The notes beneath the pieces were generated by a model. The model did not search any database. It saw only the letters and a list, made by a program, of their open reading frames with translations, and was not told where the DNA came from. Of a stretch of 64,000 bases of DNA, positions 1 through 64,000 are shown in pieces. Positions within the stretch are counted from its first letter, which is position 1. Every line of letters starts with the position of its first letter. This DNA is from an uncultured Acidobacteriota bacterium (GTDB lineage Bacteria > Acidobacteriota > Terriglobia > Terriglobales > Acidobacteriaceae): NCBI GenBank assembly GCA_963742165.1, contig CAVUKX010000017.1, forward strand, positions 110,698 through 174,697, in the 5' to 3' direction. The position numbers and the translations under genes are program-made.

Positions 1-631
1 AGAAGCTGAACGCTGCGGCGTGTCCCATGGAGCCCGCCCTGCACCAGCGGCCCTGCTTCTTCGAGAAGTATTCGGCGCCGTGCGCCTGGCAGGCATCCTC
101 GATGACGACCAGGCCGTACTTCTCCGCCAGAGCGAGAATCGCGTCCATGTCGGCCATCTGCCCGTAAAGATGGACGGGAACCACGGCCGCCACCCGCTTG
201 CCGCTGCGCCGGCTGATCAGTTGGCCGGTGTCGGCGTCGAGGCTGCATTGGCTCTCCAGATACTCGCGCAGCCGGCTAGGGTCCATATTGTAGGTGCGCT
301 CGTCCACATCGACGAACTCCGGCACCGCTCCGGCCTGCGAGATCGCCTCGGTGGTCGCAATGAAGGTGTTGGGAACCGTCACCACAACGTCTCCCGGGCC
401 AATGCCGGCCGCGATCAGGGCGAAGCGCAGGGCGTCCGTGCCACTGCCCACGCCGACACAGTGTTTCGCGTCACAGAAGGCGGCGAAGGAGCGCTCGAAT
501 TCCTCGACCCGCGCCCCGCCGATGAAGGCCGTGGAGCGCAGCGCCTGCTGTACGACCTGAAGCAGCTCGGATTCCAGATCGCGGTGGCTGGCTTGCAAAT
601 CCAGAAACGGGACAGGCTCCGACTTTGTCAT
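1..631 (-). CDS. DegT/DnrJ/EryC1-family PLP sugar aminotransferase (WbpE-like), C-terminus beyond window edge
   Basis: Not in ORF track because it runs off the window. Minus-strand ATG at 631..629 reads MTKSEPVPFLDLQASHRDLESELLQVVQQALRSTAFIGGARVEEFERSFAAFCDAKHCVGVGSGTDALRFALIAAGIGPGDVVVTVPNTFIATTEAI, the N-terminal signature of this family. ORF 20..895(+) is its antisense shadow. Confidence 0.85.
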   Translation of the reverse strand, partial: MTKSEPVPFLDLQASHRDLESELLQVVQQALRSTAFIGGARVEEFERSFAAFCDAKHCVGVGSGTDALRFALIAAGIGPGDVVVTVPNTFIATTEAISQAGAVPEFVDVDERTYNMDPSRLREYLESQCSLDADTGQLISRRSGKRVAAVVPVHLYGQMADMDAILALAEKYGLVVIEDACQAHGAEYFSKKQGRWCRAGSMGHAAAFSF

Positions 632-748
632 GATCGCGTCCTTTGCTATCTCTTTGAATTTCACTGCGGAGGAGGGCCACCACTCCGAGCCATGACCGAA
701 TCGCCAGGATCGAAGTCCGGGAATATATTGCGCGACTACGCCGAACGC

Positions 749-1240
749 TTATGGTGCGCTTGCCGCCGCCAACATGCGCAGCACCCGGGCGGGATTGCCG
801 GCCACCACGCTGTTGGCCGGGACATCTTTGGTTACCACACTGCCGGCGCCAACGATGGCGTTTTCGCCGATGGTGATCTTGGAAAGAATGGTTGAGCCGG
901 AGCCGATCGAGGCGCCCGCCTTCACCACCGTCCGCTCCACGCTCCAGTCCTGCTCGGTCTGCAACTGGCCACCGGCGGCGGTCGCCCGGGGATAGGAGTC
1001 GTTGATGAAGGTGACGCTGTGGCCCACGAACACTCCATCTTCGATGGTGACGCCCTCGCAGATGAAGGTGTGGCTTGAAATCTTGCAGTTCTGCCCGACC
1101 GTGGCGTTCTTCTGAATCTCCACGAACGCGCCGATCTTGGTTCCGTCCCCGATCTGGCATCCGTAGAGGTTGATGAATTTCGAGAGCTGGACGTTCTTTC
1201 CCAGTTTCACATCCGGTGCGATGCAGACGAACTCACTCAT
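749..1240 (-). CDS. Hexapeptide-repeat (left-handed beta-helix) sugar N-acetyltransferase, WbpD-like
   Basis: 163-aa ORF with tandem hexapeptide turns (IGDGTKIGAFVEI, VGQNCKISSHTFI, IGENAIVGAGSVV, AGNPARV). Its start overlaps the stop of the upstream oxidoreductase by 4 nt. Confidence 0.8.
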   Translation of the reverse strand: MSEFVCIAPDVKLGKNVQLSKFINLYGCQIGDGTKIGAFVEIQKNATVGQNCKISSHTFICEGVTIEDGVFVGHSVTFINDSYPRATAAGGQLQTEQDWSVERTVVKAGASIGSGSTILSKITIGENAIVGAGSVVTKDVPANSVVAGNPARVLRMLAAASAP

Positions 1241-2376
1241 AGGCGAACCTCGGCTCCGCGGGTGCGCAGCGATTCATTGGCGGCTTCCAGCATCTTGACG
1301 ATGCGCCGTCCGGCGTGCCCGTCGTTGATGGGAGTCTTGTCCTCAAGAATGCACTCGTTGAAATACCCGAGTTCCATCTTGAGCGCTTCCGTGTTCTCAA
1401 TCTGCGGCATCCACACGTCGCCGGAGCGGTAGCTGACCAGCAGATCATAAACGCCCTCGCGGGTGCTGGTATGCACGCCCCGGTCATAGAGTTTGATCTT
1501 CTCGTCGGATTCCAGGTCGTTCCACATCACCATTTTCTTGCAGCCGCCCACCAGCGTGGTCCGCACCTTCACCGGCGAAAGCCAGTTCACGTTGACGTGC
1601 GCAATCAGCTTGTTGGAGTAGTACACGGTGATGAAGGCAACGTCCTCTACGCCGTTGATGTGCACCTGCCCGGTCGCGACCACCGCCTCGGGCTTGTTCG
1701 AGAGCAGGTAATCCATGATGGACAAATCATGCGGCGCAAGATCCCAGATCACGTTCACGTCGTGCTGAAACAGGCCGAGGTTCACCCGCGTGGTGTCGTA
1801 GTAATAAAGATCCCCGAGTTCTCCGGCATCGATCAGCTGCTTGATCTTGCGCACGGCGCCGGTGAACAGGAAGGTATGGTCCACCATGATCTTCAGGTTC
1901 TTGCGCTCGGCCAGCTCGATCAGCTCCTCGGCCTGCTCGGAGGTCGCCGTAAAGGGCTTTTCCACGAATACGTGCTTGCCATTTTCCAGGGCGGCCTTGG
2001 CCAGTTCGAAATGCGTCCAGACCGGCGTGACCACCGCCACAATGTCGACGTCGGGCGAGCGCAGGATCTGCAGCGGATCGGAGGTGACTTCGATCCCAGG
2101 GTGCGCTTTGGCCACCTTGGCGAGAGCTTCCGGACGCCGGTCGCACACCATCGAAACTCGCGAAAAGTCCTGCACGTCGAAGTTGCGAACAATGTTGGGG
2201 CCCCAATACCCATAGCCGATTACGCCGACCGACAACGCTTTCTTTTCGTCGGGCCGAAGGCGCGGGGTCACTAGGTTGTGGCACAGCAATGGCCCGGCTG
2301 TTTTACTGACGTCAACCGACGGCTGTGCAGCTCCAACTGGCAGCATCATGGAAGCCCAGGATCTTGACTTTGGCAT
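1237..2376 (-). CDS. Gfo/Idh/MocA NAD-dependent sugar oxidoreductase (WbpB-like)
   Basis: Track ORF 1237..2667 trimmed to ATG 2376, which has GGAGGAGAA immediately upstream. Rossmann motif VGVIGYGYWGPNIVRNF and EKPF motif. Sits next to the acetyltransferase and aminotransferase, as in 2,3-diacetamido-uronic-acid pathways. Confidence 0.85.
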   Translation of the reverse strand: MPKSRSWASMMLPVGAAQPSVDVSKTAGPLLCHNLVTPRLRPDEKKALSVGVIGYGYWGPNIVRNFDVQDFSRVSMVCDRRPEALAKVAKAHPGIEVTSDPLQILRSPDVDIVAVVTPVWTHFELAKAALENGKHVFVEKPFTATSEQAEELIELAERKNLKIMVDHTFLFTGAVRKIKQLIDAGELGDLYYYDTTRVNLGLFQHDVNVIWDLAPHDLSIMDYLLSNKPEAVVATGQVHINGVEDVAFITVYYSNKLIAHVNVNWLSPVKVRTTLVGGCKKMVMWNDLESDEKIKLYDRGVHTSTREGVYDLLVSYRSGDVWMPQIENTEALKMELGYFNECILEDKTPINDGHAGRRIVKMLEAANESLRTRGAEVRL

Positions 2377-2623
2377 TTCTCCTCCAATGGTATTTCGTTG
2401 CTGCAAGCCGGCACCGACGGGATGACAAGGCTTACATTTGTGAATGGAATGGTTGTTCAACGAAAGCTGATGTGAATTGCCCGGAGCGATCGTGCACCGC
2501 AATTGCGGGAGCGCTCGAATGAATCTTTGTCTGTTGCCGCCCACCCAACCCGATGAGGGAATTGCCCTCGGAACGGGCCGGCTGAGACCAGGACCACGGC
2601 CGGCAAGCGGCGCGCGGCGTGCG

Positions 2624-3622
2624 CTAGTGAACCATCGCCGCCCCGGTAGCGATCTGCACAAGTGCATCCACGGTCCGCTTCTCTGCCGACTTGGCGCCGC
2701 TATTGGGAATAAAGACGATGTCGTTTTCCTGCAGATTCACGTCGGGAGCCTTGGCCGAGAGCATTTTCTTAAGCGGGATATGTATTTCCTCCGGCTTTGT
2801 ACCCTGCCCGGAGTTGCGAATCACCTCGGCCTTATCAAGCGCCGCCGTGGGATTGGCACCCTGCGCCATGGCAACCGCCTGAAGGACGGTCATGTGCGCG
2901 TTCTCCATGACGAAACCGCCCGGCTTGCTCACCGCGCCGGTCACATACACAATCCCGGCTTTCGACACCATCACCGTGTCCCCCGGATACAACGGAACGT
3001 TGGACGAACCGGAACTCTTGCCGTTGTTGGACAAGATCACGGTGGACTGGCGTTCAGGATCGTTCCGGTGAGTGATCGAAACATTGCTTCCGGCTCGCGC
3101 CGTGACGCCGCCCGCAGCCGATATCGCGTCGAACAAGCTGCGGCTTCCAGGCAGAGGATAGATTCCCGGCTTCTGCACCTCGCCCAGCACGGAAATGCCC
3201 TGCGTGGTAAATTCCCTCTCCAGCACGGAAACCTTGGGGTCGCGGAAGTAGCCGCCTTCGCTGAGTTTGGCGGCGATGACGGCCTCGGCCTGCGCCGTCG
3301 TCATGCCGCCGATCTTCACCGTACCGGCCAGCGGAAGCGTGAGTTCGCCCTCCGCGCTTACCCGGGCTTGTTTGACGTAATCCGGCGCGCCGTAGACGCT
3401 CACTTCCAGCAGATCCCCGCTTCCAATCAGCATCTCGGTAGTCGGAGCCGGGATGGCTGCGGAGGGTGTGGGAGTGGTTGGAGTAATAGGAGTGACCGCC
3501 GAGTCCATTCGGCCCGGTGCAGACGGTACTTGCGATGAGACGGCTTGGGGCGCTGCCGATGCTCCCAGCAGGACCAGTATTGCGCCGATTCTCAAACCTT
3601 GCCTTGCCCAGTCCTTGATCAT
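2624..3622 (-). CDS. Polysaccharide export protein, Wza-like (Poly_export + SLBB)
   Basis: Trimmed to ATG 3622 (GGAG upstream), giving signal-like MIKDWARQGLRIGAILVLLGASAA. GDLLEVSVYGAPDY...GELTLPLAGTVKIGGMTTAQAEAVIAAKL and VSVLGEVQKPGIYPL match the export/SLBB pattern. Confidence 0.8.
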   Translation of the reverse strand: MIKDWARQGLRIGAILVLLGASAAPQAVSSQVPSAPGRMDSAVTPITPTTPTPSAAIPAPTTEMLIGSGDLLEVSVYGAPDYVKQARVSAEGELTLPLAGTVKIGGMTTAQAEAVIAAKLSEGGYFRDPKVSVLEREFTTQGISVLGEVQKPGIYPLPGSRSLFDAISAAGGVTARAGSNVSITHRNDPERQSTVILSNNGKSSGSSNVPLYPGDTVMVSKAGIVYVTGAVSKPGGFVMENAHMTVLQAVAMAQGANPTAALDKAEVIRNSGQGTKPEEIHIPLKKMLSAKAPDVNLQENDIVFIPNSGAKSAEKRTVDALVQIATGAAMVH

Positions 3623-3713
3623 TTCGAACTCCTTCCCCACCAGCCGGGCCACCCGACACTCCGGGAAACCGGTACGGCCTAGGCTGCTCTCCAGCGAATC
3701 GTGGCCGTTTGGA

Positions 3714-6005
3714 CTACCCAGCGCCGGCCGGATCATTGCCGTATCCGTACTTGTAATAGCCGTAGCCAGAGCCCGGAGTTTCTGCCGCATTCAAAACGTA
3801 TTCCAGTACCGGCGCCGAGCGAACCTCGCGCAACATCTCCACGGCACGTTTCATGTTCTCCCGGGTCGTCACGCCGGAGCGCCCGATCATCAGAATGCCA
3901 TCGGCCAGCGCGGCCAAAGAGCGGGCATCGGCCACCGGGAGAATCGGCGGCGAATCGATGACCACAAATTCGAATCTCTGCCGCAATTTCCCCACCAGCT
4001 CCGCCATCGCGTTGGAGGCAATCAGCATGCCCGGCTCGCCCTGCGGAGCGCCAGCCGGCAGCACCGTCAAAGTGGGGACCGACCCATGGGAAACAAACGC
4101 CTCGTCCAGATCCAGGCCTCCGGTCAGCACATCTCCAAGGCCGCGTGCGCCGTTCACTCCCAGCGAGGACGCAACTCCGCGCTTGCGAAGGTCTGCGTCC
4201 ACTATGCAGGTGGACCCGTGCTGCGCCAGGGCCAGTGCCAGGTTGATCGAAAGCATGGTCTTGCCCTCGCCCGGCAGCGCCGAGGCAATCATCAGCACCC
4301 GCGCCGCACCGCCGCTGTTCCGCCAGGAGAGGCGCACCGCCGTATAGATTCCTCGCAGCGCCTCCGACTCGGGAGAGTTCGGCCGGTCCAGCAGGAAGGC
4401 TGCCGAACCTTCCTGCGCCATGCCAGGCAGCGATCGCATGCCGGACGGGCCCAGCCCATACCGTGAGCCACCCTTCCCAATGACGGGAATAACCGAAACC
4501 GATTCCGCTCCCAGATACTTCTTGATATCTTCCGGGGTGCGGATTTTGGTGTCCAGGAATTCAAGCAGGAGCGCCAAAGCGAGGCCGCCCACCAGCCCTG
4601 CCCCCGCACCTCTCAGCACGTTCTCCGTACGCTTCGGCTTGGTCGGGCGGTTGAGCACGCGCGCCCGATCCACGACTCGAATGCTGGTGGACTTGGTTTC
4701 GGCCGCAATCGCGACTTCTTTGATTCTCTGATACAGCACCGCGTAGATCTGGGCGTTGGCGTCGGCTTCTTTCTTCAGGGCGTTATACTGCGCCAGCACA
4801 CCCATCTGCTTGGTGGCGCCGTCCATCTGCGTTTGCAGCAAATTTTCGCGCGCCTTGGAGGCCGAGTAACTGGTCTTCAAGTTGCTGAAAATCGCCGATC
4901 GTTGCGCGTCCAGTTGCGCCTGAAACTCGTTGATCTCATTCTGCAGCTTCTTCACGTTCGGATGGTTGTCGCCGTAAACCGCCTGCGTTTGCGCAAGTTC
5001 CGCCTTGGTATCCGCCAGCTTGGTCGTCAAGCCCTGCACCACCGGGTCGCTGCTGATCTGGGGGAGCGACGTGGGCTGGGCAGGCGCGCTCGGCGAAGAG
5101 TCCAGCTTGTCCAGATAGGCCTGCAGCTGAATGCGGTCCGACTGTGCCTGCATCAGCTGATTGCTCAATGCGATCACGCGCTCGGAGAAGGTGTTCTCGT
5201 TGTCGCCGATCGCGCCAAATCCCTTGGAATTTTCAAATGCGGCAAGGGCATGATTGGAGTCGTCCATGCGTTTCTTGATGTCGTCCAATTGCTTCTGCCA
5301 CTGCGCGATCGCGTCTTCCCGAGCCTTGAAATCCCGCTCAATGAACAGGTCCACGAGCGAGTTGGTGAGTTGCGCCGCCTGCATCGCGTTATTGGCGGCA
5401 ACGCTGACCGTGATCAGGCGGCTTCCCGGATCGTGCGTCACTGTCCTGACCTTTTTGAAGGCGGTCAGGGCGCGATCTTCCCGCGGCGTCAATTCGACCG
5501 CGCCATCACCGGACTGAGCCGGCGAGGTCGCATCCCCCTGCGCCACCCCGCCGAACTCAGGCCTCTGATCGAGGTGCAGCGAGTGAATCACATCCAGAGC
5601 CAGTCCGTCACTTTGCAAGTTCTGCGACTGGGCTTCCACAAAATCCCCACCCGGACCATTTTCGTGGTTATCCACCGAAACAACTTCCGACCCTGGCGCG
5701 TCCACTTCTATGTGTGCTTCCGGTTCATACACCGGCTTCATCAGGAGCGTGAAGATGGTCACACCGGCAATGATGACAGTGGCAAAAAGCAGAGCCCAGG
5801 GCCAGCGTCTCCGCAGAGCGGCGATCGGGTTGAAACCCGAGAAGCCTTGCTCTTCGGAATCGGCCGATTCCGTCTGCGCGTAAGGAACGGGCCTCGCCAA
5901 CTCGGCCGGAATCACCGCTGCCGGCGGCGGCAACCTCACCGGTTCCGGTTCCGGTTCTGGTTCCGGGACCGAGGCGCGTTGCCAGAGTTCAAAGTTCCTG
6001 CTCAT
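3714..6005 (-). CDS. Chain-length determinant fused to BY-type tyrosine autokinase (Wzc/GumC-like)
   Basis: 763 aa. Two TM segments flank a long coiled-coil region. C-terminal P-loop domain (ALPGEGKTMLSINLA, VVIDSPP) and Tyr-rich tail YGYYKYGYG. Confidence 0.85.
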   Translation of the reverse strand: MSRNFELWQRASVPEPEPEPEPVRLPPPAAVIPAELARPVPYAQTESADSEEQGFSGFNPIAALRRRWPWALLFATVIIAGVTIFTLLMKPVYEPEAHIEVDAPGSEVVSVDNHENGPGGDFVEAQSQNLQSDGLALDVIHSLHLDQRPEFGGVAQGDATSPAQSGDGAVELTPREDRALTAFKKVRTVTHDPGSRLITVSVAANNAMQAAQLTNSLVDLFIERDFKAREDAIAQWQKQLDDIKKRMDDSNHALAAFENSKGFGAIGDNENTFSERVIALSNQLMQAQSDRIQLQAYLDKLDSSPSAPAQPTSLPQISSDPVVQGLTTKLADTKAELAQTQAVYGDNHPNVKKLQNEINEFQAQLDAQRSAIFSNLKTSYSASKARENLLQTQMDGATKQMGVLAQYNALKKEADANAQIYAVLYQRIKEVAIAAETKSTSIRVVDRARVLNRPTKPKRTENVLRGAGAGLVGGLALALLLEFLDTKIRTPEDIKKYLGAESVSVIPVIGKGGSRYGLGPSGMRSLPGMAQEGSAAFLLDRPNSPESEALRGIYTAVRLSWRNSGGAARVLMIASALPGEGKTMLSINLALALAQHGSTCIVDADLRKRGVASSLGVNGARGLGDVLTGGLDLDEAFVSHGSVPTLTVLPAGAPQGEPGMLIASNAMAELVGKLRQRFEFVVIDSPPILPVADARSLAALADGILMIGRSGVTTRENMKRAVEMLREVRSAPVLEYVLNAAETPGSGYGYYKYGYGNDPAGAG

Positions 6006-6053
6006 TGCTGCTCCGTGATCTTCGTATTCGCCCCGCTCGAAGGCGGGCGCCCA

Positions 6054-7442
6054 CTACGTAGCGGTCTTCTTATTACTGTCTTCTGGTTGCTGCTGCGCTC
6101 CGCCGCCAGGCGCGGGGGCTTCCCCGGACCGGGGCATCCGGCTCCCGGACTGCTCGCTGCCCTCTAAGGTTTCTGGCTCCACTCCGGCTGGGCTCGGCAC
6201 ACATCCCATGGCAAACATGTACGGATAGAGAGTCTGACTGTCGGCTGACGCTTGGCTCTCCTTGTACCGGAGCCCAAGCAACCGAAGCTCCGCAGCCCGC
6301 TGGCGCCGCGCCGCGGCTCCGAGTAAGACCCTCCGCAACTCGCTCTCCGGACTTGGAAGAAGCGAATTGCCGACCTCCAGCACGGGCTTCCCGGACAAAG
6401 GCTCCACCGGGCGGCTGGAAACCTTCGCCTCAACGGCAGCCGCCTCCACTGCAGCCACTTGCGGCACCGCCGCGGGAGGAGGCACAGGCAAAGGCGCCGG
6501 GCGTGGTGCGCTCTGCGCGCCTACCCGAAAGCCCACCGAGTTGCTGGGAGCCTTCGGCACCTCGAATTCAACCACCGGCAGCTCCGTCTCCGGAATCCAT
6601 TTTGCCAGCGTCAGGTCCGCCATCACTTCCTCGATGACATCCAGGCCGATCGGCCTCTGGCGCAAGGCAAACCCCAGTTGCATGGCGTTGATGCAAATCC
6701 GGTTGATTTCGCGCGGCACGCCCCCGCTGGCGGCCTTGACCTTCGCCGTGGCCTGCTCGGAAAACAGCGCGGAACCGGTGAACCCGGCAACCCGCAGGCG
6801 AAATGCGATGCACTCTTCCATCTGCGTCGGCGAGAAGCGCTCCAGGCGGCTGACCGTGGTGATGCGCTGCAGCAGCTGGGTAAGGCTGGGATCCCGAAGT
6901 TTGCTGGCAAGCTGCGGCTGTCCGGCAAGAATGATGTGCAGCAGCTTGCGGTTGGCCGCTTCAAAATTCGAAAGCAGGCGTAGCGTTTCCAGCGCGGAGT
7001 TCTCCAGATTCTGCGCCTCGTCGATGATGATAATCACCGGCTTGGTGCGCAGGCGGTCGGCCACAAACTCGGTAAAAAGCTGGTGCAGACGGAGCGGGTC
7101 GCGCTCGGCATCGGCGCCGGGAACCTGCAACTCCAGCACCACCTGGCGAAGCAGCTCCGGCCCGCTGCATTGCGTGTTGAAGATGAAGGCCGTGCTGGCG
7201 CGATCCTGGTAACGCTGCAGGATGTCGAACAGCAGGGTAGTCTTGCCCGCACCGGGCTCGGCAATCAAAGCCGCAAACCCAACCTGGCTCTCGATCCCGA
7301 AGATCAGCGAGGCCATGGCTTCGCGGTGCTGAAAGCTGGGATAAAGAAAGCGCGGGTCGGGCGACACCCCAAAGGGATGTTCCCGCAGGCCGTAAAACTC
7401 CAACATCTGAGAAACCACCGCGTTACCCGGAGCGCTTGACAT
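6054..7442 (-). CDS. ExeA/GspA-type AAA ATPase of EPS (PEP-CTERM-type) loci
   Basis: Walker A AEPGAGKTTLL and Walker B IIIIDEAQNL. N-terminal LEFYGLREHPF motif typical of ExeA-like ATPases. Long Pro/Ala-rich C-terminal tail. Confidence 0.7.
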   Translation of the reverse strand: MSSAPGNAVVSQMLEFYGLREHPFGVSPDPRFLYPSFQHREAMASLIFGIESQVGFAALIAEPGAGKTTLLFDILQRYQDRASTAFIFNTQCSGPELLRQVVLELQVPGADAERDPLRLHQLFTEFVADRLRTKPVIIIIDEAQNLENSALETLRLLSNFEAANRKLLHIILAGQPQLASKLRDPSLTQLLQRITTVSRLERFSPTQMEECIAFRLRVAGFTGSALFSEQATAKVKAASGGVPREINRICINAMQLGFALRQRPIGLDVIEEVMADLTLAKWIPETELPVVEFEVPKAPSNSVGFRVGAQSAPRPAPLPVPPPAAVPQVAAVEAAAVEAKVSSRPVEPLSGKPVLEVGNSLLPSPESELRRVLLGAAARRQRAAELRLLGLRYKESQASADSQTLYPYMFAMGCVPSPAGVEPETLEGSEQSGSRMPRSGEAPAPGGGAQQQPEDSNKKTAT

Positions 7443-7988
7443 CTATGCTATCTGCTTCGACGGAGACACTACGTCGCTCTCAAGATCGCTCGCTTCCAGT
7501 TCAACTGCAAACGCCTTCATGATGCTGTCAATGGAGACTACCATCCTCAACCGGCGCGTCTGCTTCACAATGACGCCCTCCAGGCCGCGCAAGGGACCCA
7601 CCTTGATGCGTACTTTCTTGCCACGGGCAAGCAAGGGATGCGGCTCCGATTTCCGGGTCTCCAGGGCGGCGCGCAGCGCCTCGACCTCTCCCACCGGCAA
7701 CGGAGTCAGCCTACCCTGCGAGCTCACGATGCTCAGCACACCTGGCACTTCCAGAACTTTGGCGCGGTGTTCGGGTGCGATACAGACAAACAGATAGCCG
7801 GGAAACAATGGCAACTGCACGATGGCACGCCGGCCATTCCATAGCCGGGTGCTGCCGTAGAGCGGAAGATAGCTCTCCACATTCCGGCTTACCAGATGTT
7901 GCAAGACAGTCTTCTCGTGCCGGGGCGCGGTGTAGGTCGCGTACCATCGGACGGGAGCTTGCAACATCACTGGTTCGGCGCTGGCCAT
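7443..7988 (-). CDS. NusG-paralogue transcription antiterminator (RfaH/UpxY-like), first gene of the EPS operon
   Basis: NGN-like N-terminus (WYATYTAPRHEKTV...LFPGYLFV) and KOW motif (GKKVRIKVGPLRGLEGVIV). Its stop abuts the start of the ATPase gene. Confidence 0.75.
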   Translation of the reverse strand: MASAEPVMLQAPVRWYATYTAPRHEKTVLQHLVSRNVESYLPLYGSTRLWNGRRAIVQLPLFPGYLFVCIAPEHRAKVLEVPGVLSIVSSQGRLTPLPVGEVEALRAALETRKSEPHPLLARGKKVRIKVGPLRGLEGVIVKQTRRLRMVVSIDSIMKAFAVELEASDLESDVVSPSKQIA

Positions 7989-8524
7989 GTACTCTCCTTG
8001 GAAACGTAGCTCCGCCCTCTCAACGACATTTGAAAAATGGCTAAGCTGTTGAATCTACAAATTTTACTGCGTTTCTTGCGACTTTGACCGGGCCCGCATC
8101 CTACAGCTGAATTCTCGAATCAAAAAACTTTTCGATGCACTCGCCTGCGAACGCCGAGCTAACCGTTGCTTAGTTAGGTCAGATGCGAATGTTGCACTCT
8201 GGGTTGGATATCCTCAAGATTAGAGTTACGGACCAAACCGGGAACGGGCTCCCGAAGGCCCTCCGCTCCGTCTGGCCGAAACGTTTGCAACCATTTGAGC
8301 CAACGACAGTTAAGCACTCATTTCCGGGTGGATTTGAGAGTGGCTGGTGGAAGGAAAAAGAGCTCTCTTCTCCGGCGCCATTTCCGCGTGAAGTACTAAG
8401 GTTCCTAGCCGAGTCGCTGCGCGTTTTGAGATGCAGAAACACAGCCCCGTGCTGCTTCATTCCAGAACCAGACTGGCACGATAGCATCGCGGGGTACTAA
8501 TTCGGGAATGGCAACGGGAGATGG

Positions 8525-9646
8525 TTATTCGAGCGGGCGCGCGAGAGTCTCCGCATGCCCGCTTGCGGCACGAACTGCGGTCACTACTTTTTGCTGATCC
8601 TCTGCGCTGAGGTAGGGATGCATGGGCAGGCTTACCACATGATCGGCGGCGGCTTCGGATAACGGGAAGCTACCGCGTCCGCAGCCGGGTTTGGCAAAGG
8701 CCGGCTGCAGATGCAAAGGGACGGGATAGTGAACCGCGGTGGGAATGCCGTCGGCCTGCAGTCGCTTCACGAAGTTCTCCCGGTCTTCCACCTGAATGGT
8801 GTACTGCGCGTAAACGCTGGTGTTGTGCGGTTCCACGTAGGGCGTCCGCACCAGGTCGCGCAACTGTTCGCTATAGTTGGCGCCGAGTTCCGCGCGCAGC
8901 CTCACTTCTTCATCGAAGGCATCGAGTTTGGCCAGTAAAATCGCGGCCTGCAGCGTATCGAGGCGTCCGTTGATGCCGACCAGCGGATGATGGTAGCGGC
9001 GGTCCTGGCCGTGCACGCGGATTTGCCGCATGCGGGTCGCCAGCGCTTCGTCGTTGCTGAAGCAGGCGCCGCCATCGCCATAGGCACCCAAGGGTTTCGA
9101 GGGAAAAAAGCTGGTGCAGCCGATGGTCGAGAGGTTGCAGGACTGGCGTCCCTTGTAGGTGGCGCCGAAGCTCTGCGCGGCGTCTTCGATCACCGCGATG
9201 CCGCGCGCGGCGGCCGTGGCGTTGATGGCATCCATCTCCGCGCACTGGCCGTAAAGCGACACCGCCATGATGGCCTTGGTGCGCGGCGTGATGGCCGCCG
9301 CGAGCAGCGCGGGATCGAGATTGTAGGTGCGCGGGTCAATATCCACGAAGACCGGCGTGGCTCCCAGCAAGGCAATGGTTTCCACGGTGGCGACAAAGGT
9401 GAACGGCGTAGTGACCACCTCGTCGCCTGCGCCCACACCCAGCGCCATCAGCGCGATCAGCAGCGCATCCGTGCCGCTGGAGCAGGCCACGCAGTGTTGG
9501 CTGCCGGTGCGCGCCGCCAGCCTCTCTTCCAGCTCCGTTACCTCCGGCCCCAGGATGAACTGGCCATGGGCAAGCACGGCGCGCATGCGCCGGTCGATCT
9601 CCGCTTGCAGCTTTGCGTACTGCGCCTTCAGGTCGATGAATTCCAC
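8525..9646 (-). CDS. DegT/DnrJ/EryC1-family PLP aminotransferase
   Basis: 373 aa: MEFIDLKAQYAKLQAEIDRRM...GPEVTELEERLAARTGSQHCVACSSGTDALLIALMALGVGAGDEVVTTPFTFVATVE. Full-length family signature. Confidence 0.85.
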   Translation of the reverse strand: MEFIDLKAQYAKLQAEIDRRMRAVLAHGQFILGPEVTELEERLAARTGSQHCVACSSGTDALLIALMALGVGAGDEVVTTPFTFVATVETIALLGATPVFVDIDPRTYNLDPALLAAAITPRTKAIMAVSLYGQCAEMDAINATAAARGIAVIEDAAQSFGATYKGRQSCNLSTIGCTSFFPSKPLGAYGDGGACFSNDEALATRMRQIRVHGQDRRYHHPLVGINGRLDTLQAAILLAKLDAFDEEVRLRAELGANYSEQLRDLVRTPYVEPHNTSVYAQYTIQVEDRENFVKRLQADGIPTAVHYPVPLHLQPAFAKPGCGRGSFPLSEAAADHVVSLPMHPYLSAEDQQKVVTAVRAASGHAETLARPLE

Positions 9647-9673
9647 GCCAGCTCACGCTTTCTTGGTACGTTC

Positions 9674-10732
<1,059 letters not shown>

Positions 10733-10898
10733 TTGTCGATACGCGCATCGCGCCGCGAAAGCTTCCCGCGCCCACAGCGATGCTCACCTTCCTCCGGTCG
10801 CCCGGTAATCTCTCACTCCACAGGATAGAACGAGCCTAAAGCGGATTGCGCTGCGCTGCAAGTTCTGCGTGCGCAAATTGCACCATGCATGAGGAAAC

Positions 10899-11537
10899 CT
10901 AGGCTTCTACGACCTGTTCGGCGGCGTGGCGGGCGCGCGAGCGCTTGCGCCGGTACCAGCCGTAGGCGGCCATTACGACGGAGCCGGCGGCAATGAGGCT
11001 GAGCGACCACTTGGCCGAGCGGGTAAAGATCGCCATCCAGTCGAAAGCGCGCATGGAGAGCACGCCCGCCAACAGCATGATGAGAATCCAGAGCAGAGAG
11101 CCGATGCTGTTGTACAGATGGAAGCGCGAGCGGGGCAGGTGCGCGGCTCCCGCCAGCGGCGGTGCTAGATGCGCCACACCGGGAATCCACTTGGCCCAGA
11201 GCAGGGTGATGCCGCGGAAGCGGTCGAGCCCGGCATAGGCTTTTTCTTCCAGCGAATCCGGCACGAAGGAGATGCGGCACATGGCGGCGATGACGGAGCG
11301 GCCCTTCCAGCGGCCGAGTTCGTACCACATGGCATCGCCCAGCAGGCAGGGCACGGCGGTGGCAAACAGGACCAGCCAGAACTGCATGGGGTTGACGGCC
11401 ACCATGGCTCCGGCGGCCAGCAGCAGCGGGGAGATGAAGACCGGCAATCCGAGCCTCTCGCCCAAGGTGACCAAGAACATCCATAACGCGCCGTGACGGG
11501 CCAGTAAGGTGGTATCCGGCGGTAACAACATCATCAA
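10899..11537 (-). CDS. DedA/VTT-domain membrane protein (paralogue 1)
   Basis: 212 aa multi-TM protein (TTG 11537 or ATG 11534 start). Clearly paralogous to the N-terminal 200 aa of the next gene: HGALWMFLVTLGERLGLP.., WYELGRWKG.., LLWAKW.PG..H.A.PLAGAA. Confidence 0.75.
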   Translation of the reverse strand: MMMLLPPDTTLLARHGALWMFLVTLGERLGLPVFISPLLLAAGAMVAVNPMQFWLVLFATAVPCLLGDAMWYELGRWKGRSVIAAMCRISFVPDSLEEKAYAGLDRFRGITLLWAKWIPGVAHLAPPLAGAAHLPRSRFHLYNSIGSLLWILIMLLAGVLSMRAFDWMAIFTRSAKWSLSLIAAGSVVMAAYGWYRRKRSRARHAAEQVVEA

Positions 11538-11895
11538 CTTGAATCTCCTGCGGCGGGCGGCCGTTCAGACAGGGAACGGCCCACGCACGGAAGGGACGCA
11601 CTGACTTTGCGGAGGGCCATTCGCTCCGCGAAAGCTGCGTCCCTGCTCTCTCTAGTGTACCGGGAAATCGGACTGGGATCGCCAGGGTTCACTCTGAGGC
11701 CTGAGATTTTGTTACTTACTACCCTCGCGGGTGGAGATGGTACTGCCTGGCGCGTTTTCCGGCAAAAGTTGCAGACCATCACGGACAGTCCGAGCCGAAA
11801 AGACTCTGGAGCGTCATCGGAGAGCTGAACGGTGCAGGGATTCCTCGCGTTGCTCGGAATGACAGCCTAGGAGCAGGAGCAACTCGGGAACGGCA

Positions 11896-12886
11896 CTAGC
11901 TCGCCTGATCCAGTACGCGGGGGTCGCCGTGGTCGTCGAAGATGCGGTCGACGGGAAAGCCCAATTTCTCCCATCCGGCCAAGCCGCCCGCGAGGGGACG
12001 GACGTGCTTGACGCCGAGTGAGCGCAGCTGTTTGGCCACCATCACCGACGTGGCTTCATTCGGGACAGGTGCAGTAGACCACGATCTCGCGGTTGCCGGG
12101 CAGTTCCGCACGGCGCGCGGCGATCTCATTGGGCGCGATGCGCAGGGCGTGGGGCAGGGTGCGGGGAGCAGCCAGGAAATCGAGCGGATGGCGGAGATCG
12201 ACGATGAGCGGCGCATGGCCGGAGACCACCTGGCGATACACCTCCTCGGGCGAGATGCGCGCCATGCGCAACTCCCGGAGGAACTGCCGCCGCTGCCAGT
12301 AGCTGCGCGCGGCCAGGGCTACGGAGGCCACCAGCGCCAGCGCCACTGCCCAGCGCGCCGTGATGGCAAAGACTCCCAGCCAGTCGATGGTGAGCACGGA
12401 GAGGTAGCCCGCCGCCAGCAGCGCCGCCAGCCAGGCGATGGAGCCCGCGCCATTGCAGAGCTGAAAGCGCGGGCGGGAAATCCGCGCCGCACCGGCCAGC
12501 GGCACGGCAAAGTGCGAGATGCCGGGAAGCCACTTGGCCCACAGGAGCGAGCCTCCCGTATGGCGGGCCAGCGCCAGTTCGGTGCGGCGCACGCAGGAGT
12601 CGGGCTGAAAGGAGATGCGGCAGAGCAGGCCGAGCAGCTGGGAGCCTTTCCAGCGGCCCAACTCGTACCAGGCGGTGTCTCCCGCCAGACAGGCGATGGA
12701 GGTGACCAGCAGCAGGACTCCGAAGTGCAGCTTGCCCATGGCCGCCAGCGCCCCGGCCGCAACCAGCAGCGGAGTGACGAAGAGCGGCAGCCCCAGGCGC
12801 TCTCCGAGCGTGGCGAGGAACATCCACAGGGTTCCGTGGCGGACTATCAAATGAAAATCGGCGTGCATGATGCGAATTCCCTTCAC
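11896..12886 (-). pseudogene. DedA/VTT domain fused to a C-terminal rhodanese domain; frame broken by a 1-nt insertion in the rhodanese active-site loop
   Basis: ORF 12056..12886 ends ...REIVVYCTCPE*. ORF 11896..12216 continues in another frame as PNEATSVMVAKQLRSLGVKHVRPLAGGLAGWEKLGFPV. Removing one base from the C run at 12062..12064 restores YCTCPNEATS, a typical rhodanese loop. Confidence 0.75.
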
Positions 12887-13145
12887 CGCGGCAGCGATGG
12901 GCGGCCTGCACGCGGTGGGCTGATTTCAAGCTGAGCGATTGGGGCGAACAATTTACTGAGTTTTAATTGATGCCCGGACGCAGGTGCGGGGTTCACCGGT
13001 GGGCGTAAAAGGCTGTGCGGCTCGCCGGAGACACTGTTCGCCCCTGGCCTGTTGGAAATCGAGCGCAGGCCGCTGCGTTCCCCTCGCAGCACCCGGCGGG
13101 TTAAGATGGTAGGCGCTTGGGGAAACCTTCCCGCAAAGGGTTTGC

Positions 13146-13700
13146 ATGATCCCGCTGCTCGTATTTGTTGCCATTCTGGTGGTGATCGGCCTGATTGTGG
13201 CCGGCATATATAACGGACTGGTGCAGCTCAGGGTGCGCGCCGACAATTCCTGGTCCGATATCGACATTCAACTGAAGCGGCGCCACGACCTGATCCCGAA
13301 CCTGGTGGAGACCGTGAAGGGCTACGCCGCGCACGAGAAGGGCACCTTTGAAGACGTGGCCAAATACCGCTCGGCGGCGATGGCGGCGACCTCGGCTGCC
13401 GACCGGGCGCAGGCCGAAGGGCAGCTGACCCAGGCGCTGCGCGGGCTGCTGGCCGTGGCCGAGGCCTATCCCGAGTTGAAGGCCAACACGCAGTTCCAGG
13501 CGCTGCAGCAATCGCTCTCCGAGTTGGAAGATGCGCTGCAGAATTCGCGGCGTTACTACAATGCCGTGGTGCGCGACCTGAACACCAAGATCCAGTCATT
13601 CCCCAGCAATATCATCGCAGGAATGTTCAACTTCCAGCAGCGACCGTTCTTCGAGATCGCCGATCCGGCGGAACGCGCCGTGCCGAGCGTCAAGTTCTAA
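13146..13700 (+). CDS. lemA: LemA family protein
   Basis: 184 aa. N-terminal TM helix, then YNGLVQLRVRADNSWSDIDIQLKRRHDLIPNLVETVKGYAAHEK and ...RRYYNAVVRDLNTKIQSFPSNIIAGMF, the LemA pattern. Confidence 0.85.
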   Translation: MIPLLVFVAILVVIGLIVAGIYNGLVQLRVRADNSWSDIDIQLKRRHDLIPNLVETVKGYAAHEKGTFEDVAKYRSAAMAATSAADRAQAEGQLTQALRGLLAVAEAYPELKANTQFQALQQSLSELEDALQNSRRYYNAVVRDLNTKIQSFPSNIIAGMFNFQQRPFFEIADPAERAVPSVKF

Positions 13701-13717
13701 ACGCGAGGCGTATCTTT

Positions 13718-15553
13718 ATGCGAGGCGTAACCAAGGAGCCCATGAATCATCGCCTGACGCCTTCCAACCCCAGCCTGTTGCGCTGGGGTTTCTTGCTGGC
13801 CGCGCTGCTTTTGCTGGCCACGCCCGGCTTTGGCCGCTCGTGGTCGATTGCCCGCTTCGATGCCCGCTACACCGTGGGCGACGACGGCTCGGTGCTGGTG
13901 GAGGAGGAGATTCATCCCTCGTTCGATGGCACCTACCAGGGCATTGAGCGCTCGATTCCGGTGGAGTATCCCGGGCCGGACGGGACCGACTACAAACTTT
14001 TTGTGAAGGTGGACTCGGTCACCGACGAGAGCGGCGAGAAGATCCGCTTCGAGCAGAGCAGCCGCGCCGAGCGCACCGCCGACGGCAGAGTCAACCAGTT
14101 CCTGGTGCTCAGGATTTATGCCGGCGGCACGGACACCGAACGCACGGTACGGATCAGCTACCGGGCGGCGAACGCGGTGCGGTTTTTTGCCGACCACGAC
14201 GAGTTCTACTGGAACGTGACCGGGCTGGACACGAAGGTGCCGACCGAAGAGGCGTCGGCGTTTGTCGCGCTGCCCAGCGGAGCGGCGGGACAAAGCGGAC
14301 AGATCAAGGCGCAGGCCTTTACCGGCGTTTACGGCACGAGGGAGAAGGAAGCCACCAGCACGGTTGACGGCAGCAACGTGACGTTTGAGACCTCGGCTCC
14401 GCTCGCAGCCCGCAACGGGCTCACCATCGACATCTACATTCCCAAGGGCATACTGACCGAGCCCTCGTGGTTCACGCGCAACGTGGTGTGGTTCGTGGGA
14501 GGCAATCCGGGGGCGCTGCTGCCGGTGTGGGCCTTTGCCGTGATGTTCGGCCTATGGTGGTGGAAGGGACGTAATCCCGATCCGGGCCTATCGGTGGCAC
14601 CGATGTATGAGCCGCCCAAGGGGCTGACGCCGGCCGAGGCCGGGACCTTGCTGGAAGACGCGGTGGAAGCCCGCGACATTACATCGACGGTGATCGATCT
14701 TGCGGTGAAGGGATACATCAAGATCATCGAGAACAACGACAAGGTGCTGTTCATCACGCACCGGGACTACATTCTGCGGCTGATGAAGCCGCGGCACGAG
14801 TGGCAGGATCTGGCGGCGCACGAACTCGAGGTGCTCAACAATATCTTCCCCGAGGTGACGGCCGAGGAGACGACGCTGTCGAGCCTGAAGGAGCGCTTCT
14901 ACATTGCGCTGCCCTCGATCCGCCAGGAGATCATGGCCGCGCTCAACGGCAAGAACCTGTACTCGACCGATCCGGACTCGGCCAAAGGGCTGGCGCTGGT
15001 GGGAGTGCTGATCATCGTGCTGCCGTTTTTGTGGCTGCAGATGACGGGCCGCATCCAGCTGTTCAACTCGCCGACTGTGCTGGCGGCGGGCGCGTTGCTG
15101 AGTATAGCGATCGTGATGCTGTTCGGACGCAAACTGGCGGCCAAGACGGTGCGCGGGGCTCGCGCGCGGGTGGAGTGCCTGGGCTTCAAGGAGTTCATGA
15201 CGCGGGTGGATGGCGACCGCATCAAGCGGATGCCGCCGGACACCTTTGAAAAATTCCTTCCGTACGCGATGGCGTTCGGGGTGGAGCACCACTGGGCCAA
15301 GGCGTTCGAGGGACTCCTGACCGAGCCGCCCTCGTGGTACGTCGGCTCGGGCTACGGAACTCCGGGGATGATGTGGACTCCGCTGCTGTTCGCCAGCTCG
15401 ATGAACACGTTCACCACCTCGGCGTACCAGTCGTTTTCGGCCGCGCCGCAGGCCACCTCCAGCGGCTCCGGCTTTGGCGGCGGCGGTGGTTTCGACGGCG
15501 GAGGCGGATTCTCCGGCGGCGGCTTTGGCGGCGGCGGCACGGATGCGTTTTAG
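13718..15553 (+). CDS. DUF2207-domain membrane protein with Gly-rich C-terminus
   Basis: 611 aa. Signal/TM, large extracytoplasmic domain, TM cluster, and GSGFGGGGGFDGGGGFSGGGFGGGG tail. Sits 17 nt after lemA, the usual LemA/DUF2207 pairing. Confidence 0.7.
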   Translation: MRGVTKEPMNHRLTPSNPSLLRWGFLLAALLLLATPGFGRSWSIARFDARYTVGDDGSVLVEEEIHPSFDGTYQGIERSIPVEYPGPDGTDYKLFVKVDSVTDESGEKIRFEQSSRAERTADGRVNQFLVLRIYAGGTDTERTVRISYRAANAVRFFADHDEFYWNVTGLDTKVPTEEASAFVALPSGAAGQSGQIKAQAFTGVYGTREKEATSTVDGSNVTFETSAPLAARNGLTIDIYIPKGILTEPSWFTRNVVWFVGGNPGALLPVWAFAVMFGLWWWKGRNPDPGLSVAPMYEPPKGLTPAEAGTLLEDAVEARDITSTVIDLAVKGYIKIIENNDKVLFITHRDYILRLMKPRHEWQDLAAHELEVLNNIFPEVTAEETTLSSLKERFYIALPSIRQEIMAALNGKNLYSTDPDSAKGLALVGVLIIVLPFLWLQMTGRIQLFNSPTVLAAGALLSIAIVMLFGRKLAAKTVRGARARVECLGFKEFMTRVDGDRIKRMPPDTFEKFLPYAMAFGVEHHWAKAFEGLLTEPPSWYVGSGYGTPGMMWTPLLFASSMNTFTTSAYQSFSAAPQATSSGSGFGGGGGFDGGGGFSGGGFGGGGTDAF

Positions 15554-15710
15554 CCCCGAAGCGTTTTAGCCGGGAGGTCGCGCTGCGGGGCTTGAGACCG
15601 AGGAGAAGTGTAAGCCTTCGCAGGGCCAATGGCGCTGAACATTTCTACATCGAATTCGTCGCTCGAACATCTCTTACTGCATAGCGATTCGATGCTTTTG
15701 AGGTGTGGCG

Positions 15711-16199
15711 ATGAGTCCGGAACGCACCGACGATTCTTTCAGCGATTCCGATGACGCAAAGCGCGGTGCGCAGGATTCCGGGGAAGTGCCCGCACACCAC
15801 GGTTTCACCATCCAAACGGGCGGGCGCAAAGCAATTGCAGACACTGCCGAACGCATTGGCAGAGCCGCCGGCACCGCCCAACGGCAAGTGCGCCGAGGCA
15901 TGGAACTGGTGCGTCCGGCCGCATCCACGGGCGGCGGAACGCCTTCCTACACCGGCGCCATGCCGGACGCGGAGGCCAAGGCGCGCCCCGGCGACGCGCA
16001 TCGCATGGGTGGACTCAGCGAATTTGCGGCAGAGCGCCTGCTGCTGCTGCGCCAGCAGTTGCAGGATGCGGTCTCACGCTCGCGCCGGGCCACGCGGCGC
16101 ATGGTGACCGAACATCCGGGGCCAACCTTGGCCGCCCTGGCGGGACTCTGCGTTGCGCTCGGCGTCGGGCTTCGTGTGAGCAGGCCCGGCCGCCGGTAA
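15711..16199 (+). CDS. Small C-terminally membrane-anchored protein, possibly DUF883/ElaB/YqjD-like
   Basis: ATG 15711 preceded by GAGGTG. Hydrophilic body and a C-terminal anchor EHPGPTLAALAGLCVALGVGLRVSRPGRR resembling the ElaB/YqjD tail. High-GC context, so coding status is less certain. Confidence 0.45.
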   Translation: MSPERTDDSFSDSDDAKRGAQDSGEVPAHHGFTIQTGGRKAIADTAERIGRAAGTAQRQVRRGMELVRPAASTGGGTPSYTGAMPDAEAKARPGDAHRMGGLSEFAAERLLLLRQQLQDAVSRSRRATRRMVTEHPGPTLAALAGLCVALGVGLRVSRPGRR

Positions 16200-16347
16200 C
16201 GCAGAACAACGAGGATTGGGGTCTGCCAGCGGAATCCGCTCCGGCCTCTCTGCCCGGATAAAGCGTTGATTCTCTAGTGTCGCGTCCAAATTCCCTACTA
16301 CCACAAAGATTCCCATTCATGACATAATCCAACTTAACAAGGTTACT

Positions 16348-16719
16348 TTGGTCATTTTGCAGGTTGATTCGGGAGCTAATGTGTCCGATATTCGCACCAG
16401 CCGACGATTTCCCGTGCATCTCCCCCTCAAGGTATTGGGCGAGCATGGCACACCGATAGGTCAAACGGAAAACATCAGCGCTGCCGGGGTTTATCTGTGG
16501 CTCGACGACGGCAGCCTGGAAATTGGCGCCTCCACGGAATTTGAGATTACGATTCCGGGCGAGACCGTGGGCGCTGTCGGCGACGTTCGCCTGCACTGCC
16601 AGGGACGCGTGGTGCGCTGCGACCACGACGCGGAACAGGGCCGCTCGGGCGTTGCCTGCGTGATCGACAGCTACGAGATTTTGCGCGGCGACCAAGCCGC
16701 CGGGGCTGGAGAAGAATAG
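16348..16719 (+). CDS. PilZ-domain (c-di-GMP-binding type) protein
   Basis: RTSRRF (RxxxR) followed about 25 aa later by NISAAG (D/NxSxxG). The likely true start is GTG 16381 (GGGAG 6 nt upstream). Stop TAG 16717..16719 abuts the next ATG. Confidence 0.7.
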   Translation: MVILQVDSGANVSDIRTSRRFPVHLPLKVLGEHGTPIGQTENISAAGVYLWLDDGSLEIGASTEFEITIPGETVGAVGDVRLHCQGRVVRCDHDAEQGRSGVACVIDSYEILRGDQAAGAGEE

Positions 16720-17406
16720 ATGCTGAAAATCATTCTGGCGGACAATCAGGCAATCTTTCGCGCCGGCATCGCCAAGGTGCTCGCCGTGGAAGATGACGTG
16801 CGCATTGTTGCGCAGGCACAGACCGTGGAACAGGCCATGATCGCCATCGACAAATTTCGCGGCTCGGTCATGATCTACGCCTCCGACTTTTTGCCCGATG
16901 CCGAACAGCTGGCGGCGCAGGCCCGTGAATCGGCCATCCAGCTGGTGGTGATCGCCGAGAGCAACGAGCAGCCGGACCGCTATCTGCGCGCCGGCGTGCT
17001 GGGCCTGATCTACCGCTCGGTGGAGAGCAGCGAACTGCTGCGCTGCGTGCGCAAGGTGAGCACGGGCGAGGTTTACGTGCAGGACCTGAGGGCCGCCGCC
17101 GGCAGCACCGAAACCGACGACTTTGTGGGAGCGCGGGTGCGCGACCGGCTGACTCCGAAGGAACTGAAGATCGTCGCCCTGATCGTGCAGGGCTTCAAGA
17201 ACAAGGAAATCGCCAACCTTTTGGGAACGACCGAACAGGTGGTGAAGAATTATCTGCGCAACGTGTATGACAAGATCGGCGTCTCCGACCGGCTGGAGCT
17301 GGCGCTATTCACCATCCACCACCGGATTCTGGCCGAGGCCGCCGCAGCCAGCGCCGCGGCGATGCGCCCGATTCCTTCCAGCACCAGCAGCAGCGGAGCG
17401 GTGTAA
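16720..17406 (+). CDS. LuxR/NarL-family regulator with a degenerate receiver domain
   Basis: C-terminal HTH LTPKELKIVALIVQGFKNKEIANLLGTTEQVVKNYLRNVYDKIGVSDRLELA. The N-terminal receiver fold has ADNQ in place of DD, no clear acceptor Asp (VMIYASDF), and IYRS in place of the conserved Lys. Confidence 0.8.
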   Translation: MLKIILADNQAIFRAGIAKVLAVEDDVRIVAQAQTVEQAMIAIDKFRGSVMIYASDFLPDAEQLAAQARESAIQLVVIAESNEQPDRYLRAGVLGLIYRSVESSELLRCVRKVSTGEVYVQDLRAAAGSTETDDFVGARVRDRLTPKELKIVALIVQGFKNKEIANLLGTTEQVVKNYLRNVYDKIGVSDRLELALFTIHHRILAEAAAASAAAMRPIPSSTSSSGAV

Positions 17407-17430
17407 ATAGAGCACCGGATTGCAGAAACA

Positions 17431-17457
17431 AAGCGCGGCCGCGGCCGCGCTTTTTCC
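17431..17457. terminator. Bidirectional rho-independent terminator between convergent genes
   Basis: AAAGCGCGGCCGCGGCCGCGCTTTTT: a perfect GC stem flanked by an A run and a T run. Confidence 0.75.
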
Positions 17458-17469
17458 TTTGGCTCGGAG

Positions 17470-17844
17470 TTAGTCGAGCGCTTGGGGGCGCTCGCCGGCC
17501 TTGAGCAGTTCGTTGACGATGATGACCAGTTCCTCGGGATTGACCGGCTTTTCCAGATAGAGGTCGGCCAGCGGCTCGGCCGCCTGGTAGGCTTCGCCCA
17601 CATAGCCGGAGACCACTACGACGGGGATGGTGGAGTTACGTTTGGCGGCCACGACCACGCTGTGCCCGCTGGCCTCGCCCAGCCGCCAGTCGGTTACGAC
17701 GGCGTCGAAATCGTGCAGCCGCAACAGCTCAATTGCCTCGCGCGCGGAGGTGGCCGGGGTGGCATCATGTCCGGCCTGCTCCAGAATCGCGCACTTCAGT
17801 TTCACTACGTTGGGTTCATCGTCGATGCAAAGTATTCGCGCCAT
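17470..17844 (-). CDS. Single-domain CheY-like response regulator
   Basis: Trimmed to ATG 17844: MARILCIDDEPN...VVTDWRL...VVVVSGY...YLEKP. All canonical receiver residues are present. Confidence 0.8.
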   Translation of the reverse strand: MARILCIDDEPNVVKLKCAILEQAGHDATPATSAREAIELLRLHDFDAVVTDWRLGEASGHSVVVAAKRNSTIPVVVVSGYVGEAYQAAEPLADLYLEKPVNPEELVIIVNELLKAGERPQALD

Positions 17845-17891
17845 GAAATCCTTAGGAATGCAGAGTAAATACCAACCCCATGCAGCGGCGG

Positions 17892-19493
17892 CTAGAGCAG
17901 CTTGCGTGCGATGGATTTGGCCTGGGTAAACAGCAGGAGGTAGTCCGCTCCACCCGCCTTGGAATCGGTGCCCGACATATTGAAGCCGCCAAAAGGATGC
18001 GCGCCCACCATAGCCCCGGTGCACTTGCGATTGATGTAAAGATTGCCGGCATGGAAGTCGCGCTTGGCTTGCTCCATGCGCTCTTCCGAATTGGTATAGA
18101 CGGCGCCGGTGAGGCCGAACTCGGTATCGTTGGCAATGCGCAGCCCGTCGTCGAAGTCCTTGCAGCGGATGACGGCCAGCACCGGCCCGAAGACCTCTTT
18201 CTGCTCCAGCGTGTCACCGGGCTTTACCTCGGAAATGATGGTGGGATGGAGCAGGAAACCCGGCTGGTCCTGCACTGCGCGGCCGCCCGTGACCAGCCGC
18301 CCGCCTTCGCTGAGCGCGGTTTGCACAAAACCTAGAATCGAATTGCGGGCCGCCTGGTTGATGACCGGGCCCAGACTCGGATTCTCTTCCGCCGCGCCGG
18401 CCGTCAGCTTCTCCGTCTTGTCCTTCAGCCGCTCGACGAATTTGTTATAGACCCGCTCATCGACGATGGCGCGCGAGCAGGCCGAGCACTTCTGGCCGCT
18501 GAAGCCGAAGGCCGAGGCGACCACGCCTGCAACCGCGGCGTCGAGGTCGGAATCGGCATCGACCACGATGGCGTCCTTGCCGCCCATCTCGAGAATGGTG
18601 CGCTTGATCCAAATCTGGCCGGGCTGCGGCTTGGCGGCGAGCTCGTGAATCTGCAGGCCTACTTCTTTAGATCCGGTGAAGGCGACAAAACGCGTCTTGG
18701 GGTGGCCGACCAGGGCGTTGCCGAAGCCGCTGCCGCTGCCGGTGACGAAGTTGACCACGCCCTCGGGCACGCCGCAGGCCTCCAGGGTCTGGAAGAACTG
18801 CGCCGCAATGGTCATGGCCTCACTGCTGGGCTTGAGCACCACGGTGTTGCCGCTGACCACCGACGCCATGGTCATGCCGGCCAGAATGGCCAGGGGAAAA
18901 TTCCAGGGCGCGATGACCGCGCCCACTCCCAGCGGAAGGTAGCGTAGCTCGCTCCGCTCGCCGGGCAGCTGTACGGGCGGCGCGGACTGGGAAAGGCGCA
19001 GGGCCTCGCGGGCGTAGAACTCGACGAAGTCGATGGCTTCGGCCACCTCGGCGTCGGCTTCGGCGAAGTTCTTGCCGACCTCGAAGACCAGCCAGGCCGA
19101 CCACTCGAATTTGTGGTCGCGCAGGGCGTTGGCCACGCGGAAGAGGAGATCGGCGCGCTCCTGTACAGAGGTGTGCTTCCAGCTCTCGAAGGCCTGGAGC
19201 GCGGCATCCATGGCGGCGGGCACATCTTCGGCTTCGGCCTTCTGGAAGATGCCCACGAGCTGGCTGGGATTGGAGGGGTTGAGCGACTCCAGCTTGGCGG
19301 CGGTGCGCTGGCGATGGCCGCCGATGACGTTGTCATACTCGCGGCCCAGCTGACGGCGCACCCGTTCCAGCGCCTCGCGCATGGCGCTCTGGTTTTCCGG
19401 ACGCTCGAAGTCCAGCGTGGGCTCGTTGCGGAAGGGCGTGTTTGCGGGATTTTGAAAACGGATCGTGTCCACCGTGCTCTCGACTGCCGCCAT
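17892..19493 (-). CDS. pruA: L-glutamate gamma-semialdehyde (1-pyrroline-5-carboxylate) dehydrogenase
   Basis: Trimmed to ATG 19493. Aldehyde dehydrogenase fold with FRNEPTLDF N-terminus, EVGKNFAEADAEVAEAIDFVEFYA, ELGGKD-like EMGGKD, and FGFSGQKCSACSR catalytic Cys motif. Confidence 0.85.
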   Translation of the reverse strand: MAAVESTVDTIRFQNPANTPFRNEPTLDFERPENQSAMREALERVRRQLGREYDNVIGGHRQRTAAKLESLNPSNPSQLVGIFQKAEAEDVPAAMDAALQAFESWKHTSVQERADLLFRVANALRDHKFEWSAWLVFEVGKNFAEADAEVAEAIDFVEFYAREALRLSQSAPPVQLPGERSELRYLPLGVGAVIAPWNFPLAILAGMTMASVVSGNTVVLKPSSEAMTIAAQFFQTLEACGVPEGVVNFVTGSGSGFGNALVGHPKTRFVAFTGSKEVGLQIHELAAKPQPGQIWIKRTILEMGGKDAIVVDADSDLDAAVAGVVASAFGFSGQKCSACSRAIVDERVYNKFVERLKDKTEKLTAGAAEENPSLGPVINQAARNSILGFVQTALSEGGRLVTGGRAVQDQPGFLLHPTIISEVKPGDTLEQKEVFGPVLAVIRCKDFDDGLRIANDTEFGLTGAVYTNSEERMEQAKRDFHAGNLYINRKCTGAMVGAHPFGGFNMSGTDSKAGGADYLLLFTQAKSIARKLL

Positions 19494-19724
19494 GACAACC
19501 TCTCGAAGTCCGTAGCCCGCACCGTGGCAATGGTGCTGCTTCACGAGGAGTGCAGGCTTGTCCGCGATCCACCCCGCGCAGCCTCTGATTCTAGCACCAC
19601 AACCGAAGGCCGGCGGCGCTTCTGCAGGCACGCTATCCCAAATTGGCCCGATGGGAGAAATGCGTCCCAATTTCCAGCTCTACTGTACTTTTTCGGGGAT
19701 TAGAGGATTGAGATTAAGCGTAAA

Positions 19725-20276
19725 ATGGCGAGCACCTGGAAAGATCAGGGGGGCTCTATGAACGTAATGACGAAAGACGACGCGGCGGTTTTGCTGCAAG
19801 CCGATGGGCTGGACAGCTTTGTGAATCAACGATGCGAGGAACTCAAGGTAGTGGGCAGCGCGTATGCGATTCCGGACGACACCGCGTCCAAGACGGCATT
19901 GGCGAAATTTCTCTCCTACCTGCTGCTGAAGCAGCCGCCAGTGTGTGTGTATCTGACCGGCTGGAGCTTGCGTCCGACCGCCGAGCACCTGGACCTGCTC
20001 TACGGCTACCGGCGCTCGACGGGGGAGATGCGTCCGCTGTCGGAGGCGCCGCTGCACGTCTTTGACCGGGACGAAAACGATGCGCTGGCGAGCATCCTGT
20101 GCCTGGTGTTTTACTTTGCGCTGGAGGCGTGGGTCTTCGACGCGGAGGGTAAGACGATGATCCGGTTCAGCCATGACGGACGGATCGAGGTTCGCGCCGA
20201 CGCGCACCGGGACATTGTGGATTTTGCCAGCGAGCCGGCCAAGTATTTGAAGGCGCTGGGGGCATCCGCGGCGTAG
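19725..20276 (+). CDS. Hypothetical protein, no recognisable family
   Basis: 183-aa ORF with non-repetitive, protein-like composition (alternative start MNVMTKDD at 19758). No motif recognised. Confidence 0.45.
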   Translation: MASTWKDQGGSMNVMTKDDAAVLLQADGLDSFVNQRCEELKVVGSAYAIPDDTASKTALAKFLSYLLLKQPPVCVYLTGWSLRPTAEHLDLLYGYRRSTGEMRPLSEAPLHVFDRDENDALASILCLVFYFALEAWVFDAEGKTMIRFSHDGRIEVRADAHRDIVDFASEPAKYLKALGASAA

Positions 20277-20298
20277 GGAGCGGACGCTGGGCCACAAT

Positions 20299-20335
20299 CC
20301 CACATTCGCCAAAAGCAGGCGGATGTGGGCCACCC
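20299..20335. repeat. REP-like palindrome, family A
   Basis: CCCACATTCGCC-AAAAGCA-GGCGGATGTGGG followed by CCACCC; 11 of 12 stem pairs. Confidence 0.7.
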
Positions 20336-20430
20336 GCCTAAGACTCAAAGCGCAAAAGAAGGGACGAGGATGCACCTCGCCCCTGAACTGCGATCTTTCA
20401 CCGTTACAGCCACGCCTGGCAAAAAAAACT

Positions 20431-20790
20431 CTACGCCTTTACGCGATCGACTTCCTTGAGGCGGGCAGCCTTGCCACGCAGCGCGCGCAGGTAGTAGAGC
20501 TTGGCGCGGCGAACCTTGGCGGAGCGGACCACTTCCAGCTTGTCGATGATGCGGCTGCCCAGGGGGAAGATGCGCTCGACACCCTGGCCGAAGCTCATCT
20601 TGCGAACGGTGAAGCTGGGCTGCTGGCCGTTGGCCTTCTTGATGACGATGCCTTCGAAGATCTGGACGCGTTCCTTGTCGCCTTCCTTGATCTTGACGTG
20701 AACCTTGATGGTGTCGCCCACCGCGAAGCTCGGCAGGTCGGTGCGCTGCACTTTGGCAAGCATCCGGGTGATGATGGGAGATGACGACAT
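20431..20790 (-). CDS. rplS: 50S ribosomal protein L19
   Basis: Trimmed to ATG 20790: [52 protein letters not shown]...RRAKLYYLR. Confidence 0.9.
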
Positions 20791-20856
20791 GACGTTTCCT
20801 CTTCTCTTCCGGGGCACCGGAGCCAATGCAGCTCCGGACGGTCCCATGATCTTCCG

Positions 20857-22329
20857 CTAAATTTTTTCCGCCTCACGTTGCAACTCGCGAAGCACTGCCT
20901 TGTCTTCTGCGCTGAGCGCCACCTTCTGCAACAGGTCGGGGCGATTCCTCAGCGTTTTTTCCAGGGCGCGGCGACGCCGCCAGCGCCGGATCTCTTCATG
21001 GTTCCCCTGCAACAGCACATCGGGAACCGGAATCCCACGAAACTCCGCGGGACGGGTGTAGTGCGGATAATCGAGCAATCCGCCGGTTGCGACCGTCGAG
21101 TCGGGCTCCAGCCTTCCCTGCTCGTCCCACCGTGCTCCGGCTTCCACCGCGCTGAAGCTCTCGGTTTTCGCCGAAGCCTGGTTGCCCAGTGCTCCGGGCA
21201 GCAGACGGGTGACACAATCCACGATGAGCGCGGCACCCAACTCGCCGCCGCTCATCACAAAGTCGCCCACCGATACCTCGCGGTCGGCGAGACATTCGGT
21301 GACACGCTCATCCACGCCCTCGTAGCGCCCGCACAGCAACGTAACCCGGTCGAGCGAGGCCAGTTCCTGCGCCACGGCCTGGGTAAACATTCTGCCCGAA
21401 GCCGAGAGCATGACGACCGACTCGCGCGCTTCGCCAGCCATGCGCCCGGCCCGGGGAGAAACTCCCAGAGACTCGACGCAGGCAAACAGCGGATCGGGCT
21501 TGAGCAACATTCCCTCGCCGCCGCCGAATGGACGGTCGTCCACCGTGCGATGCCGGTCCGCGGTGAACGCCCGCAGGTCGTGGATTCCGATTTCAATGAG
21601 CCCGGCGTTGCGCGCACGGCGCACAATGCCGTAATCCAGAGGACCAACGAAGAAGTCCGGAAAGATGGTGACAATCTCAAACCGCACTTCGTCCTGACCT
21701 CTGCCTAGCTGACTTCCTTCGAGCGCTTCGCCGCAGAGCCGGTCCTTCTTCCCCGCACTCGATTTTCCCGAGCCCAGCGGGGCGTCCAGCTCCAGCATTC
21801 CTTCCGGCAACTGCATCTCGATCCGCTTTCCCTGCAAGTCGAGCTTCTTTGTGAAGCTCTCCACGAAGGGAATCATGAACTCCCGACCGTCATTGTTTTT
21901 GACGATCAGCAGCGGGGCCGCGCCCGCCCCAAAATTCACATCCACAATCTGGCCGAGTTCGGCGTCGGCGTTCACCACCAGGCACCCCAGCAAATCGCTC
22001 ACGTAGCAGGCGCCTTCTTCCAGTTCGGCACGCTCGGCGGCGGGAATCTGAATCTCTGACCGGAGCAGCGTTTCCGCCTCTTCGATCGAATCCACGCCCT
22101 CGAACTTGAGCACCATGCCGCCCTTGTGGGGCCAGTACTCTTCAAGCTGCAACTGACGGCGCTCGCCATTTGGCTGCCACGCGTAAAGTGTGCGCCGCTG
22201 TTCGAAGCGCTCGGGAAAATCCGTGTGCAACTCCGTCAGGACTTCTCCATGGCGGCCTTGCACCTTCATGACCCGCGCGATGGTGATGAACCCGGCCTCG
22301 GTGTCTTCCACGCGATTACCCGGCGTCAT
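20857..22329 (-). CDS. rimM-trmD: RimM (16S rRNA processing) and TrmD (tRNA m1G37 methyltransferase) in one uninterrupted ORF
   Basis: Residues 1-182 are RimM-like (ITIARVMKVQGRHGEV..., PRC-barrel end MQLPEGMLELD). A 32-aa linker follows, then VRFEIVTIFPDFF...DDRPFGGGEGMLL...LLCGRYEGVDERV, which is TrmD. An internal GTG at 21687 has an AGGA-type RBS. Confidence 0.8.
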   Translation of the reverse strand: MTPGNRVEDTEAGFITIARVMKVQGRHGEVLTELHTDFPERFEQRRTLYAWQPNGERRQLQLEEYWPHKGGMVLKFEGVDSIEEAETLLRSEIQIPAAERAELEEGACYVSDLLGCLVVNADAELGQIVDVNFGAGAAPLLIVKNNDGREFMIPFVESFTKKLDLQGKRIEMQLPEGMLELDAPLGSGKSSAGKKDRLCGEALEGSQLGRGQDEVRFEIVTIFPDFFVGPLDYGIVRRARNAGLIEIGIHDLRAFTADRHRTVDDRPFGGGEGMLLKPDPLFACVESLGVSPRAGRMAGEARESVVMLSASGRMFTQAVAQELASLDRVTLLCGRYEGVDERVTECLADREVSVGDFVMSGGELGAALIVDCVTRLLPGALGNQASAKTESFSAVEAGARWDEQGRLEPDSTVATGGLLDYPHYTRPAEFRGIPVPDVLLQGNHEEIRRWRRRRALEKTLRNRPDLLQKVALSAEDKAVLRELQREAEKI

Positions 22330-22331
22330 TG

Positions 22332-22574
22332 CTACTCGACAATGTCGAGCGAGCAGCGCTGTCCGTTCTTGTCCGCCGCGGCGGAGAGAATGGTGCGCAG
22401 CGCCCGCGCGGTTCGTCCGGAGCGGCCAATCACGCGGCCCAGGTCATCTTCGGCCACTTCAAGTTCCAGCTTTACGTACTCGCTGTCACCCGAGGTTACG
22501 ACCGAAACATCGTCGGGAAAATCCACCAGGGACATGGCCAGCTCTTTGGCCAGTCCAGCCAGATTGGCACTCAT
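22332..22574 (-). CDS. KH-domain RNA-binding protein (YlqC/UPF0109)
   Basis: 80 aa with LGRVIGRSGRTARALRTIL (GxxG KH motif). Canonical position between rpsP and rimM. Confidence 0.8.
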   Translation of the reverse strand: MSANLAGLAKELAMSLVDFPDDVSVVTSGDSEYVKLELEVAEDDLGRVIGRSGRTARALRTILSAAADKNGQRCSLDIVE

Positions 22575-22589
22575 CGGCGCGCTCCTTGC

Positions 22590-22850
22590 CTAGGCGACCG
22601 GCTCAGCCGGAGCCGCGGCGTTGTAATTCTTGTAAAGGCGCGCGAGGGTCGGAGACAGCTGCGCTCCCTTGCCGACCCAGTAATCGACGCGGTCCTTCTT
22701 GAAATCTACGGTGGCGGGGTTGGTGCGCGGATTGTAGAGGCCGACCACTTCGATGGAACGGCCATCGCGCGCGCGGTCTTTTTCGATGACCACGATACGA
22801 TACACAGGCTGCTTGCGCGCACCACGGCGCGAAAGACGAATCATTAACAC
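22590..22850 (-). CDS. rpsP: 30S ribosomal protein S16
   Basis: MLMIRLSRRGARKQPVYRIVVIEKDRARDGRSIEVVGLYNP...VDYWVGKGAQLS. Confidence 0.9.
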   Translation of the reverse strand: MLMIRLSRRGARKQPVYRIVVIEKDRARDGRSIEVVGLYNPRTNPATVDFKKDRVDYWVGKGAQLSPTLARLYKNYNAAAPAEPVA

Positions 22851-23195
22851 AGGCGTTCTTCCTCTCTTCGTTTACTCCGGCGTTCGACATCCCCAAAGGA
22901 CTTTGTCCCCGGAGACCGGAAATCATTGAAAACCCTCCGGCTTACACCGGCAAGGCAAGCTCTGATTCGAACGCCGTGATGCCCGCCGCGCCTTGGCGCA
23001 AACGGCGGATTGCATCCGCCACGGGCTCTACCACAAAGGAATCGCCAGACGGTTGCCTGGCAAAGGCTTGCAGCAACACTTATTATCGCGGAACTTAACC
23101 CCGCTGGCAAGCCGTCCACCGCCCCACTCGGGCCAAAAGGATGCGGGCCACCACGCCCGAGAGCAAACAACGTCAAGCAGGACCGAAGTCAAAGG

Positions 23196-23277
23196 CCCCA
23201 CTCAAGCCAAAAGATGGCTTCCACCCCAGCAAGCCAACTACGGGCTTGCCGGGGACCCCGGCTTGAATGGGCCACCC
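23196..23277. repeat. REP-like palindrome, family B, long (compound) form
   Basis: Outer arms CCCACTCAAGCC / GGCTTGAATGGG enclose a second hairpin CCCCAGCAAGCC-AACTACG-GGCTTGCCGGGG. Ends in CCACCC. Nearly identical to 41329..41410. Confidence 0.8.
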
Positions 23278-23287
23278 GTCGGTCCCG

Positions 23288-23695
23288 CTAACTGGGCTGC
23301 GGCTCGCCGCAGTGCTTGCACTTGCGCGCGCCGAGGGCGATCGATTCCAGGCAGGCGGGGCAGGTTTTGGTGGTGGGATCGGGCGGCGCCTGGCCGCGCG
23401 CCTGGCGCTCCTTCCAGTGATTCATGGGGGCCACCATGGTGAAGTAAACCGCGCCAGCAATCAGCAGGAACGAGATCAGCGAGTTGAGAAAGAGCCCGTA
23501 CTTGATCTCGCTGCCGTGGAGATGGCAGGAAAAGGCGGAAAAATCCGGCTTGCCTACGATGGCCGCGATGAACGGCGTGAGAATGTCGCCGACGAAGGCG
23601 GTGACCACGGCTCCAAAGGCAGCACCAATGACCACGGCAACCGCCAGATCGATGACGTTGCCCCGCAGGATGAACTCGCGGAATCCCTTGAACAT
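23288..23695 (-). CDS. mscL: Large-conductance mechanosensitive channel with C-terminal CxxC..CxxC extension
   Basis: MFKGFREFILRGNVIDLAVAVVIGAAFGAVV is the MscL N-terminus/TM1. The C-terminus is KTCPACLESIALGARKCKHCG. Confidence 0.85.
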   Translation of the reverse strand: MFKGFREFILRGNVIDLAVAVVIGAAFGAVVTAFVGDILTPFIAAIVGKPDFSAFSCHLHGSEIKYGLFLNSLISFLLIAGAVYFTMVAPMNHWKERQARGQAPPDPTTKTCPACLESIALGARKCKHCGEPQPS

Positions 23696-23761
23696 GGCTT
23701 TCTCCTAACAGTGAATGGCCACCCACGGCGGCAGCCCTGCATAGTAACATCCGGCGCCCCT

Positions 23762-23796
23762 CCCACATCTGCCAACTGCGGCAGATGTGGGGCACC
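23762..23796. repeat. REP-like palindrome, family A
   Basis: CCCACATCTGCC-AACTGC-GGCAGATGTGGG, a perfect 12-bp stem, followed by GCACC. Confidence 0.75.
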
Positions 23797-23993
23797 AGGC
23801 TGCCATCCGGGCGGCGAGCGAAACTGGATCGGAATGCAAGAGACTTTCGATGCATCCAAGGGTTAGAACCTTGCGGATAAGCCGAGGTGCCCGCGACGAC
23901 CGCCAGAAGAGCTGGATGCGGAGATTGAGGGAATGGTGGCAAGGGGACCGCGTCTGTCTCCTTTCATTTTCGGCTTTCCCGAAGGAGGAGTGT

Positions 23994-24755
23994 ATGAACC
24001 CAGGTTTGTTGCGGCTTGCCCGGCTGTCTTTGGCCGTGGCCGCGATCTTGCTCGTTGGCGCATGCGAGAAAAAGTATGTTCCGATTGCTCCACTGGAGGC
24101 AACGCCTCCGCCAGCGCCGCCGATACCCACCGCGCGGTTCACGGCTACCCCCGCGACAGTGCATCCCGGCGAAGCCGTGCAGCTGGAGTGGAGCACACAG
24201 TACGCTACCTACGTCAGCATCTACCCAGTCGGAGAGGTGGATTTCAGAGGCCGACGGAGCGTAGTCCCTTCGGGCTCGACCGTGTATTCGCTGACGGCGC
24301 TGGGTCCGGGAGGCACGTACCGCTCGACCCTGGAGGTGACGGTGATTGGGGAGCCTCCGGCACCGCCGCCCGCGCCCGCACCAGCCGTGGAGCGGGGACC
24401 TTCGGAGCGGGAGCTGTTTGAACGGAATGTGAAGGACGTGTTCTTCGCCTACAACCGGTACGATTTGAGACCGGCCGACGCCGGCGTGCTCCGGGCGAAT
24501 GCGGATTTCCTGGCCGCGCACCCGAGCCTCCGGTTCATCATTTCCGCCCATTGCGATGAGCGTGGCTCCAAGGAGTACAACATGGCGCTCGCAAGGAAGC
24601 GTGACAAGACAGTTCGCGACGAACTGGAAAGGCTCGGAATTCGTTCCGACCGCATGAAGACCATCGTCTACGGCGAAGAAAAGCCCTTCTGTACGGGAAG
24701 CGGTGAGCAGTGCTGGCAGGAGAATCGTCGCGTACACTTCGCGCTCGAACCGTAG
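23994..24755 (+). CDS. OmpA-family lipoprotein (Pal-like C-terminal domain)
   Basis: Trimmed to ATG 23994 (GGAGGAG upstream). Lipobox LLVGAC, Pro-rich linkers, and an OmpA domain (FFAYNRYDLRP...HCDERGSKEYNMALARKR...NRRVHF). Confidence 0.8.
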   Translation: MNPGLLRLARLSLAVAAILLVGACEKKYVPIAPLEATPPPAPPIPTARFTATPATVHPGEAVQLEWSTQYATYVSIYPVGEVDFRGRRSVVPSGSTVYSLTALGPGGTYRSTLEVTVIGEPPAPPPAPAPAVERGPSERELFERNVKDVFFAYNRYDLRPADAGVLRANADFLAAHPSLRFIISAHCDERGSKEYNMALARKRDKTVRDELERLGIRSDRMKTIVYGEEKPFCTGSGEQCWQENRRVHFALEP

Positions 24756-24852
24756 ACTCGAACCGTAGAAACGCGACGCCGCTGACGATCCCAGGTCAGC
24801 GCCGCAAAAGGCGCTGCGCGGGACCTGGGGCACCCGTCTGGCACCCGCCTCG

Positions 24853-26832
24853 TTAGTCCTCGTCGGTGAAAGGCCTGGGGAGGGTGGTGACTTTGGGAGC
24901 GAAGATCCGGTCGAGCAGGTCGGGCTTGCTCTCCTCTCGCTGCAGGTGGGGCTGGAGCGGGCCGTCGAAGTAGTCGAGCGAGACGGAGCGGATGTAGTCG
25001 GCGTTTTCCACCAGCAGGCGGATGGGCTGGTGCGAGGTGTGGGCCTCGCGCATGGCCGCCAGGAGGAACTCCTGCGCGTACTTGCGGTCGTTGACGGCGA
25101 GCAGCTTCATGCCGGGGCCGATGCCTTTTTGGGCGGCGAGCCCGTCCTCGATGGCGTCCAGCACGACACCTTCTTTGCTGACGACCAGGCCGAGCGTGGC
25201 GGAGCCATCGTAGGCAGCGCCCTCCTCCTGGTGGATTCGGGTAATGATGTTCGGCTTCTCGTTATAGACGAGCTTCCAGCCGGCGTTCGTGAGGCCTTCG
25301 AGCGGAGCGTGGATGGCGATCCTGCTCACGCGGTCGGTGAGGAAGGCGCGCCAGTCGTAGGGCTGCACCTGGTTGAGCGTGTTGACCACATCGTCGAAGG
25401 TATAGGTCCTCACTTCCGGCGGAGTATTGCGGCCGCCGTAGAACAGGTGGGCGAAGTCATCCATCGATTTCTTTTCGCCGCTCTTCTGGCGAATGATAGT
25501 GTCGGCCTCCAGCCAGATGAGCGCGCCTTCATCGTAGAAGTCCGGAGCGCGGCGATCGTTGCTGAATGCGTAAGGCGCGCCATAGAGAATCTGCGCGGCG
25601 GTGGCGGTGTCTTCCAGCGGACGCCACAGGCGGCCGGGGCGGTGCGAGTAGGTCATACCGATGCGGGCGAACTGCTCGCGCAGCTGCTGCGGGGTCATCA
25701 ATCCGCTGCGTCCGGTGAGTACGTAGCCGAAATACTGCGTGAGTCCCTCGTAAACCCAGAGCAGATTGCTTTCCATCGGCGATTCGTATTCGGGCGTCGC
25801 CAGTCCGGCGGGACGGCGGTACTTGCCGTTCCAGGAGTGGGTGTATTCGTGCGGCAGCAGGCCGGCTCCGAGCGTCCACTGGTTGTCATCGGTGAGGTAG
25901 TTTTCTCCCACGCGGCTGTCGTTCGATTCGTGATGCTCCAGGCCGAAGTGGGCGACGTGATTGCTGAGGGTGAGCAGGAAGTGATAGTCGCGATAGTGCC
26001 GCGCTCCGTAGAGCGCGCCGGCTTCGGCCACCAGATTGTCAAAGGCCAGGATCTGCTGCGGCCGGATCTGCAGCGCGGCCTCGGAGTCGGCGGCGATGTC
26101 GAGTTCGTGCGCGGGAGTCTTGCCCTGCTGCAGCGGCAGCTTCTTCATATACTCGCCCATCAACACCGGCGAATCGACCAGCGTGGTGAGCGATGCCACG
26201 GCGAAATTCACTTCTCCGGCAGCAGCGGAAGTATGCGGCAGCGCAGAGGCCCATTGCCAGTTGCGCGGCAGCCGCAGCGAGGCCTCGACGCCGATGTCAT
26301 CCGAGCCGCTGCCCTTGGGATAGAGCACCATCCAGTTCCAGGAGAGGACGGCAAGTTTGTCGGACGACGAGGCGCCGGAGCTGAAGCCTCCGCCCTCGGT
26401 GGGAGCGAGGAAGTCGAGCGTGGCGTCGATGGAGGTGACGCCCTCGGGCACATCGACGTGAAAGGCGTACATATCGAGCGGGTCGCGATGCCAGGCGAGC
26501 GGGCTTCCCTGATTTGTGCCCTGATGCACTCGGAAATAGATGCCCGCGGTGTCCACCACCGGGCCGCTGGGGCCGTGTTCGCCGGGAATCCACTTGGGGT
26601 AGAGAAGGACGAAGTCGCCGGCCGTGGCCGGAATGGTCATGCGGGCATGAAAGACTTTGCGCGGAGCTTCGGTGGCATCGACTGCGAGAGTTTCGACCAG
26701 TTTGAATCCCGAAGTGCGGATAACACTGCCGGGCGCAGGACCGGTTTGGGCGAACGCGCCCGCAACGGTGAGGATCGCTACCAGCCAGGTTCCATGCAAT
26801 CCACCCAAAAACAAATCGTGCAATCGTTGCAT
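24853..26832 (-). CDS. M61 glycyl-aminopeptidase-family metalloprotease with C-terminal PDZ-like region
   Basis: Trimmed to ATG 26832, which excludes the REP element. Signal peptide, HEYTHSWNGKY (HExxH), LWVYEGLTQYFG. Confidence 0.75.
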   Translation of the reverse strand: MQRLHDLFLGGLHGTWLVAILTVAGAFAQTGPAPGSVIRTSGFKLVETLAVDATEAPRKVFHARMTIPATAGDFVLLYPKWIPGEHGPSGPVVDTAGIYFRVHQGTNQGSPLAWHRDPLDMYAFHVDVPEGVTSIDATLDFLAPTEGGGFSSGASSSDKLAVLSWNWMVLYPKGSGSDDIGVEASLRLPRNWQWASALPHTSAAAGEVNFAVASLTTLVDSPVLMGEYMKKLPLQQGKTPAHELDIAADSEAALQIRPQQILAFDNLVAEAGALYGARHYRDYHFLLTLSNHVAHFGLEHHESNDSRVGENYLTDDNQWTLGAGLLPHEYTHSWNGKYRRPAGLATPEYESPMESNLLWVYEGLTQYFGYVLTGRSGLMTPQQLREQFARIGMTYSHRPGRLWRPLEDTATAAQILYGAPYAFSNDRRAPDFYDEGALIWLEADTIIRQKSGEKKSMDDFAHLFYGGRNTPPEVRTYTFDDVVNTLNQVQPYDWRAFLTDRVSRIAIHAPLEGLTNAGWKLVYNEKPNIITRIHQEEGAAYDGSATLGLVVSKEGVVLDAIEDGLAAQKGIGPGMKLLAVNDRKYAQEFLLAAMREAHTSHQPIRLLVENADYIRSVSLDYFDGPLQPHLQREESKPDLLDRIFAPKVTTLPRPFTDED

Positions 26833-26876
26833 TGCAACTCCCAGAATGAAATTGGGCGCGAGCTGCAACGGAACTG

Positions 26877-26914
26877 CCCCACTCAAGCCAAAGGAAGGCT
26901 TGAATGGGCCACCC
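26877..26914. repeat. REP-like palindrome, family B, short form
   Basis: CCCCACTCAAGCC-AAAGGAA-GGCTTGAATGGG-CCACCC. Confidence 0.8.
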
Positions 26915-27159
26915 GCCGCAGGTTTTTGAGTGTATCAGAAGCAGAGTGCTGCGCCGGGCGCCGGGGAGCGGCTTTTCTCTTGTGTCTGCAAGTGGTTACA
27001 GGACTATGCCAGCTCCTTCTGAGAGTGTCCTTAGAAGCCTTTCAAAACTATGGAAGCACACGTGCACCATGCAGAGCTGCGGACTTTTGTCCCGCGAAGG
27101 CCGCTGCGAATCCATAAAGCACTCCGATTCTTTCCGCGCGGCCTTCCCTTGGGAGTTGG

Positions 27160-28482
27160 ATGACACAGAACCCGGAGCACAAACCACTTTATGCAAGTAC
27201 ATTCCGCTGCATTGGCGCGGCGTGCGAAGACACCTGCTGCCGGGACATGGCGGTGATGGTCGATAAGGCAACCTACGACAGGTATCAGCAGCTTCCGCCC
27301 GGGGAGTTCCGGTCGCTGGTTCAACTGAAGATATTGCCGAACAGTGTGAATGCCAGCGACACTCTTTACGCGAGAATTGAGCCGGATGCGTCGAACTACT
27401 GTCCGTTTTTTGCGGCGGACCGCCTTTGCGGTCTGCAAAAGGAGTTTGGGGCGGAAGTTCTGTCCGCCACCTGTTCCATCTACCCCCGCGTGCTGAACAA
27501 TGTAGATGGCGTACTGGAATCGTCGCTCTATCTGTCGTGTCCCGAGGCTGCCAGAGTTGTGTTACTCAACCCGGAATCCACGCAGGCGGAGGGAAACCCG
27601 GCATCGAGTCATTTCCGCACCGATCAATATTCCCACCTTTCCAGCGATGACGACGGCATCCACAAGCCCTATGCGTACTTTGACGAAATACAGGCGCTGG
27701 CGGTGACTATGATTCAAGATCGCACCCGTCCCCTGTGGCACCGGCTCTTTCTGCTGGGGATGCTTTGCAGCGCCCTGGACAAAATTACCGCGCCGGAACA
27801 GGACAGCACGGTTCCCGGAATTCTCGGCGAATACGGGGAGATCGTGGCCAGCGGTGCGCTGCGCGGCGAGTTGGAGAATATAGCGGCGAAGCCCGCAGTC
27901 CAGCTGGATGTGGTGCTGAGGCTGGCCGACCAGCGAGTCCGGGCAGGTAGAAGCGGCGAGCGGTTTCTGGAGTGCTGGCAAGCCTTCCAGCAAGGCATCG
28001 GCTACACGCAGGAATCGGCTCCGGAGAGCGATGCGCGGCATTACGTGGAAGCCGCCGAGGAGTTCTGCCACCCCTTCTTTGCCCGGCACCCATTTATCCT
28101 GGAGAACTACCTGCTGAACTATTTCTTCCGAACCCTGTTTCCGTTTGGCCGCCGAGCCAGCGCACACCACGCGCCGCAGGGAATTCTCGGCGAATTCACG
28201 CTGATGATTACTCAGTACGCCGTGGTGAAAGGTTTGCTGACTGGCATGGCCGGGCATTATCGGGAAGCTTTCGGCACGGAACATGTGGTCAAACTTATCC
28301 AATCGTTTTCCAGGGCAGTAGAACACAGTCCCCAATTCCTGCAGGAGATCAAGGAATTTATCGGGAGCCGGAAACTCGGCACCGTAGAGGGTTTCGTCAT
28401 TCTGCTGGCGTGCGGCGAGAAAGCATCGCAGAACGCTTCCGTGGTGGAGGAAGTGCCGGACGCAAGCCGCTTGCTTGCCTGA
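27160..28482 (+). CDS. FliB-family (flagellin lysine-N-methylase-like) Cys-rich protein
   Basis: N-terminal FRCIGAACEDTCCRDMAVMVDKATYDRY and later YCPFF..DRLCGLQ...CSIYPR resemble the FliB/YkgJ CxxCxxCC metal-cluster domain (from memory). Confidence 0.55.
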   Translation: MTQNPEHKPLYASTFRCIGAACEDTCCRDMAVMVDKATYDRYQQLPPGEFRSLVQLKILPNSVNASDTLYARIEPDASNYCPFFAADRLCGLQKEFGAEVLSATCSIYPRVLNNVDGVLESSLYLSCPEAARVVLLNPESTQAEGNPASSHFRTDQYSHLSSDDDGIHKPYAYFDEIQALAVTMIQDRTRPLWHRLFLLGMLCSALDKITAPEQDSTVPGILGEYGEIVASGALRGELENIAAKPAVQLDVVLRLADQRVRAGRSGERFLECWQAFQQGIGYTQESAPESDARHYVEAAEEFCHPFFARHPFILENYLLNYFFRTLFPFGRRASAHHAPQGILGEFTLMITQYAVVKGLLTGMAGHYREAFGTEHVVKLIQSFSRAVEHSPQFLQEIKEFIGSRKLGTVEGFVILLACGEKASQNASVVEEVPDASRLLA

Positions 28483-28517
28483 CCGGCAAACTTTCTGCGG
28501 CGATGAAGACGGACAGA

Positions 28518-28598
28518 TGGTAACGCTTCGCTGCCAGCCGCGGAAGCCAGACTGCTGCGTGCCGGACGGGTAACGCTGCGCTGCCGGCCGCGGGCGCA
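28518..28598. repeat. Two copies of the GGGTAACGCTGCGCTGCCGGCCGCGG repeat family (intergenic)
   Basis: 28518..28543 TGGTAACGCTTCGCTGCCAGCCGCGG. 28568..28598 GGGTAACGCTGCGCTGCCGGCCGCGGGCGCA, whose exact reverse complement lies at 39742..39772. Confidence 0.85.
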
Positions 28599-28621
28599 CG
28601 GCGCTTTGCTATGATTCCTGT

Positions 28622-29281
28622 GTGCACACGCCGGCAAAGCGCGGACGCTTTATCACCTTCGAGGGACTGGACGGCTGCGGCAAAAGCACCCACCTGGGCA
28701 GGCTGGCCACCGCTCTGAGCGCGCAAGGCATCGAGGTGATCTCCACGCGCGAGCCGGGAGGCAGCCCGATCGGGGAGCGCATCCGCGGCCTGCTGCTGGA
28801 TTCGCGTACGCTTGGACTGGCTCCGCTGGCCGAGCTGGCGCTGATGTTTGCCTCGCGCGCGCAGCATATCTCCGAGGTGATTCTTCCGGCCATCGAACGC
28901 GGCGCCTGGGTGCTGTGCGACCGCTACACGGATTCGTCCGAGGCCTACCAGGGAGCGGGGCGCGATCTGGGAGTGGACACCGTGCTGACGCTGCACCGCC
29001 TGCTCTGCAACGGGCTGCAACCGGACCTGACGATTCTGCTGGACAACGAAGTGGCCGACAGCGTGGCGCGCGCCCGGCGACGCAACGCCGCCGGAAGCGG
29101 AATCGACGAAAACCGCTTCGAGCAGGAAAACCGCGCCTTCTTCGATCGCGTGCACCGGCAGTTTTTGGCCATCGCGCAGCGCGAGCCACAGCGCGTGGTG
29201 ACCATCGACGCGCGAAAGGCCAAGGATGCGGTGCACCGCGACGTGGTGTCCGCGGTACGCGGGCGGCTGCTGGCGGAGTAG
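28622..29281 (+). CDS. tmk: Thymidylate kinase
   Basis: GTG start. RFITFEGLDGCGKSTH (P-loop), TREPGGSPIGERIR, DRYTDSSEAYQG. Confidence 0.9.
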   Translation: MHTPAKRGRFITFEGLDGCGKSTHLGRLATALSAQGIEVISTREPGGSPIGERIRGLLLDSRTLGLAPLAELALMFASRAQHISEVILPAIERGAWVLCDRYTDSSEAYQGAGRDLGVDTVLTLHRLLCNGLQPDLTILLDNEVADSVARARRRNAAGSGIDENRFEQENRAFFDRVHRQFLAIAQREPQRVVTIDARKAKDAVHRDVVSAVRGRLLAE

Positions 29282-29382
29282 AAGCGGGCGAACGCAGGGG
29301 CAGGGCTAGACCGGTTGAAAAGGCCGGGTGCCCCAGGCGACACGAGCCAAGACGAGAGCACGAGCAACGTCAAGGACAACTG

Positions 29383-29420
29383 CCCCACTCAAGCCAACGA
29401 AGGGCTTGAATGGGCCACCC
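29383..29420. repeat. REP-like palindrome, family B, short form
   Basis: CCCCACTCAAGCC-AACGAAG-GGCTTGAATGGG-CCACCC. Shares the AACTG prefix with the 26877 copy. Confidence 0.8.
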
Positions 29421-29439
29421 GGCGGGTTGGAGTTAGGCG

Positions 29440-30535
29440 ATGGGATTCGATCATTTCCGCGGCAATGGCGCCACCGTGGCACGGCTGCGGCAGATGATTG
29501 CACGCGACCATTTGCCGCACGCCATCATCCTGACCGGGGCGCGCGGAGCGGGAAAGTTTACCCTGGCGCAGATGGTGGCCAAGGCGGTGAACTGCCTGGA
29601 GCGTCCGGTGGACGAAGACGGACTTCCAGACTTTTGTGGGCGGTGCCGCAACTGCGAGCGCATTGGCCAGGCCGACGCGCTGGAGCAGCGCTTTGCCGAA
29701 GCAGTGGAGGCGCGCGAGGCGATGCGCGAGGGCAGATAAGCGCGATACCCGCATCTTTGTGCAGACCCATCCCGAGGTGCTGATCATTCCGCCCGACCCG
29801 CCGCAGATGCTGGTGAAGGTGGACCAGGTGCGGCATGTGATCGGCGAGATGTATTACCGTCCGGCGGAAGGACGGCAGAAGTTTTATATTTTTTCGGAAT
29901 CGAATTTCATGAAAGAGGCGGCCAACGCGCTGCTGAAAGTGTTGGAGGAGCCGCCCGACTTCGCCACGCTGTTCCTGCTGGCGGAAAACGCCAATTCCCT
30001 GCTGCCCACCATCCGCTCGCGCTGCATTACGCTGCGGCTGGCGCCGCTGACGGCCGCCGAGATTGCGCAGGACCTGGCGCTGCGCACCGAGTGGACGGCG
30101 GCGCAGAAGAAGCTGGTAGCCCAGCTGAGCGCCGGAGCGGTGGGACGGGCGCGCGGCTTCGACCTGAACGGATACCTGGCGGCGCGCAAGGACGCGCTGC
30201 TGCTGCTGACCACGGCGCTGGGCGAAAACGACCACTCGGCGCTGTTCCGCGCCACGGAGGCCTACCGCGCCGGGGGCGAGGGCAAGGCCAAGACCGACCA
30301 GTTGATCGCCGTGCTTTATTCGATTCTGGAGGACCTGATGTTTCTGAAATCGGGGTCGGCCGAGTTGATGCGAAATCAGGATCTGCAGGCCGAGTTGGAG
30401 TCCATTGCCGCGCAGGTTTCGTTTGGCTGGATTGTGCGCGCCAGCGACGGGCTGGGCGAGGTGCAGAACGGAATGCGGCGCAATCTGCTGCGCTCGCTCT
30501 CCCTGGATGGATACTCCAGCGCGCTGGAAGTGTAG
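29440..30535 (+). pseudogene. holB: DNA polymerase III delta-prime subunit, frame broken by a 1-nt insertion (probably an assembly error)
   Basis: ORF 29440..29739 (LPHAIILTGARGAGKFTLA, CGRCRNCERI) stops at TAA 29737. ORF 29636..30535 continues as ADKRDTRIFVQTHPEVLII...KVLEEPP...RSRC. Deleting one G from GGG 29730..29732 gives a continuous ...EAMREADKRDTRI... Confidence 0.85.
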
Positions 30536-30666
30536 CGTTACCCGCCGAGCGTCGGCGACCGGCAGCGGCGTTCGTTGCCGCGTTACCCGCCGAGCGTCGG
30601 CGACCGGCAGCGGCGTTCGTTGCCGCGTTACCCGCGAGCGTCGGCGGCCGGCAGCGCAGCGTTTCC
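30535..30666. repeat. 45-bp tandem repeat, 2 exact units plus 1 degenerate, same family as 28518..28598 but opposite orientation
   Basis: GCGTTACCCGCCGAGCGTCGGCGACCGGCAGCGGCGTTCGTTGCC at 30535..30579 is repeated exactly at 30580..30624. The third copy ends ..GGCCGGCAGCGCAGCGTTTCCC. The array begins on the last base of the holB stop codon. Confidence 0.9.
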
Positions 30667-30894
30667 CGCATACGATCTACGCCGCCGGACACGGCCTGCG
30701 GTGCCGCGATGACTAAGGCATTTGTTGTTTTTCGCCCTGCGCGTGTGTTAAGTTTTAACCACGAACCACTGCATCCTCTTTCAGGAAATCAGTTTCCGCA
30801 CCCTCTTTTGTGCGTGCGCGGCTGTGTCCTCAGCGGGGAATCGCGGGGAATTTTGACTGCAACTTTGGATACTCCCCTAGGGAGAGGACTCGTG

Positions 30895-31356
30895 ATGAGA
30901 AATGGACCTGACTCAACCGCCGTGGTGCGGGCACTCGAGCCAGACAACTTCGGGAACCGCAAACTGATCCGGCCTTCGCTGAATCGCGAGCAGGCTCGCG
31001 CCGCCGAAGCCGCCGTGGAGCCGCGCGAACGCGGCTTACGCAGCGCGGAGCGGAGTGCCGAGCGCGGCACCGAGCGCACTGTGGAACGCGCCCATAACCA
31101 TGAGCGCACACCGGGCAGCCCCAAAAAGTCCGCACCGGCCGAGCAGACGCACGCCGAAAATTTCTATTATCAGAAGCAGATCCAGGGCAAGACTCCGATG
31201 GTGGTAGTGACGCGCGACGGCGAGCAGTTGCGCGGCATCATCGAGTGGTATGACAAGAGCTGCATCAAGCTGAACCGGTCCGCGGGCCAATCCAACCTGC
31301 TGATTTATAAAACCGCCATCCGGTATATGTACAAGGAAGGCGAAGAGACGAAGTAG
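30895..31356 (+). CDS. Hfq/Sm-like RNA-binding protein with a long N-terminal Arg/Glu-rich extension
   Basis: Track ORF 30091..31356 trimmed to ATG 30895 (GAGAGGA upstream). The C-terminal 65 aa, ENFYYQKQIQGKTPMVVVTRDGEQLRGIIEWYDKSCIKLNRSAGQSNLLIYKTAIRYMY, fit Sm1 (V.V.L..G..L.G.I...D) and Sm2 (YKHAI-like IYKTAI). Confidence 0.6.
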   Translation: MRNGPDSTAVVRALEPDNFGNRKLIRPSLNREQARAAEAAVEPRERGLRSAERSAERGTERTVERAHNHERTPGSPKKSAPAEQTHAENFYYQKQIQGKTPMVVVTRDGEQLRGIIEWYDKSCIKLNRSAGQSNLLIYKTAIRYMYKEGEETK

Positions 31357-31403
31357 CGAAGCGGCACGGCCTATACGAAATCATTGTTGCAACGCCATCT
31401 TTG

Positions 31404-31430
31404 GAGCCCGCCTCGCGCGGGCTCTTTTAT
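31404..31430 (+). terminator. Rho-independent terminator after the Hfq-like gene
   Basis: GAGCCCGC-CTCGC-GCGGGCTC followed by TTTTATT. Overlaps the tsaC stop codon on the other strand. Confidence 0.7.
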
Positions 31431-32467
31431 TGGGAGGCTTTGCGCAGGCGGTCGCGGATCGCCATGCCGATTCCCTCGGGCGGGGGCAGCGGGCAGACGA
31501 TGACCTCGACGCCCTGTTCGTCGAGCGCGCGCAGCAGGGAGTACAGATCGCGGGCGAGCGACTGCGGCTCGCTCCAGCTTCCCCAGCGCAGCACCGTTAC
31601 GGCCACCAGCGGCACCCTCCACTCAAAGGGAAGCAGCACACCCACCGTGTTGTGGCGCGTCTCGCGCTTGAGCACCTGCATGAGATCGGATTCGCTGGAG
31701 ACCAGCACTAACCGGGCGCGCGGAGCGTAATGACGAATGCCGAAGCCGGGAGATTCGAGGGCCTCGCGCGGGACCTCGTCGGCCACGGTGCGCAGGGCCA
31801 TCTCGACGCTGCCCAGCACGAGTTTAAGCTGCTCGGCGGTGACACCCCCGGGCCGGTAGATGAGCGGCGGGGTCGCCGTCGGGTCCAGCACGGTGGACTC
31901 GACCCCTACGGCGCAGCCTCCGGCGTCGAGAACGGCGTCGATACGGCCGTCGAGGTCGGCCAGGACATGCTCGGCCGTGGTGGGGCTGGTGTGTCCGAAC
32001 AGGTTGGCACTGGGCGCGGCGATGGGCACTCCGGCGGCGGCGATGAGCGCCCGCGCCACGGGATGCGCGGGCAAGCGCAGCCCGACCTTGGGACGGCCGG
32101 CGGTGCACAGATCGGGAATCGCCGCGCTGCGCGGCAGCAGCATGGTAAGCGGGCCGGGCCAGAAAGCCTCCGCCAGGCGGGCGGCCGCATCCGTCCAATC
32201 CGAGGTCAGTTGGCGCGCCGAAGCCACATCGGCTACGTGAACGATCACCGGGTCCCAGTGGGGACGCTGCTTGGCGGCGAAGATCTTCTCCACCGCCGCG
32301 GCATCGAGCGCGTTGGCGCCGAGTCCGTAGACGGTTTCCGTGGGAAAGGCCACCAGTCCGCCGGCGCGCAGGATTTCAGCGGCCTGGAGCAGGGCTGGGT
32401 CGCGGGAAATGTCGCGAGCAATGTCGGGCTCCGACTCGGCGGCGATGCGCAGGCGAAGGGTTTCCAT
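31427..32467 (-). CDS. tsaC: L-threonylcarbamoyladenylate synthase (Sua5/TsaC, long form)
   Basis: GGLVAFPTETVYGLGANALDAAAVEKIFAAKQRP and ..APSANLFGHTSPTTAEHV, plus a Sua5-type C-terminal domain (346 aa). Confidence 0.85.
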   Translation of the reverse strand: METLRLRIAAESEPDIARDISRDPALLQAAEILRAGGLVAFPTETVYGLGANALDAAAVEKIFAAKQRPHWDPVIVHVADVASARQLTSDWTDAAARLAEAFWPGPLTMLLPRSAAIPDLCTAGRPKVGLRLPAHPVARALIAAAGVPIAAPSANLFGHTSPTTAEHVLADLDGRIDAVLDAGGCAVGVESTVLDPTATPPLIYRPGGVTAEQLKLVLGSVEMALRTVADEVPREALESPGFGIRHYAPRARLVLVSSESDLMQVLKRETRHNTVGVLLPFEWRVPLVAVTVLRWGSWSEPQSLARDLYSLLRALDEQGVEVIVCPLPPPEGIGMAIRDRLRKASQ

Positions 32468-32473
32468 GGGCGC

Positions 32474-33028
32474 CTATAGTTTGGGCAGCACGATACCGGC
32501 CTGGTTCTGGTATTTGCCGGCCTTGTCCTTGTAGCTCACTTCGCAGGGCTCGTCTCCCTGGAAAAACAGGATTTGGCAGAGTCCCTCGTTGGCATAAATT
32601 TTGGCGGGCAGCGGAGTGCTGTTGCTGATCTCCAGGGTGACAAAGCCCTCCCACTCTGGCTCGAACGGAGTGACGTTGACGATAATGCCGCAGCGCGCGT
32701 AGGTGGACTTGCCGACACAGATGGTGAGCACGTCGCGCGGGATCTTGAAGTACTCGACCGAGCGGGCCAGGGCGAAGGAGTTGGGCGGGACCATGATGCT
32801 GTCGGCGCGGATGGAGACGAAGGAGCGCTCGTCGAACTTTTTGGGGTCCACGATGGCCGAGTTTACGTTGGTGAAAATTTTGAACTCGTCGGCCACCCGC
32901 AGATCATAGCCGTAGGACGAAAGTCCGTAGCTGATGACGCCTTCGCGCATCTGCTTTTCGCAGAACGGGTCGATCATCTGCTGCGTCTGCGCCATCTCGC
33001 GAATCCAGCGGTCACTCTTTATCGCCAT
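32474..33028 (-). CDS. dcd: dCTP deaminase
   Basis: Trimmed to ATG 33028 (AAGGAG upstream): [13 protein letters not shown]...SYGYDLR...[30 protein letters not shown]. Confidence 0.9.
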
Positions 33029-33202
33029 TTTGGTTCCGACTCCTTGTGTGCTGTCAACGTGTAGGGCCATCTTAACATTCAGGATTCCCGGCGGCGAGGA
33101 CGTGCTACCATCTCGGCATCGCAGGTTGACATTGCCTGCTCCATTTTCTAGCATCATTGGGCAAGTTCTTGATTCTCAATCCGAAGCGCCGGAGCCGATC
33201 GC

Positions 33203-33472
33203 TTGATCAAACTCGACATTATCAACGAAGTGGTAAACCGCACCGGGGTCACCAAGACCAAGGCCGAGCGCGCCGTGGAGACCGTATTTGAGAGCATGAA
33301 GAACGCGCTGGCCGCAGGCGACCGGATCGAGTTGCGCGGCTTTGGCGTCTTCAACGTGCGCCCGCGCAAGACCGGCATCGGCCGCAACCCGCGCACCGGA
33401 GCCGAAGTCAACATTCCGCCGGGCAAGGCCGTCCGCTTCAAGCCGGGCAAGGAACTGCAATCGATCGATTAG
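33203..33472 (+). CDS. HU/IHF-family DNA-binding protein (IHF-like)
   Basis: TTG start: MIKLDIINEVVNRTGVTKTKAERAVETVFESMKNALAAGDRIELRGFGVFNVRPRKTGIGRNPRTGAEVNIPPGKAVRFKPGKEL. Confidence 0.85.
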   Translation: MIKLDIINEVVNRTGVTKTKAERAVETVFESMKNALAAGDRIELRGFGVFNVRPRKTGIGRNPRTGAEVNIPPGKAVRFKPGKELQSID

Positions 33473-33538
33473 TCCAGCGGCGGCATGCGGTTGCGCCGCT
33501 GCCGCCTGTGTGTCCGAACGAGCGCGAGCGTCTGCCCG

Positions 33539-34576
33539 ATGTCTGATTCCGTCCCCAATTCCCTGCCCGGAAACCCTGTGGTGTACGTGCGGCTCTCCGA
33601 TCCGGCATGTTCGCTCCCGATATACGCGCCCAAAGTCCGCTACGGAGTGCCGCTGCTGTTGCTGGCGGTCACCTTCTGCACCACGGTGCTGGTGGGCTCG
33701 CGGCTGCAGTTCAACTTCGATCATCATCTGGATGCCTTCGCCACCGGCAATGAACTGCTGCCGCTGTTTCCAGTGCAGTGGCTGTGGCAGAACCCGCGCC
33801 AGTTGCTGCTGGGCGTGCCATTCTCGCTGGCCATCATGAGCATTCTGCTGGCGCATGAGATGGGACACTACCTCTATTGCCGCCACTATCGAGTGCGCGC
33901 CACCCTGCCGTTCTTTATCCCTGCGCCTACGCTGATCGGCACGCTGGGCGCGTTCATCCGCATCGGCGGGCGGATTGAATCGCGCGCGGCGCTGTTTGAT
34001 ATCGGCATCGCCGGGCCGATTGCGGGATTTGTGGTGGCCGTGCCTACCATGCTCGCGGGACTAGCCTTGTCGCATCCCGTAGCCGGCTTCCCCGATCCCG
34101 ACCTGCAGTTCGGCTTCCCGTTGATCTTCCAGCTCGGCCATCTCCTATTGCACCGCGTATTTTCGCACCAGGGAGGGCCTTCGCTGGTGCACTACTATCT
34201 GCATCCGGTGGCCATTGCGGGCTGGGCCGGAATGCTGGCCACGGCGCTGAATCTGCTGCCCGGCGGACAACTGGATGGCGGGCATCTGGTGTTTGCCGTC
34301 TCGCCGCGGATGCACCGCTTTTTCTCCTGGGCGATGGTCGGCTCGCTGGTGGTGATGGCCTGGTTCTTCTGGGTGGGATGGATGGCTTGGGCGATTCTGC
34401 TGGCGCTGAGCGGACTGCAGCAGCCGAGCGTTCCGCAGCGGCCCGGCGTGGGACGCGGTCGCAAACGTCTCTCCCTGGTGGCGATAGCGATGCTGATTCT
34501 CACCTTTACCCCCGCACCGGTAGCCAACTCCAGCTTCCCCCAAGTGGCTCATATGATCAAGTACGGCAGCCGGTAG
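33539..34576 (+). CDS. M50 site-2-protease-family membrane metalloprotease
   Basis: Trimmed to ATG 33539. Multi-TM protein with HEMGHYLYCRHY (HExxH) and a later NLLPGGQLDGGH motif. Confidence 0.8.
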   Translation: MSDSVPNSLPGNPVVYVRLSDPACSLPIYAPKVRYGVPLLLLAVTFCTTVLVGSRLQFNFDHHLDAFATGNELLPLFPVQWLWQNPRQLLLGVPFSLAIMSILLAHEMGHYLYCRHYRVRATLPFFIPAPTLIGTLGAFIRIGGRIESRAALFDIGIAGPIAGFVVAVPTMLAGLALSHPVAGFPDPDLQFGFPLIFQLGHLLLHRVFSHQGGPSLVHYYLHPVAIAGWAGMLATALNLLPGGQLDGGHLVFAVSPRMHRFFSWAMVGSLVVMAWFFWVGWMAWAILLALSGLQQPSVPQRPGVGRGRKRLSLVAIAMLILTFTPAPVANSSFPQVAHMIKYGSR

Positions 34577-34610
34577 CGGAGTCTGCGCAAGACGCCTGCA
34601 AGGAGCACGC

Positions 34611-35459
34611 ATGAGCCCTGCTCGCAATTACTCGAAAGCATTGTTCTTGCTGCTATTTTTGGTGACCGGCACCCAGCTATGGGCCGGTCCTCCGTTTCAG
34701 ACTGACGACCCGGAGCCAGTGGAGCAGGGACACTTCGAGTTCTATCAGTTCGGCTCGGTGGCCAGCACGCCGGTGGTCACCAATCCCACCGGACCGGCGT
34801 TTGAATTCAACTGGGGCGCGCTCCCTAACCTGCAATTGCACATCATTGTGCCCTTCGGCGCCACGATTCCTTCCAACAATCCCATCTACCTGCCGGGCGG
34901 CGTTGGGCGCACCGCCTACGGGCTAACCGACACGGAGACGGGCGCAAAGATTCGTCTGGTGCAGGAGACCAAACACCGGCCGCAGATAGGAATTTATCCG
35001 ATGTTTGAGTTGCCCACAGGCAGCTATAGCCGAGGGCTGGGAGTGGGAAAAGTCTGGTACAAGATGCCGGTGTGGGTACAAAAAAGCTGGGGAGAGTGGA
35101 CGACGTATGGCGGTGCGGGATACCAGATTGTGCCGCAAACCCAGTATCGCAATTTTTTCTACTCAGGATGGTTGTTGCAACGGAATCTTGGCAAGAAGCT
35201 GACGCTGGGCGGAGAGGTTTTCTCTCACCAGAAGGAAGGCTTTGCCACGCCACAGACACAGGCCTCGACCCTGGTGGACCTGGGCGGGATGTACTACTTC
35301 AAAAACCCCGGCTTGCAGTTGCTGTTTGCTTACGGACACTCGGTGGCTGGGCAGACCGAAAACTATGCCTATCTTGGGCTTTACCAGACGTGGGGAGGCA
35401 AGAGCGACAAAGGGAATGGGTTTCTGGCGCGCATGTTTTCGGCGCATGGAAGAGAGTGA
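34611..35459 (+). CDS. Putative outer-membrane beta-barrel (MetA-pathway/transporter-like family)
   Basis: Signal peptide ..LWAGPPFQTDDPEPVEQGHFEFYQF, then alternating beta-strand pattern to a C-terminal aromatic region. Family call is from memory of the PF.TDD start motif. Confidence 0.5.
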   Translation: MSPARNYSKALFLLLFLVTGTQLWAGPPFQTDDPEPVEQGHFEFYQFGSVASTPVVTNPTGPAFEFNWGALPNLQLHIIVPFGATIPSNNPIYLPGGVGRTAYGLTDTETGAKIRLVQETKHRPQIGIYPMFELPTGSYSRGLGVGKVWYKMPVWVQKSWGEWTTYGGAGYQIVPQTQYRNFFYSGWLLQRNLGKKLTLGGEVFSHQKEGFATPQTQASTLVDLGGMYYFKNPGLQLLFAYGHSVAGQTENYAYLGLYQTWGGKSDKGNGFLARMFSAHGRE

Positions 35460-35463
35460 GCCG

Positions 35464-35898
35464 ATGAGGGGAACGATGCTGGACGTGAGGAGATGGCTGA
35501 TTGCTCTGGGACTGATGTTTTTCGCCAGTGTGTTGTGGGCGGCGGACACGCAGCGCTTCGACGGCGAGTGGCAGACCACGGTTTCGTGCGAGGCGTCGCG
35601 AGGCGCGCTGGGATATTCGTTTCGCTTTGTGAGCACGGTGAAAGACGGCGTGCTGCATGGGCTGCACGGCACGGCAGGAGAACCGGGTTCGCTCGCACTC
35701 GATGGCAGGATCGGGGACGACGGAGTTGGCAAACTCTATGCGAATGGCCGCACCGGCTCCAAGGAATATGTGCCGGGGCGCGACACCCCGAGAGGAACCG
35801 AGTATGGCTACAACATCGACGCGAAGTTCGAGGGGTCGACGGGAACAGGCATCCGCATCGAGGGGCGTCCGTGTACGCTCCAGTTTGAAAAGCAGTGA
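35464..35898 (+). CDS. Small secreted hypothetical protein, co-transcribed with the barrel gene
   Basis: ATG 35464 is 4 nt after the previous stop. Signal-like WLIALGLMFFASVLWAAD. No family recognised. Confidence 0.5.
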   Translation: MRGTMLDVRRWLIALGLMFFASVLWAADTQRFDGEWQTTVSCEASRGALGYSFRFVSTVKDGVLHGLHGTAGEPGSLALDGRIGDDGVGKLYANGRTGSKEYVPGRDTPRGTEYGYNIDAKFEGSTGTGIRIEGRPCTLQFEKQ

Positions 35899-35923
35899 GC
35901 GGGCGGGTCACGATCGGTGACTA

Positions 35924-36205
35924 TCAGCCGAAGAGTTCGCTGTGCGATCCAAGGCGGGCCAGTCGCAGTATCCCGGCGTCGGCTTTCCGGTAGATCAGCA
36001 GAAGGTCCGGCTTGATGTGACACTCGCGGTATCCCGACCAATCTCCGCTCAGATCATGGTCGCGGTAACGAGACTGTAACGGGCAGTCATTTGCCAATGC
36101 CACCAGGACGGACATCAGTTCGGCATCGAGTGTTGCGCGGTGGCGGCCCTTGGCTTCGCGCTTGTAGTCTCGCTTGAAAACCGATGAGCGTTCAATCGTC
36201 CTCAC
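35924..36205 (-). CDS. yafQ: Type II toxin, YafQ (RelE/ParE superfamily) mRNA interferase
   Basis: Aligns with remembered E. coli YafQ: ..FKRDYKRE.., YRDHDLSGDWSGYRECHIKPDLLLIYRK....LRLARLGSHSELFG. Confidence 0.85.
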   Translation of the reverse strand: MRTIERSSVFKRDYKREAKGRHRATLDAELMSVLVALANDCPLQSRYRDHDLSGDWSGYRECHIKPDLLLIYRKADAGILRLARLGSHSELFG

Positions 36206-36458
36206 GCAGGTCCGCCATCACAGCATCGACGCTGGCAAAGCGTTTGCCTTTTCCGGCTTCAAGTTCGACGATTGCCTTGCGGGTGACCGCGTTGGGAGCT
36301 TTGACCTCGAAGGGGAGGCGGTGCTCGTCGGCAACGCGCAGCATCAATAGGCGAATTGCATCGGAAATGGACAGGCCCATGGCTTCCAAGGCCTTGGCGG
36401 CGCGCTTTTTGGTTTTCGTATCGATGCGGGCGCGGACGTAAGTATCGGCTGTACTCAT
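36192..36458 (-). CDS. dinJ: Type II antitoxin, DinJ/RelB family
   Basis: Trimmed to ATG 36458: YVRARIDTKTKKRAAKALEAMGLSISDAIRLLMLRVADEHRLPFEV. Overlaps the toxin start by 14 nt. Confidence 0.85.
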   Translation of the reverse strand: MSTADTYVRARIDTKTKKRAAKALEAMGLSISDAIRLLMLRVADEHRLPFEVKAPNAVTRKAIVELEAGKGKRFASVDAVMADLREDD

Positions 36459-36523
36459 GGCAAACCTCCGGGGGAGTCCGATTCCTATTGTAGTCACAAT
36501 GGCACTACATGGCAACCTGCAAT

Positions 36524-39115
36524 CTACGAGAGCGACATCGCGTCCACGTCCACGATGATATGGGTGCGCGGAATCTTCTGCTGCCCGGCGGCGGCGAGCA
36601 TGGTGCGGAGCACGGAGTTCAGGCGCTCGCGGCTGGCGGCCTTGAGCACAAAATGGAAGCGGTAATCTTTCTTGAGGCGCACGATGGGCGCGGGCGCGGG
36701 GCCCATGACGCGCACGCCCTCGTGGCGCACCTGCTCAAACCATCGGCCCAGCAGGCCAGCGTAGCGCAGGGCTTCTTCCTGCTTGTCGCTGCGCACCACG
36801 ATGTTGGCCAGCGCATCGAAGGGCGGATAGTGCATCCAGCCGCGGAAGCGCAGCTCCTTTTCGGCAAAGCCCTGATAGTCGTGGGCGGCGGCAAATTGTA
36901 CGGCGTAGTGGTCCGGGAAATGGGTCTGCAGTAAAACCTTGCCCAGCATCTCGCCGCGTCCGGCGCGGCCCGCCACCTGCGTTAACAGTTGGAAGGTGCG
37001 CTCGGCGGCGCGAAAGTCCGGCAGGCCGAGGGCGCTGTCGGCGCCGACCACGCCCACCAGCGTGACGCCGTGCACGTCGTGTCCTTTGGCGATCATCTGG
37101 GTTCCGATGAGCAGGTCGATTTCGCCGGACTGGAACTCGCTCAACATGCGCTCGAAGTCGGCGTGGCCGCGCACGGTGTCGCGATCCATGCGTCCGATGC
37201 GCGCGGTGGGAAAGGCGGCGTGCAAAAGGTCTTCGAGCTTTTCCGAGCCGGTGCCGAGGAACTGCACGTACTCGCTGCCGCACTTGGGGCAAGTCTTGGG
37301 CACCGGCTGCTGGAATCCGCAATAGTGGCAGAGCAGGCGCTGCCGGCTTTTGTGATAGGTCATGGCCACGGCGCAGTCGCGGCACTGCACGGTATCGCCG
37401 CAGCTGCGGCACATGACCCAGGCCGAGTAGCCGCGGCGGTTGAGCAGGATCATGGCCTGCTCGCCGCGCTCCAGGCGCTCTGCGGTTTCTTCCATCAGCT
37501 TGCGGGAGAGCACGCTCTCCTTGCCGGTCTGCTGGAACTCGGCGCGCATGTCCACCAGTTCGACCTCGGGCAGGGGACGCTCCGCAACGCGTCCGGGCAG
37601 TTCGATGAGCGCGTAGCGACCGCGCGTAGCGTTGTGGAAGCTCTCCAGCGAGGGCGTGGCCGAGCCCAGCACCACCGTGGCGTTCAGGGCCTTGGCCCGC
37701 ATCACGGCAACATCGCGTCCGTGATAGCGCGGCGTCTCCTCCTGTTTGTAACTGTTGTCGTGCTCCTCGTCGACGATGATGAGCGCGAGGTCGCGCACCG
37801 GGGCGAAGATTGCGGAACGCGTGCCGACGGCGATGCGCGCTTCGCCGCGACGGATGCGGTGCCACTGCTCGGCACGTTCGTCGTCGCTGAGCGAGCTGTG
37901 CAGAATGGCGATCTCATCGCCGAAGATGTTGTGCAGGTCGGCGGCGACGCCGGGGGTGAGTCCGATCTCCGGGACCAGAAGAATGGAGCCGCGCCCCGCG
38001 GCGAGCACCGACTGCATGGCCGCAAGATACACCGCCGTTTTGCCGGAGCCGGTGACGCCGTGCAGCAGCGCCACCTTGAAAGTGTGCGCCTCAACGCTGC
38101 CGCGAATCTCGCGCAAGGCGGATTGCTGGCCGGGGGTGAACTGGAACTCCAGGATGGTGCGCGGCTTCATCTGGGGCACGGCGCGTGCGGCGGACTCCTC
38201 GACGATCTCCACCAGCTCGTGGCGCACCAAAGTTTTTAAAGAGCTTGGCGAACAGCCAGCTTCGCGCAGTTCCTCCAGCGGCAGGCGGCCCTGCGATTGG
38301 CGGAGGAGATCCACGATGCGCTGCTGCGCGGCATTCAGTTTGTGACCAGCGCCTGCGGCCGGCCCTGCGCCGCCGGCTGGCAGCGGAGCGTTACCCGTCT
38401 GGCCATCGCATAACTCATCGCGTAGCGCTTCTCGCAACACTTCGCGCAGCACCACGATCTTGGCCAGTCTTCGCGCGTCGCGCACGCCGGAGAGGTCTTC
38501 GCGGACAATCCATTTTTTTTGCAGCAGCGTGCGCAGCACCTCGCGCGAGGCGCCGGTCGCGGTGCGCAGGCGCTCTTCGCGCAGCAGGTCGCCCTCGGCC
38601 AGTGCGTCCAGCACGGCGTATTCGCTCATCTGGTGGTCGGGATTTTTTTGGGAGCGGCGGGAGGAGCCGATGTCGGCGGACTGGTAGAGCGCCTCGGTGC
38701 CCAGCTCGGTGATGCGGTAGCCGAAGGCCTGGCGGAACTCGGCCTGCAAGGGCAACATGCTGCGATAGACTTCGCCCAGCGGCGCCAGATAGTACTGCGC
38801 GATCCAGCGGCCAAGGGCGAGCAGGCTTTCGTCCAGAACAGGGAGCGTGTCGAGCACCTGCAGCACGCGCTTAATGTTGCGCGTGGCGGGAGGCTCGCGA
38901 TGGATGCGGGTGACGATGCCGGAGAGTTTTTTCTCCGCGCCACGGCCAAAGGGAACGACCACACGCCCGCCTACGACGGGTTCAAGTTCGCCGGCTTCGT
39001 AGGTGAAGATTGCGTCGAGTGGCACCGGCAACGCAACGTCGCAAAAAATGCGGGAATCGGGAACAACAGATTCGGGCAGCAGCGAGCCTTGCTGGGGCTC
39101 GGGTGGGGTGTCCAT
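36524..39115 (-). CDS. priA: Primosomal protein N' (replication restart helicase PriA)
   Basis: Trimmed to ATG 39115 (TGATG overlap with the udg stop). LLHGVTGSGKTAVYL, IIVDEEHD, Cys-rich Zn region CRSCGDTVQCRDCAVAMTYH...LLCHYCG..CPKCGS, GTQMIAKGHD, QVAGRAGR. Confidence 0.9.
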   Translation of the reverse strand: MDTPPEPQQGSLLPESVVPDSRIFCDVALPVPLDAIFTYEAGELEPVVGGRVVVPFGRGAEKKLSGIVTRIHREPPATRNIKRVLQVLDTLPVLDESLLALGRWIAQYYLAPLGEVYRSMLPLQAEFRQAFGYRITELGTEALYQSADIGSSRRSQKNPDHQMSEYAVLDALAEGDLLREERLRTATGASREVLRTLLQKKWIVREDLSGVRDARRLAKIVVLREVLREALRDELCDGQTGNAPLPAGGAGPAAGAGHKLNAAQQRIVDLLRQSQGRLPLEELREAGCSPSSLKTLVRHELVEIVEESAARAVPQMKPRTILEFQFTPGQQSALREIRGSVEAHTFKVALLHGVTGSGKTAVYLAAMQSVLAAGRGSILLVPEIGLTPGVAADLHNIFGDEIAILHSSLSDDERAEQWHRIRRGEARIAVGTRSAIFAPVRDLALIIVDEEHDNSYKQEETPRYHGRDVAVMRAKALNATVVLGSATPSLESFHNATRGRYALIELPGRVAERPLPEVELVDMRAEFQQTGKESVLSRKLMEETAERLERGEQAMILLNRRGYSAWVMCRSCGDTVQCRDCAVAMTYHKSRQRLLCHYCGFQQPVPKTCPKCGSEYVQFLGTGSEKLEDLLHAAFPTARIGRMDRDTVRGHADFERMLSEFQSGEIDLLIGTQMIAKGHDVHGVTLVGVVGADSALGLPDFRAAERTFQLLTQVAGRAGRGEMLGKVLLQTHFPDHYAVQFAAAHDYQGFAEKELRFRGWMHYPPFDALANIVVRSDKQEEALRYAGLLGRWFEQVRHEGVRVMGPAPAPIVRLKKDYRFHFVLKAASRERLNSVLRTMLAAAGQQKIPRTHIIVDVDAMSLS
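38365..38397. repeat. Copy of the GGGTAACGC..GCTGCC repeat family inside priA
   Basis: CTGCGCCGCCGGCTGGCAGCGGAGCGTTACCCG. By hand alignment, 29 of 33 nt are identical to the udg copy. Translated as ..TGNAPLPAGGAG.. Confidence 0.75.
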
Positions 39116-39978
39116 CAGGCCTCGGGATTGCGCTTGGGCAGCGGCATTCCCAGGTACTTCATCACGATCTGCAGGTCGAGCCACGTTTCTTTCTTCTGGC
39201 GCGGATCGCGCAGCAGGTAGGCGGGATGGTAGGTGACGACCAGTTTGGTGGCAAAGTCCGGGTCGCGCTCCGGCGCCTCTGGCGGCAACATGGCGTGGCG
39301 CGCGGGTTGGAAGTCGTAGACGTGTCCACGCAGGTTCGCCATCGAGTCGTTGGCGGAGAGAAGAAACTTGGCCGCCGTGGCGCCCAGCGCCACGATGATC
39401 TCCGGACGCACCGCCAGAATCTGGCGCATGAGGTAGGGGCCGCAGGTCGCGCACTCATCGGGCTCCGGAGCGCGATTTTTCGGCGGGCGGCACTTGACCA
39501 CGTTGCCGATGTAGACGTCCTCGCGCCGGATTCCCATTGCCTGAATCATGTTGTTGAGCAGTTGTCCGGCGCGTCCCACAAAGGGCTCGCCCTGCTCGTC
39601 TTCATCCGCGCCCGGGCCCTCGCCGACAAAGAAGATGCGTGCGTGCGGATCGCCCACGCCAAAGACAATGTTGGTTCGCTCCTGGCACAGCTTGCAGCGG
39701 GTGCAGTCGCCAATGTCTTCGCGGATCACGCGGAGAGCCTCTGCGCCCGCGGCCGGCAGCGCAGCGTTACCCGACACAGCGCCCGCAGGCGCAGAGGCGT
39801 ACCCGTCAGCAACCGTGGGCTCCTCGATACTCGCCAGTTCTTCGCGCACGATGGTCTGCCCAAAGCTCACGCCTTCGGGCACCTCGCGGCGGTAGAGATC
39901 GTAGATGCCGAGGTCGCGATAGTAGCGCACGGTGGCAGCGACGGCCTTCCTGCTTTGCTCGTCCAGAATTTTTGCCAT
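39115..39978 (-). CDS. Uracil-DNA glycosylase, family 4 (Fe-S type)
   Basis: [53 protein letters not shown]...[12 protein letters not shown]. Confidence 0.85.
39742..39772. repeat. Exact 31-nt copy (reverse complement of 28568..28598) inside the udg coding sequence
   Basis: TGCGCCCGCGGCCGGCAGCGCAGCGTTACCC, translated on the minus strand as [10 protein letters not shown] within the N-terminal extension of UDG. Confidence 0.9.
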
Positions 39979-39980
39979 GG

Positions 39981-41216
39981 TTATGCGGGCACCTTGGGAG
40001 TCTTCTGCTTCGTCCGCATTTTCACGATCTCGTCGAGCACCCGGCCGGCCATCTCCGCCTTGCTCATCTCGGCGATCACCGTGGTCGCATCGGCGGTAAT
40101 GATTTCGCCCGCGTTGCGCTCGGAGCCGAAGCCGAGGCCGGGGCGCGAGACATCGTTGAGCACGATGGCGTCCAGCTGTTTGCGCTCCAGTTTGCGGCGC
40201 GCGTTCTCAGTGAGGTTCTCTGTCTCGGCGGCAAAGCCGATAAGAAGCTGGCCCGGCGCGCGGCGCGAACTCAACTCGGCGAGGATGTCTTCAGTGGGGC
40301 GAAGGGAAAGGTTCATTTCACCTTTGCGCTTGATCTTTTGCTCAGCGACTTCGGCGGGAGTGAAGTCGGAAACCGCCGCCGCCATGATGGTGATGCTGGC
40401 GCGTCCGAAGCGCTCCAGCAGAGCCTGGCGCATCTGCGCGCAGCTCTCGACGGAGACAAACTCCTCGACCGCGGGAGCCGCGAGCGCGGTCGGCCCGCTG
40501 ACCAGCGTGACCTGCGCTCCGCGCCGCAGTGCGGCCTCGGCGAGGGCATAGCCCATCTTGCCGCTGGAGCGGTTGCCGAGGAAGCGCACCGGGTCGATGG
40601 CTTCATAGGTGGGGCCGGCGGAGATCAGAATGTGCTCGCCCTTGAGGTCCTGCGATTGGGCGTCCTGTGATTGCAGCAGGCGCGCCGCGAGCGCTTCGAC
40701 GATTACGTCCGTGTCCGCCAGGCGGCCTTCGCCGGTCATGCCGCAGGCTAAATAACCTTCGCCGGGCTCGACCACGGTGACGCCGCGGGCGCGCAGGGTT
40801 TCGAGATTGGCCTGCGTGGCCGGGTGACGCCACATGTTGACGTTCATCGCGGGAGCAACGACAACCGGGGCCAGGGTGGCGAGGTAGAGCGTGGAGAGAA
40901 AATCTTCGGCCAGGCCGTGGGCAAAGCGCGACAGGGTTGCCGCCGTCGCGGGCGCCACCAGGAGGGCGTCAATGGACTGCGCCACGCCGATGTGCTCCAC
41001 CGAGGAGTCGAGGGTGGAGTTGGAGTCGCGCTGGGAGAACATTTCGGTGATGACCTTTTCGCCGGTGAGGGCGGCAAAGGTGAGCGGGCGGACGAACTCC
41101 TGCGCGGAGGCGGTCATGACGACCTGCACGGTGAAGCCGCGCTCCTGCAGGCGGCGCGCGATGTCGGCGGCCTTGTATGCGGCGATGCCGCCTGTGACTC
41201 CCAGTGCGATTTTCAT
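39981..41216 (-). CDS. coaBC: Bifunctional phosphopantothenoylcysteine decarboxylase / phosphopantothenate-cysteine ligase
   Basis: Trimmed to ATG 41216: MKIALGVTGGIAAYKAADIARRL..., PAMNVNMW, ISAGPTYEAIDPVRFLGNRSSGKMG. Confidence 0.9.
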   Translation of the reverse strand: MKIALGVTGGIAAYKAADIARRLQERGFTVQVVMTASAQEFVRPLTFAALTGEKVITEMFSQRDSNSTLDSSVEHIGVAQSIDALLVAPATAATLSRFAHGLAEDFLSTLYLATLAPVVVAPAMNVNMWRHPATQANLETLRARGVTVVEPGEGYLACGMTGEGRLADTDVIVEALAARLLQSQDAQSQDLKGEHILISAGPTYEAIDPVRFLGNRSSGKMGYALAEAALRRGAQVTLVSGPTALAAPAVEEFVSVESCAQMRQALLERFGRASITIMAAAVSDFTPAEVAEQKIKRKGEMNLSLRPTEDILAELSSRRAPGQLLIGFAAETENLTENARRKLERKQLDAIVLNDVSRPGLGFGSERNAGEIITADATTVIAEMSKAEMAGRVLDEIVKMRTKQKTPKVPA

Positions 41217-41328
41217 GATTCGTGTCTTCAGATGGCCCAGTTTGAGGAAGCCCTGTCTCCGATGGATTCGATGCGCGCGCACGCAGCTTCGATTGCGTTG
41301 GAAGCTCCAGCGCTTTGCGCCTCCACTT

Positions 41329-41410
41329 CCCCACTCAAGCCAAAAGATGGCTTCCACCCCAGCAAGCCAACTACGCGCTTGCTGGGGACCCCGGCTTGAA
41401 TGGGCCACCC
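41329..41410. repeat. REP-like palindrome, family B, long (compound) form
   Basis: Near-identical to 23196..23277, differing at a few bases by eye. Lies between rpoZ and coaBC. Confidence 0.8.
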
Positions 41411-41478
41411 GTCGGATTGCTTCCCACCTTAGCCGCGCAAAAGCAGCGCGTCGAAGGTGGGGCACCCGTCGTCAGCTT

Positions 41479-41697
41479 TTAGGCTGCGCCGGTCTTGGAA
41501 TCCAGCGGCTCGACCAGCCGCAGGGGCGTGGTTTCCCACTTTACCTTGTCGGCCTGCAGCTCTTCGGCGGCGATGCGGCAGGGCTTGGTGGAAGCCGTGG
41601 CGACCAGTGGGAGTGCGCCGGACTGCAACTGACGCGCGCGGCGCGCGGCTACTAAAATGTACCGGTAATTGCTGTCGAACCCGCTGTAGAGATCCAC
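41479..41697 (-). CDS. rpoZ: DNA-directed RNA polymerase omega subunit
   Basis: NYRYILVAARRARQLQSG motif; 72 aa; canonical gmk-rpoZ adjacency. Confidence 0.85.
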   Translation of the reverse strand: MDLYSGFDSNYRYILVAARRARQLQSGALPLVATASTKPCRIAAEELQADKVKWETTPLRLVEPLDSKTGAA

Positions 41698-41719
41698 GTT
41701 CGTACCTCCAGTGAATTAC

Positions 41720-42409
41720 TCAGTTCTTGCGAAAGCTTTCCAGAATGGGCCCAAGACCTGGCCGCACGTGTTCCAGCCTGCGGCTCTCCGCCAGTTCGAC
41801 GAGCTTCTGTTCGTCGGCCCGCTCCGGCTCCCTGCCGGCGGCGCGGAGCCGCTCGGTGAGGATGATCGCCTTCAGCGAGTCGATCGAATCGTCTAATTGG
41901 TCGTTTACCAGAATGTAATCGTATTCCGTATATTTTTCAATCTCCCGCTTGGCGGTATCCAGGCGACGCAGGAGTTTGGCCTCGTCGGTCATGCGTTCAG
42001 CGGCGCTGCGGCGGCGCAGACGTTTCTCCAACTCCTGCTTGGTGGGAGGCAGAATGAAGATGCTGATCGCCTCCGGAATGCTGGCCTGCAGCTGCGAGGC
42101 GCCTTGCACGTCGATATCCAGCAGCAGGTCGTTGCCGCGCACGATGGCATCATCCAGAAACTTCTTGGCCGTGCCGTAGTAGTCGCCGAAGACGTCGGCG
42201 TATTCGAGGAATTCGCCGCGGGCGATCATGCGCTCGAAGACCTCGCGCCGGGTGTAGTAGTAGTCGCGGCCGTCTTCCTCGCTGCCGCGCGGCGGGCGGG
42301 TGGTGTAGGAAACGGAGAATTCGAGCCGGTCCACCAGCCGCTTGATGGCCGTAACCAACGTCGATTTACCGCTGCCCGAGGGCGCTGAGATGATGAAGAC
42401 GAGAGTCAT
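41720..42409 (-). CDS. gmk: Guanylate kinase
   Basis: IISAPSGSGKSTLV, SYTTRPPRGSEEDGRDYYY, FLEYADVFGDYYGT. Confidence 0.9.
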   Translation of the reverse strand: MTLVFIISAPSGSGKSTLVTAIKRLVDRLEFSVSYTTRPPRGSEEDGRDYYYTRREVFERMIARGEFLEYADVFGDYYGTAKKFLDDAIVRGNDLLLDIDVQGASQLQASIPEAISIFILPPTKQELEKRLRRRSAAERMTDEAKLLRRLDTAKREIEKYTEYDYILVNDQLDDSIDSLKAIILTERLRAAGREPERADEQKLVELAESRRLEHVRPGLGPILESFRKN

Positions 42410-43293
42410 TCGACGTTTTGCACCTGTTCGCGGGATTTTTCAATGTCGCTTTTCAGTGCCAGGCCCAGCTCGGTGATGCGCATGGCGTCGCCGGCAAGGC
42501 CGCTGGTTTTGGAGAGCATGGTGTTGGCCTCGCGGTTCATCTCCTGGAGCAGGAAATCGAGTTTCTTGCCGACATCTTCGCCCTCTTCCAGCAGGCTGCG
42601 GAAGTGGCGAATGTGGGTCATCATGCGCACGATCTCCTCCTGCACGTCGCTGCGCTCGGCCAGCATCGCCGCCTCCTGCAGAATGCGGTCGGGCTCGGCC
42701 TTGCCTTCGAGCAGCTCCGCCATGCGCGCGCGGATGCGCTCCAGGTGGGCGGCCAGCACGGTGCCCCGGAGCTTTTCCACCTCGGCGGTGTTGCGCTCCA
42801 GCTGATCCATGCGCGCCTCAAGCTCGGCGCAGGTGTGGTCGCCTTCCAGACGCCGGTTGACGTTGAGCAAGTCGATCAGCTCGGCAGCGGCAGACGCCAG
42901 CGACTCCTGCAACTCGGCCTCGTCCGGCATTTCGCTGGAGGCCAGAAATACGCCGCTGAGGCGGAAGATGGCATTCAGGTCGGGCTCGCCGTGCAGGTCG
43001 AGATCGCCGGAGAGCGCGCGGAAGGCCTTGACGTAGCCGGAAACCAGTTCCTGATTGATGCTGAGCCCGGTGGCTCCCGCGTACTCCAGGCTCAGGGAGA
43101 CTTCCACGTGGCCGCGGTGCATTTTCTCCTTGAAGAGCTTGCGCAGCCGCTGCTCGAAGAGCTCCGATCTTCCCGGCAGGCGCAGATGCAGGTCCAGGAA
43201 GCGATGGTTCACCGACTTGGCGGTGAAGGTGTAGCCGGTTTTTCCGTGCTGGCCCTTGAGTTGGGCAAAGCCGGTCATGGAGCGAATCGCCAT
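42406..43293 (-). CDS. yicC: YicC/YloC-family stress-induced protein (endoribonuclease)
   Basis: MAIRSMTGFA...SVNHRFLDLHLRLP... and C-terminal ..EMNREANTMLSK..., ..REQVQNVE. Confidence 0.85.
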   Translation of the reverse strand: MAIRSMTGFAQLKGQHGKTGYTFTAKSVNHRFLDLHLRLPGRSELFEQRLRKLFKEKMHRGHVEVSLSLEYAGATGLSINQELVSGYVKAFRALSGDLDLHGEPDLNAIFRLSGVFLASSEMPDEAELQESLASAAAELIDLLNVNRRLEGDHTCAELEARMDQLERNTAEVEKLRGTVLAAHLERIRARMAELLEGKAEPDRILQEAAMLAERSDVQEEIVRMMTHIRHFRSLLEEGEDVGKKLDFLLQEMNREANTMLSKTSGLAGDAMRITELGLALKSDIEKSREQVQNVE

Positions 43294-43295
43294 AG

Positions 43296-45227
43296 TTATA
43301 CTCCGCTTCCTTCCTCGTGGGTGACGGGCTGCTGGGTCGCATCCACGTCCACAAACTGCAGCTCATAGAGACGGCGATAGGTGCCCAGCCGCGACAGCAG
43401 ATCCTCGTGCGTACCCTGGTCGGCGATGGCGCCATGTTCCAGCACAAGAATGCGGTCGGCGCGGCGCACGGTGGAGAGGCGGTGGGCGATGACGAAGACG
43501 GTGCGGCCGGTCATCAGGTTCTGCAGCGCGGCCTGCACCAGTGCTTCGCTTTCGGAATCGAGCGCCGAGGTGGCTTCGTCCAGGATCAGAATCGGCGCGT
43601 TTTTGAGCAGGGCGCGGGCGATGCTGAGGCGCTGGCGCTCGCCGCCGGAGAGGCGGAAGCCGCGCTCGCCGACCACCGTGTCATAACCCTGGGGCATCCG
43701 CCGGATGAAATCGTGGGCCAGCGCCGCCTGGGCCGCGCGCTCCACGTCCTGTTGCGAGACGTTGGGCTGGCCGTAGGCGATGTTGTTGCGCACCGTGTCG
43801 TTGAACAGCATGGTCTCCTGCGCCACGATGCCGATCTGGCTGCGCAGCGAGGCCAGAGAGAGATCGCGAATGTCGATGCCGTCTACCAGGATGCGTCCGC
43901 CGGTGACGTCGAAAAAGCGCGGAATCAGGTGCACCATGGTGGACTTGCCCGCGCCGCTGCCGCCGACGATTGCCAACAGTTCGCCGGCCTTCACCTCGAG
44001 GTCGATGCCCTTGAGCACTTCGCGCGTGTCGGCCTGTGCGCCCGCGGCCGGAGCGGCAGCAGTAGCCGCGTACCCGACTGTGCCCGCGACTGGCGCGGCC
44101 GGAGCTACGCCGCCGTAGGAGAAGCGCACGTTCTCGAAGCGAATGGAGTCGTGGAAGGCGCCGAGCTTCTGCGGATGTTCCTTCTCGCGCACCTCGTCCT
44201 TGGCGTCCATGAATTTGAAGACCTGCTCGGAGGCCCCCAAGGCCTGCTGGAAGCTGTTGTAGAAGCCGGCAAACTTACGCACCGGCTGATAGAGACTCAT
44301 GGTGGCAACGATGAAGGTCATGAAGTCGCCCATGGTCATCTGGCCGTGGTTGATGCTGTCGCGTCCCAGCTTGAGCAGCAGGGCGATGGCCACCGCGCCG
44401 AGCAGGTCCATGAGCGGAGAGCTGACCGCCATGGCCACCACGTAGTGCATGTTGGCCGAGAACAGGCGCTTGGCCGCCGCCTTGAAGCGCGTGGTCTCCC
44501 AGAGCTCCATGCTGAAGGCCTTGACGATGCGATGGCCGGTGATGGTTTCGTGCAGGATGTTCTGGATCTCGGCCAGCTTGTCTTGCCCGCGACGCGTGGT
44601 GCCGCGCACCTGGCGTCCGATTTTGCGCGAGCTGACCATGATGACCGGCACGAACATCAGCAGAATCCACGCCAGCTTGCCTCCGGCTTCGACGACCAGC
44701 GCGGCGGTGAACAGGAAGATGAAGAACTGCTGCAGGAACTCCGCCAGCACGCTCGACATGGCGAACTGCACCTTGTCGATGTCGTTGATAATGGCCGAGA
44801 CCAGCGTGCCGGTGGGATGCTTCTGGAAGAAGGCGGCGGAGCGGCGCAGCACGCTGCCGTAAATCTCATTGCGCAGATCGGTGACCAGCCCGAAGCCGGC
44901 GTAGTTCACCAGGTAGGTGCCGCAATAGTCGAAGATTCCCTTAAGGAAGACCGAGGCGACCAGCGCAAAGGCCACCACGGTCCACGGATTGTGGAAGTGG
45001 TGGGGGACGAGATTTTCCAGATAGATGGTGTAGTTGGTGTGGGGGATCCGGATGAGCGCCATCGAGCGCCCCGGCACCTCCGGCGTCAGCACGCGGTCGA
45101 AGATGGGACGGAACAGAGCCAGGCGGAAGGCTTCCAGAATGCCGACCAGCGAAAACAGCACCACGCTGCCAAATAGCTGGAGCCAGTAGGGCCGGACATA
45201 CCACATCAGACGAATCAGTCGGCGCAT
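43296..45227 (-). CDS. ABC exporter, fused permease/ATPase (MsbA-like lipid exporter)
   Basis: Six-TM N-terminal half, then an NBD: GGSGAGKST, LSGGERQRLSIARAL, ILILDEATSALD, IAHRLST. Carries about 25 extra residues (VAPAAPVAGTVGYAATAAAPAAGAQ) between the F.Y strand and Walker A. Confidence 0.85.
   Translation of the reverse strand: MRRLIRLMWYVRPYWLQLFGSVVLFSLVGILEAFRLALFRPIFDRVLTPEVPGRSMALIRIPHTNYTIYLENLVPHHFHNPWTVVAFALVASVFLKGIFDYCGTYLVNYAGFGLVTDLRNEIYGSVLRRSAAFFQKHPTGTLVSAIINDIDKVQFAMSSVLAEFLQQFFIFLFTAALVVEAGGKLAWILLMFVPVIMVSSRKIGRQVRGTTRRGQDKLAEIQNILHETITGHRIVKAFSMELWETTRFKAAAKRLFSANMHYVVAMAVSSPLMDLLGAVAIALLLKLGRDSINHGQMTMGDFMTFIVATMSLYQPVRKFAGFYNSFQQALGASEQVFKFMDAKDEVREKEHPQKLGAFHDSIRFENVRFSYGGVAPAAPVAGTVGYAATAAAPAAGAQADTREVLKGIDLEVKAGELLAIVGGSGAGKSTMVHLIPRFFDVTGGRILVDGIDIRDLSLASLRSQIGIVAQETMLFNDTVRNNIAYGQPNVSQQDVERAAQAALAHDFIRRMPQGYDTVVGERGFRLSGGERQRLSIARALLKNAPILILDEATSALDSESEALVQAALQNLMTGRTVFVIAHRLSTVRRADRILVLEHGAIADQGTHEDLLSRLGTYRRLYELQFVDVDATQQPVTHEEGSGV
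44037..44078. repeat. Expanded/degenerate copy of the GGGTAACGC..GCTGCC repeat family inside the msbA-like NBD
   Basis: TGCGCCCGCGGCCGG (15 nt identical to the udg copy) ...GCCGCGTACCCGAC. Read in the same frame as GYAATAAAPAAGA. Confidence 0.65.
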
Positions 45228-45367
45228 AACCTACTCAATAGACTGCGGCCGACCCGGCTTGGAAAGTTGGGTGTCAAGTCTTGATTCTACGCCTTTTAGC
45301 GAACCTACCTCCACCTGCACCGTTAGGACTTAGGAGGCCGATTCGTATGACCCCGAAACTGGTATCC

Positions 45368-46318
45368 CTATCGTGGGCTGTCGCGATGCTCGACCTTGAC
45401 GTGGTAGCCCGCCTTAGCCAGGCGCTTTTTGACCTCTTCGGCCAGAAAGACGGAGCGATGCTGGCCGCCGGTGCAGCCAAAGGCGATGGTCAGGTAGCTC
45501 TTGCCTTCGGCCACGTAAAAGGGCAGCAGAAACAAGAGCATGTCCATCACCTTGGCGATGAACTCCTGGGTTTGCGGAAACGAGCGGATGTATTTGGCTA
45601 CCTGCGGATGCTTGCCGGTAAAGGGGCGGAACTCCGCGATGAAGTGCGGATTGGGCAGAAAGCGCACGTCGAAGACCAGGTCGGCGCTCTCCGGAACGCC
45701 GTTCTTGAAGCCGAAGCTGAGGGCCGAGACCAGCAGCGGCTGGCGCTTGTCTCCGCCCGTCTTGAAAAGCTCGACCAGATGGGTGCGCAGCTCGTGAACG
45801 TTGAACTTGGAGGTGTCGATCTCCAGGTCGGCGATGTTGCGGATCTGCTCCAGACGGTGCCGTTCGCTGGCAATGGAGCTGGTGACCGACTCGGCCGCGC
45901 CCAGCGGATGCGGACGCCGCGTCTCGCTGAAGCGCCGCACCAGAACCTTGTCGGCGGTGTCCAGATAGATCAGCGTCACATCCATGCGCTTCTTCAGGTC
46001 GCCAATGATGGCCGGAAGCTGCTCCAGCCGGGTACCCTCGCGGATGTCCACCACGATGGCGGCGCTTTTGTTGTCGCGGGTGTCTTCGATGAGCTGCGCA
46101 AAGCTGGGAATCAACTCCGCGGGCAGATTGTCCACGCAGTAATAGCCCATATCCTCGAAGACCTTGAGCGAGGTAATTTTGCCCGAGCCGCTCAGTCCGG
46201 TGATGACCACCAGCCGGGCCTTGAGCCCAGCCACTTTGCGCTCCAATTCCGGAGCCGGCGCCTTGGCCGTCTTGCGGGAAGCAGGCTTGGGACTCACTTT
46301 CCGTTGCTTGGGGGCCAT
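45368..46318 (-). CDS. rapZ: RNase adapter / nucleotide-binding protein RapZ (YhbJ)
   Basis: LVVITGLSGSGKITSLKVFEDMGYYCVDNLP..., C-terminal ..AFGCTGGQHRSV. The 35-aa basic N-terminal extension may reflect a later alternative start. Confidence 0.85.
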   Translation of the reverse strand: MAPKQRKVSPKPASRKTAKAPAPELERKVAGLKARLVVITGLSGSGKITSLKVFEDMGYYCVDNLPAELIPSFAQLIEDTRDNKSAAIVVDIREGTRLEQLPAIIGDLKKRMDVTLIYLDTADKVLVRRFSETRRPHPLGAAESVTSSIASERHRLEQIRNIADLEIDTSKFNVHELRTHLVELFKTGGDKRQPLLVSALSFGFKNGVPESADLVFDVRFLPNPHFIAEFRPFTGKHPQVAKYIRSFPQTQEFIAKVMDMLLFLLPFYVAEGKSYLTIAFGCTGGQHRSVFLAEEVKKRLAKAGYHVKVEHRDSPR

Positions 46319-46454
46319 ATGCGTAATCTAGCAGCATACGCGACTGGGAGAAAGCTCTTACTCGCCGGAGCCGCCCACAAAAAGCGATGAGCGTGCGCTC
46401 CGGAGCATCTGCTCCCTGCGCACGCCCACCCAGCGGCCGCCGGCAATCGCGCTT

Positions 46455-47048
46455 CTACGGCACTTCGATCAGTTCCAGCTTGCCGTCCTTGCGCCGGTGC
46501 AGAACCCGGATCGTGCCTTTCTTGTCGCGGAAGATGAATACGCCGCGGTCGCGGAATTCGCATTCCTTGACCGCCTCTTCAATGGTCATCGGCTGCACCG
46601 CAACCGCCTCCTGGCTCTTGACCAGGTGGGCCTCGGTCATCTTCGCCTTGGCGGGGAATTTATGCACAACCACGGGAACCGCCGTCACCGATGCGAGGCC
46701 CACCGCAACCGCCAGCTCCGGCTCGGCGGCCTCCTGCTTCCAGGCCGGCTTGACCGCGCGCTTCACGTCGCGCTTGCGGGTATTGAGTTTGAGCGTCTGT
46801 TTTTCAATGTGCTCGATGGCCGTGTCGATGGCCACAAAAACGTCAGTGGATTCGCCGTGCCCCACCAGCGTCTTGGTGCGGCGCGTCAGCGTGATTTCGG
46901 CGATGCGCCGCTGCTTTTCCGCGGTCAGGATCACCTTGCTACTGCAGTTATCGCCCACAATCTTTACAAGCTTCGCCAGTCCCGCTTCCACTTCCTTGCG
47001 AATCTTGGGAGTGATTTCGAATTGCCTTCCGGTGTAATCCACGATCAT
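46455..47048 (-). CDS. hpf: Ribosome hibernation promoting factor, long form
   Basis: Trimmed to ATG 47048 (AGGAGG about 10 nt upstream): MIVDYTGRQFEITPKIRKEVE...; C-terminal dimerisation-type domain ..MTIEEAVKECEFRDRGVFIFRD. Confidence 0.85.
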   Translation of the reverse strand: MIVDYTGRQFEITPKIRKEVEAGLAKLVKIVGDNCSSKVILTAEKQRRIAEITLTRRTKTLVGHGESTDVFVAIDTAIEHIEKQTLKLNTRKRDVKRAVKPAWKQEAAEPELAVAVGLASVTAVPVVVHKFPAKAKMTEAHLVKSQEAVAVQPMTIEEAVKECEFRDRGVFIFRDKKGTIRVLHRRKDGKLELIEVP

Positions 47049-47276
47049 TCGATGTTCCCCTCCTTGGCCCAACAACACATTCTGGTGCTCGATGCCTGCA
47101 TTGTCCAGCGCCATCGGCCGCAAAATGCGTGTCGGCAGAAAACAATGAGCGCTGTCCCTCGGGCGGAAACCTCCGTCCCGGTCCACGAAAACTACGTGGG
47201 CGATTGGTTATATCAGAAGCGGAGTGGCTAGACCAGTCCTGGGGAAGGAATTTACGTTTCGGCTTAATTACCCGGC

Positions 47277-48893
47277 TTACTTCTTGACCCGGCGCTGGTG
47301 GGTGGAGGGGATCTTCATGTCTTCGCGGTATTTTGCCACGGTGCGGCGCGTCACCTGGATGCCCTGGCCCTGCAGGATGCGGGTCAGCTGCTCATCGGTG
47401 AGCGGGCGGGCGGAATCCTCCTCCTCGATCAGCTTCTTGACCCGGCGCTTGAGGATCAGCAGAGAAGTTGCGCCGCCCTCCGGGCCATTGACGCTCTCGC
47501 TGAAGAAATAGCGCAGTTCGAAGACACCTTGCGGGGTGACCGCATATTTGCTGGCCACGGCGCGGCTCACCGTGGAAGGATGCACGCCGATCTCCTCGGC
47601 CACTTCCTTGATCATCATCGGCTTGAGGAAGTCGATGCCGAAATCGAGGAACTCGTGCTGGCGGCCGATGATGGCGTAGCAGGTCTTCAGAATCGTCTGC
47701 TTGCGCTGCTCGATGTTCTTGATGAGCTGCATGGCGCTCTTGTAGCGCTCCTTGACGTAGGTGCGCACGTCCTTCTCGTTGCCTTCGCGGCTCAGCATTT
47801 TTTTGTAGGCCGGGTTGAGGCGCAGCTGCGGCATGTCGTCGTCGTTCATCACCACCAGGTACTCGTCGCCCTGCTTGATGATGGCCACGTCGGGCTCGAT
47901 GAGGCGGGTTTCGCCGACGTTGTAGCGCAGGCCGGGCTTGGGGTCCAGGGTGCGGATGAGGGCCATGCAGCGCTCCAGCCGCTCCAAAGGCTTGCCCATG
48001 GCGCGGCCAATCTCGCGCATCTGCTTGTTCTGCAGCAGGTGGAGATGCTTGTCCACGATCACCGTGGCGTCAGCCAGCAGCTCCGGCATGTCAGGCTCGC
48101 CGCCGTGCTCGTCGTGGGCACGCACCAGGTCTTTGAGCTGGGCCAGGAGGCACTCGCGCAGATCGCGCGCTCCCACGCCCACCGGGTCCATCTGCCGCAC
48201 CACATCCAGCGCCTCGTGCAGCGCGTCGCGGCCAAAGAGCGCCTTGGAGGGCAGCTCCGGCTTGGGCACCAGCTTGGGACGCTCCAGCTCCGCGCCTTCC
48301 GCCGAGTCCACCTCCAGCACCGGTGCCGCGGCTGCTTCGTGCGCGGCCAGAAAACCTGCGCCCTGCTCCAGCAGTTCCTCGTCGCTGGAGAGCAGATACC
48401 CGTCATCGCCCAGATTGCCGATGATCAGCTCGGCCGCCGCCAGCACGTCGTCTTTGACGTGCATCGCGCCCAGCTGCCACATGAGGTGGTCGGTGAGGGT
48501 GGTGGGTTTGGAGAGGAAGTTTTCGAAGGAGGGCTTTTCGATCGACTCCAGCTCGCTGTTGCTGCGGTAGCCGGGGTCGAGGTAATCATTGAAAAAGGAG
48601 CCGAAATCGACCTCTTCGAAGGGATCGCGCTCCTCGGGAGTGGTCTTGGGCTCTTCTACCGTGGCGGCGCTGCTGTCGCGCTCGCGCTGCTCTTCCTGGG
48701 CCGCAATCTGGTCGATGCTCGGCACCGGATCCTCATACAAGTCCAGAACCGGATTTTCCACCATCTCTTCGGTGATCATGTCCTGCAGCTCAAGCTTGTT
48801 GAGCGCGAGCACACTGACCATCTGCACCAGTCCGGGAGTCAGGATCTGGCGTTGCGTAACCTTCAAATTCAGCTTTGTCGACAGTGATACCAT
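47277..48893 (-). CDS. rpoN: RNA polymerase sigma-54 factor
   Basis: N-terminal LKVTQRQILTPGLVQMVSVL, HTH ..IKEVAEEIGVHPSTVSRAV.., and RpoN box RRTVAKYRE. Confidence 0.95.
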   Translation of the reverse strand: MVSLSTKLNLKVTQRQILTPGLVQMVSVLALNKLELQDMITEEMVENPVLDLYEDPVPSIDQIAAQEEQRERDSSAATVEEPKTTPEERDPFEEVDFGSFFNDYLDPGYRSNSELESIEKPSFENFLSKPTTLTDHLMWQLGAMHVKDDVLAAAELIIGNLGDDGYLLSSDEELLEQGAGFLAAHEAAAAPVLEVDSAEGAELERPKLVPKPELPSKALFGRDALHEALDVVRQMDPVGVGARDLRECLLAQLKDLVRAHDEHGGEPDMPELLADATVIVDKHLHLLQNKQMREIGRAMGKPLERLERCMALIRTLDPKPGLRYNVGETRLIEPDVAIIKQGDEYLVVMNDDDMPQLRLNPAYKKMLSREGNEKDVRTYVKERYKSAMQLIKNIEQRKQTILKTCYAIIGRQHEFLDFGIDFLKPMMIKEVAEEIGVHPSTVSRAVASKYAVTPQGVFELRYFFSESVNGPEGGATSLLILKRRVKKLIEEEDSARPLTDEQLTRILQGQGIQVTRRTVAKYREDMKIPSTHQRRVKK

Positions 48894-49036
48894 GCACCAA
48901 CGGCGAAGGGGAAGTTTCCCAAGGCTGATTCTAAACCAGAAAGTTCAGTTGCATACGGAGTTCGGCAATCAAAATGCTACAAAAATAACTTAGGCCGGCG
49001 TGGGTAGCTGGTTCGCCACTCCCCGGAGCTCTGCCG

Positions 49037-49110
49037 TTATACCAGAGTAAAGCTCCCGCCAAGGTAGACGCGCTTCACTTCGGGGTCGTTGCCGGTTGCC
49101 CGGGGGTGGC
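49037..49110 (-). pseudogene. Orphan duplicate of the lptB 3' end (last ~18 codons plus stop)
   Basis: Minus strand reads ..[17 protein letters not shown], versus intact LptB ..[17 protein letters not shown] at 55735..55809. By hand alignment, 53 of 58 nt are identical before an indel. Confidence 0.8.
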
Positions 49111-49162
49111 TGAGTGATTCTGAGGCAACGATTCCGGTGAAATGCTGCGCCGGCGGCTCTGG

Positions 49163-49195
49163 TTCGGGCTAGTGAGCTGATTGGTGAATTGCGCC
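49163..49195. repeat. Island-specific repeat, GGGATAGTGAGCTA-core, type 1
   Basis: TTCGGGCTAGTGAGCTGATTGGTGAATTGCGCC, compared with TTCGGGATAGTGAGCTACTTGGCGATTTATCGCC at 49470. Confidence 0.6.
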
Positions 49196-49468
49196 AGCGG
49201 AGCTTTTTCGAGGAACACCCCCTCCCCCTATATTTCCCGGCAAAAATTTGAAAAAAAAGGAGTTAGGCGGCGAAAACGGGGCACAAAGGCGAAGAAAGCT
49301 TCCCTGATTTCAGGATAGCAAAAAGGGAGGGGCAAACCCTCAGTGGGAAGCGGATCTTTATGTAGCTTGGAGTCAGATGGTTGCGAGGAATTGCAAAGAA
49401 AAATCGCTTGACAGAGTTGTGCTACGAGGCCCAGTGCGTTCTGCATCGCAGGGAACCGCCCAGCTAAG

Positions 49469-49503
49469 CTTCGGGATAGTGAGCTACTTGGCGATTTATC
49501 GCC
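49469..49503. repeat. Island-specific repeat, type 1 (core plus GGCGAT-TT-ATCGCC hairpin)
   Basis: CTTCGGGATAGTGAGCTACTTGGCGATTTATCGCC. Overlaps the stop codon of the 49496..49822 gene. It is the inverted partner of 49883..49917. Confidence 0.8.
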
Positions 49504-49822
49504 CACTATTCATTGAGAGCTTAAAGGCAGCTACCTTGGCTGCCGTAAGTCTGAGGCCGCGGAGAACGCACCAAAAGCATACCGAATAGAGCAAAGCGGG
49601 AATCCATAGAACGATTGCATAGGTTATGACCTGATTTAGCATTCGGTTATGCAGTTCTGGGGCGTAATCCAACAACCAGGCCCAAGGCATTCCAAACAAA
49701 AAGGCGTAACCCGCGACGTGTTTACGGTGCAGGTGCAGACGGTCGGCGAGGTTCATTAGCACGGTTAGAACAGCCGCAACAGCAAAAGGTAATGTCAGTA
49801 ATATCCGCTTGCACCAAGTCAT
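49496..49822 (-). CDS. Small (108 aa) three-TM membrane protein, hypothetical
   Basis: Trimmed to ATG 49822: MTWCKRILLTLPFAVAAVLTVLMNL...YAFLFGMPWAWLL...VITYAIVLWIPALLYSVCFWCVL. AT-richer than the flanks by eye. Confidence 0.5.
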   Translation of the reverse strand: MTWCKRILLTLPFAVAAVLTVLMNLADRLHLHRKHVAGYAFLFGMPWAWLLDYAPELHNRMLNQVITYAIVLWIPALLYSVCFWCVLRGLRLTAAKVAAFKLSMNSGR

Positions 49823-49882
49823 AGTTGTCTGCACTTTACGCCAAATAGCGGCCAAGTTCCACGAATTGTTGGACGACAACAG

Positions 49883-49917
49883 GCCAAGTAACTCACTATC
49901 CCCGAAGCGGAACCGCG
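49883..49917. repeat. Island-specific repeat, type 2 (inverted core plus GCGGAACCGCG)
   Basis: GCCAAGTAACTCACTATCCCCGAAGCGGAACCGCG. Its reverse complement matches 49469..49492 at about 25 of 27 positions. Confidence 0.8.
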
Positions 49918-49944
49918 CGGGCCACGCCTTCCGCGACGGCGGGG

Positions 49945-49975
49945 GCATATTTGCCCTCTGTTGGCAAATGTGGGG
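49945..49975. repeat. REP-like palindrome, family A variant
   Basis: GCATATTTGCC-CTCTGTT-GGCAAATGTGGGG. Translates on the minus strand as PHICQQRANM. Confidence 0.6.
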
Positions 49976-50099
49976 ACGCAGGCCGCCTACGAAAGCCCCA
50001 GAGTTGGATGCGCCAACGCTGATTGGATAAGAACGAAGGCTTCGGCGGACCCGGTATTCTTTGGTTGAGGACCAAGAAGCTGGGTCAGGAGAAGCCTTC

Positions 50100-50990
50100 A
50101 TGCAGATTATAGGGTGTGATTTCCATCCCAGTTGGCAACAAGTAGCGGTTTTTGATCCCTCGACAGGTGAGATTGTGGAACTCAAGCTGGTCAACGGCAA
50201 CGGCGAGGCGGAGCGATTTTACCGTTCTCTGCCTCGGCCATCGCTGATTGGCTTGGAGAGTTGTGGCAACAGTCAGTGGTTTGTGGAGTTGTTGGAAAAG
50301 CTGGGGCACCTGGTGTGGATCGGCGATGCAGCGCAGATTCGGGCCAGTTATGTGCGCAAGCAGAAGACCGACAAGCGCGACGCGGCGCACATTCTGACGC
50401 TTCTGCGCGAGGGTCGGTTTCCTCGGTTGTGGGCTCCGGATGCGGCGGTGCGCGATCTGCGGCAGTTGTTGATTCACCGGCACAAGCTGGTGGAGATTCG
50501 GACGCGGGTGAAAAATGGTTTGCAGCATCTGGCGATGAATCGCGGCATGCAGAAGAAGGCCAGACTGTGGAGCGAGGCGGGTCAGATGGCGTTTGGCGCA
50601 CTTCCCTTGGAAGGTTGGGCGGCGTGCCGGAGAGAAGATCTGCAGCGGTTGCGGGCGATGCTCGATGTCCAGGTTGGCAAGCTCGACGAGGCTGCGGAAC
50701 GCGCCGCCTATCACGACGAGCAGGCGCGACTGCTGATGACGCAACCAGGGGTGGGTCCGATCACCTCGTTGGCCTTTGTGCTGACCATTGGCGAGGTTGC
50801 GCGGTTCAAGCGCGGCAAGCAGGTGGCCAGCTATCTGGGACTGATTCCGCGCGAACACAGTTCGGGCGGCAAACAGCGGCTCGGCGCGATCAGCAAGCAG
50901 GGCAACGGGTTTGCGCGCATGTTGCTGGTGGAAGCGGCGCAGACAGCGTGCCGGTTGGACGAGGGATTTCGCAAGCAGTATCAGCACCGC
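50100..50990 (+). mobile_element. IS110-family DEDD recombinase/transposase gene, 3'-truncated
   Basis: MQIIGCDFH.., IGLESCGNS, KTDKRDAAHIL (DEDD-type N-domain). QPGVGPITSLAFV..IGEVARF.., YLGLIPREHSSGGK (Ser motif). Family similarity stops at ..FRKQYQHR (50990), and the ORF then reads antisense through the next gene. Confidence 0.8.
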
Positions 50991-51014
50991 TGGGCTGAGC
51001 ATGTACAGGATGGC

Positions 51015-51704
51015 TCAAGCTCTCGGAAGGGCCAAAATCTTGTATGTACTCAAGACAAGCAGGACGAACGAGACCACCACGACTGCGACCCGCGGCCCCA
51101 AAGCCTCGAAACGTTGGCTCAGCGCAGTCAGGAGCAGAACGGTAGCCAACAGGACCGTGATTCTCACGTAGTCGTCGCCGGTCTCCCGCGTGCTTACGCC
51201 CTTCTGGAACTGGCTTTTGGACTCCGCTGCGAGTGCCGCAGACTGTTGGCTGTTTGCGTTTGCGTACTCCGCCATGAAATCGGGGCCGGGAGGAGCATTG
51301 AGATTGTGAATGGGGTCGAGTTTCATCCAGGCGGCGAACGCAGTGGCATATTCGGGCCGGAATCGGTGCTGGTAGAATGCGGCCAACTTGTCTCTGCCGG
51401 CCAGCGTTGCGGAAACCCAGGCATTGAAGGTCGTGATGTCGTAAAGGCGATCATGGCCCGCCAGCGTCGCCTTCTCCTGCGACGCCACCATGGTGATGGA
51501 CGCAAGGTTGTAGTGCTCGGCCGAAAGGGCGTCCCAGCGCGCCGCCTGGTAGCCGCTCCACGCGGTAGCGATCGCGACAACCGCGAGCACAACAGCCTCT
51601 GCGATCTCAACCCATTTCACCCGGCGGTCGGTTGGTGATGAATGATGCTCGCCCTGCTCGTGAATCTTGTGAGCAAACTCAACGTTCGACGTTGCCTCTG
51701 GCAT
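51015..51704 (-). CDS. DUF4337-like membrane protein
   Basis: N-terminal His-rich HKIHEQGEHHSSP, TM segment WVEIAEAVVLAVVAIATAWSGYQAARW, long helical region, C-terminal TM pair. Family call is from memory. Confidence 0.5.
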   Translation of the reverse strand: MPEATSNVEFAHKIHEQGEHHSSPTDRRVKWVEIAEAVVLAVVAIATAWSGYQAARWDALSAEHYNLASITMVASQEKATLAGHDRLYDITTFNAWVSATLAGRDKLAAFYQHRFRPEYATAFAAWMKLDPIHNLNAPPGPDFMAEYANANSQQSAALAAESKSQFQKGVSTRETGDDYVRITVLLATVLLLTALSQRFEALGPRVAVVVVSFVLLVLSTYKILALPRA

Positions 51705-52168
51705 CCGTATGCCTCCCGCGGCGAATCGGAAGTTGGGAGCTCCGGTCCGGAATGCCGCTCAGTCTCCTACAATAGGCGACTTTTCCGCGCCGCTTATTCC
51801 GTTTCGGCTCGAACCATCCAGTTGGAGCGGCGCTTGCTTGTTCAGCCGCTCCTGGCTCTTCTGGCTTTTCCCGATAAGCCATGCCTCGCTACTTGATCTT
51901 CGTGCGTGTGTCGGTGTGGCGCACGATATTGAATTCCATGCGAAATGCTACGAAGTATGCATTTAGGAGGCAACTGTCAAAGCTGACAGCCTTAGATTGC
52001 ACTCCTTCGATTACCCGCCCTCGGCGAGATGCTTGCCTGCGGCCTGTATATTTTGACACTGTCCAGCCCCGAAGCGGACGGCGCAGGAAACGTGCTCTGA
52101 AAACCTGCATCTAAGTAATCAGTTCAACCGAGCTGTTAACTGAAAGTTTTGCAAAATGGAGAAACCAC

Positions 52169-53932
52169 ATGTCTTTGGGTCGATTCCTTCGATTTGTACT
52201 CCCGTTGGCGGTCGCACTCTGCGTACCGTCGTTTTTGTTAGCCCAGACTGATTCTGTTCCCAAGGTACAGATTTTCGGCGGCTATTCGTGGTATCACCCT
52301 GGCGGCTCCGTCTCGACTACGGACGTTACCACTGCCGATATCTCGCGTGTCGCGGCCGTCCCGGCAGTGTCGAGTTCCGATCCGAGCATACCGGATTTCA
52401 ACGCAGGCTGGGGGGCGCAGGTCACCTACAACTTCAACAATTGGTTGGGAGCGACCGTGGACGGCAGCGGCCACTACAACCATGGCAGCATTTACACGGC
52501 TGCGGGCGGACCGAAGTTCACCTATCGCAGGGGGCACTTTGCGCCCTTCGGCGAGGTACTAGCCGGTGTCGCGTTTATTGGGCCGAATTCAGCTCCCAGC
52601 ACCAACGAATTTGCGTTCCTGGCCGGCGGCGGACTCGATTACCAGGTGACTCGGCACTTCTCGATTCGGCCCGTGCAGGCGGACTACGTCCTGACGCAAT
52701 ATAACGAGTTTTCTGCTCCAGGCGTTCGGAACTACCTAAGTGGAGTTCGTCTGCAGGCGGGCCTGGTACTCAACTTCGGATATCCGAAGGTAGTTGAGGT
52801 AGGCGCGAACTGCACCGCGGTGCCATCGGCGGTGGACGCCGGCGGGCCGGTCACGATCACCTTGACGCCGTCGGGCTTTTCGCCCAAGCGCACTCTGAGC
52901 TACTCCTATTCCAGCACCGGCGGCAAGATCTCCGGAAACACGATTGACACCACGGGCCTGAACGCGGGCACCTATACGGTGAGCGCCAAGGTTGCGGACA
53001 GCGGCAGTGGCAAGAATCAGCGGACCGCAGGTTGCCAGGTGAGCTTCATGGTGAACCCGATGAATCCGCCGACTCTGTCCGTTTCAGCGAGCCCGAGTTC
53101 GGTGGACGCGGGCCAAAGCTCGACAATTACGGCCAGCGGCAGCAGCCCGGATAACCGTCCGCTCAGCTACAGCTGCACATCGACTGCCGGAAATTTGAGC
53201 GGAGCCGGCACGCACTACACCCTGGACACCACCGGCGTTCAGCCGGCAAGCAGCATTACCGTAAATTGCACGGTGACCGACGACCGCAGCCTGACCGCAG
53301 CGGCGAGCGCCGGGGTGACGATCAACGCTGCTGCAGCAGTGGTTGCACCACCTCCCCCGCCGCAGACCGAAATCGAGGAATACCTGAAGATTCGGAGTAT
53401 CTACTTTGCGACAGACAAGCCTTCGGTCAAGAAGCCCGACGGCGGCCTGATGCCTAGCCAGGAAGCTACTCTCGCCAAACTCGCAAGCAGTTTCAAGACG
53501 TATCTCCAAAGCAAGCCGGATGCCACCCTGACCTTGGAAGGCCATGCCGACCAGCGTGGTTCCGTGGCATACAATCAGGCACTGTCCGAGCGGCGTGTTG
53601 AAAGCACCAAGCACCTGCTGGTTGAGCAGGGCGTTCCGGAAGCCAGCATCCAGACCAAGGCGTACGGTAAGCAACATAACCTCACCGAAGCCGAAGTTAA
53701 AAATGCGGTGGAACAGAACCCCGAGGTGAGCGCTGAAGACAGGGCGAAATTGCTGAAGAAGATCAAAGTAATCCAATGGGCAAGCAACCGCCGCGTGGAC
53801 GTTACTCTGAACATCCCTGGCAAGAGCCCTCAGGAGTCAGTCCAGACGTACCCCTTTAACGCTGAGGATTCCATGGTTCTGCTGTCGCCAGCTCCTCCGT
53901 CGAAAAAGGCAGCAGCCACGAAAAAGAAATAG
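52169..53932 (+). CDS. Three-module outer-membrane protein: N-terminal beta-barrel, two Ig-like repeats, C-terminal OmpA domain
   Basis: Signal peptide. Barrel-like strands (KVQIFGGYSWYHP...GVRLQAGLVLNF). Two repeats (CTAVPSAVDAGGPVTITLTPSG.. / VSASPSSVDAGQSSTITASGS..). OmpA domain (IYFATDKP...LEGHADQRGSVAYNQALSERR..NRRVDV). Confidence 0.8.
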   Translation: MSLGRFLRFVLPLAVALCVPSFLLAQTDSVPKVQIFGGYSWYHPGGSVSTTDVTTADISRVAAVPAVSSSDPSIPDFNAGWGAQVTYNFNNWLGATVDGSGHYNHGSIYTAAGGPKFTYRRGHFAPFGEVLAGVAFIGPNSAPSTNEFAFLAGGGLDYQVTRHFSIRPVQADYVLTQYNEFSAPGVRNYLSGVRLQAGLVLNFGYPKVVEVGANCTAVPSAVDAGGPVTITLTPSGFSPKRTLSYSYSSTGGKISGNTIDTTGLNAGTYTVSAKVADSGSGKNQRTAGCQVSFMVNPMNPPTLSVSASPSSVDAGQSSTITASGSSPDNRPLSYSCTSTAGNLSGAGTHYTLDTTGVQPASSITVNCTVTDDRSLTAAASAGVTINAAAAVVAPPPPPQTEIEEYLKIRSIYFATDKPSVKKPDGGLMPSQEATLAKLASSFKTYLQSKPDATLTLEGHADQRGSVAYNQALSERRVESTKHLLVEQGVPEASIQTKAYGKQHNLTEAEVKNAVEQNPEVSAEDRAKLLKKIKVIQWASNRRVDVTLNIPGKSPQESVQTYPFNAEDSMVLLSPAPPSKKAAATKKK

Positions 53933-53953
53933 CTGAGCTGCTGTTTTCAAGGA

Positions 53954-53985
53954 GTGGCCCGTCGCTTCGCGGCGGGCCACTTTTT
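53954..53985 (+). terminator. Rho-independent terminator
   Basis: GTGGCCCGTCGC-TTCG-CGGCGGGCCAC followed by TTTTT, 22 nt after the stop codon. Confidence 0.8.
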
Positions 53986-54348
53986 GCGTATGGAGAGTGG
54001 CGCCGGCTCAAGATGTAGTGGCTACTTCTCGCCACGTAGCTTCAAATCGGGGATGTTTCGGAGCGGCCGCCTAGCCAGAAACACTATTCTTTCCATTGTC
54101 ACTTTTTGCCAGTTCTCACGGACGGGGCACTACGATTCGGCTACTTTTCCGAATGTGACCAGTTGGGTTGGTCGGTCGGCTGGAAACACAGCCGAGTTCG
54201 TTCCTCGCAGGATCCCTCGACACTCCGCGATGCGTTCGCAAAGAAGCGTTACGGTTGGCGCCGATTATGGGCGAGTTACAGGGCATACGGAAATTGTCGA
54301 CAGTAGGATAGTTGTCGATAACAGGGCTTTTAGCTCAGTATCCCGCAG

Positions 54349-54385
54349 CTCTGGATAGTGCGTTACATGGCGATTTATCGCCATG
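54349..54385. repeat. Island-specific repeat, type 1
   Basis: CTCTGGATAGTGCGTTACATGGCGATTTATCGCCATG, including the 9-bp-arm palindrome CATGGCGAT-TT-ATCGCCATG. A degenerate inverted core (TAGCTCAGTATCCC) lies just upstream at 54331..54344. Confidence 0.75.
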
Positions 54386-54569
54386 TATTTTCACATCTGG
54401 GTTATTTCCGAGTGGCCGACAAACCTGGAATCATGGCGTGGCGCGCGACATAATCCTGCACGCCAATGTCAGAAGTTAGATTCACCAGTGCCCAGATGTA
54501 TTCCAGCACCTTAGAGAAAATGCGAGATCAGGCCGGAGGGCCTCCTGCATAGCAGAGGGCCGACCATTA

Positions 54570-54953
54570 TCAGTTGCAGCCTGAATTGTACTTCCCCTTC
54601 GCGCAGGTAGTGCCCTTGGGGCCTGTCGCCACACCCTTGCCATTCTTGGTCTTGGCTTCGCTACCACCGGTGGTGTGAGTCGTCTTTACCCCGTTCTCAT
54701 TCGTCTGCGAAACAGCACCTCTGCCTGTGTTTGGGTTGTATTTCGCTTCGCCGCCGGTGTTGGTCTGAACCGTCTTTACCCCGTACTCATTTGTTTGGGA
54801 GACAGCAGCTTTGCCCGTGTTTGGGTTGTATGCGGCGCCACTCTGACCATTGTTGCAAATGGTCTCACCACGCAGGTTTTTGTAGCAATCGTCCGCATAC
54901 AGGGCCGAAGCGAACAACATGCATGCCATCATCGATAAAACTTTGATTTTCAT
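54570..54953 (-). CDS. Small secreted protein with an internal tandem repeat and terminal Cys pairs
   Basis: Signal peptide MKIKVLSMMACMLFASALYA. Repeat YNPNTG(K/R)(A/G)AVSQTNE(Y/N)GVKT..T(N/T)GG(E/S)EAK occurs twice. Cys at DDCYKNLRGETIC and TTCAKGKYNSGCN. Confidence 0.6.
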   Translation of the reverse strand: MKIKVLSMMACMLFASALYADDCYKNLRGETICNNGQSGAAYNPNTGKAAVSQTNEYGVKTVQTNTGGEAKYNPNTGRGAVSQTNENGVKTTHTTGGSEAKTKNGKGVATGPKGTTCAKGKYNSGCN

Positions 54954-55058
54954 TTTTCCTGCCTATTCTGTGTTCGCCATTATTCTCCGCTCTTTTCAGT
55001 TCAGGTGCGCTACTCCGGTACTTTGTCGATCTAATCCCAATGGGACACTTCGGAACCA

Positions 55059-55364
55059 TTAATGGATCATCCCGCATACGATCATTTTGTCGACGACTTG
55101 GTCGGCGGCAATGCTAACGAATTCGTGGCGCATTTCCGTATCGGTGCGCAGCAGTTCCAAGAGTTTCTGCTCTGCCGGTAACATGGGCATGTTCGTGTGC
55201 TGGGCTTGTTGCTGCCTCAACTGCTCGCAACTGGACGTCTGGTAATGCTGGGCCACCTTGGTGGCCACAGCATCCAGCATCGGGTGCTGGCCCTGCTGTG
55301 CAGCGGCGACAGTGACGTAGAGCAGCGCGAGCGCCGCTGCTACCAGATACGAATGCTTCTTCAT
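55059..55364 (-). CDS. Small secreted hypothetical protein
   Basis: Signal peptide MKKHSYLVAALALLYVTVAAAQQ, helical Gln-rich body, 101 aa. Confidence 0.5.
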   Translation of the reverse strand: MKKHSYLVAAALALLYVTVAAAQQGQHPMLDAVATKVAQHYQTSSCEQLRQQQAQHTNMPMLPAEQKLLELLRTDTEMRHEFVSIAADQVVDKMIVCGMIH

Positions 55365-55645
55365 GTTCTTCTCCCTTTCTCGTGTTCGAGATGTATAACC
55401 GTCCCATTCAAGGCTCAGAATGAGGAGGTGTTTGCATTACCGGTATCCGCGAACGATAGTCCTCAGGGTTCCAAGCATCGTGTCGTACCGGTAACTGCCA
55501 AAATTGGCAAATCCGGCGTGGAGTATGGTGGCATAGTGTTTCGGCCGCAACTGTCTAAACTGACAGGCTATCCAACGAACGACTCTCTCACTCCTGGATT
55601 GGGTCCGCTTGCCACCGGTTGTCCCCGGCTAATGGGCAATCTAAA

Positions 55646-55666
55646 AGCTATCCCAAAGGGATAGCT
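55646..55666 (-). terminator. Candidate terminator downstream of lptB
   Basis: Perfect 9-bp stem AGCTATCCC / GGGATAGCT with a 3-nt loop. On the minus strand it is followed by TTTAG. Lies about 70 nt after the lptB stop. Confidence 0.4.
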
Positions 55667-55672
55667 GGAAGT

Positions 55673-55711
55673 AACAGGGCAAGGCACTCACGATCCCAAG
55701 GCGGAACCGCG
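55673..55711. repeat. Island-specific repeat, type 2
   Basis: AACAGGGCAAGGCACTCACGATCCCAAGGCGGAACCGCG. Collinear with 49878..49917 (CAGGCCAAGTAACTCACTATCCCCGAAGCGGAACCGCG). Confidence 0.7.
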
Positions 55712-55734
55712 TGCAGTGTGCCTTCGTAGCGCGG

Positions 55735-56463
55735 TTATACCAGCGTAAAGCTCTCGCCCAGGTAAACGCGCTTGACTTCGGGGTCGTTGCCGAGTTGCTC
55801 GGGCGTGCCGGTGCGGAAGATGCGGCCTTCGTTGATGATGTAGGCGCGGTCCACCACCGAGAGCGTTTCGCGGACGTTGTGGTCGGTGATGAGGACTCCG
55901 ATGCCGCTGTCCTTGAGGGCGAAGATGATCTTCTGCAGGTCGAGCACGGCGATGGGATCGATGCCGCTGAACGGCTCGTCAAGCAGAATGAAGCTGGGAC
56001 TGATGCAGAGGGCGCGGGCGATTTCCACCCGGCGGCGTTCGCCTCCGCTGAGCGCATAGCCCTTGTTCTTGCGGATGTGGGCCAGGCCAAGCTGGTCGAG
56101 CAGGGCTTCCATCTTGGTGCGGCGCTCCTCCCAGTTGGAGCTTTGCGTCTCCAGCACGGCCAGGATGTTCTCCTCCACGCTGAGCTTGCGGAAGACCGAG
56201 GCCTCCTGGGGAAGGTAGCTGATGCCATGCTGCCGGGCGCGCAGATACATGGGAACGTCGGTGATCTCGGTGTTGCCGATCATGACGCGTCCGCTGTCGG
56301 GCGGGATAAGCCCGACGATCATGTAGAAGCTGGTGGTCTTGCCCGCGCCATTCGGCCCCAGCAGCCCCACCACCTCGCCCTGGTGCACCGTGAGCGAGAC
56401 TCCGTTGACCACGCGGCGGCCGCGATACGATTTGGCGAGCTCTTCAGTGGATAGCGTCTGCAT
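55735..56463 (-). CDS. lptB: LPS export ABC transporter ATP-binding protein
   Basis: [82 protein letters not shown]. Confidence 0.9.
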
Positions 56464-58769
56464 TAGCGGGAAACGTGGGTGTGAGTGACGGACCGGGTGG
56501 AGTCACTGCCCTCGACGACCACCCTATCATCGTGGTTGTAGAAGGTCAACGAATCGCCCCGGACGGTGCCGTTGACCGGGTCGCTCAGCACGGGCGAGCC
56601 TCCGGTCATCACATAGGTTCCGGTGGAGGCCTGGTAGACCAGTTTTTCGCCTTCGGCGCGGCGCCCCTGCTGCTGCACCAGCACGTGGGTGATGGCAATG
56701 ATGTGATCCAGCTGGCTGGGGCCGGCCGTGCCCGGTTTGGCGCCGGCCGGACTCAGGAAGACATCCGCCTTCGCCGCCGTCATCACGCCGTCTTCGCTTT
56801 TGGCCGTCACTCCGCCCGAGTAGTGGGCCTGGCGGTCGTTGTCGGAGTAGTTCAGCTTGGGCGCCGTAACCAGCATGGTGGAGGACTTGCCTTTGGCGTC
56901 CACCTGGGCAAACCAGCTGCTCACCGGATGCTTCGGGTCTCCCGTGGCCACGAGGGTGCGCGTCTTCTGTTCGAAATCGATCGCCGGCGCCTCCACGATG
57001 TTGGAACCCTGCCAGAGGCGCGCGTTCCCGGTGTAGTGCGCCAGCCCCGACGCTTGCGCGGCATTCATCGCCTTGGCGGTGACGTGCACGGGATCGGAGT
57101 TGGCCAGCAGCGCTCCGTTGGGCTGGACCGTCAGTTCGCTGTAGGTGCTCTTGACGTTGCCGGTGGCAAACATCTCGCCGCTGGTTTTTCCGCTTTCGCC
57201 GCGCAGCAGACGAATGTTGTCGGCCACCACGGTGGTGCCGCCATCGACCACGCGCGGGTCGCCCACCAGGGTCATCGAGTCATCCAGAGGCGTATAGGTG
57301 GCGCGCGCCGCCCAGGCGCGCCTGCCGCCCGGCTCGTCCTTGGAACTCTGCGCCTCCTTGTAGCGGAAATCGCCCTCCTGCACGGCGCGCGTGATCTCGC
57401 CCGCTGGGCTGAAGTCGGCGACCAGCGTCTCGCTGGTGCTCACCTTGTCGGGCTCGCCCGGAGCGCGGCGGGTGACCTGGACTGCGCCACGGCCATGCAC
57501 GGTTTGCAGCCGGTTCTGCTCGCCAAAGTCGGCGGTGAAGTGCTGGGCGTCAATGACGGAGTCACCCGGCTGCTTGGGGTCGGCCGAGCGGGTGATCAAC
57601 TCGCCCGGTCCGCCAGTCTCCGCCGAGGACAACTGCTGCTGCTCGTTCATGGCAAACGTCATTGCGTCGGAGGTCATCGTCATCGCCTGGGGATTTTTGC
57701 TGCCGGGGCGCGGGGCCTGCCGCAGAACCGTCCCCTGGCTGGCGTAGATGGTCTGCAGGCGCGCTTGCGCGTCGCCGTGCGCCTTGGGCTTTGCGCCCTC
57801 GGCCACAAACTGCATCCGCATCTCGCCCGAGTGTCCCGACGCCAGCTGCCTGGCCGACTCGAAGTCCACTCCTCCGGTGAACAGCGCCGACTCGATCAGG
57901 TTTTGAGCGCCGAGCGTCAGTTCGCCCTTGGGGGCGCGCAACTGCATTCCCGCGGCATCGCTCAGGCGGACGTTGCCCGTGGCGTTCACCCGTTGCACGG
58001 AATTGTCCGGGGCCAGATGCACGACGGCGTCGTCGGCCAGCATGGTGCGGCTCTGGGTGGTCATCTGCACGCCCTGCATGGTCACCAGTCGCGGCTCTTT
58101 GGTGATGGTGCCGGAGTGGGCCAGAATGTGGGTCGACTGCTTGCCTTCGGTCTTGATATCGACCGCCGCGTGCAGGGTGAGCTGGTTGTTCTTGGAGTCG
58201 TAGGTCGCCCCGTGCGCCGTCCCAGCCGCCTGCGACAGCTGGAAATCCACCTGGCCATCGCTCTCGGCCACGCCGGTCTTCTGGTTGAAGGTCATCCCCA
58301 CGGCCGCCAGATGGATGGGATTTTTCGCCGCCGACGACGGCGTCCCGGCTTTATCTCCCCCGGCTTTGTCGCCTGTGTCTCCCTGCAAATCGATATGAAC
58401 CAGGCCCTTGGAAACCACCTCTCCGGCCTGCTGGTCATAGTCAAAATCGTCGCCGGAGATCTGGTCGAAGCGGTCGGATTGCTTGCCGTACACAATGATG
58501 TTCACATTGTGCAGTGTGGCGTGGCCGCCCTGCTTGAACTGCGTTGCCTTGGAGGCATGGATGGTGAAGAGCGTGCGGCCGCCCTCGCTCTTCGACATGG
58601 TGAAGCCTTCGCTGGTCTGCTGAATGTCGATGCCGACCTTGCCCGGAAGGTCCCTCAGAGCGCGGCGCAGTTCCATCCGCGCCCGCATGTAGAAGCCGCC
58701 CACCACGGCCACGGCGGCCAGCGCCAGCACGGCAAACCAGATTCGCAGACGAGGGATGGAAAGAGGCAT
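56463..58769 (-). CDS. Giant LptC/LptA-like protein: N-terminal membrane anchor plus several OstA-type beta-jellyroll repeats
   Basis: Trimmed to ATG 58769. Anchor [19 protein letters not shown]. Recurrent LptA-like strands ([82 protein letters not shown]). The stop overlaps the lptB start (TAATG). Confidence 0.65.
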
Positions 58770-58905
58770 TACCCACTCAGTGTACCCGAGCCACCCGGCC
58801 CCCGCACCAATTCGCAATTACGAATTCAGCTGCGCCCTGCCGTGTGCTCTAAAGGCAATTTGCAATCTGGCGTACTGACGGGGAATTCTAGCCTTGTCCG
58901 CTGAA

Positions 58906-59694
58906 TCACTCCGCATTTTCGGCCTGCTCCTTCTCGAAGAGCGAAGGAGTTTCCCGGAACAGCTCATCCAAAAAACTGTCCCGGTCGTTGACGAAGCGCC
59001 GGACAATCTGCATCGACGCCGTCTCTTCATATTGAACGTCACAGAGCCGCTCTCCGTCGAAGGAAACAATTTGCGCCTCCGGATAGCCCAATAGAACCGG
59101 AGAGTGGCTGGAGATGATGAACTGTGCGTCCTTGTACTTCCGCAGCACATCGTGAATCAGTATTAGGAAGGACAACTGGCGTTGCGGCGAGAGTGCGGCC
59201 TCGGGTTCATCCAAGAGGAATAGGCCATTGCGCCGGAACCTTAAATCCAGCAGCGTCAGGAACGCCTCGCCATGAGAACGGATATGGAGACTACGCCCTC
59301 CGTAGGAGGCACTGATGGGCGGTGCAAAGGACGGCTCCTTGTCGAGGTCGTCCATGTGGGAGACCGTGTTGAAAAAGCTTTCGGCTCTCAGAAAGAATCC
59401 CGCCCCAGTTCGTTTGTCGAACGACAACCGCAGCGCCTGAACCAGCGGGTCAATAGAGTGATTGCTCTCGGTGCAGTCATTGGAGAAATTGCGGTTGCCG
59501 CCTTCACGCCCGAATCCATAGTGGGCAGCGATTGCCTCCAACAAGGTCGATTTGCCAGTGCCGTTCTCTCCCGCGAAGAAACAAACCCGCGACCCCAGCG
59601 TCAGCCGTTCGAGGTTACGGATTGTCGGAACGGAGAACGGATAGCTTTCCCAGTCCTGCACCCGGTCGCGCAATAACGTAATCGTCTTAAGCAT
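58906..59694 (-). CDS. Stand-alone ABC/SMC-type AAA ATPase (AAA_21-like)
   Basis: Trimmed to ATG 59694. FFAGENGTGKSTLLEAIA (Walker A), LFLLDEPEAALSPQRQ (Walker B), ISSHSPVLL. Begins 4 nt after the recJ stop. Confidence 0.7.
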   Translation of the reverse strand: MLKTITLLRDRVQDWESYPFSVPTIRNLERLTLGSRVCFFAGENGTGKSTLLEAIAAHYGFGREGGNRNFSNDCTESNHSIDPLVQALRLSFDKRTGAGFFLRAESFFNTVSHMDDLDKEPSFAPPISASYGGRSLHIRSHGEAFLTLLDLRFRRNGLFLLDEPEAALSPQRQLSFLILIHDVLRKYKDAQFIISSHSPVLLGYPEAQIVSFDGERLCDVQYEETASMQIVRRFVNDRDSFLDELFRETPSLFEKEQAENAE

Positions 59695-59698
59695 GGCA

Positions 59699-61555
59699 TC
59701 ATTCCCCCGCCTTTGCCGCCGACGCTGGCTTGTCCGATACCGCCCCCCTGTAATCGGAAAGCACCAGCTGCAATCCGCCGCCAAAGTCCTTATGTGTGTT
59801 CTGCTCGATCCGGAAGAGCACGTCCAGCGCCGTCCCACCTTCCAGTGGTTCGGCCTCCAGACGGTGCGCCATCCGCCAGCCAAGTGCGTCCAGCCCACGG
59901 GCCATGGCTCCAGCTCCCCCGCTCGCATACCGCCGCAACTTCAGTTTCAGATGCTTCTCGCGCATCACCTTGGGCTCACCCATCAGGGTCGCTCCGCGGG
60001 CCAGAAACACCGGCTCCGGATTGCCCATGCCGAAGGGCTGCAGGCTGCGCAACTGCTCCCAGAGGCGCGGGGTGATCTCGTCCATCGCCAGTTCGGCGTC
60101 ATACTCCAGAACCGGCTGCATTGGCTCCCCAGCCAGCTTGCCACGGGCATAGTCGTTGATGCGCTGCCGCAGCTCGCCTACATGCTGGACGCGCATGGCA
60201 AAGCCCACGGCGTGGGCGTGTCCGCCGAAGCGCAGAAATAGCTCCGGCGCAGACTCCAGCGCATCCAGCAGATGGAAGCCGGGAATCGAGCGGCCCGAGC
60301 CGTGCGCCTCTTCGCCGTCGAGGGCAATCACCACCGCGGGACGGCCAAAGCGCTCCACCACGCGCGAGGCGCAGATGCCGATCACGCCGCGGTGCCATCC
60401 CTCACCTTCCACCACCAGGCAGTGCGCCGCGCGCAGCTCCGCAGACTCCTCGACCTGGCGCAGCACGGCCTCCGAGATGCGCTGCTCCTCCTGCTGACGG
60501 GCCAGGTTGAGCTGGTTCAGCCGGGCGGCCAGCTCCTGCGCCCGCACTCCGTCCTTTACCGTGAACAGCTCCACCACATCTTTGGCCACGTCCATGCGGC
60601 CGGCGGCGTTGATGCGGGGCGCAATGCGAAAGGCGACCTCGGTGGCACTGGGTGCGCGCCGCGGCTGCAGGGCCGAGCCCAGCTCGCAAACTTCCAGCAA
60701 CGCTTCCAGGCCGGGATTCACCACCCGGCTCAGCCCTTGCAAGCCCAGCGCCACCATGGCGCGGTTCTCGCCCAGCAGCGGCACCGAGTCGGCGATGGTC
60801 GCAATGGCCACGATCTTCAAGAACGAAGGAACCAGACGCGCCCGTCCGGCACGCTCCAGCAGCGCCTGCGCCAGCTTAAAGGCCACGCCCGCGCCACAGA
60901 GAAATTTGCAGGGATATCCGCAACCGGGCTGGTTTGGATTGAGCACGGCCAGGGCGCGCGGAACGGCTCCGCTCTGCTCCGCGTTACCGGCAACAAGATG
61001 GTGGTCGGTGACGATCAGGTCCACGCCCGAGCGCTCGGCGGTTTCGGCGGCGGCAAAGGCGCGGATGCCGGTGTCCACGCTGATGATGAGCGTGATGCCG
61101 TTGGCGGCGGCGCGCTCGATCACCTCGTCGCGCATGCCATAGCCTTCCAGCAGGCGGTGCGGCACGTGGAAGTCGCAGCGCCCGCCGAGCAGTTCGATCA
61201 CCGTCTTGAGAATCACCGTGGCCATGGTGCCATCTACGTCGTAGTCGCCGTAGATGAGGATCGCCTCGCGTTGCGCGATGGCGCGCTCCAGCCGTTCCAC
61301 GGCCGGACGCATGCCGAGCATTTCCATGGGGGAGTGCAGTTGATCGAGCGAGGGATGAAGAAAACGGTGGGCGTCTTCCACGGAAGCGATGCCGCGCGCC
61401 ACCAGCAATGCGGCCACAATCTCCGGCAGGTCTAGGGCCGCCGCCAGTTGCTGCCTTAGCTGTGTTTGAGACTGTGTTGGACCCAAGCGGGCCGGGCTTA
61501 CCCGATCCTGTGCCAGCGAATCGCCGCCCGTGGCCGTGCGCAGCCGCCAGCGCAC
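59699..61555 (-). CDS. recJ: Single-stranded-DNA-specific exonuclease RecJ
   Basis: GTG start. ILIYGDYDVDGTMATVIL, ISVDTGI, LIVTDHH, GGHAHAVGF (DHH/DHHA1 motifs). Confidence 0.9.
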   Translation of the reverse strand: MRWRLRTATGGDSLAQDRVSPARLGPTQSQTQLRQQLAAALDLPEIVAALLVARGIASVEDAHRFLHPSLDQLHSPMEMLGMRPAVERLERAIAQREAILIYGDYDVDGTMATVILKTVIELLGGRCDFHVPHRLLEGYGMRDEVIERAAANGITLIISVDTGIRAFAAAETAERSGVDLIVTDHHLVAGNAEQSGAVPRALAVLNPNQPGCGYPCKFLCGAGVAFKLAQALLERAGRARLVPSFLKIVAIATIADSVPLLGENRAMVALGLQGLSRVVNPGLEALLEVCELGSALQPRRAPSATEVAFRIAPRINAAGRMDVAKDVVELFTVKDGVRAQELAARLNQLNLARQQEEQRISEAVLRQVEESAELRAAHCLVVEGEGWHRGVIGICASRVVERFGRPAVVIALDGEEAHGSGRSIPGFHLLDALESAPELFLRFGGHAHAVGFAMRVQHVGELRQRINDYARGKLAGEPMQPVLEYDAELAMDEITPRLWEQLRSLQPFGMGNPEPVFLARGATLMGEPKVMREKHLKLKLRRYASGGAGAMARGLDALGWRMAHRLEAEPLEGGTALDVLFRIEQNTHKDFGGGLQLVLSDYRGAVSDKPASAAKAGE

Positions 61556-61557
61556 GC

Positions 61558-62160
61558 TCAGCGCTCGTCCTCTTCCGGACCGTCGGCCGAGCCGTCGATC
61601 ATGATGCCGCCCAGGTCGTCGGCCATCTCCTGCAGCGCCCGGTAGCCTTCATACCACTCGGTGGAAAGCTCGCAGAGAAACATGAGGCCCTGGTAAGGAA
61701 AGCCCAGCTGGATGAAGCCGGTCCGGCCCACCTGGGCGCGCAGCAGCCGCGCCGTCTCCAAATCGTCCTCGCGGCTCAGGCTGGAACGGCGCAGCTCCGC
61801 CAGGAGAAGGTCCACGTCGTCGCCATCCAATTGCATGGTGTTCATGGTGACGAATGGCGCTCCGCTGGCGCGTGCCAGCTCCAGAAAGTCCTTCCAGCTC
61901 TCGTGCACGTCTTCGGAATCCCAGAGCACGCTGGGCATCTCGTCGGGAATATAGCCGTGGAAGCGCCGCAGCCCCAGTCCCTGGGTAAATGCCTGCATGT
62001 CGTCATGAATGCCGGAAAGGTCTTCGAATATCATCTCTGCTTTTCTAACAAAGGGATCGCCGTCCTGCAATAGCGCCCGTTCATCATACGCCAAGCGACA
62101 GCGGCCATAACACTGCCACAGCCTGTCACTTTCCCGGCGGCGGGTAATCCTGCGGTACAT
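61558..62160 (-). CDS. Hypothetical acidic protein upstream of recJ
   Basis: ORF ends 2 nt before the recJ start. The start is uncertain (62160 or ATG 62034, MIFEDLSGIHDD...). No motif recognised. Confidence 0.45.
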   Translation of the reverse strand: MYRRITRRRESDRLWQCYGRCRLAYDERALLQDGDPFVRKAEMIFEDLSGIHDDMQAFTQGLGLRRFHGYIPDEMPSVLWDSEDVHESWKDFLELARASGAPFVTMNTMQLDGDDVDLLLAELRRSSLSREDDLETARLLRAQVGRTGFIQLGFPYQGLMFLCELSTEWYEGYRALQEMADDLGGIMIDGSADGPEEDER

Positions 62161-62270
62161 GTACCACTGTACCCCGTTCGATCATCCGCCAATTGACGCA
62201 CACCCTGTCCGGTTGCAACCCTAGCCGTAGCAGATTCGCCATGGGATATTTTGCGGCGCAAAGGAGCGGT

Positions 62271-62786
62271 ATGAGAAAACAAGCGGGCTTCTCGATCCTT
62301 GAACTGCTCATCGTGGTGGGCATCATCATCATTGTTGCCGCCATCGCCATCCCCAACCTTCTCAGGGCGCGGGTGGCCGCCAACGAAGCCTCGGCCGTGG
62401 GTTCGCTGCGCGCCATCGACTCCGCCCAGATCGGTTATTTGCAGGTGTATCCGGACTTGGGCACCTATGCCTGCCAGTTGAGCTACCTGGGACCTCCGCT
62501 CGCCGGCGGTCCGGTGAACTCGACCGCCGCGGATCTGATCGACATGCAGCTGGCCAGCGGAATCAAGAGCGGATACAGCTTCTATATGAGCTGCATCCCT
62601 TCGTCCGTCACGGGCAGCACCAGCTACCAGATCCAGGCCGCGCCGGTGGGAGCCAGCATCACCGGCTCCTCCTGCGGCACCAACTATGGCCGATGCTTCT
62701 TCACCGATTCCAACGGCGGCGTCTATCAGCTGAACGGCCCGGGCAGCAGCAACGGCACCGCCTTCAGCCTTTCCCCGATCGGGTAG
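62271..62786 (+). CDS. Type IV pilin / type II pseudopilin-like protein (prepilin N-terminal methylation motif)
   Basis: Trimmed to ATG 62271 (AGGAG upstream): MRKQAGFSILELLIVVGIIIIVAAIAIPNLL, i.e. G|FS(I/L)xE plus a hydrophobic helix. Confidence 0.8.
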   Translation: MRKQAGFSILELLIVVGIIIIVAAIAIPNLLRARVAANEASAVGSLRAIDSAQIGYLQVYPDLGTYACQLSYLGPPLAGGPVNSTAADLIDMQLASGIKSGYSFYMSCIPSSVTGSTSYQIQAAPVGASITGSSCGTNYGRCFFTDSNGGVYQLNGPGSSNGTAFSLSPIG

Positions 62787-62958
62787 AAGATCGCAGGGTG
62801 GCCCGTTCAACCCTCTTTTGGTTGAGCGGGGTAGTTGATTCTGCCCGTCCTCTTTTCCGTCGGCCCGCTATGCCGATTCGGCGGATGACACCCCTTCGCC
62901 GCTCTGTGTTAAAATTGAGTGTTCCCAACGCTCGATCTCACACACCTATATCTATCGT

Positions 62959-63237
62959 ATGATCTTCTCCAAAGAATACGTGGGCTACCTCGCCCGGCAA
63001 ATCGTCAAGCGGTTGCAAGACAATCACTTCATCCAAACCCAGGAACTTGGGAAGGTCACCGAGAGCGTGCAGGCCTCCATGGTCGAAGAGCTGAGCCTCG
63101 AAGACCGCATTAACGACGAGGTGCGCGTCATCCTGGAAGCCTACTCGGACGAGATGCGCAAGAGCGCCGCCAACTACCAGGAGATGTTCAAGCGGGTCAA
63201 GAACGAACTGGTGAAGAAATACAAGGCGGTGCTATGA
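62959..63237 (+). CDS. DUF507-family protein
   Basis: 92 aa: MIFSKEYVGYLARQIVKRL...EDRINDEVRVILEAY. First of an overlapping pair, as is usual for DUF507. Confidence 0.6.
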   Translation: MIFSKEYVGYLARQIVKRLQDNHFIQTQELGKVTESVQASMVEELSLEDRINDEVRVILEAYSDEMRKSAANYQEMFKRVKNELVKKYKAVL

Positions 63238-63509
63238 GACTCTCCCGCGAAAAACTCAACAAGCTTGCCGCTGCCACCACCGAACAGCTCGCCAGCCTCA
63301 AGAATCTGGACTTCCTCGAAGGCTATGACGATATCCGCCAGGAAGTGCGCCGCATCCTCGAAGATCTGTTGGCCGGAGAAGAGAAGCTCGACAAAGCCGC
63401 CCGCATGAAAATCGAGAGCCAGCGCCGCATCATCCCCGAAGGCACTCCCGAGTGGAACATCCTCTACCACAAGTACTACAACGAGGAAGTCAAGAAGCTC
63501 GGCCTCTAG
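63234..63509 (+). CDS. DUF507-family protein (second of pair)
   Basis: 91 aa. ATGA overlap with the previous gene. ..IRQEVRRILEDLL..EKLDKAARMKIESQRR. Confidence 0.6.
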   Translation: MRLSREKLNKLAAATTEQLASLKNLDFLEGYDDIRQEVRRILEDLLAGEEKLDKAARMKIESQRRIIPEGTPEWNILYHKYYNEEVKKLGL

Positions 63510-63534
63510 CTTCGAATCCTCCCATGCTGAAAAC

Positions 63535-63562
63535 AGGCGCCGGCTCGGGCGCCTCTTTTCTT
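63535..63562 (+). terminator. Rho-independent terminator
   Basis: AGGCGCC-GGCTCG-GGCGCCT followed by CTTTTCTT. Confidence 0.7.
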
Positions 63563-63637
63563 GCTTAACACTCGCGATTCCGCTTGAACCAGAGCAGCTT
63601 TCCTCGCAGAATGCCGGAATGCGAGAGAAGGTGCGTC

Positions 63638-64000
63638 ATGGAAGAACTGTCTTTGGGAGAAGGCCAAGCCGTCAGCGAAGAGCCGGGCATAAAAATATTA
63701 TTTGTCGATGACGACCGGCTTATCCTGCTGACCATGCCGGCAATTCTTCGAGAGCATGGATACAACGTAACGGCCGTGGAGTCGGTCAGCGAGGCCCTGG
63801 CCCTGATTGCATCGACCCAGTTCGACGTGCTCATCTCAGACCTGAACATCGGCTCCGCCGGCGATGGCTTTACGGTGGTGAGCGCCATGCGCCGGACCCA
63901 GCCGCACTGCGTCACCTTGATCATGACGGGGTATCCGGGCTTCGATTCGGCGCTGGAGGCGATCCGCGCCCAGGTGGATGATTACCTGATCAAACCCACT
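63638..64000 (+). CDS. Response regulator receiver domain, C-terminus beyond window edge
   Basis: Not in ORF track (no stop in the window). ATG 63638 reads MEELSLGEGQAVSEEPGIKILFVDDDRLILLTMPAILREHGYNVTAVESVSEALALIASTQFDVLISDLNIG...LIMTGYPGFDSALEAIRAQVDDYLIKP. Confidence 0.8.
   Translation, partial: MEELSLGEGQAVSEEPGIKILFVDDDRLILLTMPAILREHGYNVTAVESVSEALALIASTQFDVLISDLNIGSAGDGFTVVSAMRRTQPHCVTLIMTGYPGFDSALEAIRAQVDDYLIKPT

Follow-up and report, generated by a model that had tools for sequence, protein, structure and literature searches.

An atypical REP/MIRU/RPE-like repeat family within and between genes of uncultured Terriglobales

Enterobacterial BIMEs are mosaics of REP and non-REP motifs, and DNA uptake sequences, the DUS of Neisseria and the USS of Pasteurellaceae, occur about once per kb. 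MIRUs, the subject of Supply et al. 1997, are said to be essentially intergenic and limited to ~40 loci. Rickettsia palindromic elements (RPEs) are ~100–150-bp palindromes whose intracellular hosts have reduced, AT-rich genomes (Ogata et al. 2000, 2002, summarised in PMC10969869). REPs of Opitutus, Thauera and Rickettsia include intragenic copies encoding 20–80 residues, while for Acidobacteria only TIR-flanked Y1 transposases, and not REPs, have been reported (Di Nocera et al. 2013, PMC3733652).

We consider the repeat found in the window, a 64,000-nt stretch of DNA from an uncultured acidobacterium, to be a new, atypical REP/MIRU/RPE-like family; the family has no match in Rfam or the literature. 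A preliminary description had likened it to RPEs, and the analogy stands functionally but not structurally, as the short form, which is the usual one, lacks a palindrome. Going by the summary in PMC10969869, both are short selfish repeats that lie in intergenic DNA and in frame in many unrelated housekeeping genes, surface positions tolerate both, and both add a conserved peptide; our element, however, is 37–55 nt long, GC-rich and carried by free-living soil bacteria, its common form has no palindrome, it builds head-to-tail arrays inside genes, and the two have no sequence relation. The GTAG- and CGTC-tagged REPs and REPINs with their RAYTs are similar in size (20–40 nt) and in numbering tens to hundreds of copies (PMC3733652), and neither they nor our repeat have terminal inverted repeats or target duplications. 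As a further likeness, the imperfect palindrome of the long form carries an unpaired GTAC, and GACG, the reverse complement of CGTC, precedes ~30% of short-form copies. Unlike REPs and REPINs, the short form does not fold, units are joined head to tail rather than in inverted pairs, no RAYT gene was found flanking the copies, and the intergenic copies sit mostly in tandem or divergent rather than convergent spacers. With MIRUs the family shares a unit of tens of bases that is directly repeated in tandem at scattered loci, often at operon junctions, and reading frames overlapping the stop and start of neighbouring genes (here L013 and L048/L034/L042), but it also reaches deep inside enzyme coding sequences and has no sequence relation to them. 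A fixed-order junction with a second repeat recalls BIMEs, although our copies are mostly alone and the partner motifs unrelated. Lastly, uptake sequences are likewise lineage-specific motifs with dialects, kept at orthologous sites and intragenic only in tolerated frames, whereas the present element is 10 to 100 times rarer and three times longer, forms tandem arrays and turns over fast.

Anatomy and distribution of the repeat

The unit consists of two boxes, H (CGGGTAACGCTNCGCTGCC) and S (GGCCGCNGGCGCNNGG), with the consensus G-N-C-G-GGTAACGCT-N-CGCTGCC-G-GCCGC-N-GGCGC-NN-GG. The commoner short form is GC-rich and ~37 nt long; it lacks a hairpin, terminal inverted repeats and any regular target duplication, and its folding does not surpass that of shuffled sequences (z −0.26 to +1.77). 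The long form, of ~55 nt, carries an imperfect palindrome and an apical GCGGC-loop-GCCGC hairpin, the 5' arm being additionally present in about half of the copies; a further 137 long-form copies in metagenomes have 79 different loops between fixed arms. Conservation is 96–99% at the unconstrained positions +8, +25 and −1, positions +9, +23, +29, +30 and −3 vary freely, and outside −4..+33 the aligned copies show no conservation. Head-to-tail arrays reach five units, and partial units occur. Variants of the H box are lineage-specific and common to every unit of an array, a sequence pattern that points to subfamilies.

Some loci combine the repeat with other sequence. At L013, a ribosome-binding site, an ATG and the element are repeated five times, forming 24-codon ORFs joined by ATGA, and at L048/L034/L042 the region of the fmt stop and rsmB start is duplicated. 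Another hairpin repeat, far more abundant (CCCAC-stem-loop-stem-GTGGGCCACCC), often adjoins the element in fixed order and orientation; 7 of the 94 sites show this junction, where 0.4 would be expected.

Within the window, the 31-mer at 28568–28598(+) does recur at 39742–39772(−), as first described; the identity extends to 32 nt (28567–28598(+)/39742–39773(−)), the window holds no other match with three or fewer mismatches, and 100 dinucleotide-preserving shuffles gave none, while looser cores gave 6 and 8 matches where shuffled controls predict 0.35 and 0.29. The close variants and the tandem copies in the same account are equally present: the variants lie at 28519–28543, 38365–38397 (29/33 positions, 88%, shared with the UDG copy) and 44034–44078 (initial 15 nt as in the UDG copy, 3' end GTACCCGAC), and the array at 30535–30656 has 2.7 copies of a 45-nt unit with 97% matches, followed by a short-form copy (Table 1). 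Pfam verified the genes named there: tmk, holB, priA, the UDG family and the ABC exporter. The full consensus copy sits 21 nt upstream of the GTG start codon of tmk at 28622.

Table 1. Copies of the repeat in the window
Feature	Position	Strand	Context and evidence
Partial short form (H box intact, S box diverged)	28519..28547	+	intergenic, upstream of tmk; nhmmer profile match 28519–28543, E 7e-6; 17-mer core with 0 mismatches
Full consensus short form	28565..28601	+	nhmmer E 2e-10; exact 32-nt reverse complement of UDG copy
Terminal partial unit	30529..30546	-	nhmmer; overlaps holB stop codon TAG 30533–30535
Two 45-nt long-form units, CGGGTAACGC-GGC-AACGAAC-GCC-GCTGCCGGTCGCCGACGCTCGG	30545..30634	-	TRF (period 45), long-form pattern
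Short form ending array, GGGAAACGC variant	30636..30668	-	nhmmer E 5e-6
PriA copy, H box and two S boxes, encodes TGNAPLPAGGAGPAAGAG	38346..38399	-	nhmmer 38363–38399 E 1e-6; extra S box 38346–38363 (nhmmer)
UDG copy, consensus short form	39739..39775	-	nhmmer E 1e-10
Degenerate, older long-form-like copy adjoining UDG copy	39776..39807	-	sequence
MsbA-like copy, long form GGGTACGCGGC-TACTGCT-GCCGCTCCGGCCGCGGGCGC, encodes GYAATAAAPAAGAQ	44034..44078	-	long-form pattern match
Second, degenerate unit of MsbA insert, encodes GGVAPAAPVAGTV	44079..44117	-	sequence

Searches with the motif showed the family to be dispersed and restricted to a single lineage of Acidobacteriota. More than 102 pattern matches were found, ~80 in at least 16 acidobacterial MAG species; the carriers are uncultured, Korobacteraceae-like soil Acidobacteriota with copies single or in head-to-tail arrays, and other taxa have isolated chance matches lacking the 3' consensus. 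Long contigs carry about one strict copy per 100–250 kb, and the loci examined about one extra site per 40 kb.

Copies inside genes

The coding copies had been described as sharing a reading frame, and indeed the peptides in UDG, PriA (GNAPLPAGGA) and the MsbA-like ABC protein (GYAATAAAPAAGA) all lie in the host gene's own frame. Across the family, two of the six possible frames account for 30 of the 33 distinct coding sites (F0 16, R2 14, R0 2, R1 1, F1 and F2 none; chi-square p = 1.3e-9). The two favoured frames, one per strand, encode small neutral residues, and F2 contains TAA. Orientation relative to genes is unbiased, both among coding copies (F0 16 vs R2 14) and among intergenic ones (10 same vs 7 opposite). 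Beyond the three hosts in the window, Pfam verified YbeY, TopA, LigA, RecJ, aconitase, an XerC/D-like recombinase, E2, a DinG-like helicase, TatD, ArgRS, an M17 peptidase and UvrD.

The claim that the copies sit where homologues have a short linker fails for UDG and holds for MsbA. The UDG copy lies before the UDG core, whose Pfam domain begins at residue 106, in a linker that is old, Ala/Pro-rich and variable, at 40–60 residues, in all orthologues. In the MsbA-like protein, an insert of ~25 residues separates strands 361–371 and 402–413. The insert is a derived state: in ~50 of the 73 orthologues aligned, the loop is short and reads Y-x-DGEDAREVL, which for MsbA rules out an ancestral loop that unrelated DNA encodes, and only proteins at least 92% identical share the insert of the window. 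Residues 373–400, flanked by two confidently predicted strands, lack secondary structure at pLDDT 29–40, and the insert is modelled as a disordered loop. It is barely credible, and already contradicted, that there is no element and that ancestral low-complexity Ala/Gly/Pro linkers look alike through GC-rich codon usage, or that assembly artefacts are involved: the age of the UDG linker and the GC-rich composition (0.60–0.65) would suit this, but an intergenic and a coding site share 32 exact nt where shuffles expect 0–0.35 matches, one and the same 37-nt sequence turns up outside coding DNA as well as on either strand of it, most orthologues lack the MsbA insert, and assemblies made independently by many projects contain the family.

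In PriA, the insert separates the helicase core from the 3'-DNA-binding/winged-helix part, and over five relatives it is intact (L228, L229), decayed (L022, AQSALQP), expanded or reduced to a solo S box (L230). The UDG H box, by contrast with the S box and adjacent linker, which vary, is identical in seven orthologues, including all seven third codon positions (P ~0.007; elsewhere, 49% of synonymous positions are invariant), and the TopA H box is identical in three; where the window has the degenerate copy adjoining that in UDG, the L227 orthologue has a near-intact long form, GGG TAC GCG GCA ACC GAC GCC GCC TCC GCA GGC. Such invariance at the DNA level could mean that the host or a molecular drive maintains the element, or the H box at the least, as a signal, such as an uptake-type sequence or a site for a nucleoid or recombination protein, with the intragenic copies as tolerated placements. 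Position-specific constraint beside freely varying single positions, lineage-specific variants resembling the dialects of uptake sequences, and a frame bias also typical of these agree with this reading. We nevertheless think it improbable, given the low density compared with uptake sequences, arrays of up to five units and partial units that a signal would not lead one to expect, sites freely gained and lost between close relatives, copies that decay (PriA in L022; window 30636 against L023) and the unbiased orientation.

Turnover and spread of copies

Relatives ~72–96% identical in aligned syntenic blocks show gain, loss, expansion and decay of the sites, and the expected presence/absence polymorphism is seen at PriA, MsbA, RecJ, ArgRS, LigA, aconitase and several intergenic sites. 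After holB there are 0 copies in L096, 1 in L023 and 3.x in the window, the array's short-form copy differing at 5/33 positions from its L023 orthologue; upstream of tmk, L023 has no copy and L096 a truncated one. RecJ of L009 carries 45 nt that the window lacks, and further coding indels are found in ArgRS (+42), LigA (+33), TatD (+33), an aminopeptidase (+135) and aconitase (+30 to +66). Coding indels are multiples of three in the better-aligned comparisons; intergenic ones (89, 37, 44, 67, 62) are not. Insert lengths vary (33, 36, 37, 42, 44 and 45 nt), often including partial neighbouring units, and such inconstant boundaries are less in keeping with precise transposition than with template switching or recombination.

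Several empty sites already contain S-like sequence, e.g. in ArgRS (GCCGCGGGCGCGG) and LigA (GACGCGGGCGCA), and copies may have spread without an enzyme: during replication or repair, a growing strand whose end is a native S-like sequence, such as the Ala-Ala-Gly-Ala codons GCC GCN GGC GCN, would mispair by microhomology with the S box of a distant array, copy at least one H-S unit and return, the same slippage later expanding or contracting arrays. The S-like sequence often lies exactly at the junction of the empty allele (ArgRS, LigA, RecJ, L015/L036), inserts are whole periods with S at both flanks (S-H-S), L065 and L072 hold S-only arrays of 15-nt period, solo S boxes are left after loss, as in L230, and the variable insert lengths point the same way. 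Neither a transposase nor any recurrent gene was found beside the copies at 84 genome and 120 metagenome loci. We give this route a minor share of the probability, since the empty alleles at MsbA (DGEDAREVL), TatD, the site after holB and L096/L023 have no S-like sequence, an S-like remnant is equally explained as the product of an S-S deletion, and the sharp position-specific conservation and lineage-specific variants of H would come about more easily through protein recognition.

The coding-tolerant mobile or expanding repeat of the preliminary description is thus supported, and the motif searches, frame counts, allele comparisons and structure predictions it had proposed all agree with it. 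What we are dealing with is probably a family of selfish or neutral DNA whose short interspersed repeats tend to form tandem arrays, and its carriers, uncultured Terriglobales (Korobacteraceae-like Acidobacteriota), belong to one clade. Copies of this family appear at new, unlinked loci, which they would most likely reach through copying in trans by a sequence-specific enzyme, and the best candidate would be a single-strand HUH/Y1 transposase (RAYT- or TIRYT-like), since transposases of this type work without leaving target duplications or terminal inverted repeats; without a hairpin, the short form would lack what HUH transposases normally recognise. Locally, slippage or unequal exchange between S boxes creates H-S-S-S arrays or solo S boxes, and point mutation erodes the copies. 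A purely neutral insert would not be expected to keep identical H boxes in UDG and TopA orthologues, and this counts against our reading, as do the lack of a transposase beside the copies, the short form without a hairpin, the inconstant insert boundaries and the S-like sequence at empty sites; decay is nonetheless observed in the PriA copy and at the site after holB. Selection would then act as a filter, retaining a copy within a gene only where the site is a loop or linker, the indel length is divisible by three and the frame is one of the two giving small neutral residues, and this would account for the copies in essential enzymes.

Repeat copies and the family they belong to

The exact 31-mer GGGTAACGCTGCGCTGCCGGCCGCGGGCGCA occurs twice in the window, as the preliminary description had it, upstream of tmk and, on the opposite strand, in the UDG-family gene; in pairwise comparison, the identity of the two copies extends to 32 nt. 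There was no further match within three mismatches in the window and none in 100 dinucleotide-preserving shuffles. Looser cores gave six matches in the window against 0.35 expected and eight against 0.29 expected. The remaining copies named at that stage are all present, and all three coding copies are translated in the gene's own frame, one of the peptides being GYAATAAAPAAGA. The repeat is locally dense here, with five sites in 16 kb.

Positions of repeat copies, host genes and neighbouring features in the window and in related loci (L-numbers)
Sequence	Position	Feature	Remark
Window	20293-20339, 23196-23282, 26872-26918, 29378-29424, 41329-41415, 41417-41477	Hairpin repeat	
Window	26843-28609	FliB-like segment	1.8 kb
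Window	27160-28482	ORF, FliB-like flagellin lysine-N-methylase	NCBIfam NF038110, E 8e-76; no Pfam match
Window	28519-28543	Copy	
Window	28568-28598 (+)	Exact 31-mer	
Window	28622-29281	tmk	Pfam
Window	29636-30535	holB	Pfam
Window	30535-30656	45-nt tandem	Then one additional unit reaching 30668
Window		priA	Pfam
Window	38365-38397	Copy	29/33 identical to udg copy
Window	39115-39978	UDG-family gene	Pfam
Window	39742-39772 (-)	Exact 31-mer	
Window	43296-45227	ABC exporter (MsbA-like)	Pfam
Window	44034-44078	Copy	
Window	49032-49107 / 55731-55806	Direct repeat	~76 nt
Window	49108-55730	Segment of ~6.6 kb	GC 0.54-0.59 vs ~0.62
Window	54652-54831	90-nt tandem repeat	
Window	62147-62783	Tandem paralogous ORFs	~200 residues
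L076	5800-8000	Tandem paralogous ORFs	~200 residues
L092	730-3000	Tandem paralogous ORFs	~200 residues
L013	1330-1850	Five units at gene junction	
L048	430-545	fmt/rsmB duplication	
L034	2720-3010	fmt/rsmB duplication	
L042	120-420	fmt/rsmB duplication	
L075	7564/7624	Inverted pair	

Scanning one genome per prokaryotic species with the pattern GGTAACGCNNCGCTGCCNGCCG returned at least 102 stretches, at least about 80 of them in MAGs of at least 16 species filed as Acidobacteriota, Acidobacteriaceae or Candidatus Korobacteraceae (Terriglobales); among the matches listed, those in other taxa were single, came from unrelated taxa and were without the element's 3' half. Two contigs carrying the repeat are filed elsewhere, L084 (DATLJC010000044.1) under a Saccharimonadales MAG and L077 (CAVTDT010000002.1) under an Alphaproteobacteria MAG; since they are also 87-94% identical over kilobases to Acidobacteriota loci (the TopA region; the L032/L035 region), they are probably mis-binned. 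From 84 distinct copies, the consensus is G-N-C-G-GGTAACGCT-N-CGCTGCC-G-GCCGC-N-GGCGC-N-N-G-G, a short form of about 37 nt with a 5' H box and a 3' S box, and among these copies no conservation was found beyond the element. Some positions left free by the search patterns are near-fixed (+8 T 0.96, +25 G 0.96, -1 G 0.99), and others, equally unconstrained, are fully variable (+9, +23, +29, +30, -3). The 5' edge reads G-N-C-G (G 0.76, C 0.82, G 0.99), and about 30% of copies have GACG there, which is CGTC on the opposite strand.

Units stand singly or head-to-tail, with periods of 33-72 nt and two to five units per array, such arrays making up 23 of 96 sites; we saw just one inverted pair. Five units abut directly with a 35-nt period in L012, the S box alone is multiplied with a 15-nt period in L065 and L072, the element is repeated along with about 35 nt of flank at four independent sites, and in L013 and L056 the units are separated by copies of the same flank. 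Strict copies number at least 4-9 per contig of 0.4-2.2 Mb, the loci contain roughly one extra site every 40 kb, and a genome probably has tens to about a hundred copies once diverged ones are counted. Some H-box variants are common to every unit of their array, a sign of subfamilies. That the variable positions might define subfamilies specific to a genome was considered and dropped, the signal being weak (p 0.005 at +9) and largely array-driven.

While inspecting the UDG and MsbA inserts, we noticed a long form of about 55 nt, GCTTCGCAGCC-GGGTAC-GCGGC-(5-10 nt, mostly 7)-GCCGC-TCCGGCCGCGGGCGC-TCGG. It has 17 matches (14 in genome loci, three in the window) in sequences not selected for it, and a metagenome scan covering at least 120 loci added at least 137 further copies with at least 79 different loops. 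Read as an imperfect palindrome, it has 86% of cells paired, against 30-67% with the partner slid, and its unpaired GTAC sits inside the stem, not at the terminus. The arms are invariant, so no covariation can be demonstrated for the apical stem, and none was found for the basal stem across 129 copies. The 5' arm is present in only about half of the copies. In the window, the long form comprises the 45-nt tandem, the MsbA copy and a degenerate unit adjoining the UDG copy, and these units, read in frame, yield GYAATDAAPAAGA-like peptides that recur in UDG and MsbA orthologues. Intergenic positions account for 77% of long-form copies, and the frame bias is weaker. The short form looks like the long form minus its apical hairpin and 5' arm. 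Folded as ssDNA, five short-form copies and the reverse complement of one had no excess stability over shuffles (z -0.26 to +1.77).

The two ends of the element, G-N-C-G-GGTAAC and GGCGC-NN-GG, do not mirror each other, so terminal inverted repeats are lacking. Cases of the U-R-U type with a period of about 71 nt (L056, L013, L030, L048/34/42) made a long target-site duplication a candidate hallmark. Flank duplication above control was found in just 5-12% of 94 sites and is of variable length; these cases are thus occasional local duplications and not an insertion signature. Pairs of filled and empty sites likewise revealed neither a constant duplication nor a constant insert length.

The same genomes harbour a second, much more abundant hairpin repeat, CCCCAC-stem-loop-stem-GTGGG(C/G)CACCC, whose tail motif occurs 117 times across 674 kb of related loci and whose stems carry compensatory variants (CTCAAGCC/GGCTTGAA vs ATTCGCC/GGCGGAT). 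This second family appears to be the genomes' true REP. At seven of 94 sites, it lies directly upstream of a short-form element in a fixed orientation, against 0.4 expected.

Coding copies and their history at orthologous sites

With a codon log-odds score trained on the loci themselves, 51 of 138 profile matches were classed as coding and 87 as non-coding or undecided; when genes were called more permissively, 61 of about 98 copies fell within them, and between them the two calls bracket a coding fraction of 37-58%. After collapsing orthologues, 33 distinct coding sites remain, and their frames are far from even: F0 16, R2 14, R0 2, R1 1, F1 0 and F2 0 (chi-square p = 1.3e-9), where F and R label the six reading frames of the element. 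The unused frame F1 is Arg/Cys-rich, and F2 contains TAA. The element occurs in the two orientations with similar frequency and hence independently of the transcript strand; for intergenic copies, an orientation preference relative to neighbouring genes was also looked for, and there was no bias.

Among the Pfam-confirmed hosts are YbeY, topoisomerase I, the NAD-ligase LigA, RecJ, a XerC/D-type recombinase, a DinG-like helicase, UvrD, an agmatine-deiminase-like enzyme, aconitase, squalene/phytoene synthase, the E2 acyltransferase, TatD, ABC ATPases, arginyl-tRNA synthetase with two sites and leucyl aminopeptidase with up to four units. In aconitase, the element directly precedes AYPDTLVGTDSHT in three species, one of which has two units. 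A paralogous ABC ATPase, in L040, has a copy at the loop that is occupied in the window's MsbA-like gene. In PriA, the element separates the 3'-DNA-binding part from the helicase core; in UDG, it is N-terminal to the Pfam core, which begins at residue 106. The proposed loop location is borne out by the one case modelled, the MsbA-like protein (AlphaFold2, 58 homologues, mean pLDDT 68): its insert, residues 373-400, is modelled as a disordered loop without secondary structure (pLDDT 29-40), flanked by strands 361-371 and 402-413 (pLDDT 78-88, averaged over 10-residue blocks).

Many of the repeat loci are mutually syntenic, and four (L023, L096, L022 and L009) are syntenic with the window at 77-91% identity over aligned blocks. 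Behind the holB stop codon, the 3.x units of the window correspond to a single unit in L023 and a cleanly empty site in L096; ahead of tmk, two units are present in the window, one truncated unit in L096 and none in L023. RecJ of L009 contains a 45-nt in-frame insert absent from the window, and further filled/empty pairs occur in ArgRS (+42), LigA (+33), TatD (+33), aconitase (+30 and +66, with one versus two copies among relatives) and the M17 peptidase (+135, zero versus four copies). The better-aligned coding indels are multiples of three; the intergenic ones (89, 37, 44, 67 and 62) are not. The PriA site spans a range of states, from intact in L229 through one substitution in L228 and an additional S box in the window to a remnant decayed to AQSALQP in L022 and a solo S box in L230. 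These additional relatives overturned our earlier reading that the L022 copy was simply missing.

Two segments of the window differ from its syntenic relatives in other ways. The FliB-like segment is absent in both L023 and L096, which have about 0.5 kb of other sequence there; it is bordered by a hairpin-repeat copy on one side and two short-form elements on the other. The 6.6-kb segment, which includes the 90-nt tandem repeat, is absent from L009 and, flanked by its direct repeat, looks like an integrated island with att-like ends. The tandem ORFs of about 200 residues form a family with DNA matches of about 155 nt in common at 75-77% identity.

The inserts had been proposed to replace short linkers of the homologues, and this stands for the MsbA-like protein and not for UDG. 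Most MsbA-like orthologues (~50 of 73 aligned) have the short loop Y-x-DGEDAREVL, and a variable linker of 40-60 residues is found in all UDG orthologues; thus, the insert is derived in the former and lies within an old linker in the latter. The window's MsbA-like insert is common only to proteins at least 92% identical, a few other lineages having unrelated inserts at the same loop, and SGNAALPAA is restricted to the closest 13 of 16 UDG proteins that are at least 81% identical. The alternative that the repeat is an ancestral low-complexity loop fails on the short loop of those ~50 MsbA-like orthologues.

Spread, persistence and the H box

The sequences record new copies at unlinked loci, expanding and contracting arrays and decaying copies; within coding sequence, copies are limited to two frames and in-frame lengths. 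Selection would remove all other insertions, and the array dynamics would come about through slippage or unequal exchange between S boxes, of which the solo S box in the L230 PriA is an expected product.

How new loci are seeded allows two accounts. An enzyme acting in trans may be responsible: conservation is position-specific with free positions between, the array-wide H-box variants suggest subfamilies, and the lack of inverted repeats and target duplications is shared with HUH/Y1 transposases, Y1 enzymes having been reported in Acidobacteria, including K. versatilis (Di Nocera et al., PMC3733652). However, the insert ends vary, the short form lacks a hairpin and a candidate gene is absent near the copies in 204 loci; when ORFs from the 84 genome and 120 metagenome loci were clustered, nothing recurrent and non-syntenic emerged except ABC ATPases, response regulators and similar. 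New loci may instead be seeded by enzyme-free template switching, with native Ala-Ala-Gly-Ala codons as priming sites. A native S-like sequence is present at several empty sites (ArgRS, LigA and RecJ), but it may equally be the remnant of a deletion between S boxes, and other empty sites have no such sequence.

The H box adds a further puzzle. In seven UDG orthologues, its 21 nt are identical in DNA, including all seven third positions; as the third base is kept in 49% of amino-acid-invariant codons in the rest of the gene, the probability of this is about 0.007. The linker codons immediately upstream are unalignable, and the S box is variable. Three TopA orthologues exhibit the same pattern, two of these copies not being pattern-selected; PriA copies, by contrast, diverge, as does the one that follows holB. 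The invariance could reflect different ages, ectopic gene conversion or a role at the DNA level. A rather unlikely reading goes beyond decaying junk: ectopic gene conversion or an uptake- or binding-type drive would actively keep the H box identical in different species where it occupies the same gene positions, and the element might also spread without a transposase through Ala-Ala-Gly-Ala priming. If true, the repeat would propagate itself while generating low-complexity loops in essential proteins, a mode of spread new for bacterial repeats.

A repeat family among known systems

The reading of the repeat as coding-tolerant in the manner of the Rickettsia palindromic elements (RPEs), made in the preliminary description, holds, with 33 distinct coding sites, Pfam-confirmed hosts, an MsbA loop modelled as disordered and, in the better-aligned coding comparisons, indels in multiples of three. 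Like RPEs, the element sits in frame in unrelated protein genes, is tolerated in loops and behaves selfishly; by description, it is set apart from those palindromes of 100-150 bp by its length of 37-55 nt and a short form that is non-palindromic. REPs are similar in size and copy number, also have neither inverted repeats nor target duplications, and occasionally lie within genes. However, REP/REPIN units are mostly inverted pairs and these are head-to-tail, the short form lacks the REP stem-loop, and there was no RAYT among the 84 + 120 loci clustered. REPs have an unpaired terminal tetranucleotide, GTAG or CGTC; here GACG stands at the 5' edge of about 30% of copies, and the unpaired GTAC of the long form is within the stem.

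MIRUs resemble the element in their dispersed tandem loci, copy numbers varying among relatives and ORF-preserving junction copies. Of the last, L013 has five units, each with an RBS, an ATG and a 24-codon ORF ending in ATGA over the next start, and at the fmt/rsmB junction of three species, the fmt stop/rsmB start region is duplicated on each side of the element. MIRUs are essentially confined to intergenic DNA, whereas 37-58% of the copies here are intragenic. The element is not a MITE, having neither terminal inverted repeats nor a fixed-length target duplication, nor a CRISPR array, as its units abut or repeat the same flank between them in place of unique spacers, nor a typical uptake sequence, as those motifs occur about once per kb, singly or in inverted pairs, whereas this element is far sparser and tandem arrays are common. 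Searched against Rfam, the window gave nothing at gathering threshold, and a cut-off of E<=1 around the intergenic copies brought up no noteworthy match; our literature search found no paper with the DNA core, its reverse complement or the peptide, general searches giving only REP, MITE and RPE reviews. The repeats make up a hitherto undescribed family in an uncultured lineage of Acidobacteriota; it falls in the REP/MIRU/RPE-like short interspersed class and is notable for its broad colonisation of core enzymes, a strict two-frame filter, intragenic head-to-tail growth and a dominant form without a palindrome.

For the annotation and phylogenomics of these MAGs, the family calls for caution with length-variable orthologues, misaligned loops and assemblies that may break or collapse at arrays; as copy number varies between close relatives, the repeat loci also offer strain-typing markers. 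It is a concrete source of the Ala/Gly/Pro-rich linkers common in GC-rich proteomes and a natural experiment on core-enzyme loops that tolerate 11-45 extra residues (PriA, TopA, LigA, RecJ, UvrD, ArgRS, aconitase and ABC ATPases). In-frame selfish repeats in essential genes, usually presented as a Rickettsia curiosity, have here a counterpart of similar extent in uncultured soil Acidobacteriota that are free-living and GC-rich; the element is much shorter, mostly lacks a palindrome and tends to expand in tandem.

Follow-up and report, generated by a model that had tools for sequence, protein, structure and literature searches.

A relic genomic islet with a second lptB 3' end separates lptB from rpoN in an uncultured acidobacterium

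Introduction

Genomic islands and prophages that use tyrosine integrases are found at the 3' ends of tRNA and tmRNA genes and of protein-coding genes. They are characterized by imperfect direct repeats of the gene end, an intact target gene, an empty site in relatives, and a deviant composition. All four features are shared by the locus described here, an islet between lptB and rpoN in a stretch of DNA of 64,000 nucleotides from an uncultured acidobacterium (the window). It differs from these islands in that integrase and excisionase are missing, an attP or circular form is not known, lptB serves as a site in no other genome, the cargo is a patchwork of chromosomal type, and the repeat is a long one of about 76 nt with only 85-90% identity. 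SCCmec, which is inserted by serine recombinases at the 3' end of rlmH (orfX), likewise occupies the extreme 3' end of a preserved housekeeping gene, and decayed remnants of its family without recombinase genes are well known, a further likeness to the lptB islet. In contrast, the SCC repeats have a length of about 15-18 bp, the family is defined by ccr genes, of which the lptB islet has no equivalent, and SCCmec belongs to another phylum.

In homology-facilitated illegitimate recombination and in Campbell-type integration by RecA, a short patch of homology anchors foreign DNA, and after a single crossover with a circle the insert is flanked on either side by a copy of the patch. Here the difference is that the lptB repeat has kept just 16-18 nt of perfect identity, which is below the usual need of RecA, and that the source of a circle with an lptB end is unexplained. 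Lastly, the IS110/IS1111 families are represented in the islet by a dead copy and, in a second assembly, by a frameshifted copy within a REP-like palindrome, which is the kind of site that the family typically targets. However, these copies are later passengers and not the vehicle, and the copy in the window has lost its right end together with the end of its gene. The genes lptB and rpoN are normally adjacent, and in Gram-negative genomes their junction is usually taken to be fixed. No paper that reports lptB as an integration site was found in the literature.

Results

Layout of the locus and the empty site in relatives

The lptB gene (55735..56463, minus strand) is intact and encodes a protein of 242 aa with the Pfam domains ABC_tran and BCA_ABC_TP_C. 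It has 97% amino acid identity to its counterpart in L001, a Terriglobales MAG that is the closest public genome (about 89% DNA identity). The sigma-54 gene rpoN (47277..48893, minus strand, 538 aa) was verified by the Pfam families Sigma54_AID, Sigma54_CBD and Sigma54_DBD, and the neighbourhood also holds hpf and an LptC/LptA fusion (Pfam) as well as rapZ (homology to relatives). The Pfam results upheld the gene calls of the first-pass annotation, which had seen lptB and rpoN split by an insert; they are 6.8 kb apart. The inserted islet itself comprises 6.6 kb (49108..55730), as delimited by alignment, G+C content and its presence in the independent assembly L089 and in the sequencing runs X1-X7, and it is missing in L001 and in 80 relatives.

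The site in L001 is clean and empty, and lptB and rpoN are adjacent in 77 of the 78 assessable relatives, with spacers of 19-364 nt. This adjacency holds across relatives that span 81-97% LptB identity, and thus the proposed insertion into a conserved junction was confirmed. A second lptB end was found in none of the 80 relatives, i.e., none keeps both ends without the insert. It almost certainly was the lineage of the window in which the insertion occurred.

The islet has a G+C content of 56.7%, compared with 62.8 ± 0.8% elsewhere in the window (177 other segments of 6.6 kb, minimum 0.609), and is thus a 7-sd outlier. The GC3 values are 0.53-0.74 for the islet genes and 0.79-0.86 for the flanking core genes. 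The computed profiles therefore bear out the earlier impression by eye that the intervening DNA is AT-richer, and the islet DNA is compositionally foreign.

The duplicated 3' end of lptB

A repeat search revealed a core of 62 nt (49033-49094 versus 55731-55792) that is 90% identical in the same orientation, and by chance about 4e-18 matches of this kind would be expected in a region of 8 kb. When compared with the empty site, the full repeat proved to have about 76 nt, corresponding to L001 10658-10733. The left copy (55731..55806, minus strand) is continuous with lptB and consists of the last 72 nt of its coding sequence with the stop codon, plus 4 nt; on this side the window aligns from 59917..55731 with L001 6551..10733. 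The orphan copy (49033..49107, minus strand, 56/62 identity to the left copy) runs on into the native spacer and rpoN, and on this side the window aligns from 49107..47181 with L001 10658..12587. The duplicated 76 nt are the exact overlap of both flanks aligned to L001. An orphan lptB end about 143 nt upstream of rpoN had been noted in the first-pass annotation, and the distance from the orphan stop codon to the rpoN ATG is indeed exactly 143 nt, with identical spacing in L001.

The identity between the two copies is uneven. It is about 70% over the first 21-27 nt, rising to about 90% over the other 58 nt (Fisher p = 0.015-0.07), and the longest perfect block of 16-18 nt, GCAACGACCCCGAAGT, is located where low identity changes to high. 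The first-pass annotation had counted 53 matches in 58 nt and four of five differences at third codon positions, which is correct for the window, and had concluded that each copy had evolved as a coding sequence. This argument is weak, because over the full length of the in-frame repeat five synonymous stand against five non-synonymous codons, which is not significantly different from neutral decay (p ~0.15). The 1-nt indel that had also been described is present in the window, but it is specific to that assembly, as the orphan is one base longer in L089, X1, X2 and X6.

The two copies are mutual closest relatives, with five differences between them versus eight between the orphan and L001. 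At every discriminating site the intact copy equals L001, and it is the orphan that deviates. The differences are nearly all specific to the orphan, and three of them hit residues that are invariant in the 79 relatives compared; the changes at conserved positions include Glu to Gly twice, Leu to Pro, and Gly to Cys. The divergence of the orphan is about 0.15 per site, and the per-lineage dS since the split from L001 is about 0.13-0.17. With the differences polarized by L001 and the synonymous compared with the non-synonymous changes, either copy may be the native one, and the replacement 3' end that the first-pass annotation had ascribed to the element is thus no more than a possibility. A donor lineage with an orphan-like lptB end was found neither among the 79 relatives nor by an exact scan of metagenome contigs.

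Contents of the islet

The islet is a mosaic of ordinary Terriglobales envelope genes, and its separate modules resemble loci in other members of the order that are unrelated to each other, with identities of 86-98%. On the rpoN side, a segment (49473..49902) is bounded by the inverted arms 49473-49505 and 49870-49902, which were found by the repeat search and are unique in the window. It varies between strains (see below) and contains a small-membrane ORF of 116 aa (49496-49846, minus strand). The next module is a dead IS110-family copy (50022..50989, plus strand) that consists of the left end and 297 codons. It matches the Pfam families DEDD_Tnp_IS110 (PF01548) and Transposase_20 (PF02371) and, with 200 bits, positions 1-320 of 343 of the NCBIfam profile transpos_IS110 (NF033542). 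The copy is 87% identical to L001 2141-3112, and the homology ends at about codon 297 of 346 (of 359 if the listed ORF is counted from its upstream TTG). The earlier call of a truncated recombinase was thus correct: about 49 C-terminal codons and the right end are gone, and the copy is therefore not full-length and unable to move. An intact continuation was present only in other contigs from the same soils.

A homologue search revealed that the adjacent gene (51015..51704, minus strand) encodes a conserved membrane protein of 229 aa. It has 3307 homologues, mostly of exactly 229 aa, from soil and peat metagenomes and Terriglobales MAGs. The label DUF4337-like, which it had received in the first-pass annotation, is not supported, as no Pfam or NCBIfam family was matched even at E<=10. 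It is followed by a segment of 316 nt (51726..52041) that strain comparison showed to be present in the window and L089 and missing in L082, L083 and X7. A further gene (52169..53932, plus strand) encodes an outer-membrane protein of 587 aa with a barrel, PKD-like repeats and an OmpA C-terminal domain (Pfam; its homologues carry OMP_b-brl). This gene is recombinant: positions 52863-54014 are 98% identical to L081, and the 5' part is unrelated at the DNA level. Two ORFs for small secreted proteins lie closest to lptB, one of 127 aa (54570..54953, minus strand) with an internal repeat of 2 x 90 nt, and one of 101 aa (55059..55364, minus strand). The latter is part of a module (55061-55509) that shares 86% identity with L086-L088, in which it occurs in another context.

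Credible Rfam matches were absent in the regions 46-58 kb and 49.0-49.5 kb, and sigma-54 promoters were not enriched within the islet. In five runs a motif of 37 nt at 49218-49254 is a branch point, and its RNA fold z-score is -0.04. An exact metagenome scan with this motif was empty, and the ORF of 47 aa that follows it had 0 matches in 1.84 billion proteins; the motif was treated as non-coding repeat sequence.

Variation of the islet between strains

The same islet is present in L089, an independent assembly of the same species with the same layout as the window, and in contigs of six soil and peat runs, five of which were confirmed to be short-read. The orphan junction is crossed by a contig of X1 (48155-49210, 0 mismatches, 1 gap) and the lptB junction by a contig of X4 (55546-55812, 0 mismatches). 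Because L089 and the contigs of independent runs carry it, the islet is not an assembly artefact. A contig with an empty site was also seen in X4; it vanished when at least 97% likeness was demanded and thus belongs to another species.

The structure of the islet varies between strains. In L082, L083 and X7 the IS110 copy is replaced by 16 nt. In place of the inner part of the variable segment, L089 has 2.66 kb of replacement sequence and L082 has different DNA. The second, frameshifted IS110 copy, which is located inside the REP-like palindrome, is present in L089.

Search for a vehicle

Pfam and NCBIfam scans of the window and of the longer L089 island, including island and intergenic ORFs, detected no tyrosine or serine integrase, excisionase or remnant, in agreement with the first-pass annotation, in which no integrase had been seen. 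The only recombinase genes of the islet, in the window and in L089, are IS110-family DEDD transposases. Among ten intergenic ORFs no integrase remnant was found by Pfam, and the sole match was HTH_21 at chance level (E = 0.034).

An element that uses the lptB end as its site was found neither in the 80 relatives nor in viral contigs or the phage and plasmid collections. Also, lptB adjoined no provirus and was not part of attP sites in viral contigs, and the search for islet DNA in plasmids and phages yielded nothing relevant. For a circular or attP form, no joint reads were obtained at a likeness of at least 97%, and exact scans of metagenome contigs were empty. Two IS copies that bracket the cargo, as in a composite transposon, are absent: there is a single internal IS fragment, and the ends of the islet are without IS sequence. 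Nor is there a short target-site duplication of 2-14 bp, the duplicated stretch being about 76 nt long.

Discussion

Possible routes of entry

The islet is a fairly ordinary relic genomic islet that is now immobile. The proposal of an integrative element at the lptB 3' end stands in part: the gene-end repeats, the empty site and the deviant composition speak for it, but no integrase, attP or circle was found, nor a second genome that uses the site. Entry by a circle and a single crossover (Campbell-type) is favoured and is given an even chance. A circular molecule with a segment like the lptB 3' end would have recombined once with the chromosomal lptB end, through either a site-specific integrase, lost in the meantime, or host homologous recombination. 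Thereby lptB would have stayed whole, and a duplicate of its last ~75 nt would have been moved beyond the insert, attached to the native spacer and rpoN. The repeat spans the last codons, the stop codon and 4 nt and thus has the classical attL/attR shape at a gene 3' end, and its uneven identity with a perfect block at the transition is expected from a crossover within imperfect attP/attB homology. Against this route, the cargo appears to be unlike that of a mobile element, with homologues scattered over Terriglobales chromosomes, and the orphan-specific differences are explained equally well by in-place decay of a simple duplication. In addition, the searches described above yielded no integrase, circle or attP, no empty site within the species and no second genome with this site in use. 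Such a decay is central to a possible, if rather unlikely, explanation, in which linear foreign DNA was joined at a staggered break, by template switching or by end joining past the lptB stop codon, about 76 nt were copied, and the downstream copy decayed. The copies are mutually nearest, with the orphan in the derived state at almost all differing sites; the 5:5 ratio of synonymous to non-synonymous changes fits neutral decay (p = 0.15), the lack of a recombinase matches a process that needs none, and the orphan divergence of ~0.15 fits within the per-lineage dS of ~0.13-0.17. However, 76 nt far exceed any known footprint of transposition or end joining, uniform decay does not predict divergence that is uneven along the repeat, and the insertion would have to be almost as old as the split from L001.

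It is quite improbable that the lptB 3' extremity is the attachment site of an undescribed class of acidobacterial cargo elements without tyrosine or serine integrase, which would be mobilized in trans or through an RNA-guided recombinase of the IS110 type and for which the graded lptB-like arm would be attP. Very improbable is also that one of the IS110 copies, the dead copy of the window or the second copy of L089, encoded an RNA-guided recombinase that brought the segment as cargo. The islet has no other recombinase genes, and IS110 elements move via circular intermediates, but their insertion produces no long duplication and Rfam shows no structure like a bridge RNA. Moreover, the dead copy is missing in the variant of L082, L083 and X7 and hence arrived after the islet modules had been assembled, and the L089 copy resides in a palindrome that has different inserts in different strains. 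Recombination between the direct repeats would excise the islet precisely and leave a clean junction as in L001, so that the islet could be ancestral and have been lost by deletion in L001 and the other relatives. This is extremely improbable, as the adjacency in 77 of 78 relatives would require many repeated losses, the composition is that of a 7-sd outlier and the closest relatives of the modules are at other loci. The probability is negligible that the arrangement is an assembly artefact or that the orphan is a conserved regulatory leader of rpoN. Judged from the sample names of related records, the window probably comes from a metagenome assembled from long reads, and it contains at least one indel not shared by other strains, but both junctions are present in error-free contigs of independent runs and in a second assembly. 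The leader reading, the alternative named in the first-pass annotation, is excluded, as lptB-end sequence occurs in the rpoN leader of no relative.

History and meaning of the islet

The foreign DNA entered at the extreme end of lptB after the split from L001 and before the sampled strains of the species diverged. Strain comparison shows that, later, an IS110 element was inserted and then half deleted, the REP-like palindrome took up different inserts in different strains, and the 3' two-thirds of the OmpA-type gene were exchanged with a homologue at a different locus. The present state is an immobile cargo of the OmpA/PKD outer-membrane protein, the conserved membrane protein of 229 aa and three small proteins of secreted or membrane type. 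The islet reveals no new mechanism. It is a documented example of the flexible building and rebuilding of an islet in an uncultured soil bacterium, for which an empty site, three variants among strains and dated IS events are available, and can be used as a strain marker. It also shows that the lptB-rpoN junction can be split without harm in Terriglobales.

Transcription of rpoN

The first-pass annotation had regarded rpoN as cut off from lptB transcription. In favour of this, a terminator-like hairpin with a 9-bp stem followed by TTTAG, recognized by a consensus match only, lies inside the islet (55646..55666, minus strand), 70 nt past the lptB stop codon. On the other side, the rpoN leader of about 100 nt is intact. 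Thus rpoN may be isolated from lptB transcription, which is probably of little consequence. Metatranscriptomes contained diverged relatives only; one RNA contig joined the lptB end to the spacer in a relative with an empty site, which is too weak for a conclusion on co-transcription. The split junction together with the conserved leader implies that rpoN has its own promoter in Terriglobales, and, judged from the sequence comparison, it is probably transcribed from this leader. The native spacer (48894..49036, minus strand) has 143 nt, as in L001, and the leader, its distal ~100 nt, is conserved in 12 of the 14 aligned relatives, while L012 and L013 share the proximal part only.

The lptB-rpoN Junction Is Split by an Islet

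Genes of the conserved core were assigned with Pfam, apart from rapZ, which was called by homology to relatives. On the minus strand, the gene for a 784-aa LptC/LptA fusion protein (56463-58817) and lptB (55735-56463) are separated by 6.8 kb of other DNA from rpoN (47277-48893), which is followed by hpf and rapZ. A repeat search revealed a direct repeat of 62 nt with 90% identity, for which the chance expectation is about 4e-18 in 8 kb. One member (55731-55792) is the end of lptB including the stop codon, and the other (49033-49094) is coding-like and terminates 143 nt ahead of the rpoN start. The insert between the lptB ends (49108-55730, the islet) has a G+C content of 56.7%, compared with a mean of 62.8% (sd 0.8, minimum 60.9) in 177 other windows of 6.6 kb. 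The GC3 values are 0.53-0.74 in islet genes versus 0.79-0.86 in the flanking core genes, and one third of the islet is non-coding. The second copy (49033-49107) is referred to as the orphan. Thus, the first-pass annotation, with a displaced lptB end upstream of rpoN and AT-richer DNA between the copies, was accurate.

The same order, lptB, islet, orphan and rpoN, with both copies of the lptB end, was found in L089, an independent assembly of the same species that is 98-99% identical to the window. In addition, contigs from six public soil or peat runs (Logan assemblies) covered the islet at about 99-100%. The orphan junction was crossed by a contig of run X1 (48155-49210) and the lptB junction by a contig of run X4 (55546-55812), both without a mismatch. 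The islet is therefore genuine and occurs in more than one strain. The 1-nt indel that had been noted in the orphan is present in the window, but L089 and runs X1, X2 and X6 have one extra base at 49091/92, and thus the indel is a peculiarity or an error of the window's assembly. With this extra base, the frame opened by a GTG at 49218 runs on through the orphan codons to the stop, resulting in a chimeric ORF of 60 codons (49037-49218, minus strand). It is probably not a gene, because the Shine-Dalgarno spacing is poor and homologues are absent. In five soil or peat runs, contigs branch at a 37-nt motif (49218-49254, minus strand TTTTCAAATTTTTGCCGGGAAATATAGGGGGAGGGGG), which is thus found in several genomic settings; neither a protein nor an Rfam or fold signal was detected for it.

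Comparison with Related Genomes

A scan for LptB with one genome per species yielded 80 Terriglobales loci with 10-kb flanks. The closest relative was L001, a metagenome-assembled genome (97% LptB amino acid identity, about 89% DNA identity), which is colinear with the window across 25 kb with two exceptions, the islet and an IS110 element in L001. In the alignment, window 59917..55731 corresponds to L001 6551..10733 and window 49107..47181 to L001 10658..12587. L001 lacks window positions 49108-55730, and its positions 10658-10733 (76 nt) are exactly the part that is doubled in the window. An empty site, which the first-pass annotation had suggested to look for, is therefore present in L001, and lptB is also close to rpoN in 77 of the 78 assessable loci (spacer 19-364 nt, median 116). 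In two other species the junction was disrupted, by an IS5-like insertion in the spacer of L004 (10730-11731) and by a rearrangement in L070, whose junction is followed by over 10 kb of unrelated genes, an ISXO2-like transposase among them (10730-20726). Insertions are tolerated in the first approximately 40 nt past lptB.

Two observations had been named that would speak against an insertion, namely relatives with both lptB ends but no insert, and an orphan belonging to a conserved rpoN leader. None of the 80 Terriglobales loci had its lptB end in duplicate. The distal approximately 100 nt of the spacer are conserved in 12 of 14 aligned relatives and are intact downstream of the orphan, which itself lies outside this leader. 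Therefore, lptB and rpoN were ancestrally close together, and the islet was inserted between them. The DNA was inserted in the lineage of this species, and the insertion duplicated the lptB end. A same-species empty site was not seen; the sole empty-site contig (run X4) was lost at a likeness of at least 97%.

The fusion protein upstream of lptB has an N-terminal LptC domain and a C-terminal LptA/LptD_N domain. The fusion was kept in all relatives retaining that flank, so that the bridge protein of Terriglobales seems to be an extended fusion of LptC and LptA.

The Islet Is a Decayed Mosaic

The islet encodes a 116-aa membrane ORF within a variable segment, a dead IS110 copy, a 229-aa membrane protein, a 587-aa outer-membrane protein with a barrel, PKD-like repeats and an OmpA domain, and two small secreted proteins of 101 and 127 aa. 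The 229-aa protein has no Pfam or NCBIfam model, and its family is very large (3307 matches, mostly exactly 229 aa). The 3' two-thirds of the OmpA gene (52863-54014) are 98% identical to a homologue in the unrelated neighbourhood of L081 (10680-11831), while the barrel part has no match there at the DNA level. This pattern indicates recent domain-level recombination. In several runs, read depth over 52863-54014 was raised two- to threefold. Segments 52042-53645, 50990-51725 and 49867-50021 matched L082 and L083 at 94-98%; in these contigs 16 nt replace the IS110 fragment, and a 316-nt segment is absent. The 101-aa gene and its upstream region are 86% identical to L086-L088, and homologues of this gene occupy four or more distinct housekeeping contexts. 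The 127-aa protein has two tandem 90-nt repeats with 80% identity (54652-54831). A 31-nt dyad (CAACTGTCnAAnCTGACAG) occurs twice, at 51962-51992 and 55539-55569, about 180 nt ahead of the OmpA-type gene and the 101-aa gene, respectively, and is a possible common operator.

A REP-like palindrome with the sequence CTTCGGGATAGTGAG[C/T]TACTTGGC.. is split into two inverted arms, 49473-49505 and 49870-49902. The segment between them is strain-specific: the window has a 365-nt insert carrying the small-membrane ORF, L089 (14773-17430) has 2.66 kb that include another IS110-family gene with a frameshift, and L082 (2511-3306) has a different sequence again. An unsplit copy at 54350-54389 adjoins a 70-nt indel polymorphism. 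The islet IS110 copy lacks the last approximately 49 codons and the right end. It belongs to the same family as the L001 element (87% identity), and thus the lineage has, or once had, this IS in an active form. The L001 element is complete (1997-3601) versus only about 120 nt at window 62781-62903; its transposase has 346 aa counted from the ATG, and 359 aa if the upstream TTG of the listed ORF is taken as the start. Taken together, this is a decayed, mosaic genomic islet of a known kind, which was later reshaped by IS insertion, deletion and recombination.

The Two lptB Ends and the Route of Entry

The in-frame L089 form of the orphan was used for the comparison with the intact copy (55731-55806). 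The last 25 codons contain five synonymous and five non-synonymous codon differences, and one more difference lies 2 nt past the stop. The non-synonymous changes of the orphan strike residues that are invariant in 79 relatives, e.g., Glu to Gly. The intact copy agrees with L001, and the orphan differs, at every discriminating site but one; at this threonine codon, close to the repeat's 5' edge, the orphan shares ACC with L001 whereas the intact copy has ACG. Nevertheless, the orphan is nearer to the intact copy (5/58 differences) than to L001 (8/58) or any other relative. Across the whole repeat the excess of synonymous changes did not reach significance (p = 0.15); in the 58-nt subset of the first-pass annotation it was marginal (p = 0.045). 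Identity varied along the repeat, from about 70% over the first 21-27 nt to about 90% over the other 58 nt (Fisher p = 0.015-0.07), and the longest perfect block (16-18 nt) sits at the transition.

The proposal that an integrative element entered the 3' end of lptB is reasonable, and the insertion is secure, but this reading is unproven and fails on the integrase: as had been stated before, no tyrosine or serine integrase was found, nor an excisionase or remnants, in the window and L089. We give even chances to a circular molecule with an lptB-like end, which would have recombined once with the chromosomal lptB end using a lost integrase or host recombination. This route is favoured by a repeat spanning the gene end and stop, by the graded homology with a perfect block at the transition, and by the preservation of lptB. 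The main rival, which we regard as rather unlikely, is that linear DNA was joined into the site, that a long piece of native sequence was duplicated in the process, and that the orphan then decayed. Nearly all changes are indeed orphan-specific and a recombinase is absent, but the length of the duplication would be unprecedented and the divergence is uneven along the repeat. Given a dS of 0.27-0.35 between the window and L001, the approximately 15% divergence of the orphan could have built up in place, which requires an insertion nearly as old as the L001 split. Cargo transfer driven by IS110 is highly improbable; the IS110 copy is absent from the peat islet variant, and it thus arrived after the islet modules were assembled. 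Slightly less probable still is an ancestral islet that was repeatedly lost from the tight junction of the relatives, and an assembly artefact or a conserved leader is refuted by L089 and the independent contigs and by the absence of a second lptB end from the relatives.

Consequences for rpoN

A terminator-like hairpin, a consensus match only, lies inside the islet 70 nt past the lptB stop. The conserved rpoN leader is untouched, and the islet and the IS of L004 are both upstream of it, which points to a separate promoter for rpoN there. Metatranscriptome contigs were derived only from diverged relatives. The leader contains TAGCATTTTGATTGCC (48964-48979, minus strand), which most relatives preserve in front of rpoN and which resembles a sigma-54 -24/-12 box with AG instead of GG. 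It could be a candidate site of rpoN autoregulation.

Follow-up and report, generated by a model that had tools for sequence, protein, structure and literature searches.

The window analysed here, a 64,000-nt stretch from an uncultured Acidobacteriota genome, holds a 6.7-kb island between lptB and rpoN in which short inverted repeats stand on either side of small genes, and the question this locus raises is what such repeats do there. The initial annotation offered three answers: terminal repeats of MITE-like elements carrying passenger genes, attC-like recombination sites that might be targets of a neighbouring IS110-type recombinase, or untranslated elements able to pair in the transcripts. 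The repeats belong to a site family of ~45 nt found across one genus of soil Acidobacteriota, in two subtypes, here called A and B. Our best explanation, a tentative one to which we give somewhat less than an even chance, is that A and B are heterotypic sites that mark the boundaries of exchangeable gene cassettes or serve in their recombination, and among known systems this reading is closest to Acinetobacter dif modules and integron cassettes.

To our knowledge, few bacterial systems move single genes about as cassettes; the main ones are integrons, dif modules and shufflon-like systems, and all of these come from Proteobacteria or gut Bacteroidales. If our explanation is true, a major phylum of soil bacteria would gain a cassette system, present in uncultured Acidobacteriota of peat and soil, that frames dozens of unrelated orphan genes. 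Its two-site A/B grammar could be searched for in other lineages, and the sites would give a handle for finding their recombinase.

A two-subtype repeat family and its island

Subtype A reads ...CTTGGCGAT... and subtype B ...CTTGGCCTG..., the main difference being the three bases just after CTTGGC. A genome-wide search had been proposed in the initial annotation as a check, and an nhmmer profile built from 83 family copies returned 34 copies on 13 of the 21 contigs of the window's own genome (G000) and none from the shuffled genome; A accounts for ~0.6 of copies. The motif is carried by 20 of the 21 other genomes of the genus, with 0-27 matches per genome. Six profile matches with E <= 3e-4 lie in the window (49155+, 49467+, 49911-, 54344+, 54348- and 55708-), all of them inside the island, and the next-best match, outside it, has E = 2.5; the earlier description of the repeats as island-specific is therefore right for the window and wrong for the genome. 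An exact 23-mer, with up to 3 mismatches allowed, occurs in the window at 49470 (+) and 49883 (-) where chance predicts 0.00. The repeat is far above chance and is not a chance similarity.

The copies first described in one orientation, at 49163, 49469 and 54349, were all recovered by repeat search (49164, 49471 and 54350). Taking 49471 as reference, 54350 is 83% identical and 49164 a weak 60%, and the hairpin of GGCGAT/ATCGCC type ascribed to all three is not cleanly formed at the 49163 copy. Both inverted copies, at 49883 and 55673, are indeed followed by GCGGAACCGCG, and the pair 49469/49883 does enclose the 108-aa gene, with inverted arms (49473-49505 and 49870-49902) of 33 nt that are 82% complementary. 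The A copy at 49467 folds with an 8-nt bulge and better than shuffled sequence (z = -2.6), the B copy folds no better than shuffled sequence, and no base-pair or stem covariation was seen in the family. The inner half of A shows little conservation, which sets it apart from classical core sites with two arms, and similarity among copies fades gradually outside the head with no sharp terminus.

The island is bounded by direct repeats 88-90% identical to each other, a remnant of the lptB 3' end on the left (49033..49108, - strand) and the functional lptB 3' end on the right (55731..55798, -); in 18 of the 19 relatives whose locus sequence includes both genes, lptB sits immediately next to the rpoN spacer. 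On the island side of the left repeat stands a weak outer A-type copy, A' (49155..49203, +; nhmmer E = 2.9e-4; 60% identical to the reference copy), and the tandem A'-A layout recurs at contigs C15, C1, C9 and C3. A' is parted from A by a separate dispersed element of ~200 nt (49204..49418), whose copies are 69-91% identical and recur elsewhere in G000 and in 12 of the 21 other genomes of the genus. The first cassette follows, with its 3' boundary at an A-type copy (49467..49510, +; E = 2.2e-12) and its 5' boundary at the inverted B-type partner of that copy, taken with its outer flank (49866..49925, -; E = 1.9e-8). Its cargo is an ORF for a 108-aa predicted membrane protein without a Pfam family (49496..49822, -), a singleton in G000 found in 1 of 60 other genera. 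The TAA stop of this gene lies inside the loop of the 49467 A copy, as the initial annotation's remark on overlap with the last stop had it, and the 49911 B copy ends 44 nt ahead of its ATG.

Beyond the first cassette, positions 49934..50021 hold a copy of a different REP family with more than 30 genome copies, linked to a Y1 (RAYT-like) transposase; its arms flank a Y1_Tnp gene at C3 510328-510849, and we rejected it as a member of the A/B family. A 3'-truncated IS110-family transposase gene (50100..51000, +; Pfam DEDD_Tnp_IS110 and Transposase_20) lies outside the B copy, which is uninterrupted. Next come a gene of cargo-like character (229 aa, no Pfam family; 51015..51704, -) and, upstream of it, a degenerate B-head relic (52030..52095, -; 81% similar to 49891-49911), of which ~52058-52086 aligns with the family below the profile threshold. 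An OmpA/PKD-domain gene (52169..53932; Pfam OmpA) runs in the opposite orientation (+), and paralogues on C2 and C16 match its 3' 1.18 kb at 97% identity.

The second cassette holds two small ORFs (127 aa and 101 aa; 54570..55364, -) with signal-peptide-like N-termini and no Pfam family; both proteins are singletons in G000, and among 60 other genera the 127-aa protein turned up in one. Its 3' boundary is an A-type copy (54344..54388, +; E = 2.9e-8), its 5' boundary a B-type copy 20 nt from the lptB stop (55659..55715, -; E = 9.6e-8). The ATG of the 101-aa gene follows the end of the 55708 B copy at a distance of ~295 nt. Besides the relic, the earlier count of five had missed a sixth copy, of B type (54305..54348, -; E = 3.8e-7), which stands head to head with the A copy at 54344. 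This junction is polymorphic, a 70-nt variant lacking 54298-54367 being present in Logan contigs of 2 of 4 metagenome runs. The island's cassettes are co-oriented with lptB and rpoN.

Pairing of A with B around small genes

Across two data sets, all 37 convergent pairs with both arms typed consist of one A and one B. The genome set gave 21 of 21, a 22nd pair having a B-like arm that the typing rule left unclassified, and an independent metagenome set gave 16 of 16 among 19 pairs; the chance of A+B per pair is ~0.47 given the share of A, and the genomes are related, which means that pair counts are not counts of independent events. The order is B-head > ... gene ... < A-head, and neighbouring cassettes meet as head-to-head B·A junctions with 5-8 nt between heads (9 of 9 typed junctions are A+B), forming tandem arrays of, for example, at least three cassettes in L132. 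Pairs bracket 0.2-4 kb and usually one small gene, and there are also short units whose ORFs, if any, fall below 60 aa (178 nt on C11; 238 nt in L232). B is seldom unpaired, 11 of the 13 B copies with room having a convergent A. No family partner within 3 kb was found for 28 of the 51 A copies with room, and A therefore also acts as a free dispersed repeat.

Cargo is diverse. The 41 cassette interiors share no mutual similarity (blastn and tblastx, 1e-8), 26 of 36 cargo ORFs have no Pfam family, and neither a recombinase nor a transposase was found among the 36; the transposase genes that do occur inside A/B pairs are those of inserted IS110 elements. The Pfam domains include one T6SS immunity domain (Tgi2PP) and one lysozyme-inhibitor domain (LprI), and a recognisable immunity or inhibitor domain is present in only 2 of the 36 proteins.

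In 29 of 37 pairs (18/22 and 11/15) the gene has B on its upstream side. This bias, together with the B copy just ahead of the 108-aa gene, the stop of that gene in the A loop and the shared orientation with lptB and rpoN, would suit arms that are mRNA expression signals, B acting near the promoter or as a 5' leader and A, read in reverse, as a 3' end element, the two perhaps pairing into a long duplex that serves as an RNase III site or an end-protecting stem. Pair-specific covariation is absent, cognate arms being no more alike than non-cognate ones (permutation test: whole arm, p = 0.77; variable tetranucleotide, p = 0.51). Folding of the B copy is no better than that of shuffled sequence, prediction at the arms gave neither a sigma-70-like promoter nor a terminator, the one exception being a hairpin at 55646-55666, the gene is reversed in 8 of 37 cassettes, and both the head-to-head arrays and the replacement of interiors described below would be left unexplained. 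We regard expression signals as very unlikely, and the transcript pairing raised at the outset gains no support.

Replacement of cassette interiors

Comparison between strains shows that interiors have been replaced in place. At the C9 locus of G000 and in G003, flanks and arms are 87-90% identical around ~600-nt interiors that are unrelated, and similarity stops inside both arms. In G009 and L030 the flanks are 89-92% identical and the interiors again unrelated; here the breakpoint on the A side falls outside the arm, where 97 nt are added. Breakpoints are thus non-uniform across swaps, a result as compatible with homologous recombination or separate events as with site-specific exchange. At the two loci, other relatives (G016, G015, G001 and G021) have empty sites of 77-195 nt. 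Gene and arms are present or absent together, the gene missing wherever the arms are missing. With the strict A+B pairing and the swapped interiors, this bears out the earlier view of the repeats as ends of passenger-carrying units. None of the 41 cassettes was seen at two different loci, so movement of a given cassette is only a possibility. As to invertons, in which both orientations of a segment exist in one population, no strand-switch joint across the arms was reported in the contigs compared.

We propose that A and B would be two heterotypic versions of one ~45-nt DNA site marking cassette ends, and that recombination in or at the arms could swap the interior for another cassette whose arms are compatible. 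Each subtype would pair with its own kind, and the three-base difference after CTTGGC may prevent recombination between the two ends of a cassette, the same two-site logic as proposed for Acinetobacter dif modules. We infer that a recombinase acting in trans carries out this exchange in a site-specific manner, as opposed to ordinary homologous recombination between conserved arms. A stronger version, which we hold to be fairly unlikely, is an undescribed chromosomal gene-cassette platform with heterospecific A/B sites, on which a recombinase would swap whole single-gene cassettes in place, without excision or inversion, as a natural counterpart of recombinase-mediated cassette exchange. Such sites would be unrelated in sequence to integron attC or Xer dif, and the platform might keep a large reservoir of secreted and membrane orphan proteins supplied.

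The joint presence and absence of gene and arms would also be expected if each arm were the left or the right terminal inverted repeat of a non-autonomous transposable cassette, such as a mobile insertion cassette or a MITE with cargo, that a transposase encoded elsewhere moves in trans to new sites. Two slightly different ends per unit, like IRL and IRR, and the short units without an ORF speak for this, and two reports describe such cassettes in Xanthomonas and Bacillus, with passenger genes and no transposase between two inverted repeats (PMC4337579, PMC6199540). However, the target-site duplications whose presence was to be checked were not seen at the A/B units, nor were sharp termini, and divergence at the empty sites leaves the exact ends undefined; outside the heads the inverted symmetry goes on, with no direct repetition of bases, and similarity fades gradually there. 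The lack of shared interiors gives no sign of recent copying, there is neither repeated cargo nor a transposase among cargo ORFs, no cognate IS or transposon with these ends was found, and cognate arms are no likelier to be alike than non-cognate ones. Terminal repeats of MITE-like type are thus an unlikely account of A and B.

Returning to exchangeable cassettes, the nearest parallel is with the modules of Acinetobacter plasmids bounded by pdif (XerC/XerD) sites. Recombined by XerC/XerD at sites with identical spacers, dif modules likewise consist of small accessory genes with inversely oriented short sites (PMC13141974, PMC6449649, PMC10132070), form arrays, are singly replaced at the same position between related replicons by exchange proposed to use the left and the right site pair, and have sites targeted by a dedicated IS family, as A/B sites are IS-targeted. 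A/B differ in being ~45 nt, chromosomal, from Acidobacteriota and of two subtypes, in having two abutting sites between neighbours where dif modules share one, and in lacking the pattern of XerC arm, 6-bp spacer and XerD arm. Neither consensus resembles the pdif sites in Table 1 of PMC13141974, and a regex scan of G000 for dif-like sites gave nothing usable. No recombinase was found with A/B, and their rearrangement is deduced from sequence comparison rather than direct observation.

Integron cassettes, including CALINs, share with A/B cassettes the mostly single, small orphan ORFs of extreme diversity, co-oriented arrays and an imperfect palindrome between cassettes (PMC3001079, PMC3053210). 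Solitary A/B cassettes have an arm at each end whereas integron cassettes carry a whole site at the 3' end, and A/B sites, unlike attC, are conserved in sequence as well as in structure. Integrons have a tyrosine integrase (IntI) and an attI site beside the array, and no integron integrase lies near A/B. The attC site has inverse core sites with a core-motif consensus, and this motif was not recognised on reading the A/B consensus. The rAID-1 arrays of orphan immunity genes in Bacteroidales resemble A/B arrays in their small genes and repetitive intergenic sequences, but each of those arrays is headed by a conserved XerD-family recombinase (bioRxiv 10.1101/471110), and none was seen with A/B.

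Recombinases and selfish elements around the sites

All 11 Phage_integrase matches in G000 are more than 15 kb from every one of the 34 copies, serine recombinases occur 4-6 kb away only at the C10 copy, and the 32 ORFs inspected at five array loci and next to them include no recombinase. The five Y1_Tnp (RAYT-type) genes of G000 each have their own inverted repeat and none is flanked by A or B; in G004 the Y1 gene layout is the same, with another inverted repeat as flank.

These Y1 genes bear on the possibility that A and B are self-spreading intergenic imperfect palindromes of the REP/BIME kind (including REPINs with RAYT), with any role lying in mRNA stability or chromosome structure and the bracketing of genes a by-product of spacers in variable regions. 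BIMEs are built of Y and Z REPs, which the doublets and two paired subtypes of A/B recall. The dispersed intergenic location, the inverted pairing, the many solitary A copies and the folding of the A copy would agree with such an origin, but partners that span a gene varying together with them, strict A+B pairing across that gene with B almost never alone, and loss of the gene where arms are absent are unexpected from independent landings. Copy number is low, stem covariation was not seen, and the Y1 genes have other flanks. We consider a REP/BIME-like nature improbable.

Repeats are known targets of IS110-family elements (PMC11187229), and REP/BIME repeats and A/B have this in common. At three loci in three genomes, an IS110-family element has inserted independently after ...CTTGGCC in B, so the earlier suggestion of an IS110 target was sound in kind; the element is the one on contig C18 and not the neighbouring truncated IS110 gene at 50100..51000, and the attC-like half of that suggestion has no integrase nearby. 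A group II intron sits 1-2 nt from the IS110 insertion point in B, and PMC3001079 and PMC11187229 describe the same two kinds of element, IS110-type (IS110/IS1111-family) and group II intron, at integron attC sites and cassette junctions. This fixed insertion point may serve as a natural test case for how RNA-guided mobile elements choose repeated 'safe' targets.

The island and its repeat family

The ~45-nt repeat occurs in an island at about 49035-55735 of the window, between rpoN and lptB as identified by Pfam. At either end of the island lies a copy of the lptB 3' end, the two forming a direct repeat of 62-77 nt (49033-49108 and 55731-55798, 88-90% identical), and no integrase was found within the island. 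The lptB 3'-end copy adjoining rpoN retains the native downstream spacer. Nineteen relatives have rpoN and lptB together on the fetched locus, and in 18 of them lptB directly adjoins the rpoN spacer. One metagenome contig joins 48993 directly to 55736, the form of a strain without the island. The single exception, G001, carries in this spacer an unrelated IS of ~890 nt with terminal inverted repeats (L080, G001:C6, 589-1480), which makes the spacer a recurrent insertion site.

The repeat itself is present much as the initial annotation described it. With up to three mismatches the quoted 23-mer matched at 49470 (+) and 49883 (-), 0.00 matches being expected from shuffles. Reading 48800-56200 directly and searching the window for repeats grouped the plus-strand copies at 49471 (reference), 54350 (83% identical to it) and 49164 (60%), and returned 33-nt inverted arms (49473-49505 and 49870-49902, 82% complementary). 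A nucleotide profile made afterwards from 83 copies of the family gave six matches at E <= 3e-4 (49155+, 49467+, 49911-, 54344+, 54348-, 55708-) and, outside the island, nothing better than E = 2.5. One of the six, on the minus strand at 54348-54305, had been overlooked; it meets the 54344 copy head to head. A degenerate head relic near 52058 was recognized by its similarity to family copies. An Rfam scan of 48800-56000 at E <= 1 returned no family.

The family is not confined to the island, as had first been supposed. Using nhmmer at E <= 0.01 we found 34 copies in the window's own genome (G000), spread over 13 of its 21 contigs, and none in the shuffled genome, so the similarity stands well clear of a shuffled background. 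A degenerate 19-mer (up to two mismatches) matched 28 times in G000, against one match for the reversed-pattern control, and was present in 20 of the 21 other genomes of the genus at 0-27 matches each, the extremes among all 22 being 0 (G013) and 27-28 (G001, G000). It was absent from all three other genera of the family that were scanned. In the sister family, where the count takes in unpublished genomes G029, G035 and G036, 8 of 16 genomes had one or two matches only, near the control level. A pattern scan of a wider contig collection gave 74 matches, about chance for a 19-mer with four two-fold positions, and the sole informative feature was their clustering in Acidobacteriota MAGs; viral contigs held only two exact pattern matches.

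Two subtypes, one pairing rule and diverse cargo

Aligned copies split into two subtypes, A (n = 52; TTCGGGATAGTGAG-NNNN-CTTGGCGATT...) and B (n = 31; GGGATAGTGAG-NNNN-CTTGGCCTGTT.TCG.CA.C.A.C), where NNNN is a variable tetranucleotide. They differ mainly in the three bases after CTTGGC and share the tail C.A.C. The genome-derived set of 89 distinct copies contained 22 convergent pairs at a spacing of 100-4500 nt, and all 21 with both arms typed consisted of one A and one B; in the 22nd, one arm is B-like and was left unclassified by the typing rule. In a second, independent set drawn from metagenomes and selected by an A-type pattern (82 loci, 139 matches), A+B was likewise found in 16/16 typed convergent pairs (19 in total) and in 9/9 typed head-to-head junctions (12 in total). 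At such junctions the GGG heads lie 5-8 nt apart, and one locus, L132, carries at least three cassettes in tandem.

B is seldom solitary: in the metagenome set 13 B copies have at least 2.5 kb of room, and 11 of these face a convergent A. Among the 51 A copies with room, 13 face a convergent B, one faces a convergent untyped copy, nine have a second A in tandem and 28 have no copy within 3 kb. Over both sets, 37 of 37 typed convergent pairs are A+B; the 28 lone copies show that A also behaves as a dispersed repeat on its own. By ORF calling too crude to carry weight, an unpaired A faces the neighbouring gene's 3' end 39 times and its 5' end 21 times.

The main ORF lies downstream of B in 18 of the 22 genome-derived pairs, and B is upstream of it in 11 of the 15 typed metagenome pairs with an ORF of at least 60 aa. 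Most cargo ORFs (26/36) have no Pfam family; the remaining ten carry M1 peptidase, DUF3592, transglycosylase, sulfatase, LprI, RDD, Tgi2PP (a T6SS immunity domain), I-set, DUF6988 and SDR domains, and none of the 36 is a recombinase or transposase. No two of 41 cassette interiors were alike by blastn and tblastx at 1e-8, nor was any of the 41 seen at a second locus. Each of the window's small proteins is a singleton in G000, two of them were each found in one of 60 other genera, and the gene part of the window's first cassette has no DNA homologue in the genus. A/B is a real family spread through a single genus: its two-type grammar is strict, and the cargo it encloses is highly diverse and varies between strains.

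Turnover at the arms and insertions into B

Cassettes in G000 include those on contig C9 (22.4-23.3 kb), on contig C1 (109.3-110.6 kb) and in the window (54.2-55.8 kb). The C9 locus measures ~960 nt with its cassette, and 77-147 nt stand in its place in G016, G015, G001 and G021. In G003 the flanks and both arms are retained (87-90% identical) around an interior unrelated to that of G000, and the similarity runs out within both arms, following CCTGTTATCG in B and GGCGATTTA in A. The C1 locus is empty (91-195 nt) in three relatives and holds a different gene without arms in two others. A second replacement was seen between locus L141 of G009 and L030, with flanks 89-92% identical and unrelated interiors; here the breakpoints fall after GTGAG in B and outside the arm on the A side. 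Taken together, the two replacements place the breakpoints at the arms, though at no single fixed position. Within the window's junction, metagenome contigs from runs X1 and X6 lack the 70 nt 54298-54367 (B copy plus A head), with no microhomology at the joint, and runs X2 and X4 show the reference form. One contig lacking the 70 nt also has a 30-nt insertion after 54255, starting with an A-core-like string.

B copies are also targets for mobile elements. On contig C18 an IS110-family element interrupts a B copy exactly between ...CTTGGCC and CTGTT..., and the halves rejoin as a normal B; its end also adjoins different B heads at L037 (G021), L043 (G001) and the start of contig C10. At L128 a group II intron (RVT_1 and GIIM domains) interrupts another B copy 1-2 nt from the IS110 point. 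The initial suggestion that the repeat is the target of the neighbouring IS110-type recombinase holds in part: the C18 element does target B, but the window's own truncated IS110 interrupts no A/B copy. Its transposase gene (50100-51020) loses family similarity after about residue 300 and runs into the 3' end of an oppositely oriented 229-aa gene, indicating truncation at the 3' side. Positions 1-16500 of L128 (G002:C5) are rich in mobile elements, with an ISL3-like transposase, two group II introns, a DDE transposase and interleaved A/B copies. A frameshifted tyrosine recombinase there, ~45 nt from a B-like copy once the intron is removed, was set aside, since tblastx at 1e-5 matched it to nothing in G000.

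Candidate mechanisms and neighbouring repeats

The similarity of cognate arms did not exceed that of shuffled partners (p = 0.77; p = 0.51 for the variable tetranucleotide), which lends no support to their pairing as 5'/3' UTR elements, and the A/T position in the head did not covary with the tail. Folding is better than that of shuffled sequence for the A copy at 49466-49512 (z = -2.6) but not for the B copy. A MITE-like element might have left target-site duplications, and no direct repeats were found outside the heads. No A/B copy of G000 has a tyrosine recombinase within 15 kb, and a dif-like regular expression found no canonical site in this draft genome. Sigma-54 and sigma-70 promoters were rejected, with no convincing spacing in the arms by eye and none there in a promoter scan. 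The reversed head holds an 8-nt string found in promoters of phage single-subunit RNA polymerases. G000 (97% complete) gave no PF00940 match, a weak negative because the control genomes gave none either, and the predicted start would be C-rich; this candidate was dropped.

The nearest known counterpart comes from Acinetobacter plasmids. Their dif modules, according to the available excerpts of PMC13141974 and PMC10132070, are bounded by sites in inverse orientation and are replaced singly at the same position; exchange depends on spacers that match, and the sites are targeted by one IS family. Integron cassettes, as far as excerpts of PMC3001079, PMC3053210 and PMC11187229 describe them, share with A/B cassettes their orphan cargo and their targeting by IS1111/IS110 elements and group II introns (group IIC in integrons). 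The rAID-1 arrays, in the portion of bioRxiv 10.1101/471110 available, have repetitive spacers as A/B arrays do, but have a recombinase. A/B sites lack the defining sequence features of both dif and attC sites, and the RAYT association typical of REPs. What separates the family from REP-like repeats that happen to bracket a gene is the A+B rule, together with the gain and loss of gene and arms as one. The likeliest reading makes A/B the boundary or recombination site of a system of exchangeable cassettes whose enzyme and mechanism are hypothetical.

A RAYT/TIRYT association was rejected because every one of the five Y1_Tnp genes in G000 lies between inverted repeats of its own, none of them A or B. 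An 85-nt repeat at 49934-50021 belongs to a REP family with more than 30 copies in G000 and very many in relatives; its arms flank, inverted, a 173-aa Y1 (RAYT-like) transposase gene on contig C3 (510278-510932). A separate ~200-nt dispersed element (49204-49418) has copies 69-91% identical, several per genome, in 12 of the 21 other genomes of the genus. It sits between two tandem A copies at four G000 loci and has terminator-like hairpins on the strand of the adjoining cassette gene.

Within the cargo, a 90-nt (30-aa) unit occurs twice in tandem in the 127-aa secreted protein (54652-54831, 80% identical). Two cassettes share a 31-nt repeat (51962-51992 and 55539-55569, 81% identical; palindromic core CTGTC.AA.CTGACAG), placed ~100-130 nt inward from the B head and upstream of the 229-aa gene in one and the 101-aa gene in the other; a common operator is one possibility. 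The 3' 1.18 kb of the OmpA/PKD gene (52832-54014) is 97% identical to two paralogues in G000 (C2 209744-210926; C16 77373-78532), and its 5' part is far more diverged from them, a pattern that suggests recent gene conversion or domain swapping.
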